From Psammoneis japonica (taxonomy: Eukaryota), in contig QPGO01000087.1 in assembly GCA_008632985.1 (NCBI GenBank), forward strand, positions 310,001 to 350,331: a stretch of 40,331 nt of DNA. The letters run 5' to 3'. This document shows, one piece after another, positions 1-40,331 of the stretch. Below the pieces are notes generated by a model, which was not told the DNA's origin, made no database searches, and saw only the letters and a list, made by a program, of their open reading frames with translations. Numbering within the stretch: the stretch's first letter is position 1; each line of letters opens with the position of its first letter. The position numbers and the translations under genes are program-made.

Positions 1-10
1 ATCGGTCCAC

Positions 11-2359
11 ATGTTAGTTCACGAACATGGAATGGAACATTTCTTTGTCATGAAGCTCGGAGAGAAGGTCGTAGACCTCTTCGATCACCTCCACAGCTTC
101 ACCGTCGACGAGGTCATTGCTGAGTGTGACGAACGCGTGAACAAAGCGACAGACGATTCGGCATACGATGAGCACGAGCATGACGACATCAACCTTGCCC
201 GTCTCATCGTCGAGTCTCGTGTCACTCACCAGTTCCGCGAGAAAATTGAAACCCAGTTTGGCCATCGGGACCTCTTCCGTTACTTCCCTGGCCAAGTTAT
301 TTTTATGATGGCGCTCGAAACCTGCAATGCCTCCGCCGTGCATGATGTCGCTCAAGCTTCTGACGATTTTGACGCTTTGACGCTTGATTCCTGTCCTGGC
401 AAAGACTTTGCCGAATTTGCTGCCGAAGCGCTCTGTCTCACCAAGATCCTCCAAACAGGACATGCGCTGCCTGTCTCTCTCGGGTCCGATCTCCTTCGGA
501 AGTGCTACAAGACCTCTGGCGAAGCGTTCAATCAAGCAATGTACGCCAAGTTAGATGACGTGACAGCCATGGAACGGAAATGTCGTTTAACGGACCCAGC
601 GCCACTTGCCAAGGACAAGGATTGCTTCACTCTCGGTCCAACCGCATGCACCACATTCCTTCAGACGAAGCATCGCCACTTTGTCACCAATGAGGGCTGG
701 CCTGGTCTTTCCACCAAGCTGCCTCAGGGCAACCACACTGAAGGCAAGGGCGCCTGCAATGCTTGCGGTGCTCTAGTCCATTGGGCTGACGATGAGTCAT
801 GTCCCAAGTGTGCGGAACGTCAGCGCCTCAAGAAGCTTGCCCGTCAAAAACGGAAGGGTCAACAGCCATCAGGTGCTCCGTCACCTCCCGCTGCTGCTCC
901 TGGTGCCATTGCTCCAGCGAATGCACCTGCGGATAAACAAGCAAAATTCAAGGAACTGTTGGCAAACGAGCCTCATCGTTGCACCCGTCCGGCCGATCTC
1001 AATCAAGCGGTCGTGAACAAGCATGGGTCGACTGCTCACTTTTGCACCAAGTGCACGTGCCGTCACACCGGTGTCAAAGGGTTTTACACTGGACACAAGG
1101 ATGCCGCCCATGCCAACAAGCCACCCAAGAAGGAACAGCCAGATGCCAATCTTGCATCCGTTGCTGATCCAGACTCTGGCGTGCCGGCTGGACCACCAGC
1201 TCAGACCACTCCCGACCCTTCGTCCACCAAGTCCGATGAATCGTCCGACGATGATGAGTCTCCCGTTTCTGAGGATGAACCAGTCTGGACCGGGGCCGGG
1301 ATTCATTGCTGTCCTGTTGAGGATGCATCCGATGATGCTGCTCCCCTTGCACGAGTCTCCGTCCTTTTGGGTCCTTCCGTCCAGAGGGAGCGGCCAGTGA
1401 TTTTGGTTGAAACAGTTGAACCAGAAGACGCTGACGATTTCAGCGAGTGCTGCGACACTTGCGACAATTTGGATTGGGGTGATTCTGTCATCCTCTTTCC
1501 GGCTTCGATGTTCCCAAAGGAGCCTCCTATCTTGGACGATCCACCACCTCCTGTCGAGTCCACTGACCTTGATGACGAGTTCTACGATGCAATCTCTGAG
1601 CCTGCTCCAAATGTCCTTGACCTGGAACCTCAGCCTGCTCATTGCTGGCTCTGGTCCCTCCTCAAGATCCCCATCTTCTGGCTCTCTGCACTTCTTTGGG
1701 AAGGCATGCTGTGGCTGGCAGGTGCTGGTGGTGATCCGCCGCCGCCCTCGCATTGCTGTCGCCGTCTCAAGCGCAAGCCCACTCCATTCAGTTGCCCGTG
1801 TTGGTGGGGCGTGATCTCATGTGCGATTGCGCTTTGGCTCTCCGTCTGTCTTGGACGAGCCCCGCCCCATCCGAGCGTTCCCTTGCAGCGCCCATGCTCT
1901 CAGACCCACAAGGTTGTCCAGGCTCTTGACGATCATGTCGTCTTGACTCCTGGCACCCTGCTGCAGTGTCATCATTTGAAGATCAAGCAGTTCAAGCATG
2001 AGGTGCTAGAACCAGAGGGAGCTGCGCACGACACAGTGACCTTGCCTTTTGAGCTTCATGAGTTGATCAAGACCAGTGAGCTCGACGACTGCTTCGACAC
2101 CCACGAAGAGTTTCCCGTCCATCACAAGTCCTTCTTCGACGCTGATGCCTTTCGTGAGTCGGACTTCTCCAGTCCCGACATCTTTCGTATCTCTGAGTTG
2201 CGTCGAGACCAACATTTGATTGACTGCACCGCATTCCAGCCTGCTGTCGCGGAACTTGTTGCCCAAGCCTCAGTGGGTGCCAGTGCCTCACCTTCCCCAA
2301 TTGCACAACCTGCTGCTGCTGCTGTCCAAGCTCTCACAGGAGCCACCCAACTGTCGTGA
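11..2359 (+). pseudogene. gag: gag region of the copia polyprotein (open 5' end) plus long linker
   Basis: Zn-knuckle-like CNACGALVHWADDESC and a second Cys/His cluster FCTKCTCRH..GH..AH. The TGA at 2357-2359 is in frame with the pol ORF at 2384, with no other stop between them, so it is probably CGA->TGA in a single gag-pol ORF. Confidence 0.85.
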
Positions 2360-3844
2360 CTGGCTGGGGACCCTGCTGTCCTCATGTCCGTCGGACAGCC
2401 GTCTCTGGAGGTCATCTTTGATGCTGGCGCCTCGCTTGTCATCTCTCCGGATAAAGATGACTTTGACGGGGACATCCAAGCACTGCCTGCGCCTCTCAAG
2501 CTCGGCGGCATGGCCAACGGGTCACCTGTTGATGGCATTGGCACCGTCTCCTGGTGCTTTCAGGCAGCGGATGGCAGCGACGTGAACATCCAGACTCGTT
2601 GCCATTGTGCGCCAAAGGCCAACGTGCGTCTGCTGTCTCCACAGCCTCTCTTTCAACCTGCGGGCACTCGAGGCCACTTTTGGGGCAACAGTGAGATTTT
2701 CAAGCTTTGTTTTTGTGGCACACCCGAGATCCACGTTGCATGCGACAAATGCACGAACTCACCGGTCGGCCCCACGTCTCGCGGCGCTGTGTGCGCTCCC
2801 CAAGTCAATTTGAGCGCCATTGCTGACCCTGACAACCTCAATCTGTCTTCTGGACAAAAGTCACTGGTGGACATCCATGCTCGGTTCGGGCATCTCAACT
2901 TTCCCCACATCCAAGCTCTTCTCCGCCGCCCTCCTTTCACCGCTCTCAAGTTCGCGTCCGCTTCCAAGTGTGACATCCCCAAATGCGACACCTGCGAGTG
3001 TGCCAAGGCTCACTGCCATCCTGCTAAGGCCCAACGGAAGACTGCTGTCCCTGAACGCGATGGGGCTCTCAAGGCTGGTCATTTACATCCAGGTCAGTCC
3101 GTGAGTGTTGATCATTTCGAGTCGCGTCTCAAGGGTCGCACCTGCGATTCCCATGGCAAATCCTCCTCTCAGCAGCATGTTGGCGGCTGCATCTTCGTTG
3201 ATCATGCTTCTGGGTTCACACATGTCGAGCATCAAGTTGTTTTCTCTGCAGTTGAGACGATGCGGGCAAAACAGGGTTGTGAGCAGATGGCTCTCGGTCA
3301 CTGCGTCATCGTGCAGGAGTGCCTTACCAACAATGGTGCTTTCAAGGCCAACAAGTTTGTTGCGCACATCCGTGACTCTCAGCAACGTGTCCACTGTTGT
3401 GGAACGAACGCTCATCACCAGAACGGCATCGCCGAGCGGTCCATTCGTTCTGTCTCCAACATGGCGCGAGCCATGATCCTCCATGCTTCCATCCACTGGC
3501 GCGGTGGTGTCGACAGCTCGTTGTGGCCAATGGCGGTCAACTGCACCGCTCACATCTACAATGACACTCCGGCATCGAATGGGCTTTGTCCTGCCGACAT
3601 CTTTACCGGATCCACCATCCCACGCCATCGTTTGCTTGATTTGCATGCTTGGGGCTGTCCTGTCTGCGTCCTGGATCCCAAGTTGCAGCAAGGTCAGAAA
3701 TTGCCGTGTTGGCAACCAAGATCAAGGCGTGGTGTTTTTCTTGGCCTCAGTTTGGTTCACGCCAGCGAGGTCCCACTGGTCCTGAACTTGAATGCCGGGT
3801 CCATTGCTCCTCAGCATCACGTGGTGTTCGACGATCTCTTTACC
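2360..3844 (+). pseudogene. pol: aspartic protease + integrase of copia pol
   Basis: VIFDAGAS (D[ST]GA-like protease site); HARFGHLNF...CDTC Zn finger; integrase core VSVDHF / LTNNG (D->N) / HQNGIAERSIR; WGCPVCVLDP and RGVFLG..HVVFDD C-terminal motifs. Confidence 0.92.
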
Positions 3845-4570
3845 AGCAAACTCGCCCGTGAGAGCTTCTCGCATGTTCGGTGTGTCATCATTTTTCTTGG
3901 CCTTGGCAGCGTAGACACGAGGGTCTTGAATGTCCAATTGACCACTGTCACAGCAGGTCTGGATCTCAGCAAGACAAGCGAGCTGGGAATTGTGTCCTCC
4001 AGCATCTGATGGCTCGACTGAGGCTAGACAGACTTCATCGGCAAAACGAGTTGCAGCTCGCTTGCCTTTGTTTGATCTTTGTGAGCGACGCACGTTCTGT
4101 TCAGTCGTGGGTGGGACTGGGACATCTGGAGCCGGGACTGATGTGTCTGATGGCCCCTCCGCACCTGATGGAGGTGGCGGACATATGGGAGGCATTGAAT
4201 GACCAACCTCTGACTCACTCATTGATGGATTGGAGTTTTGCGGTGGCTGCGATGGCAGTTCCTGGGGTGGTGCTGATGGCAAGTCGTCAGAATTTGATGG
4301 TGCAAACGCAGTGGGACATGCAGATGGCAGTGGTTCGACGACCGGAGCAATGGGCTTTGAAGATTTTGTAGTGGCAGGCTGTTGCTGACGTGCATTCCTG
4401 ATGAGACGCTCATGTTCTTCATGTCGCCATTTCTGCTCGAGTTCTGCAGGAGTGAGCCAATCGTCTTGAAGGAACAATTGTTTCTCGCTCAAATCCAGTG
4501 GCATCTGGATGACATTCTCCAAACAAAGCTCTTCCCAGTGATCAGGTGGCTCACTCTCCCTCTCGATTCG
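3845..4570 (-). pseudogene. inverted integrase-RT linker of the same copia element
   Basis: The minus strand reads IERESEPPDHW...VRRSQRSNKG..RF...DPRVYAAKAKKNDDTPNMREALTGEFA. This is the linker expected between HVVFDDLFT (+, ends 3844) and QCIEAMKTKV..TW (+, from 4574). Confidence 0.9.
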
Positions 4571-4573
4571 ATG

Positions 4574-6182
4574 CAATGCATCGAGGCCATGAAGACCAAA
4601 GTGGCCGTGCTCATTCATCGTAAAACATGGAAATTTGTGAAGCGCACTCCCTCCACGAACATGTTGAAATCAACGTGGGCTTTTTAAGTTGAGACGCTCA
4701 CCCGACGGTGCTCCGCTGAAATTCAAGGCTCGATTTTGTTGTCGTGGCGACTTGCAGCAAGAAGGAGTCAATTGCTTCGAGACTTGCACTCCAGTGGTCC
4801 AGTGGTCGACCATTCGTCTGTCATTGAGTGCTGCATTGCAAGAAGGGTGGACAACTCGTCAAGTTGACTACACAAATGCGTTCGCACAAGCTGACATCGC
4901 TGAAGACGTTTGTGTCGAACCTCCCAAATGTTTTGGTCCTTCCTCAGGCACCAACATCGTGCTCAAGCTACTCAAGACGCTCCATGGGTTGAAACAAGCC
5001 CCGAAATGCTTCTGCGAAAAGCTGCGCGAAGGATTGATCGAACGAGGCTGGGATCAGTCAGCAGCAGACCCTTGTCCATTTTTCAAGGATGGCATGATTT
5101 GTGTCATTTACGTCGACAACACCATCCTCGCTGGCGCCAATGGAGACATTCTGGAACGCGAGATTGCAGCTCTGGGAATCCAAAAGGAAGAACAACGCCA
5201 CATTTTCGAGCTTCGTAATGAGGGAGAAGTTGGCGACTTCCTCGGTGTCAAGATTTGCAAGACCAGACCCAAGGAGTTCCTACCAACTCAACCGGGTCTG
5301 ACTGATGAGGTCCTCAAGGCCGCTGGCATGGAAGATTGTCGCCCTTCACCCACGCCATGCACTGCTTCTCCATGCCGTGCTGATTCAGAGGGAGCCGATT
5401 TTGCCGAACCATGGGATTGCCAATCAATTGTCGGGATGCTCATGTGCTTGTCGGCAAACTCTCGTCCCGACATCACATGTGCTGCCCATCAAGCCGCTCA
5501 CTTCTCCCATGCTCCCAAACAGTCCCATGCGGTCGCAGTGAAGCGCATCCTTTGTTGTCTTCAAGGTGCCAAGGACAAGGGCCTCCATCTGTGCCCTGGC
5601 GACAACCAACGAGTTGATTGTTTCGTGGATGCCGATTTCGCTGGACTCTACGGTCATGAAGACTCCCAAGACCCCGTGAGCATCAAGTCTCACACTGGAT
5701 GCGTCACATTGCACTGTGACTGTCCTGTCTTGTGGGTCTCCAAGCTGCAGATGCAGACTGCTCTCTCCACCATGGAAGCAGAACATCTGGCACTGTCAGC
5801 CAGCATGCGCGACCTGACACCTGTCCGAGAAATTTTGAAAGAAATTCAGTGTCATGCACTCGGGCGCAAGAATGTTTCTGCTCCCACTGCTGCCAAGTCT
5901 AAAGCCTTTTCTGATGTGAAAGACGGTGCAATTCCTTCCTCCATCGTCTGCGAGGACAACCAAGCATGCCTCAAGTTCGCGAAAATGGCAAAGATGTCTC
6001 CACGCACCAAACACATTGGCATTCCCTGTCATTGGTTCCACACTAAAGTCGAAGCGCTTGAGATCGTCATTGAGCCTGCAGGAACCAACTCTCAGCTTGC
6101 AGATCAATTTACAAAGGGGTTGGTCCAAGCTCTGTTTGAAGCTGGTCGGAAGAGTCTGTCTGGCTGGCAGCTCTGCGGTTGA
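4574..6182 (+). pseudogene. pol: reverse transcriptase (RVT_2 type) + RNase H of copia pol
   Basis: STWAF(+1 T in the run at 4681-4685)KLRRSPDG..KFKARFC.RGD, VDYTNAF, LHGLKQAP, YVDN (YVDD with D->N), SRPDI, FVDADFAG, STMEAE, EDNQAC, RTKHI, QLADQFTKGL. Confidence 0.95.
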
Positions 6183-6192
6183 GAGGGAGAGT
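6181..6192 (+). promoter_or_regulatory. polypurine tract (PPT) of the copia element
   Basis: GAGAGGGAGAG(T) immediately after the end of pol and before the LTR. Confidence 0.8.
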
Positions 6193-6344
6193 CAAAATGT
6201 CAAAGTCATTTCAGACATTTGTGAATGTCGCTTGCATCATCAAGATTCAAATCATCTCCTCTCTTCTCACAAATCTGATCAAAACCGATCGTTGAGATCT
6301 CTCTTCAGTTTGCACTCACAATTTCTCCATGGAGAACTTTGACA
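6190..6344 (+). repeat. putative 3' LTR (~150 bp; start at 6190 or 6198)
   Basis: Follows the PPT. TGTCAAAGT (6198-6206) and ACTTTGACA (6336-6344) form a perfect 9-bp terminal inverted repeat. The partner LTR is outside the window. Confidence 0.65.
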
Positions 6345-7369
6345 ACGACTTCTGCCATTCTGTTGCAACCTTGAGCTCTTGCTCTTGCCAACACAAGCTG
6401 CTTCATTGCATCTTTGGCATTGTCAATGAGAGATTTGATCTGGTGACACCATGGTGATGGTCTGTGTGATCATCTGGAGCATGACTGCCCTGAGCCAGTT
6501 TGGAGTTGAGGGTTGGGACTCATGGCAGCATGCAGACCATTGTGTGTGCAAGGCTGGATGGAGACTGTGATGTCATCTGTCAGTGCTGCATCTGTGCCAA
6601 ACACATGCAGCCAGCTTTTCCGCATTTGCGGGTGCAAAACCTGTTTTGGACAAGCACGTTTAGCCAGCAAAAAGAACAAAGGAGCCACCAGGCATGAATC
6701 AAAAGTTGCATTTGCTGGCATGCTGCCTGCTCCCTTCCAAGGAGACAGTCAGACATCCTCGTTGGAGGTGCCCTGTCATTGCCAGCCCCAGGGAAATCCC
6801 TTTGCCAACATCAAATGAGCCACAATGCAGAAAAGGCAGAATTGTGGAGGCACTGCTGTGGTTGGCATCCTCAGCAGTTGCCCATGCTTTAGAGATGAAA
6901 GCAGACTTGTCTGCTCTTTGTTTTGGGACTTTCCCAAAAGTGGCAGATTGCAGATTGCCACGAAAAACACCCCACAACCTTGAGTTGCATGCTGTGATCA
7001 TTGGTGTCCTCTTGAGTCAAACTGCATGATGTGTTGTCACTTTTGCTTGTCGCTGTTGTCATTGTCATCATCATCATTGTCGTCATCCAGCTGATGTCAC
7101 TCTCTTTCATTCTCCAACCCAATGTTGTCCAGCCAACACTCAGCATTGCAAAGCATCTCACTTTTCTGATGCTGGACAAAAATTGACAAAGATCAAAACA
7201 AAACAACAGCTTCAGACAACAAAAACCATTGAATGAAGAAACCACGTGACCATTGCATGCACCAATTGAGTGTTGCAGTCAACAAGACAGCAAGAAAAAA
7301 AATGCTGCAAGGAAACACATTGTGTTGGAGAGTGCTTTAACTTGCCATTGTTTGCACAAATTTGGCACC

Positions 7370-10300
7370 CAGCATGTGCCATCCAGCATCCAACATCCAA
7401 CATCCATCATCTGCCATCCACCATCCAACATCCACCATCCAGCATCTGCCATCCAGCATCCGCCATCCATCTGCCAACCATCTGCCAACCATCTGCCCAT
7501 CCAGCATCCAACACCCATCATCTGCCATCCACCATCCAACATCCACCATCCAGCATCCGCCATCCAGCATCCGCCATCCATCTGCCAACCATCTGCCAAC
7601 CATCTGCCATCCACCATCCAGCATCCAGCATCCGCCATCCACCATCCACCATCCACCATCTGCCATCTGCCATCTGCCATCTGCCGTCTGCCATCCGCCA
7701 TCCGCCATCCAGCGTCCAGCATCCACCATCCACCATCCACCATCTGCCATCCACCATCCACCATCCACCATCCAGCATCCGCCATCCGCCATCCGCCATT
7801 TGCCATCCGCTGTCCAGCATCTGCCATCCACCATTTGCCATCAACCATCCACCATCCACCTTCCAGCATCCGCCATCCTCCATCCGCCATCCAGCATCTG
7901 CCATCCGCCATTTGCCATCAACCATCCACCACCCAGCATCCACCATTCGCCATCCACCACACAGCATCTCCCATCCACCATCCGCCATCCAGCATCCAGC
8001 ATCCAGCATCCACATGGCATCCGCCATCCACCATCCACCATCCACCATCCACCATCCACCACCCATCATCCGCCGTCCAGAATCCACCACCCACCATCCA
8101 CCATCCACCATCTGCTGTCCAGCATCCGCCATCCACCATCCGCCATTCACCATTCGCCATTTTTCATCCACCATCCGCCATCCACCATCCGCCATCCACC
8201 ATCCGCCATCCGCCATCCGCCATCCGCCAGCCATCACCTGGCATCCACCATCCAGCATCCAGCATGCAGCACCCGCCATCCACCATCTGCCATCCACCAT
8301 CCACCATCCACTGTCCAGCATCTGCCATCTGCCATCTGCCATCCGCCATCCGCCATCCACCATCCACCATCCACATCCACCATCTGCCATCCACCATCCG
8401 CCATCCACCATCCACTATCCACCATCTGCCATCTGCCATTCAGCATCCACCATCCACCATCCGCCATCTGCCATCTGTCATCCACCATCCACCATCCACC
8501 ATTTGGCATCCGCCATTCGCCACCCGCCATCCAGCATCCAGCATCCAGCATTTGGCATCCGCCATCCACAATCCACAATCCACCATCCACCATCCAGCAT
8601 CCGCCACCCGCCATCCGCCATCCACCATCCGCCATCCGCCATCCACCATCCGCCATTTGCCATCTGCCATCTGCCATCTGCCATCCACCATCCACCATCC
8701 ACCATCCATCATCCACCATCCAGCATCTGCCATTTGCCGCTCGCCATCCACCATCCAGCATCCCCCATCCACCATCTGCCATCCAGCATCTGCCATCCGC
8801 CATCCACCATCCAGCATCCGCCACTCGCCATTCACCATCTGGCATCCCCCATCTGCCATTCACCATCCAGCATCTGCCATCTGCCATCCAGCATCCAGCA
8901 TCCAGCATCCAGCACGCAGCATCCACCATCCACCATCTGCTGTCCAGCATCCGCCATCCACCATCCGCCATTCGCCATTCGCCATCCACCACCCGCCATC
9001 CACCATCCGCCATCCACCATCCGCCATCCGCCATCCGCCAGCCATCACCTGGCATCCACCATCCAGCATCCAGCATGCAGCATCTGCCATCCACCATCTG
9101 CCATCCACCATCCACCATCCACTGTCCAGCATCTGCCATCTGCCATCTGCCATCCGCCATCCGCCATCCACCATCCACCATCCACCATCCACCATCCACA
9201 TCCGCCATCTGCCATCCACCATCCGCCATCCACCATCCGCCATCCACCATCCAGCATCCCCCATCCACCATCTGCCATCCAGCATCTGCCATCCGCCATC
9301 CGCCATCCAGCATCCGCCATTCGCCATTCACCATCTGGCGTCCCCCATCTGCCATTCACCATCCAGCATCTGCCATCTGCCATCCAGCATCCAGCATCCA
9401 GCATCCAGCACGCAGCATCCGCCATCCACCATCTGCAATCCACCATCCACTGTCCAGCATCTGCCATCTGCCATCCACCATCCACCATCCACATCCACCA
9501 TCCGCCATCCACCATGCACCATCCGCCATCTGCCATTCAGCATCCACCATCCACCATCCGCCATCTGCCATCTGCCATCTGTCATCCACCATCCACCATC
9601 CACCACAAAGCATCCCCCATCCAGCATCTGCCATCCGCCATCCGCCATCCAGCATCCAGCATCCAGCATCCAGCATCCGCCATTCGCCATCCATCACCTG
9701 GCATCCACCATCCAGCATCCACCATTCGCCACCCACCACACAGCATCTCCCACCCACCATCCAGCATCCAGCACCCAGCATCCACATGGCATCCGCCATC
9801 CACCATCCACCATCCAGCATCCGCCATCCAGCATCCGCCATTCACCATCCACCATCCAGCATGCAGCATGCAGCATCCGCCATCCGCCATCTGCCATCCG
9901 CCATCCGCCATCCGCCATCCACCATCCACCATCTGCCATCCGCCACCAGTCATCCACCATCTGCCATCTGCCATCTGCCATCTGTCATCCACCATCCACC
10001 ATCCACCATCCAGCATCTGCCATCCGCCATCCGCCATCCGCCATCCACCATGTGCCATCCGCCACCCGCCATCCGCCACCCGCCATCCGCCATCCGCCAT
10101 CCACCATCCGCCATCCACCATCTGCCACTCAGCATCCAGCATCCACCATCCACCATCCGCCATCCACCATCCGCCAACCAGCACCTGGCATCCACCATCC
10201 ACCACCCACCATTTGCCATCCACCATCCAGCATCCCCCATCCACCATCCGCCATCCAGAATCTGCCATCTGCCATCCGCCATCCGCCATCCACAACCACA

Positions 10301-13300
10301 ATCCACCATCCACAATCCACCATCCAGCATCCGCCATCTGCCATCTGCCATCTGCCATCTGCCATCTGCCATCCACCATCCACCATCCACCATCCACCAT
10401 CCAGCATCCGCCGTCCAGCATCCACCATTCACCATCCACCATCCACCACACACCATCCAGCATCCAGCATCCAGCACCCAGCATCCGCCACCCACCATCT
10501 GCCATCCGCCATCTGAAATCTGCCATCCACCACCCACCATCCACCATCCACCATCTGCCATCCGCCATCCGTCATCCACCATCTGCCATCTGCCATCTGT
10601 CATCCACCATCCACCATCCAGCATCCGCCATCCAGCACCCGCCATCCATCTGCCAACCATCTGCCGTCCACCATCCACCATCCAACATCCAGCATCCACC
10701 ATCCAGCATCCAGCATCCAGCATCCACCATCTGCCATCCACCATCTGCCATCCACCATCCGCCAACCAGCACCTGGCATCCACCATCCAGCATCCACCAT
10801 TTGCCATCCACCATCCAGCATCCCCCATCCACCATCCGCCATCCGCCATCCGCCATCCGCCATCCACCATCCACCATCCGCCATCCTCCATCCACAATCC
10901 ACCATCCAGCATCCGCCATCTGCCATCTGCCATCCACCATCCACCATCCAGCATCCGCCGTCCAGCACCCACCACTCACCATCCACCATCCACCATCCAG
11001 CATCCAGCATCCAGCATCCAGCATCTGCCATCTGCCATCTGCCATCCGCCGTCCACCATCCACCATCTGCCATCCTCCATCTGCCATCCACCATCCACAA
11101 TCCACCATCCAGCATCTGCCATCCACCATCTGCCATCTGCCATCCACCATCCAGCATCTGCCATCCGCCATCTGCCATCCAGCATCCGCCATTTGCCATC
11201 CACCATCCACCATCCGCCATCCGTCATCCGCCATCCACCATCCACCATCCCCCATCTGCCATCTGCCATCTGCCATCTGCCGTCCACCATCCGCCATCCA
11301 CCATCCACCATCTGCCATCTGCCACTCAGCATCCACCATCCACCATCCGCCATCCGCCATCCACCATCCGCCAACCAGCACCTGGCATCCACCATCCAGC
11401 ATCCACCATTTGCCATCCACCATCCAGCGTCCCCCATGGACCATCCGCCATCCAGCATCTGCCATCTGCCATCCGCCATTTGCCATCTGCCATCAGCCAT
11501 CTGCCATCTGCTGTCCACCATCCACCATCCGCCATCCGCCATCCACCATCCATCACCTGGCATCCACCATCCAGCATCCAACACTCGCCATCAACCATCC
11601 AGCATCCCCCGTCCCCCATCAAACATCCGCCATCCAGCATCCAGCATCCGCCATCCAGCATCAGCCATCCGCCATTTGCCATCAACCATCCACCATCCGC
11701 CATCCAGCATCTGCCATCCGCCATCCACCATCCACCATCCACCATCGGCCATCGGCCATCCGCCATCCGCCACCCGCCATCCAGCATCCAGCATCCACCA
11801 TCCGCCATTCGCCATCCACCATCCGCCATCTGCCATCTGTCATCCACCATCAACCATCCAGCATCTGCCATTCGCCACCCGCTGTCCAGCATCCAGCCTT
11901 TGGCTTTGGCACCCGCCATCCACAATCCACAATCCACCATCCACCATCCAGCATCCGCCATCCGCCATCCGCCATCCGCCATCAGCCATCCGCCATCCGC
12001 CATTTGCCATCTGCCATCCACCATCCACCATCCAGCATCCATCATCCACCATCCAGCATCCGCCATTCACCATTCGCCATCCACCATCCAGCACCCCCCA
12101 TCCACCATCTGCCATCCAGCATCTGCCATCCTCCACCCGCCATCCAGCATCCGCCATTCGCCGTTCACCATCTGGCATCCCCAATCCACCATTCACCATC
12201 CAGCATCTGCCATCCGCCATCCAGCATCCAGCATCCAGCACGCAGCATCCGCCATCCACCATCTGCCATCCACCATCCACTGTCCAGCATCTGCCATCTG
12301 CCATCTGCCATCTGCCATCTGCCATCCACCATCCACCATCCACCATCCGCCATCCACCATCCGCCATCCACCATCCACCATCCACCATCCGCCATCTGCC
12401 ATTCAGCACCCACCATCCACCATCCGCCATCTGCCATCTGCCATCTGTCATCCACCATCCACCATCCACCATCCAGCATCTGCCATCCGCCATCTGCCAT
12501 CCAGCATCCAGCATCCGCCATTCGCCATTCGCCATTCGCCACCCACCATCCACCATCCACCATCCACCATCCACATCCACCATCCACCATCCACCATCCG
12601 CCATCCACCATCCGCCACCCACCATCCACCATCCGCCATCCGCCATTTGGCATCTGCCACCCACCATCCACCATCCGCCATCCATCACCTGGCATCCACC
12701 ATCCAGCATCCACCATTTGCCATCCACCATCCAGCATCCCCCACCCAGCATCCGCCATCCGCCATCCAGCATCCGCCATCCGCCACCCACCATCCACCAT
12801 CCGCCATCCAGCATCCAGCATCCGCCATTCGCCATCTGCTGTCCAGCATCCAGCATTTGGCACCCGCCATCCACAATCCACAATCCACCATCCAGCATCC
12901 GCCATCCGCCATCCGCCACCCGCCATCCGCCATCCGCCATCCACCACCCACCATCCGCCATTTGCCATTTGCCATTTGCCATCCACCATCCACCATCCAG
13001 CATCCACCATCCACCATCCACCATCTGCCAGCCGCCATCCGCCATCCACCATCCACAATCCACCATCCACCATCCAGCATCCGCCATCCGCCATCCGCCA
13101 TGTGCCACCTGCCATCTGCCATCTGCCATCTGCCATCCACCATCCACCATCCACCATCCGCCATCCAGCATCCAGCATCCACTTTCCGCCATCCGCAATC
13201 CAGTGTCCAGCATCCGCCAAAAACCATCCGCCATCCGCCACTTGCCATCAACCATCCACCATCCACCATCCGCCATCCAGCATCCGCCATCCACCATCGG

Positions 13301-16300
13301 CCATCCACCATCCGCCATCCAGCATCCAGCATCCGCCATCTGCCATCTGCCATCTGCCATCTGCCATCCGCCATTCGCCATCCACCATCCACCATCCAGC
13401 ATCTGCCATCTGCCATCTGCCATCTGCCATCTGCTGTCCGCCATCCACCATCCACCGTCCACCATCCGCCATCCACCATCCGCCATTCGCCGTTCGCTGT
13501 TCGCCATCCACCATCCAGCATCCCCCGTCCACCATCTGCCATCCAGCATCTGCCATCTGCCATCCGCCATCCAGCATCCGCCATTTGCCATTCACCATCT
13601 GGCACCCCCCATCCACCATTCACCTCCAGCATCTGCCATCTGCCATCCAGCATCCAGCATCCAGCATCCAGCACGCAGCATCCGCCATCCACCACCCACC
13701 ATCCAGCATCTGCCATCTGCCATCTGCCATCCACCATGCACCATCCACCATCCACATCCACCATCCGCCATCTGCTGTCTGCCATCTGTCATCCACCATC
13801 CGCCATCCAGCATCCAGCATCCGCCATTGGCCATCCGCTGTCCAGCATCCAGCATTTGGCATCCGCCATCCACAATCCACAATCCACCATCCACCATCCA
13901 GCATCCGCCATCCGCCACCCGCCATCCACCATCCACCATCCACCATCCACCATCCAGCATCCGCCATTCGCCGTTCGCTGTTCGCCATCCACCATCCAGC
14001 ATCCCCCGTCCACCATCTGCCATCCAGCATCTGCCATCTGCCATCCGCCATCCAGCATCCGCCATTTGCCATTCACCATCTGGCACCCCCCATCCACCAT
14101 TCACCTCCAGCATCTGCCATCCGCCATCCAGCATCCAGCATCCAGCATCCAGCATCCAGCACGCAGCATCCGCCATCCACCACCCACCATCCAGCATCTG
14201 CCATCTGCCATCTGCCATCCACCATGCACCATCCACCATCCACATCCACCATCCACCATCCGCCATCCACCATCCACCATCCGCCATCTGCCATTCAGCA
14301 TCCACCATCCACCACCCGCCATCTGCCATCTGCCATCTGCTGTCTGCCATCTGTCATCCACCATCCACCATCCAGCACCCCCCATCCAGCATCTGCCATC
14401 TGCCATCCGCCATCCAGCATCCAGCATCCGCCACTCGCCATTCGCCATTCACCATCCACCACCCACATCCACCATCCACCACCCACCATCCGCCATCCAC
14501 CATCCGCCATCCACCATCCGCCACCCGCCATCCACCATCCGCCATTTGGCATCTGCCATCCACCATCCACCATCCACCATCCGCCATCCATCACCTGGCA
14601 TCCACCATCCACCATCCACCATTTGCCATCCACCATCCAGCATCCCCCATCCGCCATCCACCATCCATCACCTGGCACCCACCATCCAGCATCCACCATT
14701 CGCCATTCACCATCCACCACCCCCCATCCACCATCCACCATCCAGCATCCAGCATCCACCATCCAGCATCCGCCATCCGCCATTTGCCATCAACCATCCA
14801 CCATCCGCAACCCAGCATCCGCCATCCACCATCGGCCATCCGCCATCCACCATCCAGCATCCAGCATCCAGCACCCACCATCTGCCATCCACCATCTGCC
14901 TTCTGCCATCTGCCATCTGCCACCCAGCATCCACCATCCACCATCCGCCATCCGCCATCCATCACCTGGCACCCACCATCCAGCATCCACCATTCGCCAT
15001 CCACCGTGCAGCACCCCCCGTTCACCACCCGCCACCCAGCATCCAGCATCCACATGGCATCCACCATCCACCATCCAGCACCCGCCGTCCAGCATCCGCC
15101 ATTCACCATCTGCCATCCACCATCCACCATCCGCCATCTGCCATCCGCCATCCGCCACCCACCATCCGCCATTCGCCACTCGCCATCCACCATCCACCAT
15201 CCACCATCCACCATCCACCACCCGCCATCCACCATCCGCCATCCACCATCTGCCATCCACCATCTGCCATCCGCCATCCATCACCTGGCATCCAGCACCC
15301 AGCATCCAGCGTGCAGCATCCGCCATCCACCATCTGCCATCCGCTGTCCAGCATCTGCCATCTGCCATCTGCCATCCGCCATCCACCATCCACCATCCAC
15401 CATCCACATCCACCATCCGCCATCCACCATCCACCATCCGTCATCTGCCATTCAGCATCCACCATCCACCACCCACCATCTGCTGTCTGCCATCTGTCAT
15501 CCACCATCCACCATCCAGCATCCGCCATTCGCCATCCGCTGTCCAGCATCCAGCACCTGGCATCCGCCATCCACAGTCCACAATCCACCATCCACCATCC
15601 ACCATCCAGCATCCGCCATCCGCCATCCGCCATCCGCCATCCGCCATCCGCCATCTGCCATCCGCCATCCACCATCCACCATCCACCATCTGCCATCTGC
15701 CATCCACCATCCACCATCCAGCATCCATCATCCGCCATCCAGCATCCGCCATTCGCTGCTCGCCATCCACCATCCAGCATCCCCCATCCACCATCTGCCA
15801 TCCAGCATCTGCCATCCGCCATCCGCCATCCAGCATCCGCCATTCGCCATTCACCATCTGGCATCCCCCACCCACCATTCACCATCCAGCATCTGCCATC
15901 CACCATCCAGCATCCAGCGTCCAGCATCCAGCACACAGCATCCGCCATCCACCATCTGCCATCCACCATCCACTGTCCAGCATCTGCCATCTGCCATCCA
16001 CCATCCACCATCCACATCCACCATCCGCCATCCACCATCCGCCATCCACCACCCACCATCCACCATCCGCCATCTGCCATTCAGCACCCACCATCCACCA
16101 TTCGCCATCTGCTGTCTGCCATCTGTCATCCACCATCCAGCATCCCCCATCCAGCATCTGACATCTGCCATCCGCCATCCAGCATCCCCCATCCGCCACT
16201 CGCCATTCGCCATTCACCATCCACCATCCACCATCCACATCCACCACCCACCATCCGCCATCCACCATCTGCCATCCACCATCCGCCATCCGCCATTTGG

Positions 16301-16691
16301 CATCTGCCACCCACCATCCACCATCCGCCATCCATCACCTGGCATCCACCATCCAGCATCCATCATTTGCCATCCACCATCCAGCATCCCCCATCCACCA
16401 TCCGCCATCCGCCATCCAGCATCCAGCATCTGCCATCCAGCATCCGCCATCCGCCATCCGCCATCCGCCATTTGCCATCAACCATCCACCATCCGCCATC
16501 CGGCATCTGCCATCCACCATCGGCCATCCAGCATCCGCCATCCGCCATTTGCCATTCGCCATCCACCATCCAGCATCCGCCATTCGCCATCTGCCATTCG
16601 CCATCCGCCATCCAGCATCCAGCATCCAGCAACCATCTGCCACCCACAATCTGCCATCTTCTGTCATCCGCCATCTGCCATCCACCATCTG
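7370..16691. repeat. 9.3-kb heptamer satellite (CCATCCA/CCATCCG/CCATCTG/GCATCCA and variants) with higher-order blocks
   Basis: Direct 7-nt periodicity throughout, with recurrent landmark variants such as CATCACCTGGCA, CACATGGCAT and ACTGTCCAGCAT. Confidence 0.98.
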
Positions 16692-16800
16692 CGTTCAGAA
16701 GATCACACCACTGCTGGTCATTGGCTTGCTTTTTGAAGGCCAAGTCCAGTGCCACAGGTTTCGGGGATGCGTTGAAATTGTTGACTTGCTTCAAAGTGTG
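16692..16800 (-). pseudogene. fragment of the gag-like ORF of the small LTR family, abutting the satellite
   Basis: QVNNFNASPKPVALDLAFKKQANDQQWCDLLNA aligns with QVNDICTSPQSCALDLAFKMQEDDQLWCSLFNA at ~22270-22380. Confidence 0.6.
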
Positions 16801-17439
16801 GTTGACTCATCTGCGGTTGTAAATTTTCACAGACACTGCATGGTGGGATGACTCAAAAAATGGTCCGTGGGCGTGTTGAATGAATGTCTCAAAAATGCCA
16901 TTGCAGATTTAGTTCCCACAGAAGGAAGAGTTTCTGCTGCCTTGGCCTGTGCCATGAATTGGAAATTTGGTGGAATGAGAGCATGATGATTTGGGCAGTC
17001 TGATTGCAGCCTTCAGCCAATGTTGTGCCAGCTGCAGGGTGTGGTTTGCTGTCTGGGCAACCTTTTTTGGCATGCTGTTGCTGCAACTCTCAAGAGCCAC
17101 CAGAGCTGGAATGTTCCAATCACAACAAGACGTGCAATCTTCAGGGTGCCTCGTGTCCCTGGATTGCAAAGCTTGCACTGCTCCATGTTCTGTGCAAGAG
17201 ATTGCCACATGACACTGGAATTCAACTGAAAGTCAGCTTTGTAAATGTGAGTGACACACAGTTGGTGGATCTTGTTGTTCTCATCTTCTTTGAAGACAAC
17301 AACGTTGACGATGTCTTTCCATTGGTTGCAGGAGCATCCCCACTGGAGAGCGCAGCTCAAAAAGATTCAGCCGCATTTGAATGAGGGCATGTTGTGCCAT
17401 GTCCAGATGCTTGCAATCTTCAGTTGGGCCACCCTCAGG

Positions 17440-18950
17440 GGCAGCAGCCTGAGAATGGGAATGTGCTGCATGCATGGCTTTCCAATGACCTGAGTGAAGA
17501 CCCAACTTGACAGAGGCAGATGCAGACTCAGTCCAAGAAAAGAAGAGACAGACACTGGAGATCAATGTTCAAGGTGAAACACAAACTGGGAAGTGGCTTC
17601 ATCGAGTTGATCCATGTTGCAGTCACCATCAAGAACAACATCCACAGAGATTGTTGCCGTTGCAACCCAAATCCACCAACAAGGAGGGAACAGCAGGGGG
17701 GTGCCGTGGGCCCATCCAAAATGCTTTTGATTGCAAAGCTGAAGAGCAGTGGCAACATCAATGGGGGCATTGACAGCATCCCATTTGTCACACTCTTTGG
17801 GGTTCACAGAGGGGTTGCAGGGCACCTGAATGCTGTTTGTCCCCATGTTGCATCTGCCTTGCAAAACTGGATCTTGCGGAATGACTTCCCTGATTTCTTT
17901 GGCTTTTTGCATGTTGTGCAAGATGGTGGTTTTCCTCCAGGAAGCCTTTGCACCTTCCAACTCCAAGGCTGCAATCTTCTGCGCCACCTCCCATTCTCCA
18001 TGTGCAGTGCTGGCTGCCACCTTCTGGCATTCAGACTGGGCTGTGTGTGGAGCTGCCTGACACATTCTGCAAAGGTTTCTGGAATGATGGGTGAGCCCTC
18101 AATCTGATTCTGGATGTTTCAGACATGGCCAACGACATGGTTGATGTTGGTGCACATCATGGACATGACTCTGCTCAAGACATGAACTCTGTGTTGAAGC
18201 TGAGCAAGTTCAATGGACCATTCCGGTTGACGTTGTGCTCAACATTTCTTTGCTTCAGCCAGAGAAAATTGGCTGAGAGATTGGATGGAGACCTTTTGTG
18301 ATTTTCTCTGGCCACAGCAAAGAAATGTCAAGCAGTGCCAAGTTCAAGAAGCCCTCTTGATCTGGACAGAACATCTTGGCCTTGCAAGCATGGGACCAAC
18401 GGCGTCACGGTGCGTCATCACCTGATTGCTGGCTTTTGGGAGATCAACAGTGGGGTTTCCAAAATGGGCCAGTGTGTTGAAGTCCACGCAGAAGGCACAG
18501 TGATCAGAAGTTGTGCGACACCCGAAAGCCTCACAACCTCCAAACCGAGCAGTGGCAAGGGCACCAGGGGCAGCAAGAACGCAGTCTAATTGCTTTGACC
18601 CTCAAGAGCATGTTGAAAATTCTGTGTTGCCCGTCAAGTTGAAAAGAACATCTGGCAAATTAAACTGCTGTGCAAGCAAAGCAAGAGATTCAGTGTCAGC
18701 TGCAAAGTCTGCATTGAAATCTCCAAAGAGGATTGCCTTGTGATTCTGGTCTGTGAGAAAACCCTGGAGAAACTGAGATAAATCCAAGCAGAATGCTTTG
18801 CAAGGATTGGTGTTTTCATGGCCTTGTTGGCGTGACAATGACACCTGCTGGGCCATGAATGTCCAATGCATCAGTTGGTGTGCATCATGTGTCAGAGAGG
18901 GCACACTCAATCACATGTCATTTGTCCCTGTTTCATTCAAAACTTTCACA
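17440..18950 (-). mobile_element. non-LTR retrotransposon remnant: APE endonuclease, linker and start of RT
   Basis: ILFGDFNA, STCS*GSKQLDCVL (TY.RGS.RLDY.L-like), TSDHCAF (SDHR), NQKHFGWAHGTP, and SWTESASAS..GLHSGHWKA (W.E.TSTSPSG.HLGHYKA-like). Confidence 0.8.
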
Positions 18951-19047
18951 ATTTTAAAATTTGTGCAACAAAATGACTGGGAATCCTCTTGTCAGTCACC
19001 ACACTGAACTTCACAGGCAAATTTTGTTCCATGGATGTTTTGAGATG

Positions 19048-20500
19048 TCAGAGTTTGGTGTGCACCTCCCAATCAATTGACTCCCGGGTTTCATTGGACC
19101 AACCACACTTCTTCTCTTTCATGCAACTTGCCAGAGCTGGGCTGGATGCATTGCATTGAACAACCAGCTTGTGCTTGGCCAACATCGTGATGCCATGAAC
19201 AATTAGATCAGTGCTGCAATGGGGCACACAAGGCACCAAAAGGGTGTCACAAGAGAAATGGCCCTGGCACTGTCCTGCCAATCTGTTGGCTCTAACGTTC
19301 AACCAAGCTGCCAAGGACAAGGAATCTGCAGGTTTTGGGTCATCTTGATGTCCCTTGACCCAGTGGACAGAGAATTTTGTGCTGTGCTGCTTGTCATGAG
19401 ACATTTCAAAGATTTGCTGCATGGAATGAAAAAATTCATGTGAGACAACCCAATCTGGGGAAAGAACATCAGCAATGTGATGTTGCTGGTGGCAGTCCCT
19501 GGCACCTTCAATTGCCTCATTGTCTGTTGGACAAGGGAAAGCCTGGAAATTGGAAATGTTGCGCACAAGTGAGGAGTTGTCACACAGTGCATGTCTGTGC
19601 CTTTGGCGGGCATTTAGCAACAAGATTTCATCAACCAAAACAGGAAAGAGAGGAAGGACAACAATCCATGCACTTCAACTTGGTGAGATGATGGACAAAA
19701 ACCAAAAACTGGGTCAGCACAATCCACCAAAGGAGTGCCGTCACCTGCAAGTGTCCAACCAAAAGCACCCCAAAAATTAAGAACTGATCCATCACTGCCC
19801 ACTGAGGCTCAATGATGAGCAAGCAGGTCTGTGATCTTGGACACAGACATGTGCAAAGTCAAATCATCAAACAACAAGGGCTCCCATTTGGGGAGAGATT
19901 GCAACATTGCCCTGAAGTCATTGGAAACTGAAGGAGTGGGTGGCGGGGAAACGGGGGCACCCGGGGGAGTCATTTGCCAATGACCAGCATGGGCGGCATG
20001 TGCCAACACTGGGGATGCTGCAGGGGAAATGCCAGGGACCATCTCCAAAGCAGCTGCTGATGTGCAGTGCATCTGCCAATCACTGGAAACATCTGAAAAC
20101 CGGAATCTGTGCAAATGTGCAGGCAGTCTTCTGAAGGCTTGTGGCATGCTGCATGAGACACACACATCTCGTGCCCTGACAGATGGCTCGATTCCAGTGA
20201 ACTGGCTTTGCAGAAAAGGGAACATGCATGGTGCCACTGTTTCCAGGCCCTGGCAGACAGGCAGGGCTGTTTGGTGGGATTCAAAGTTGAGCGGCTGCTG
20301 AGAAGAGAGTGTGTGTTGACCATTGGCTTTAAATTGATCAACAGATGTGCCATCTGGTGAAGCAACATCCCACAATGTCAGAACATTCAAGTGCAATTGA
20401 CAACAATTCACCCACCAGATCTCCCGATCAGCAAATGCGCGTGACTCAAGCACCACATCCATGATGTGTTGGTTGTTGTCACAATTGTGCCTCAGTTTCA
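19048..20500 (-). mobile_element. non-LTR retrotransposon remnant: post-RT region and RNase H (Ambal-like)
   Basis: HIMDVVL..F...EI..VNCCQLHLNVLTLWDV...DGT, SDGSV...GAFGWTL, PSSHQVEVHGLLS (SSYRAE.YGLLS-like), HWVKGHQDD, LNVRANRLA, GWS......IDW. Confidence 0.82.
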
Positions 20501-20789
20501 TGGCCGCAAACCCCACGTGTTTTTCTGTGTGAGCTCTGGTGCTGATGTCGCCTTTTTCAGACAGTGCAATGATGGTTCTTGCCTGCCCATTCAGATGTGT
20601 TCTTTTGTCAATGTGCCTTTGTTCTGTGATCATCATCAATCTCATGCAGTGGAAAACGATTGGCATCAAACCTCTTGGTTTACTTGCTCGGCATTTTTCT
20701 CGTTTTTTTTTTTATTCTCGCGTGCAAAGTTCCCACACAGGTTTCAGTGCAAATTCTGCGTGTTCTGCAAGTTATCTCAGACGGACGAC

Positions 20790-21190
20790 TCGTCAAACTG
20801 CCAATTGCTTTCTCTCCACACCTCTCAAGTGTCAACGACCCCCTTCTTCCTGCTGTCTGTCAAGTTTCCTGTGTCATGTGGTGAACATTCTCCCGTCGTT
20901 GCTGTTTTCAGAAGTTTGAAGATGAGACCAACTCAGTGCATGTTGGCCATTCTTCTTCGTGCCGACAAGTCCACACAAGTGTCAGTGCATTTTCTGCATG
21001 TCTTGAAGGTCATTTTGGACAATTGACTTGCCAAATTACCAATTGCTCTTGGTCCATGCCTCTCCAGTGTCAACAACTCCCCTTCTTCCTGTTGTCAATT
21101 TAAGTTCTCTGCTCCATGCTGTGAACAATCCCCAGTTGTTGGTGCTCCCAGAAGTGTGAATTTGAGTCCAGTTCAGTGCGAGTTGGTGGT
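20790..21190. repeat. diverged direct duplication, period ~240 bp
   Basis: CCAATTGCT..AGTGTCAAC..CCCCTTCTTCCTG..GTGAACA..CAGAAGT..TCAGTGC occurs at ~20800-20945 and again at ~21040-21185. Confidence 0.75.
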
Positions 21191-22019
21191 CAATTTGTGT
21201 CCCTTTCCTTCTCATGTTGAAACCATTCTAGACTGCTATTCCACTTTTGCTGCCAGCCCTCATCCCAGGAAGACAGTTCAATCAAAGCATTGAGTGCTTT
21301 CCTTTTGAAGTTTTGTCATGCTGGTCCTGTTTTTGACTTCGTCAGCTGTTTCCGGTGGGCGCCACAGCCTTGTGGCATCAATCTTGACAAATTGTCATGT
21401 GCCCCTGCACACTTGAGTGCACTGGGGGTGTGGGCCAGCTTGTTTGCCGGAGTTGCGGGGCGGAAGTGCAGCAGCACTTTAAATGTAGAATTTGGGTTTT
21501 GTTTTGTGTTGGTTGTTGTCCCACTGTGGGGGCAACACACCAGTGTTGTTGAAATCAATGTGCTGCCAAATCCCAACCAAAAAGAATGGAGAGACATGAA
21601 CAACAAGATTTGGAACACGGCAACTCAGTGTCAACATCTTGAAGAAAGCCAATTCCTGCACCAATTTGAAACTGAGTCCATGCCACTGCAATCTGGGACA
21701 AAGCTTGTGATTGCCCAGAGCCTCGCCAGTGTCAAAGAAACTGCAAAATCTGTGCCACTCCCTGTTCCACATCCAAAGACCTGAAACTTGTGCCTCCTGA
21801 TGAGCATGGACCAAATAAAACATTGTGCTTCGTGCTGCAATTGCATTCACATTTTGCAAGTGTGCTGCGCACAGCTTTCTGTTGGCTTCCAGCAGCTCTT
21901 TTGTCATGAAGTGGGCACTCCGCAGCATGCACATGATTGAAGACAGGCAGCAGGCAAAGCAATGAGTCCAAGCCTTGTGCTGCCAGTCAAGGGGACATGA
22001 TCAAAGAAACAAAGCCACA

Positions 22020-22852
22020 TCATTGCTCTTTTTCTTGAGGGTAGAAAATTGAGTCTTTTGAGTGCCTGCTGGTTTGAGCTTTGTGGCAGTGTCCAAGTGT
22101 CTTGTGAGAAGAATGAGCTGACAGTTGCTTGCTGGACCTCACAGTCTTGCAGTCCGCTTGTGACGTTTTGACATTGATTTTGTTGTTGCATTCTTGAAGG
22201 TGAGGTTCTTCATTGTCTGTGAACATCCACTTGATTGCATGAAAGGAGCATTTTGGCTGCTCCAACTCATGGCTGCTGGCATTAAAAAGGCTGCACCAAA
22301 GTTGATCATCCTCTTGCATCTTAAAGGCCAGGTCCAGTGCACATGATTGAGGAGACGTGCAAATGTCATTCACCTGTCCAGATTGAGCATGGAGTCCACA
22401 TGAAGCATGTTCAGAGATGCGTGGAGAAGCGATGCAGTGACACGTGGGTTGGAGCTCACAACGAATCTCTGCAACAGTCATGGGAGAGTGGCCTTTGCAG
22501 GGTTGGGAGATGCCATGGTTGTGCCTGGTGAAAACATTTTTGGTCATGCACATGCAGAAATCTGGCATGTTTCTATGAGCATGAAGAATGCCGGGAAAGC
22601 AAGAAAAAATGCTTTTGGAAACAAATGACTGGCTCGCTGCCATGATCGGCTCACAAAGCAAATGAATCAAAACAGAAAGCATGGCGCAGAGTTCAGTGGC
22701 ACAGACCAAGGCCACAACCTGACAGAACACCAAAGGACAATGAGAACAAGCAACGGTGTGATGGCAGAACTCAGAGAGATCTGCTCTTCTATCTACAAGG
22801 TCTGGTCATCATCCGGTTGCAGTCTGTCCATCCCAGGACAGATGGGCAGACA
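22020..22852 (-). mobile_element. truncated copy of the small copia-type LTR family: 5' LTR (~22720-22852), PBS and gag-like ORF remnant
   Basis: 22390-22735 aligns with 27418-27760. The LTR end TGTCA is followed by GGTTGTGGCC (22710-22719), the TA->TG version of the PBS GGTTATGGCC. Confidence 0.75.
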
Positions 22853-24509
22853 TGTGGAGCAAATCTAAATTGAAAAACTGAATTCCAGGGTGCCAATTGG
22901 CAAGCACACCAGAAGGATGCATCACAAAATGGCCCTGTTGGGATGCCAGTCAACTGATCCATTGTCCGTCAGTTTTCAAAAGTCATCAAATGGAGTGTCA
23001 TGCCAGAGTCGACTTGCTGCAATGCAGCGAACTCACTGGTTGGCACGTCCTTGATTCAAAACCACTTGCATTTGTTGAGGTGCTGGACATTTGTTTGTTT
23101 CCAAGTTACACTCATTTGTCATGAGTGACTGTGACTTATGACAAATCTGACTCATTTGGTTGTGGACAGATTGACGTGCCTGTGCTCACACATGTTTGGG
23201 TGGACTGAGGTCTGGCATCCACAAACATGAGGATTCATTGCTTTGGGCCCCTGATGTGGTGTGTGGTTGTTTTGGACAACTTCTCTCAACTTCATGGCTG
23301 CAGAAGTGGCATCATTGGATGATGTGAAGCAGTCGTGACATGTGCTGAGAAGGAAATGGCAATGCTTTTTGCACTTCTCTTTCCAAAATGGACCCGTTGT
23401 GTTGCAAGAATTTTTCAGGTCTTTTCATGCATTGCAAAAGTTTGTTGGTTGGGAATTTTAAATGTTGTTGAATCAAGTGGGTGTTGCCAATGCTCCAATG
23501 ACATCTGACAATCCACAGCCAATGCTGTCTGTGAATGAATGCACCAGATGGCAGCTGACATCTTGCGCACTGTGGTTGTTGCCAACCATCTTTTGAATGT
23601 TCAGCAGGCAGAAGGGACAGTGGATGACGCCCTTGCTGCTGCATCTCATGTGTTGTGATGCTCTCACTCAAGTCTGTGGGTGTTTCAAGCAGAGCTTGAC
23701 CATTTCAACATGATGTGGTTTGGATCTGCCCATTGTCTCCAATCATCTTGCTGCAATTCAAGCCAACCTTCAAGTGCCAGTCAACAACAATCTACAAAGA
23801 CAGAACACAAAGCATCGCTCCTGCCATTGTCCAGTTGGCTGAGATGCATTGATCAAGTTTTTGAATCCTTTGAAGCCAGAGGCTCAAGCTCATGGTCTGT
23901 TTTGAATTGTGCAAGTCCATGCCAACAGGACTGTTTTGGCACTGTGAGCACCACACATTGTTGAGCGGATTGACATTCATCACATGGTGCCGCATTGGAG
24001 TTGAGCTTTTCTTCCCAACATCTGGGTTCCCTGCTTCACACTCACCCAGTTTTGAATTTGAGTCAAGTGGCTCCAATGGTGAGTGCATTTCTTGCACCAT
24101 CAAGGGGAAGAGTGTGAATGAGAGACAGGCACATGTGCTCTGTGACTGAGTGTGCCCTCTCTGACACAAGCACATTGGCTCATGCATCAGATGTTCAAGG
24201 GCTTCCAGAAGTCCTCTGATCAGCAAAGGGCTGATCAGATCTCTTCTCAGTTCCCACACAGCTGTCCTTTTTGTCAAGTCATCTCAAGCTGGATCTTTGT
24301 CATCCAGGGCCAGTCTGGTCTGGCCGGCCAGTCTCATGAACATTGCAGTGCAGCACAGCACAATGTTGGCGCAAACCCCAAATTTTGTGTTGTTTCCACA
24401 GTGTGTAAAATTTGTGTTTGTGTGATTTTTGCATCAGCGCACATTGTGGTGCCGCAAGTCAACATCAGGGATGTGAACATCCAGCCAGATGGAATGTGAC
24501 ATGTGGCAC

Positions 24510-24693
24510 CGACAGAATGCCAAAGGTCAGAGGTGACAGAGGTGTGAAAGACTCCCCAAGCACTGGGACTGTGATGACACGAGTGCCAGCAGATGAGAAA
24601 GTGAGAGGATCTCAGAGAGATCTGATCGTCCATCCAGATGGTCTGTCCATCATCTGTGTGCAGTCTGTCCATCACAGAACAGGTGGACTGACA
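24510..24693 (-). repeat. 3' LTR (184 bp)
   Basis: Starts TGTCA on the minus strand directly after the PPT and aligns end to end with 27744-27934. Confidence 0.9.
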
Positions 24694-24702
24694 CCCTTCC
24701 CT
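24694..24702 (-). promoter_or_regulatory. PPT (AGGGAAGGG)
   Basis: Purine run abutting the TG start of the 3' LTR. Confidence 0.8.
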
Positions 24703-26319
24703 GATCTGCAATGTCCAAATTGACAGCAGGACAATGCAGATCAATCCAAAGAGCAGGGATGATGCATGAGAGCAGACCGGATGACAAAACAAAGTGTCCA
24801 GACTCAACTTGCACTGCAATTGTAAAGGCGCCACACAGCACAGGGCAATGACATCTCCAAAAAGTCTCCAATGGCAGCTGGGCGCATGTGCTGGTCCATC
24901 GGAGTCTTTGACAAAAAAATCAAAGGCAGTTTCCAATGAATCTTGAGGACAAATTGAGTCTTGCACCAAAGAAACACACTTGTCAATCAACAAGCAATTG
25001 ATTGCAGAAAGACATTCTGGCAAGTCATGCTGTCGCCAAATCTCATCAGAAGGGATGGGGCCAGAAAATGCAATCCACCATGGCGGACAGTGCTGCAAAA
25101 ATGAAGCAATGGCAATCCACCTGACAAAACAATGCTTCCACCACCGGACGTGTCACCCCTGAAAAACATGTTGGGCAAACAAAATGCATCGTAAAGTTGC
25201 TCAATGTTGGAAGAACAGTGACGCATCGCAGGTGAGCATCACACTTCATTCAAATCATGGTCATCAAGCAAGGTTTCTTGGTTGAAGGTCAAATTCTCAA
25301 CAGCCTGATGTGCTTCTTCTGTGCCACAGCAATCCCTCCCCTGATCAAAAAATGTGGGGTCATTGTCGGGGACAGTCGACAGGTCGGGACCACCAGGAAA
25401 AATGCCACTTGACACCACAATGATCTTGACAGCAAAGGAAGAAGGCGACACACTGGAAGAGTTGGTGTGATTGTGAATCTTGCACACTTCCTCTGCATGA
25501 TGTTGTTCCCTCCTTTGATCAGAAAATGAAGGATCATCATCAGCAATGGTGGACAGGTCCAGAGCACCATGAACAGTGCAATTGGATGCAACAACTGTCC
25601 TGACAATGGAAGAAACAGACGGAACAGCAGAAGGCAGCAAGACTCTGTGGCGCCCTCTTTCACAACTGCCCTGCTTTCACTGGTCTTGTTCAGACAATGG
25701 AAGGAATGGTGTTGTTGCATGTCCAAAATTGACAATGGCCAAGCCAAAAATCCAAGGACAAATCAACCTGACAACCAACAGAGCTCTGGCTGCGTCTCCA
25801 CAGGTGTCATGCATGTCATGCGACGGTGCCACAGAGGCAGCAAACAGCTCATGGGTGACCTTGGCAATGTAGCATGATCCATCCAATGGATTGAAGCAAC
25901 CACCATTGTGTGAAACAACAGGATTGCCAGACACAAAAACTTTGGGGTCTTGAACAGGCAAGCATGGAGGTTGGTGGGAAGTGCCACCAATCCAGCAGAC
26001 AATGCAAGTGAACCAGTGCCAACAATTGCAAATGGCTCACTTGCAGGAACCACAACAGACATGGGAGGCTTGATGTCCAGTGCAGCAGCATTCATGGGAT
26101 CAATCCGAGTGCCGGTTAAAATTGCATCTTCACCTTGAGTCACATCTGCATCATCTTGGCTGGAGGACTCGGCAGCGGCATCCATCTTGGAATCTTCAAA
26201 TGCACAATTAGTCAAAGACGAGGCCTGGGGTGAAGAAGAGAGCAAAGAAGCTTTCTCATGTCTGTCACAGTCACCAAAAGGTGAAGGGTCTGGATGGTGT
26301 TGATCTTTTGCACGAGGGG

Positions 26320-26510
26320 GTTTGTCCAAGCCCTTGTGAAGCGCAGATTCATGTCCATCTTGATCTGAGAGTTTTCAGGATCCTGCCACAGGACGTGCTT
26401 GTTGGCATCAGATGAATGACCAAGGAAAAGGCCTTTCTTGGGGATGGGGTGCAACTTGGAGCAACAGGCACCGGGTTCTCAAACCCAAACATGAGAGCCA
26501 ATTTCAATCT
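26320..26510 (-). pseudogene. copia integrase C-terminal SH3-like domain remnant
   Basis: GSHVWV*EPG...KLHP.PKKGLFLGHSS....VLWQDPE..QIK...NLRF resembles the copia FGC.VYV...KL.....KGIFLGY....Y.......I....V.FDE pattern. Confidence 0.65.
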
Positions 26511-27701
26511 CCCCAGTGGCCTTGGTGTCAAGAGTTGCATCCTGATCCACAGGCATGACAGGCACAGCAGATTCTCCAGAAGACAAGTTGGCAGTCACAA
26601 TGGATGATGTAGACCCCAATGAGGAGTCACACGATGCAGCAACAAGATTGTGAATGCTTGCAGAGGGAAGAGGTGCATTTGTCATTGGAAGAGGCACAGG
26701 AGCTTCTTGTTCTGCACATGGCACATAATTGGATGGAAGACACATGTCAGCACCTCCAGGATGCATGGTTGCATTCGTGTGGAGTGGCGTAATCACTGAT
26801 GAAGGACTGTGCCGGGCCTTGACAAAATCGTTTGCATCAATCAACAAGAAATTCATGTGCATCGCTGGATGAGGCAGACATTCTTGTGGAGGTCAACACT
26901 GGGGTGCATTGACACGTAGGAGCTCCTCCACAATGCTTTGCAGTTGTTGAATGTGGTTGCATGTGATGGGACGCAACATCATGCAACGTCGTTACAAAAT
27001 GGTCCATGCACATCAACAAAGGATTCACAATTGATGACTGTGGAGCTGTGTGAGCTTGTTTGGATGCATGTGGGGAAAGAGAAAACTCTTTCCAATCTCC
27101 ACAGTTCCATGTCATGTCAGGATCAACGTGCATGTGATGCGTTGACATGAGAACATAGAGAGATTGCTCGTGTTGCTGAAGATTCAACTTGATCATGGTT
27201 GAGAGGCCTTCAAGCGTCAAATGAATTGCGCGAGACTCGGCAGGGTCTACAACGCAAAAACGAGCTTCATCCATAATCGTCTTGTTGGACTGTGTGTCCA
27301 TGGGATCCATCGTGCAAGGTGGAATGCTTGATTGATGAGAAACTCACGGAACAAGTCCACAAAATTCTTCTTGGCCCAGTGTGTTCTGGATCGTCAAAGA
27401 ACAGATCCAGATCCAACATGGAATCTGCACGCAGCACATTCAGGGATGTGTGGACGTGTGGCAGAGTGCCATGTGCTTGGAACTCACAACAGATCTCTGC
27501 AACAGACGTGGGAGCGGCCTTTCCAAGGTCGGGAGACGCCATGGTTTTACTTGGTGAAGTGGTTCTTGGTCATGCACGCGTGGAAATCTGATGTGTTTCT
27601 ACGAGCATGAAAAATGCTGGGAAAGCGAGAGAAAAATCCTTCCAGGAACAAGAGATGAGGCTTGCACGATCGGCTCACAAAACAAATGAATCAAAACGGA
27701 A

Positions 27702-27743
27702 AGCTTGGCGCAGAGTTCTGTGGCACAGCGCAAGGCCATAACC
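27702..27743 (-). promoter_or_regulatory. primer-binding site of the half-tRNAiMet type (GGTTATGGCC) with adjacent D-arm-complementary boxes
   Basis: Directly follows the LTR end ..TGTCA and resembles the Drosophila copia PBS GGTTATGGGCCC. Confidence 0.7.
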
Positions 27744-27934
27744 TGACAGAATGCCGAAGGTCAGAGGTGATGGAGATGTGAAAGACTCCCCAAGCACCAG
27801 GACTGTGACAACATGAGTGCCAGCAGATGAGAGAAAGTGAGAGGATCTCAGAGACATCTGAGCTGATCGTCTGTCCAGATGGTCTGTCCATCACCCGCAC
27901 ACATTCTGTTCATCATAGAATGTGCAGACTGACA
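27744..27934 (-). repeat. 5' LTR (191 bp)
   Basis: TGTCA...TGTCA on the minus strand, flanked by the TSD and the PBS; aligns with 24510-24693. Confidence 0.9.
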
Positions 27935-28954
27935 GGCACACAACAAATGGCAGCTTTGCATTGACATCAAGGTTTGTCTGCATGCTTGTAGACTGATGAA
28001 AATCAAATGTTCAAAATTGACACAGGCAATCCCTTTGACAGGCCAAAAGTGAGAGAAGCTGAGCCTCAATGCCCATGCACACCTCGCACCTGCATGGTGC
28101 CACACTGCCTTCATTCTGCTGTCTCTCCTTTGTCATTCTGCTGTTGCTCTCCCTTGTAGTCATGTGCTGATGCGCTTGCTTCTGTGTTGGCTTCTTGTGA
28201 GTGATTGCCTTTTGCAAGTGCCATTTTGCTTTGTCTTGTTGCTCTTCCATTTTGTTGCTTCTTGTGGTGTGTGAGAATTTGCTGACAGTTTTTTGATTGC
28301 CTCTTGTCATGTTGCTGCATTTCATTGAGTTGGATGCATCAAATTCTTGCCATGTCACTCACTTTAAGTGTCTTCATTGTGTGTGTGCATCACAAGGCAG
28401 ATCAAATGGCAGTTTCCATCTGCAGGTGCTTCAGCCCATGCAATGATTCATGCTGTGGTGCATGTCTGGCATCTTGGATGTTGTGTTGCAGTGCCCAACA
28501 CAACACAATTCTGACATTGCAGTGTGATTTCTTTTCCTTGGGTTTTGCATCCCACATCAGTGAGACCAAGGCAGATCTCTGTTTTAGCATTGTTGTCCTC
28601 AGAAAGATTGTGAGAGCCATGCCCAATTTTGTCAAAGTCATTCCAATCATCTCCAAAAGAGTTGTGCAAATCAATTGAGACAGTTTTTAGTTCAACAAAG
28701 CCACAGGTCACCATGAAGATGACTGTGGTGTGCACAACCCATTCACTCAAATCTGACAAGAGTGCAAACAGCAGGACAAAGATGCAGAAAAACAAAAATT
28801 TCCAAGCCATTTGCACAAGGGGAAAAAGAAAGGGAGTCATCATGAATTTGCGCATTCTGGAAAACAAGAAAAAGAGATGGGAGAGGAGTGAGTCATGCAG
28901 AACAAACAGCAGCAGCAACATCCAGAGAAACAAACACATGCTCAATGAGCTCAC

Positions 28955-29936
28955 CCATGACACCACCCACAAATGTGTCAACAGCACCAAACACTTTCCC
29001 AATTTGCCATGCTTGCAAGAGTTCCGTTTGAGTCAATTTTTGGAGCCACAGTGTTGTTTGTGCCAAATGCACCATGCAAATGAGCACATGCATCTTGTTT
29101 TTGCATGTTTTTTGACAACTGCCTGTGGCTTCTTTCACTCAGTGCTGGTGCCAGAGTGCTTGTGATGGAACATTTAGCAGCACAACCTGCACATGCTGTG
29201 TTTGCACTGTTCATGGAGCCAACACATCCATCCAAGGGACGTGGTTGTCAAGGGGTCACAGGCAAATCATCACAGTGTGGTTGCTTGGCCTAAATGTCAC
29301 TGCCGCTGAGATGCACCCGAAGCTTGAATCTTGTTTCCTGGCATTTAGAATCCACACACATGCAGCAATATCAGTCATGCTTTGTGCCATGGGTTGGGGC
29401 AAGAAGTGGTTGTTGTTTCTCACACATTTTGTGTTGGCTCCCATGACATCCACCCACAAATGTGTCAACTGCACCAAACACTTTCCCAATTTGCCATGCT
29501 TGCAAGAGTTCCTTGAGTCAGTTCTTGGAGCCACAGTGTTGTTCATGCCAAATGCACCATGCAAACAAGCACACGCATCTTGTTTTTGCGTGTTTTTGAC
29601 AACTGCCTGTGGCTTCTTTCACTCGTGCTGGTGCTAAAGTGCTTGTGGCAGAACATTTAGCAGCACAACCTGCACATGCTGTGTTTGCATCTTTCATGGA
29701 GCCAACACATCCATCCAAGGGACGTGTTTGTCAAGGGGTCAAAGGCAAACCTTCACAGTGTGGTTGCTTGGCCCAAATGTCACTGCCACTGAGATGCATC
29801 TGAAGCTTGAATCTTTTTCCTGGCATTTAGAATCCACACACATGCAGCTAAAACAATTGGTCATGCTTTGTGCCATGGGTTGGGGCAAGAAGTGGTTGTT
29901 GTTTCTCACACATGATGCACACTTTGTGTTGGCTCC
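28955..29936. repeat. tandem duplication, two ~490-bp units (28955-29440, 29441-29936)
   Basis: Both units begin CCATGACA..CACCCACAAATGTGTCAAC and end TTTGTGTTGGCTC, and are collinear throughout. Confidence 0.92.
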
Positions 29937-30624
29937 ACACTCTTCCATTCAAATGAGTGCAAACAAGTGCAAGCTGTTTTGACCATGACAGTTTTATCCA
30001 ATGGCATTGCAGCCCTGGGACAGATTTTGGACCTGTGGTTTGAACAGCTGTGAAGAGATCCATGCCTCATGAAACCCAAAAGACACATCTGAATGGACTG
30101 GAGCAACAGGGTGCAAAAAAGTGATGGACAGACTGTTTCTGAAATTTTCTGTGTGTCACGTCCCATTCAAAGTTTTGCATTGTGCATGGGTTTTGTCAGC
30201 AGGGCTGCATGCACTGTGCTCACAAGTGTCCAAACCAAATGTGCACATGGGTTGAATTGTGTCAAGCTGAGTCATTCTTCTGAAGTCACTGACAAAGAGG
30301 AATGTCAACATTTTGCATGCAAATGACACACAGTTTTGTGCCAAGAAATGTGTGCTCAAATGTAAAAACAATGATGCAAGCTGCAATTGCACCTGAGTTG
30401 AATGAAGAAAATGCTGGGACAAGTTTTTGTCATCCCGGGAGTGCAGAAAAAGTTCCAGGCTGATGGTTTGACCATCACAATCAGAGTCTGTCATGAAGAG
30501 TTCTGGTCCATTCAACAATGTTTTTCACAAAGTCCAATCCACCCCTGTGGCAGGGAAGCTGTGTGTGGTTGAGCACGTGCACCACACTCACATGCATTGA
30601 GATTGAATGTTGACATGCACATGG

Positions 30625-32905
30625 ATGTGCACATTTCCACCAGCAAAAAACCTCATTCCACAGCTTTTCCAAATCTCTGACAACCAAAACCTGGGGGTGC
30701 AAAAAGCACTTCTTGGAAGACTGTGCACACACCAAAACATCATGCGTCAAAGTGACTCAACCATGATGACCTCCCATTCTTTGCCCCCTGCACAACCTGA
30801 CACATCCCCACCTGCCGCATCTGACATGTTGGTCCATCTCATGATGGTTGGTGCCATTGCACTCACTGTTGCAACTTAAAGACAGCAGATTTGAAATCCA
30901 GAAGATTGAGCTTGTGTTCCCCGGATCCACAATTGACCATGAACAACATTGCTGCCATTTGTCATTGAGTGCTGCAATCAAGCACAATTCATCAACAAGA
31001 AGAGACAATCATCATGATGAAAAACAACAGCTTTTAGGAGAGAAGAGTGTTTGGTGGCTGTGAAGGTTGTGGTCAAGATGGTGGTGATCACTTCTTGTCT
31101 TCATGAGATGGCGGTCATGGTGGACATGACACTTGCAACAATCATGATGGAGGATGTGGTTGTAAGATCATCTGCTCATGCTCCGACCACTGTGGATGCA
31201 AGCAGACCTGGTGGTGGCAGAGGTGATTCTGCTTGGAACAACAAAGGCACGGGATTGACAAGCGCCAATGGACTGGGCATTGGCAGAGGAGATTGTGGCC
31301 CGTGCTCCTTGTGTGGTCCTGGCCGTGGCAGAGGAGCATCTGGGAGGTGTCAAGACAGCTTTGAAGGAGGATTCAGCTAAAAGAATGCAGGCAGAGGAGG
31401 TGCTGGCATGCAAAATGGCAGCATGGCTGGCAACACAGCACCAGCTGGGAAGTCCAGCAGCAATGAACACAGCAAGCATTTGCCAAAAGCTCTTTGCCAC
31501 CTGTCTCTGTTTTAGCAAATTGCATGAACAGCACAAGTGCATGTGCTGCCACTGCTGTCCCTGCCACATGCTGTTGCATTTCTGCATTGATTCAAAATCA
31601 AGGGAAAGGGATGCCAGCTTTGCCAAGTTTGGAATGATTTCACAGAGATTTTTGATGATGTGAGCTCCCATTCCTCTGTCATCATTGCAGCACATCCCTC
31701 CCAGCAATCAACGCACTGACCTGTCATTCACAGTCTTCAAGCAAATGCATTGTCATTGGCAAAGCAGCTCTGAAACCAACAACAAATCACCGTGACCGTG
31801 CATGGTTCTCAATCTCTGGACAAGTGCCAGTGAAGATGACACCAAGGTGTTGTGTCAAAGAGTGAGCTCACTGTCAGCTTGATTTCAATTTCAGAAGTCT
31901 TGGTGTTGTTGTTGCTCATTTCTGTGTTGTTGTTGCTCATTTCTTTTACATTTTATGTTTTTGTTTCATTCAAGCTGGCAATCCATCACTGTGCAACACA
32001 ATGAGGAGAACGGCATCAGCAAATGCCAAGTTTCAAACCACTTTACAGAGATTTTTGTCATGCTTCATGGACAATTGGAGTTTGAACAATCAACACACCA
32101 ACAGAGATGGAATTGCTGCAGGTTGGGAATTGGTGACAGACATTGATCAACTGAAAGTTTTTCTGCGGCCAAAATTGACCAATGCAAAGAGGAACACGGG
32201 ATTGGCATTTCATTCTGGGAAGGACTTCCACATGAGAACTTAGTGCTTCTTTGCTTGGTTTGCAGAAGGGTCAGCTGAAGGAATGCACAAGTCAACAATT
32301 GGATGATGCACACATGTGACCTCATGGAATTGCAGCAAGAGCAGACCTGTTGCAACTCACCAGACCACTGTCAAATGACGGATGTGTTGCCAATCAAATT
32401 TCTTGTTCTTTCCACAGGACAAAGCATGAGACTTCTGGCAGCTGTTTGAAGAACATGTTGCAATGCATTGCTCTTCCAAGCAGGCTGTTCCTTTTTTAAG
32501 ACATCAAGAGACACCCTTGAGATGGATGTGGTGGCATCATTGTCAGAAAAGGTGCCAGCATTTGGGACAAAACTGGTGGCACCCATGGCAACATCATCAA
32601 CTGCAGCAGCATGTTGGTGACTTGAGATTGGCGGCACATCCCACTAGAAGGAAGCATGTCACGCACATCAGCAGACATGTGAGACAAAGGCAGTTTGGCA
32701 GAGGTGTGGCTGGTGAAGGCATTTGGTGCAGGAGATGAAGAATGGGAGGTCATCATGGTCAAGTCATCAAAACACGTGCATTTTTGTGCTTGAAAAGGAG
32801 TGGCCAAAAGTGCGTTTCTATGCCCTCAGTTTTTGGTGGTCAGAGGTTTGGGGGAGAACATGGTTCAGGATTTTTCCTGTCACTGTTGGCAGATTTGTGC
32901 ACAAA
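30625..32905. repeat. diverged inverted repeat pair (~30625-30795 and ~32725-32905)
   Basis: The shared core ACCATGATGACCTCCCATTCTT..CCTGCAC and upstream CCAAA.CTCTGAC.ACCAAAA.CTG.GGG occur in opposite orientations. Confidence 0.65.
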
Positions 32906-34081
32906 TGCATAAATTAAGACAAGCAGGGCAGTGTGGTTTGTTGACAACAGAACAAGAGGTGAAGGCAATTCCAGTTTTGTTGTGCTTCATTGTTGAGTCC
33001 CACTTGCTGGCATGGCCCACTCCAAGACAGACAAAGTGAAGTTTGCACGTGATTCCACAATCCTCTCACAGAAATGCAGGTCATTGACCCACATGTGGTG
33101 CAGCACATTTGTGTTGTTCAGGAGAACTTGCATCTTGATTTGCTCCCAACTCACAAGGGATTTGGAGAACTGACCTTGATTGTTTGCATCAGCAGTGGGT
33201 GACTGGCATTCATCTTGTTGCCAATCAAAAAGGACATGTCAAGCAGCTGTGTGTTGTCTGATTGCACAGAATCCTTGAAGGAATCACTCCAAGGGTCCGT
33301 TGCGCATTGGTGCATCAACAATTCCAGGATGCGACAATGCCGGCAGGGCAGGTTCATCACCTTCAATCCAAACGCAATCTGGATCACCCAATTTTTGGCC
33401 ATTGGTTCAACCATCACCATCAGAATCTGTCATGCAGAGCTCATGGGTCCAAATGTGTGAAACAGGGCAGGGTTGAAAGCCAAATCACTGCTCCATTTCT
33501 GCACCAGTTACCTGCAGCATTTAGATGCTCATTTTAAAATTTTAAAATGTCAATTGGTTTTCTCTCTCTCTGCTTTCAATTCTTGCAACAATGCTGGTTT
33601 TGAGATCTCTGCATGGGCATCCAATCAAAATGTGCAATGCAAACCTTTTGCAGCAAAGACAAATCACAAATTGACCCATCTGGAATTTGCAGCCTCCTTT
33701 CAATCCACATGAGCACACCCCCAAAGACTTGTGGAGAGAACAAAAGGCTCCTGAGCACACAAAACAAGAAGAGAGCAGATGGACTGAACTTGTTTTGAAC
33801 CTTGGACTCTGAAGTGGCAGCATGGTTTGACTGCTCTGCTGTTGGTTGGGAGAGGTTGAGTGGCTTTTTGTGACTTGCAACTCAAGGCTTCTTGTTGGCA
33901 CATCAGCACATGCAATGCAGCCTTTGGAGCCTGCTGCTTGCTGGAGCTGAGATGTGCTGGACAGCTCTCTGTGTGCCCAGGCTTGGTTCATCAGATGCTC
34001 AAACACAAAATTTTCTTTTCTTGTGCTGTGGTCACTTGGCCTCCATCAAAAAATCCACAGCAGCCCAAACCATCCCCGTGC

Positions 34082-35818
34082 ACTGTGCTCGAAGAACAAG
34101 CACAAACGAAAGTAGAGTGGTGTGCGAAAAGTGGAAATTATGAGATTAAATTTTACTCTGTGATTTTTGGTTTCTCCGAATGAGTTCTCAATGGCCCAAA
34201 GCTTCTGCACTGCTTCTACAGACAAAAGGCCTTTCGGAGAACACAATCGTGACAACAGATGGTCCGAGTGTGATTGGCATTGACACATGAGATGTCAAAA
34301 CATTGTCTGTCAATTGCATTTGCGATTTTCGACTTCCGATCAACTCTGTCTTAGACGGCTGTTGCTCTTGGTTGCTCTTCGGAAGAATGAGATCAACCAA
34401 GAGAAAACAACCATTGACTCTTGTTGGCATGCGCAAGCGCGTTCAAATTTTCAACAGCTGTAAAATGAACCAACGGTTGGAATGGGTCATTTTTGCCATG
34501 AACACATGATTGAACAACAGGATAGACAGGCCGTTTTACAATGTTCTTCCACTTGCACTTCAGCGACGCAATGGTCATCCATTTGCTGCTGTTCTCTTGG
34601 GCTGTTTTCAAGGAGCGTCACAACGCCTCGTCTCCCATTAGATTCTCCATGCAGAAGTCAAGAAAGTTGTTGCCACGATGTTCAAAAGCTTGTGCATCAC
34701 ATCATCCCTGCATCTGATTCAGCAGTGTCTTTGCAACTGCAAAATGAGGCTTGGAAACCAAGGCAAGCCATCCAATGTTGCGACTCTGTTCTCCCCACAA
34801 ACATCAGTCACTCATGCAATCGTTGTCCAAAAAAACAGCACCGTGCACCATGTTGACTCTTTCAAAATCAACATCTGTCAGAGTCATTGGTGCTGCCAAT
34901 GCTTTGTAAGGTGTCATGATGGCGCATGTCTGCTTTGTCTTGCTCCTCTCATTCTTGTCAATTTTGGCTTGATCTGCTGCTCTCTTCTTCGCGCTCAAAA
35001 AACCAAATGAGATTGAGACGATGACTTTTTGTCAACTCATTATTTGTTCTTGTGGTTCTCCTGCCATGCGCTGCTCCATCTCCTGCTGGCAGTCTCTGCT
35101 GCTGGAGAGAGAGTGCCATGCCTCTCTGCTCCACAGAGACCTGCTGCATGAACCGGCACCGGGGCAGCTGCTCTGTGCACAACACAGAGCTGCTCTCCAG
35201 CCGCAGTGGAGAGGGCTCTCTCTGTTGTGTAGAGTCCCTGAGTTACCGGCAGAGTAGAGAGCCCGAACAGTCTCGCGCGGTGGGGCAGCCACCACTGCCG
35301 GTGCAGTGCTGTGCTCTCTCTGCTGTTCCCACATGTCGTGTGAGAGGGCATGGCTTGGCACAAATGCGGCAGAAGTGGTGTGATGGCTCTCCTCTCTGCT
35401 CATGGTGGCTGCTCTAGAAGTGGCACTCTAGAAAGCAGGAGTGGCACTCTAGACTCTCGAGTGTCATTGCGGTTTGCGGTGTTCCGTGTTCAGAAAAATC
35501 AAAAATTTCGAAAAGCTCCGCCCCGCAAAATTCAGCATGCAAAAACTGGAAGTCCCCACAGCCAATGTGCAATCATGCTGGAAATGGGGGGCCGGCCGGC
35601 AACTAATCCGATGCTGATTGAACGAGGACGAATTATTGAAGCCCACGGCGGAGCCTGCGCAGCCCTGCCTGTCCTGTTGTTTAATTGTGTGTCCATGATT
35701 TTCGCTTCGTCGAACGTCGCGAGGTGGGTGATCGTTCTGTCCTTCGCACGCATCCACGACTGTGGCACGATTGACATGTGAACAACATCTAATCACATTT
35801 GTGCATGTGACAGTCGCA
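34082..35818 (-). repeat. long 3' LTR-like repeat (~1.74 kb)
   Basis: 34080-34349 matches 38080-38346 and 35728-35818 matches 38347-38435. It begins TGCGACTG on the minus strand after a PPT-like AGGAAAAAG (35820-35831). Confidence 0.65.
34393..34998 (-). pseudogene. degenerate ~200-codon ORF of unknown function inside the long LTR-like repeat
   Basis: ORFs 34804-34998 and 34393-34611 are in the same frame. They join without a frameshift across three TGA codons, each compatible with CGA->TGA. Confidence 0.45.
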
Positions 35819-35829
35819 TGCTTTTTCCT

Positions 35830-36250
35830 GTGCAGGTGACATTTTGAAGTTGCTTTTTGTCAGGTGCAAACGTTCATTTCCAGTCGTTCTGACAACTCCA
35901 AACCTGTCATGAGTTCGCTCATGAGTTGCACGAAAATGTCTGGGGCTCCACAGATCCTCGCTGGAAGTCCACAGCACTCATTTTCCCCCACGGCATCAAT
36001 TCTGATGTGAGCACGACGTGTGCTTTTTTGATTTCACATGGTGGTGTTCCACGTTTGAATCAAACAGCATCACCCATGTGAAACATTCTTGCTTCAACAG
36101 CATTTTCTGAATGTTGAGCAAAGGACACACCATGTGTGTGAACCTTGTTGAGCTTCTGAGTGTCGGACAAGGTCAAACTCGACCCTTTTCCCTCAGACAA
36201 TGAGTCTCAGAGCAACTCATTCAGAGTCATTTCATTTTTAAGACTTCAAT
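35830..36250 (-). pseudogene. Ty3/gypsy reverse transcriptase remnant
   Basis: LSDTQKLNK (SDFRKLN), LDSNVEHHHVK (LDLNMGYYHI), ECCGLPARICGAPDIFVQLMSELMTGLE (YEY.RLPMG....PDIFQ..MSELM.GLE). Confidence 0.85.
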
Positions 36251-36449
36251 CTTTCACAAGTGGCATGTTTTTTTTTGGGTTAGATGCATTGCTGTAGCTG
36301 TCACTTGATTAGAATCAATGGTGTGACAATGTGAGTCGAGGCCATCGGCCTCGTCATTGACTCCATTCGCCGCGTCACATTTTTCAATGTGATCGGCATT
36401 CAGCTGGAACATGTCGGCATGGAAGAGTGCATCAACATTCTTCACAGGG

Positions 36450-36800
36450 TCATTGCTTCATTCCCATTTGATTTTTCAATTGCATGGTCTAACATGATTC
36501 CAAGACTGGACATTAAGTCGTGTCCCATGACCACATTGTTTGACCTTGAAGAAGATTTTGTGTTGTCGACATGTGCTGTTTGAATGTCAGCAAGTCTTAA
36601 ATTTGCACAGCAAGAACTGAATTCGGTGTTCACTGTCAGTTGCAAAGAGCTCACCCTTGGTTTCACAAGTTTTTGGTGGCGGATATTTTGGTTCTCAACT
36701 TTTGCACGATTTTGCGTGAAATCATGGGCTGACGATGTTCTTATCAAGAAGAACACGCAGAAGCTTGTTTTTGCTTTTCTCAGAGAAGCAGTCATGTGGA
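36450..36800 (-). pseudogene. Ty3/gypsy aspartic protease remnant
   Basis: LRVLLD (frameshifted), ETKG..F.T, HVD, VMGHDLMSSLGIMLD (IIGRDLM..LGI.LD-like). Confidence 0.7.
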
Positions 36801-37329
36801 CAGCAACAACAGGACTTGCACAACATGCTGTGATGCTTTCTCTGGATTTCCAGACGTTCTGCAACGCGTCATGCTCCTTGACAGGTGCAAATCTTTGATC
36901 GGACTTGATCGGGTCAATTTTTCTAAATTGACAGTTTCACTCGTTGAGCATTTTAGAGTCTTAATTTTGGCTCTTGCACTTTTTGTCTTTGTTCAAAGAA
37001 CTTGCTTTGAGTGTTTTTGAACTGCTTGGACCACCACAGCATTCCACTCTTGTTTGCAAGCGGCATTGTCATCATCGCGACATGACCACGTGCGATTGCC
37101 ATTTGAACGGTGCCGTTTTGGATCACATTCATGGTGTCCACAGCATTTTTTTGCCAATTCATTTTCAGAACAGCTTCATCCGTGATGTGGGGATTCTTTT
37201 CTCAAAGATTGGACCTTTTGTTCACTTGGGATTGTTCTGGCACCACACAGGAGACCATTTTTGGAACCAAATTTGGAGCCATTTTTTGTTTTGGAACCAA
37301 CTGCGCTGTCAGAGCCTGATTTGATGTGT

Positions 37330-38030
37330 TTTTTTGTCATGGACGTCATTGCTGACCTCTGGACAACTCAAACCTCAATCAGCTCATCAAGGGCATGATC
37401 CAATGATCCAACATTTTGGACAGCAGGCTGATGCTGCCATCCTTGCGGTGCAAGTGACAGCTGATAAATCAGTGCTCGGATTCCTGCTAGATTCGACTTA
37501 AAATCGATTTGAGGGTCGCACAGACGCTCATCATTGACCTCTTGGGTCTGTCAGAGGCTTTCTTGCTGTTGAGCGGCTCTGGTTTCTTCAGATCATCTCG
37601 AAAATAATTTTTCTGATTCTGAAGTGCATTTCCTCAGAAGACATGAGTTGTGAGACACTTGAGGTACTTTTCAACGGTTTCTTCTTGCTCTCTGAGCTTG
37701 AGACTTGTTGATTTGGTCTCAAAAAACTCTCCGATGGTCTCTCCTTGCACAGCAGACGCATTTCTTGGACCTGATTGACTTGGGACTTGACATTCTATGC
37801 ACCATGACTTGGTGTAGATTTTTTGACAATGCTGTGCACTTGTAGAGTCCTTGATCCTGAGATGCTTGGAATGGGTCACATTGGAACAAATCTTGTCATT
37901 TGGCAGACGAAAAACGGAGTTCCATCTTGAGGTGCTGCTTGGACCGAGCTTCTTCCGCTCAGAAATTGACTCCAGCAGAACTGATGCAATTCGTTCCTGT
38001 TCACAGAAGAATTTGCAAAGGCACATTAGT
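37330..38030 (-). pseudogene. Ty3/gypsy gag remnant
   Basis: CLTTHVF*GNALQNQKNYFRDDLKKP...PQGWQHQ..VQN....DHALDELIE resembles diatom gypsy gag, and lies upstream of PR-RT on the same strand. Confidence 0.65.
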
Positions 38031-38081
38031 TGAAATTTTCATTTTCCGTGTTTTTACCTTCTTGGTGTGTGTGCACAAAGC

Positions 38082-38435
38082 ACTGTGCTCAAAGAATGAG
38101 TGCAAACGAAAGTAGAACATTGTGCAAAAAGTGGAAATTATGAGATTAAATTTTGCTCTGTGATTTTTGGTTTCTCCGAATGAGCTCTCAATGGCCCAAA
38201 GCTTCTGCACTGCTTCTGCAGACAAAGGGCCTTTCAGAGAACACAATCGTGACAACAGATGGTCCGAGTGCGATTGGCATTGACACATGAGATGTCAACA
38301 TTGTCTGTTGATTGTATTGCAATTTTCGACTTCCGATCAACTCTGTGTGATCGTTCTGTCCTTCGCACGCATCCACGACTGTGGCACGATTGACACGCAA
38401 ACAATGCAAGATCACATGTGTGTGTGACAGTCGCA
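38082..38435 (-). repeat. short 5' LTR-like repeat (~355 bp) lacking 1.38 kb that is present in the 3' copy
   Basis: The junction ACTCTGT|GTGATCG at ~38346 joins sequences that are 1.38 kb apart in the other copy. Confidence 0.7.
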
Positions 38436-38609
38436 GTGCCGCACCCAGAGCACTGACAAAACAGCTCTTGCAAAACTTTTCTGCCTGTTTCCCTCCCCCC
38501 CACAGAGTGGTTCTTGGCAACAGTGCCACCCACATGCCAAGCTGCAGTCAAGACTGTTTGCTGAGCCACCAGCTGAGATGTCAAAATTGAGGTTGTGAGC
38601 TCCCACAGC

Positions 38610-38975
38610 NNNNNNNNNNNNNNNNNNNNNNNNNNNNNNNNNNNNNNNNNNNNNNNNNNNNNNNNNNNNNNNNNNNNNNNNNNNNNNNNNNNNNNNNNNN
38701 NNNNNNNNNNNNNNNNNNNNNNNNNNNNNNNNNNNNNNNNNNNNNNNNNNNNNNNNNNNNNNNNNNNNNNNNNNNNNNNNNNNNNNNNNNNNNNNNNNNN
38801 NNNNNNNNNNNNNNNNNNNNNNNNNNNNNNNNNNNNNNNNNNNNNNNNNNNNNNNNNNNNNNNNNNNNNNNNNNNNNNNNNNNNNNNNNNNNNNNNNNNN
38901 NNNNNNNNNNNNNNNNNNNNNNNNNNNNNNNNNNNNNNNNNNNNNNNNNNNNNNNNNNNNNNNNNNNNNNNNNNN
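38610..38975. other. assembly gap (366 N)
   Basis: Run of n. Confidence 1.
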
Positions 38976-39059
38976 CAAGCACATCAAGCACAAGAATTCC
39001 TCTGTGAGATGTGCCTGCAACAAAACACTCCACACAGCGATGCTGCACATGGGGTCTAA

Positions 39060-39410
39060 AGCAAGAGACATGTTGGCACATGACAAGCATTTGTGCAATG
39101 TCACCTTTGGAGCATGCTTCTCACTGGAACTGGAGTGGAGGACAGCTCTCTGTGACCAGGCCATGTCCATCAGACACTCCATCACAAAAGCATCTTCTCT
39201 TGCTCTGGCCACTTGGCTTCCATCAAAAGAAAGTTCCCACAGTCCAGGCCACCTGCCATTGACAAAATGGCTCCCCCAAAACTTTTCTGCCTGTTCCCCT
39301 CTTCCCCAACAGAGCCACTCTTAGCAACAGTGCTGCCCACACACCAAGCTGCAATCAAGATGGTCTGCCAAGATGCCAGCTGAGACACCAAACTCAAGGT
39401 TGCAGGCTCC
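39060..39410. repeat. uninterrupted paralog of the gypsy target sequence (33890-34077 joined to 38436-38609)
   Basis: Shared TGTTGGCACAT, CCTTTGGAGC, GGACAGCTCTCTGTG and CACTTGGC.TCCATCAAAA, then CAAAACTTTTCTGCCTGTT and CCAAGCTGCA.TCAAGA. Confidence 0.7.
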
Positions 39411-40331
39411 AGAACCACAAGACACACAAGGCAGCATGCTTCTGGTGCTGGTGGCAATGCTGAGCTCTTCTTGCACAGCTTCCCAGGAGCACATGCACCC
39501 AGACCTCCAGAACACCAGCACAAGAGCCACAAGAATTGCCCTCCTCCTTTTGCAGCCATGACAGCACTTTGCCCCACACCACCTGCAAGAAGGAGTGCAG
39601 GCAGCCTCACTCCTGGGCTGCCTGGCCCCACCACATGCCACAGCTCTTTGCACAGTTGAGTGAGAGACACCAGCACTGTGAAAACCCTGAGCCAAGGCTG
39701 GAGCTGGCAGGAGCTCATGTCATTGTTGTGCCCCCCCCACCACCACCACACACACACCATGGCTGAAAATGGCACACAAGCCTCCTCAAGCTTGTTTGTC
39801 ATTTGTCAGTGCCACAGGACAATTTGAGCTTGTTGTTGATGCAAACAAGGTCTGAGCAAGGTCAGGCCCAAGAATTGTTGAGCATGCTGAGCACACAACC
39901 TGAGATGTGCCAGCAACAAGACTCCATGCACAGCACTGCAGCCAGCACCAAGAGCTTGCTCATGACCAAAACACACCAGGGTCTGAAGCAAGCCAAACTT
40001 GTGCCTTTTTTTCTCCCTGGCCCTTCCCAAATGCAGCCTTTGAGTGAATGGTCACCCTGGCTGAAGTTGCAACATGCACCCACCTTTTGCGCCTGCAGCA
40101 ACCACCCCAGACCACAAAGAAGAAGCCAACAAATCTTTGGCCCTGCTTGCACGGTCAATTTTTGTGTGCATCAAGTGGTTGAATCCCCTCCTTTTTCCCT
40201 TTTCCTTTTAAGAATCAGTCACAAGCATGAAAAAATTGCAAAGATGATGCATGACATTGAACGTGTCAAGATCGGCGCAGAGAGTTTAGAGTTTGTGGGT
40301 GGGTGTGCTTTTGCAGGTGGCTCAAAATTGC

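Follow-up and report, generated by a model that had tools for sequence, protein, structure and literature searches.

TpA across the window

Why is TpA almost missing from this DNA? In the window, by which we mean the whole 40,331-nt stretch analyzed, 179 TpA were observed against about 2,350 expected from base composition, an observed/expected ratio (o/e) of 0.08. The depletion is real and extreme, and a sequence-only reading had already called TpA rare window-wide, putting the first 6.3 kb at about 40 (39 by our count). TpA o/e was 0.00 to 0.17 in every 2-kb bin and at or below 0.30 in 157 of 157 N-free 500-bp bins; in bins of this size, no boundary to DNA of normal TpA content was found within the 40-kb window. 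TpG and CpA were enriched about 1.8-fold over the whole window (o/e 1.78 and 1.79), with 3,257 and 3,214 occurrences, respectively, once the satellite was excluded. None of ApA (o/e 1.00), TpT (1.11), and ApT (1.29) was depleted, and neither was TpC (1.15) or CpC (1.00); outside the satellite, ApA o/e was 1.18 to 1.22 and TpA o/e 0.03 to 0.12. CpG o/e ranged from 0.11 to 0.81 by bin. A search of the literature for a prior description found the same signature in the alga Bigelowiella natans, reported in a bioRxiv preprint of April 2026 from a mutation-accumulation experiment (Mettrop et al., 10.64898/2026.01.13.699255), so the earlier statement that no named pathway was known no longer applies. 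Among N-free 1-kb segments of the window, 33 of 39 fell beyond both of the thresholds that define erased clusters in that preprint, and 39 of 39 fell beyond its TpA threshold alone.

The best-annotated part of the window is a dead Ty1/copia-type retrotransposon on the plus strand (1 to 6182), truncated at its 5' end by the window edge, with 39 TpA against 321 expected (o/e 0.12). It comprises a gag-like part (2 to 2359), a protease/integrase part (2360 to 3847), and an RT-RNase H part (4668 to 6182), all on the plus strand, with an internal copia segment, the linker between integrase and RT (3848 to 4585), flipped to the minus strand. Pfam gave a match to RVT_2 (E = 1.3e-27; 97 bits against a cutoff of 31.6), and gag_pre-integrs and SH3_retrovirus fell just under their curated cutoffs (E about 1.5e-5 each). 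Copia homologues reached 61% identity, and 72% across the integrase end. Alignment of the homologue P0129 confirmed the integrase-then-RT order, which fits Ty1/copia: its residues 1 to 185 and 450 to 948 align on the plus strand, and residues 183 to 411 align on the minus strand from 4585 to 3851. Contigs from a public sequencing run (X1) carry corresponding "opposite strands" joints at 3844-3846/4573. Long terminal repeats (LTRs) of this element were not identified within the window. Frameshifts, a stop, the inversion, and CpG decay mark the element as truly degenerate. Using tblastn with 11 homologues, we found a weak second copia RT/RNase H remnant at 32422 to 32637 on the minus strand (best E = 1.1e-5).

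Erasure reaches beyond the coding retroelement. The spacer between copia and satellite (6183 to 7378; CpG o/e 0.19) is the most TpA-poor part outside the satellite, with 3 TpA against 88 expected (o/e 0.03). Tandem Repeats Finder and unit counts delimit a plus-strand heptamer satellite of about 1,325 units (7379 to 16628), chiefly CATCCAC, CATCCGC, CATCCAG, and CATCTGC, with 1 TpA in 9,250 nt against 364 expected; the variable Y-R position of the unit is CA, CG, or TG, never TA, and the absence of TpA is partly intrinsic to the unit. The remainder (16629 to 40331), degenerate DNA without a recognizable domain, has 136 TpA against 1,621 expected (o/e 0.08) and a CpG o/e of 0.28; within it lie pairs of direct repeats and, at 38610 to 38975, a gap of Ns. 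A Pfam scan of the 97 open reading frames (ORFs) of at least 90 amino acids outside the copia element gave nothing above noise in the 5 of the spacer, where the single match was to Menorin (E = 0.0079; 16.1 bits against a cutoff of 25), and one noise-level match (E = 0.005) among the 92 of the remainder. Searches of the window for host genes, tRNAs, and Rfam families came up empty. TA-to-TG or TA-to-CA changes can create no in-frame stop and remove TAA and TAG, making erased DNA look rich in long ORFs although it is dead. The targets we can name, namely the copia element, the second copia remnant, and the satellite, are of the foreign or mobile type.

Other remnants had been proposed for this DNA, with less success. 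A possible LINE-like remnant with an apurinic-type endonuclease (18575 to 18910, minus strand) stays below threshold, as its Exo_endo_phos match at 18605 to 18910 has an E of 0.083 and 13.1 bits against a cutoff of 24.5, with the peptide LDCVL adjoining at 18575 to 18589. The peptide EHHH, taken as a gypsy remnant, lies at 36038 to 36049 on the minus strand and has no Pfam support. The supposed noncoding primer-binding site is at chance level, 79 of 100 shuffles having matched a pattern of this type as well.

Direction, strand symmetry, and timing of the changes

The copia proteins record what TpA became. The RT-RNase H frame has 3 Tyr in 504 amino acids, as had been noticed before, or 0.6% against 3.2% across 36 homologues, and Cys stands at 5.8% against 1.5%; all 13 copia peptide motifs quoted earlier are present in the translations. 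In a wider survey that took in 257 homologous proteins (P0004 to P0260) and left out 120 shorter matches, every protein had at least 2.3% Tyr, compared with 0.2 to 0.8% in the window's three frames. Tyr is the residue of at least 70% of the 36 homologues in 12 columns; there, the RT-RNase H frame has Cys at 6, His at 2, Tyr at 2, Phe at 1, and Thr at 1, so that 10 are lost and 8 of these have gone to Cys or His, the replacements that the sequence-only reading had pointed out. Against the nearest homologue, P0129, the 30 aligned Tyr correspond to 12 Cys, 5 His, 4 Tyr, and 9 other residues. Of 299 homologue-conserved columns, 54 are changed; a single TA-to-TG or TA-to-CA step fits 21 of them and CpG decay fits 13. 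Changes other than at Tyr include Ile to Thr (3), Val to Ala (3), Leu to Pro (2), and Leu to Ser (2), and one TA-to-CA step fits 2 of the Ile changes, 2 of the Val changes, and all 4 Leu changes. With 11 TA-to-TG against 10 TA-to-CA columns, both strands are affected about equally. These polarized columns support DNA-level transitions from TpA to TpG or CpA, opposite in direction to fungal RIP and distinct from CpG decay, much as had been read from the sequence at the outset. TpA loss is also the faster of the two processes: in the copia element, 88% of the expected TpA is gone, and CpG o/e is still 0.77 and long frames are open.

Copies inside the window show that erasure acts after duplication. 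Self-BLAST gave 11 paralogous alignments, and CA/TG exchanges account for 33 of the 83 adjacent double differences between paralogues, the next class having 4. The differences between the units of a tandem duplication of about 485 bp (28954 to 29936, plus strand; 90.6% identity) include CA/TG doubles and TA/CA, CG/TG, and CG/CA singles. A direct repeat pair on the plus strand (34080 to 38346), possibly LTRs, has copies at 34080 to 34349 and 38080 to 38346 that are 91.5% identical and 4.0 kb apart, with no Pfam domain between them; read from the alignment, its differences include 2 TA/TG, 1 TA/CA, 4 CG/CA, 1 CG/TG, and 4 CA/TG doubles. An ancestral CpG whose decay took different routes in the two copies would equally produce such doubles, and a simple two-rate estimate (CpG plus slow TpA) gives about 1 double for this pair against the 4 seen, all of these being small numbers. 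Other copies among the X1 contigs have TG where the window retains TA (3085 and 3326) and TG where it shows CA (4811/12 and 4822/23); of the 36 homologues, 28 have Leu at codon 52, which suggests that it was originally TTA.

Survivors differ from ordinary TpA in their neighbors. Among surviving TpA, 8 lie in RTAY, 77 in YTAR, and 91 in mixed contexts, compared with 3,693, 2,946, and 7,027 in controls (odds ratio, 0.083; P = 7e-19). The enzyme may favor A with a 3' pyrimidine, so that RTAY sites would go first and YTAR sites last; the YTAR bias could instead reflect regeneration of TpA, for example from TCA to TTA.

Proposed process and rival explanations

We consider it probable that the window consists of mobile-element, satellite, and degraded DNA in which strand-symmetric, TpA-specific transitions at the DNA level have run near to completion, through a process of the B. 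natans type. The A of 5'-TA-3' would be changed to G on either strand, giving TG, or CA if the opposite strand is hit. Adenine deamination is the leading but unproven chemistry: an enzyme would convert adenine to hypoxanthine, to be read as G. The process may convert silenced or foreign DNA in situ, over an entire chromatin domain and not copy by copy among repeats, with CpG decay of the 5-methylcytosine type presumably running alongside at a slower pace. By analogy with B. natans, we infer that this block is targeted relative to the genome background. Of the original proposal, a DNA-level TpA transition process stands, and its being undescribed and possibly due to polymerase eta (Pol eta) does not; dependence on repetition is not supported so far, given that the main B. 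natans target is single copy and that the spacer here, whose copy number cannot be read from contig depth, is erased more completely than the copia element.

Some doubt attaches to the base that is modified, since TA is palindromic and A-to-G on one strand is indistinguishable from T-to-C on the other. The same targeted process could begin with an enzymatically modified thymine in TpA, oxidized for example to 5-hydroxymethyluracil, whose mispairing or misrepair would give T-to-C. TpA would again end as TG or CA, and the symmetry between RTAY and YTAR would be no different. In dinoflagellate DNA, 5-hydroxymethyluracil is enriched at TpA and TpC. We nevertheless regard this route as unlikely, though it survives best of the alternatives: TpC in the window is undepleted, and the preprint's authors found an ADAT2-like enzyme, albeit as a candidate only (10.64898/2026.01.13.699255).

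A little less probable still is that the whole source genome is TpA-poor through untargeted mutation bias, with an unconstrained block simply showing the equilibrium. This would account for the depletion of every part of the window, in all 157 bins and without a boundary, and for the 30-letter loose ends of six X1 contigs that run out of the copia element, loose ends that hold 0 TpA in 165 letters. However, TpA loss is far quicker than CpG decay (copia o/e 0.12 against 0.77), and such a rate genome-wide would burden every Tyr codon and every TAA or TAG stop. Among 80 related copia loci of other organisms, from metagenomes, TpA o/e was 0.21 to 0.92 (median, 0.61), and none came near the window value. 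The B. natans process, moreover, the one case so far measured, is local, more than 1,000-fold over background, and leaves TpA normal in the rest of the genome (10.64898/2026.01.13.699255).

RNA-level A-to-I editing of retrotransposon transcripts by enzymes of the ADAR or ADAT type, fixed by reverse transcription, is very improbable. ADAR prefers a 5' U (10.64898/2026.01.13.699255, Discussion), and the best-annotated target is a retrotransposon, but sense-strand T-to-C is as common as A-to-G (10 against 11), Tyr-to-His stands alongside Tyr-to-Cys (5 and 12 against P0129), spacer, satellite, and noncoding DNA are also erased, and copies went on to diverge at TpA once they had been duplicated. 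The new B. natans mutations, furthermore, hit single-copy DNA that is resident and transcriptionally silent (10.64898/2026.01.13.699255).

Equally improbable, in our judgment, is a sequencing or assembly artifact, in which the consensus has TG or CA where the DNA has TA, through consistent miscalling of a modified base; because the site is palindromic, miscalls that depend on the strand would yield such a mixture. Contigs from run X1, made by another assembler, reproduce the TA-poor sequence, with 76% of the window's 31-mers present, one 804-nt piece identical to it, and one 537-nt piece that has a single difference. A total of 580 X1 contigs are spread over all likeness classes (94, 72, 173, and 241), and they depart from the window mainly by transitions, the pattern expected of real diverged paralogues. 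One study only carries the sequence, and X1 is perhaps the assembly's own data, so this agreement is no independent proof against a read-level artifact. CpG decay, frameshifts, the stop, and the inversion nonetheless show a truly degenerate element, and the B. natans case is based on Illumina data and inherited new mutations (10.64898/2026.01.13.699255).

Pol eta makes A-to-G errors at WA motifs. Error-prone repair by a polymerase like Pol eta, the other cause suggested earlier, can nevertheless be dismissed almost entirely, because WA covers ApA, which is undepleted (o/e 1.00 overall and up to 1.22 outside the satellite, against 0.03 to 0.12 for TpA, the only one lost), and the B. natans hypermutations are all on TpA (10.64898/2026.01.13.699255).

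Comparison with known systems

Fungal RIP likewise inactivates mobile DNA by dinucleotide-specific transitions at the DNA level and leaves a skewed dinucleotide footprint, but it turns CpA into TpA and so creates the dinucleotide that is destroyed here (TpA/ApT, 179/3,038); we reject it. RIP also requires duplicated sequence and a sexual stage. Decay of 5-methylcytosine, present in the window, also ends in TpG and CpA, but it acts at CpG, cannot remove TpA, and is slower here. AID/APOBEC enzymes offer a precedent for deaminase-driven hypermutation as a defense against retroelements; APOBEC, however, changes C to U at TC or CC on single-stranded cDNA and leaves one-strand G-to-A changes, and cytosine deamination of this type is rejected, as TpC and CpC are undepleted and the changes are A-to-G and T-to-C and strand symmetric.

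ADAR, TadA/ADAT2-ADAT3, and the adenine base editors share the A-to-I chemistry, read as A-to-G, although the natural substrates are RNA. In the natural tRNA substrate, U33 precedes A34, so that enzymes of this family inherently work on an A with a T or U on its 5' side. ADAR-type hyperediting fixed by retrotransposition is rejected, given the strand symmetry and the erased satellite and spacer. The preprint names an ADAT2-like candidate enzyme (10.64898/2026.01.13.699255). Amphioxus ADAT2, reportedly the only eukaryotic ADAT2 with demonstrated DNA editing, favors adenine in GAA and cytosine in TCG, and so does not show a TpA preference (PMC10354150).

The closest match is B. natans, in which TA-specific hypermutation was first reported, in 2026: two viral regions took 231 of 302 new mutations, nearly all of those in the regions being A-to-G or T-to-C and these all on TpA, at a rate per site per generation of about 6e-7, compared with 3.5e-10 elsewhere; TpA is normal in the genome outside, at 6.0% of dinucleotides, most of the targeting in vegetative culture falls on a viral insert present in single copy, and reverse transcriptase and DDE endonuclease domains are overrepresented among gene models low in TpA (10.64898/2026.01.13.699255). 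The main text of that preprint reports no flanking-base context and does not contain the words copia, retrotransposon, or satellite (10.64898/2026.01.13.699255). Both cases share the dinucleotide, the outcome (TpA to TpG or CpA) on both strands, and clustered TpA depletion with CpA and TpG enrichment. They differ in extent and target: the giant-virus insert of B. natans has a TpA rho of 0.45 and its virophage insert is still above the genome average in TpA, whereas TpA in the window is all but gone (0.08 across 40 kb), and the targets measured in B. natans are viral inserts, whereas the DNA here is a copia element, a satellite, a spacer, and degraded DNA. TpA hypermutation is thought to disable foreign DNA; new here are its near completion on DNA of these four kinds, its outpacing of CpG decay, and the YTAR bias of the survivors.

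Extent and parts of the TpA-depleted region

The window contains 179 TpA dinucleotides against approximately 2,349 expected from the base composition of its 40,331 nt (observed/expected [o/e] ratio, 0.08); the scarcity claimed by the sequence-only reading is therefore borne out and very strong, and its estimate of roughly 40 in the first 6.3 kb compares with a count of 39. The o/e ratio of TpA is between 0.00 and 0.17 in all 2-kb bins and at most 0.30 in 157 of 157 N-free 500-bp bins. TpG and CpA are each in approximately 1.8-fold excess, and CpG depletion is uneven (o/e of 0.11 to 0.81 between bins). Biased gene conversion was rejected, as ApA (o/e, 1.00), TpT (1.11), and ApT (1.29) are not depleted in the window. 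TGA makes up 762 of the 882 stop-type trinucleotides, and because the loss of TpA takes out TAA and TAG and cannot itself create in-frame stops, the two strands carry 62 stop-to-stop frames of 150 aa or more, with frames of 2,000 to 3,100 aa spanning the satellite.

Positions 1 to 6182 hold a dead Ty1/copia element (RVT_2, E value of 1.3e-27; integrase-side domains slightly under the cutoffs), whose homologues in public metagenomes reach 61% identity over the RT-RNase H and 72% over the integrase end. A protein atlas returned generic RVT_2 clusters only, and the cluster records of 6 homologues carried no taxon names. The element carries an in-frame stop at 2357 to 2359 and a frame change, and a segment of approximately 740 bp at 3848 to 4585 lies opposite to the rest of it. 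Contigs of X1, a public sequencing run that carries window sequence, join 3844 to 3846 to position 4573 in opposite-strand joints matching this inversion; either the assembly contains an error at this site or the segment is oriented the other way in other copies. A noncoding spacer (6183 to 7378) lies between the element and a 9.25-kb heptamer satellite (7379 to 16628) of approximately 1,325 units, mainly CATCCAC, CATCCGC, CATCCAG, and CATCTGC, which has a strong C/G strand skew (GC skew of approximately -0.66). The remainder (16629 to 40331), which is without a recognized domain, includes several direct repeat pairs, a weak second copia remnant (32422 to 32637), and the sole N gap in the window (38610 to 38975). 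Outside the satellite there are 120 ORFs of at least 90 aa; the 23 inside the copia element were excluded, and a Pfam scan of the other 97 gave two noise matches only. The window yielded no tRNA, no Rfam family, and no host gene. The sequence-only reading had also named a LINE, a gypsy element, and a PBS. The LDCVL motif of the LINE is present, but the LINE is weak: its sole domain support is a sub-threshold endonuclease match (E value of 0.083) next to that motif, from a permissive scan of 19 ORFs. The gypsy element had no Pfam support in that scan or among the 97 ORFs, and a PBS-type pattern matched once with one mismatch, with 79 of 100 shuffles giving an equally good match.

TpA counts observed and expected are 3 versus 88 in the spacer, 1 versus 364 in the satellite, and 136 versus 1,621 in the remainder. 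None of the three is less TpA depleted than the retroelement; the sequence appears to be altered in situ, as DNA.

Direction of change

The RT-RNase H frame of the copia element was aligned with its 36 best homologues. Tyr makes up 0.6% of the window frame versus 3.2% of the homologues, and Cys makes up 5.8% versus 1.5%; at the 12 columns with Tyr in at least 70% of homologues, the window has Cys six times, His twice, Tyr twice, and Phe and Thr once each. At the codon level, 54 of 299 conserved columns are changed. When the TA or CG route was given priority wherever several ancestral codons fitted, 11 of these sorted to a single TA>TG step, 10 to a single TA>CA step, 11 to CG>CA, 2 to CG>TG, 6 to other transitions, 7 to transversions, and 7 to more than one step. 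Of the 30 positions at which the nearest homologue (P0129) has Tyr, the window reads Cys at 12, His at 5, Tyr at 4, and other residues at 9, and it retains 11 of the 13 Cys of that homologue; the ancestor of the element thus had ordinary Tyr codons. As read from these alignments, the changes run from TA to TG or CA on both strands, and the core inference of the sequence-only reading, a TA>TG/CA process opposite in direction to RIP, was right.

Tyr makes up at least 2.3% (median, 3.3%) of each of 257 homologous proteins (P0004 to P0260) and 0.2 to 0.8% of the three frames of the window, and TpA o/e in 80 related copia loci from metagenomes has a median of 0.61 (minimum, 0.21; maximum, 0.92). 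With one of the homologous proteins, P0012, as the reference, the window retains 2 of 17 Tyr (8 are Cys and 3 are His); 55 control loci retain a median of half of the Tyr residues, with no more than two Cys replacements among the twelve lowest-keeping loci listed. A search for shorter proteins found no family member above 67% identity, and no metagenome copy exceeded 53% identity, apart from 60% over a single 47-residue fragment (locus L073). The most TpA-poor of the 80 loci (L020, positions 1 to 1693) has a TpA o/e of 0.21, a CpA/TpG value of 1.47, 1.8% Tyr, and 3.9% Cys, with SLCGLKQ in place of the conserved SLYGLKQ-type motif; this locus may be an element of another organism that has been erased in part. 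With only two of 16 reference Tyr replaced by Cys and two by His, it was judged too weak to serve as a second case.

Alignment of paralogous stretches within the window (11 alignments, 2,225 columns) gave 165 single differences, 105 of them transitions, and 83 adjacent double differences; CA<->TG accounts for 33 of the doubles (next class, 4). The repeat pair 34080/38080 differs by TA/TG twice, TA/CA once, CG/CA four times, CG/TG once, and CA/TG doubles four times. The CA<->TG doubles were dropped as sole proof of ancestral TA, since an ancestral CG leaves an identical picture. At the codon of one copia-family double (4822/23), 28 of 36 homologues have Leu, the window has TCA, and other copies have TTG, which points to an ancestral TTA.

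The variable Y-R position of the satellite unit (Y, pyrimidine; R, purine) is CA in approximately 345 + 171 units, CG in approximately 232, TG in approximately 162, and TA in none. The satellite was rejected as general evidence of erasure, as its unit is without TA and the Y-R site resembles CpG decay; the satellite has the look of a CATCCGC array whose CpG decays to TG/CA during homogenization. The only informative part is the near-absence of TA-creating transitions: C>T variants are frequent at other positions of the unit, and the single TpA stands against 136 TpT. This fits continuing removal of TpA, in counts that homogenization makes nonindependent.

Of the 31-mers sampled from positions 1 to 7000, 76% occur in X1, and among its contigs an 804-nt piece matches the window without a difference and a 537-nt piece with one. 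At 80% likeness or more, 580 X1 contigs align to the window, in likeness classes of 94, 72, 173, and 241, which shows many diverged copies; differences from the window are mainly transitions (225 A>G, 238 T>C, 375 C>T, and 302 G>A), with 31 to 44 for each transversion. Among 40 of 1,425 differing places, two window TpA are TG and two window CA are TG in other copies, and at position 6920 the window has TG and another copy has TA. This agreement excludes assembler error but not read-level error, because X1 may be the assembly's own data. Two further runs, X2 and X3, contain next to no window sequence: X2, a second run of the X1 sample, gave two short copia pieces only (5951 to 6063 and 6889 to 6956; 82 to 86% alike), which may come from a less-mutated relative or from another organism in the sample. 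The loose ends of these pieces have 2 TpA in 90 letters. No RNA data set was listed as carrying the stretch.

Flanking context and pace of TpA loss

Surviving TpA outside the satellite number 8 in RTAY, 77 in YTAR, and 91 in mixed contexts, versus 3,693, 2,946, and 7,027 among the 80 related copia loci used as controls (odds ratio, 0.083; P = 7e-19), and TA/(TA+TG+CA) ranges from 0.004 in ATAC/GTAT to 0.052 in CTAA/TTAG. An additive per-strand preference for A and then a pyrimidine would account for all three context classes, and it could also explain why Tyr codons (TAY) became Cys more often than His (12 versus 5). Biased regeneration of TpA, for example by TCA>TTA, would leave much the same YTAR excess; a flanking preference of the enzyme is inferred from the context counts as a candidate cause. 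A single enzyme editing both TpA and TCG (amphioxus ADAT2 edits TCG) was considered and rejected, as the depletion of CpG is not strongest at TCG (TCGN, 203; ACGN, 182; GCGN, 181; CCGN, 158).

The copia element has a CpG o/e of 0.77 and long frames, yet its TpA o/e is 0.12; TpA loss is thus the faster process, outpacing CpG decay, which is new. The older parts have a CpG o/e of 0.19 to 0.28 and a TpA o/e of 0.03 to 0.08. The 3-fold contrast in CpG o/e between the copia element and the remainder (0.28, with bins down to 0.11) indicates cytosine methylation of the block and a relative age scale independent of TpA. From the 211 mutations, 3,132 line-generations, and 6,169 TpA of a Bigelowiella natans giant-virus region given in the available text of a preprint (Mettrop et al., bioRxiv 10.64898/2026.01.13.699255), we calculated a rate of approximately 1e-5 per TpA per generation, at which the 8-fold loss would take on the order of 2e5 generations.

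Relation to known systems

The sequence-only reading knew of no named pathway; the signature is described in this preprint of April 2026, the only description of TpA-erasing hypermutation that we found in the full-text literature. According to the available text, 231 of 302 new single-nucleotide mutations in B. natans mutation accumulation lines fell in integrated giant-virus and virophage regions, where A>G and T>C changes made up nearly all of them and occurred exclusively on TpA, at approximately 6e-7 per site per generation versus 3.5e-10 elsewhere and in some lines only (10.64898/2026.01.13.699255). The same text reports 324 low-TpA gene models, among which reverse transcriptase and DDE endonuclease domains are overrepresented, and 124 clusters of TpA-poor, CpA+TpG-rich 1-kb windows, and its authors propose an ADAT2-like adenine deaminase (10.64898/2026.01.13.699255). 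No paper was found that connects B. natans with Dnmt5 and CG methylation. In the available part of the amphioxus ADAT2 study, editing of DNA prefers GAA and TCG, not TpA (PMC10354150).

Hypermutation of foreign DNA at TpA was discovered only months ago and is known from a single species. The window displays the end product, with near-zero TA, hardly any Tyr codons, few TAA/TAG, and many spurious long ORFs, and it carries the practical warning that gene finders would predict spurious genes in erased DNA. Coverage extends past viral inserts to retrotransposons, satellite, and neighboring DNA. The putative loss of RTAY before YTAR can be tested on the published mutation list and could guide which substrates are chosen to assay enzymes. 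Should the window come from a second organism, this would be a class of eukaryotic genome defense mirroring RIP, and no mere curiosity. We advance only tentatively, and consider somewhat unlikely, the full proposal that the source of the window is not B. natans, that TpA erasure is a wider eukaryotic defense silencing whole retrotransposon and satellite domains to completion within approximately 1e5 generations, and that the RTAY-first, YTAR-last order is the fingerprint of a DNA adenine deaminase reading 5'-T-A-pyrimidine.

RIP, APOBEC editing, ADAR editing, and Pol eta each miss a defining feature in the window; Pol eta, which the sequence-only reading had offered as a possible cause, is unsupported at an ApA o/e of 1.00. 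The "repeat-directed" element of that reading is not supported either, as the spacer is fully erased and the main target in the available preprint text is single copy. Both cluster thresholds of the preprint, as given in that text, are passed by 33 of 39 1-kb windows, and the TpA threshold is passed by all 39. The window differs from the B. natans giant-virus region in the depth of depletion (TpA o/e of 0.08 versus 0.45 by the figures available) and in its targets, which are a retrotransposon, a satellite, and degraded DNA not described in the preprint's main text. That main text gives no flanking-base context. The window is an end-state instance of a known, very recently described kind, with a new, testable, putative context preference.
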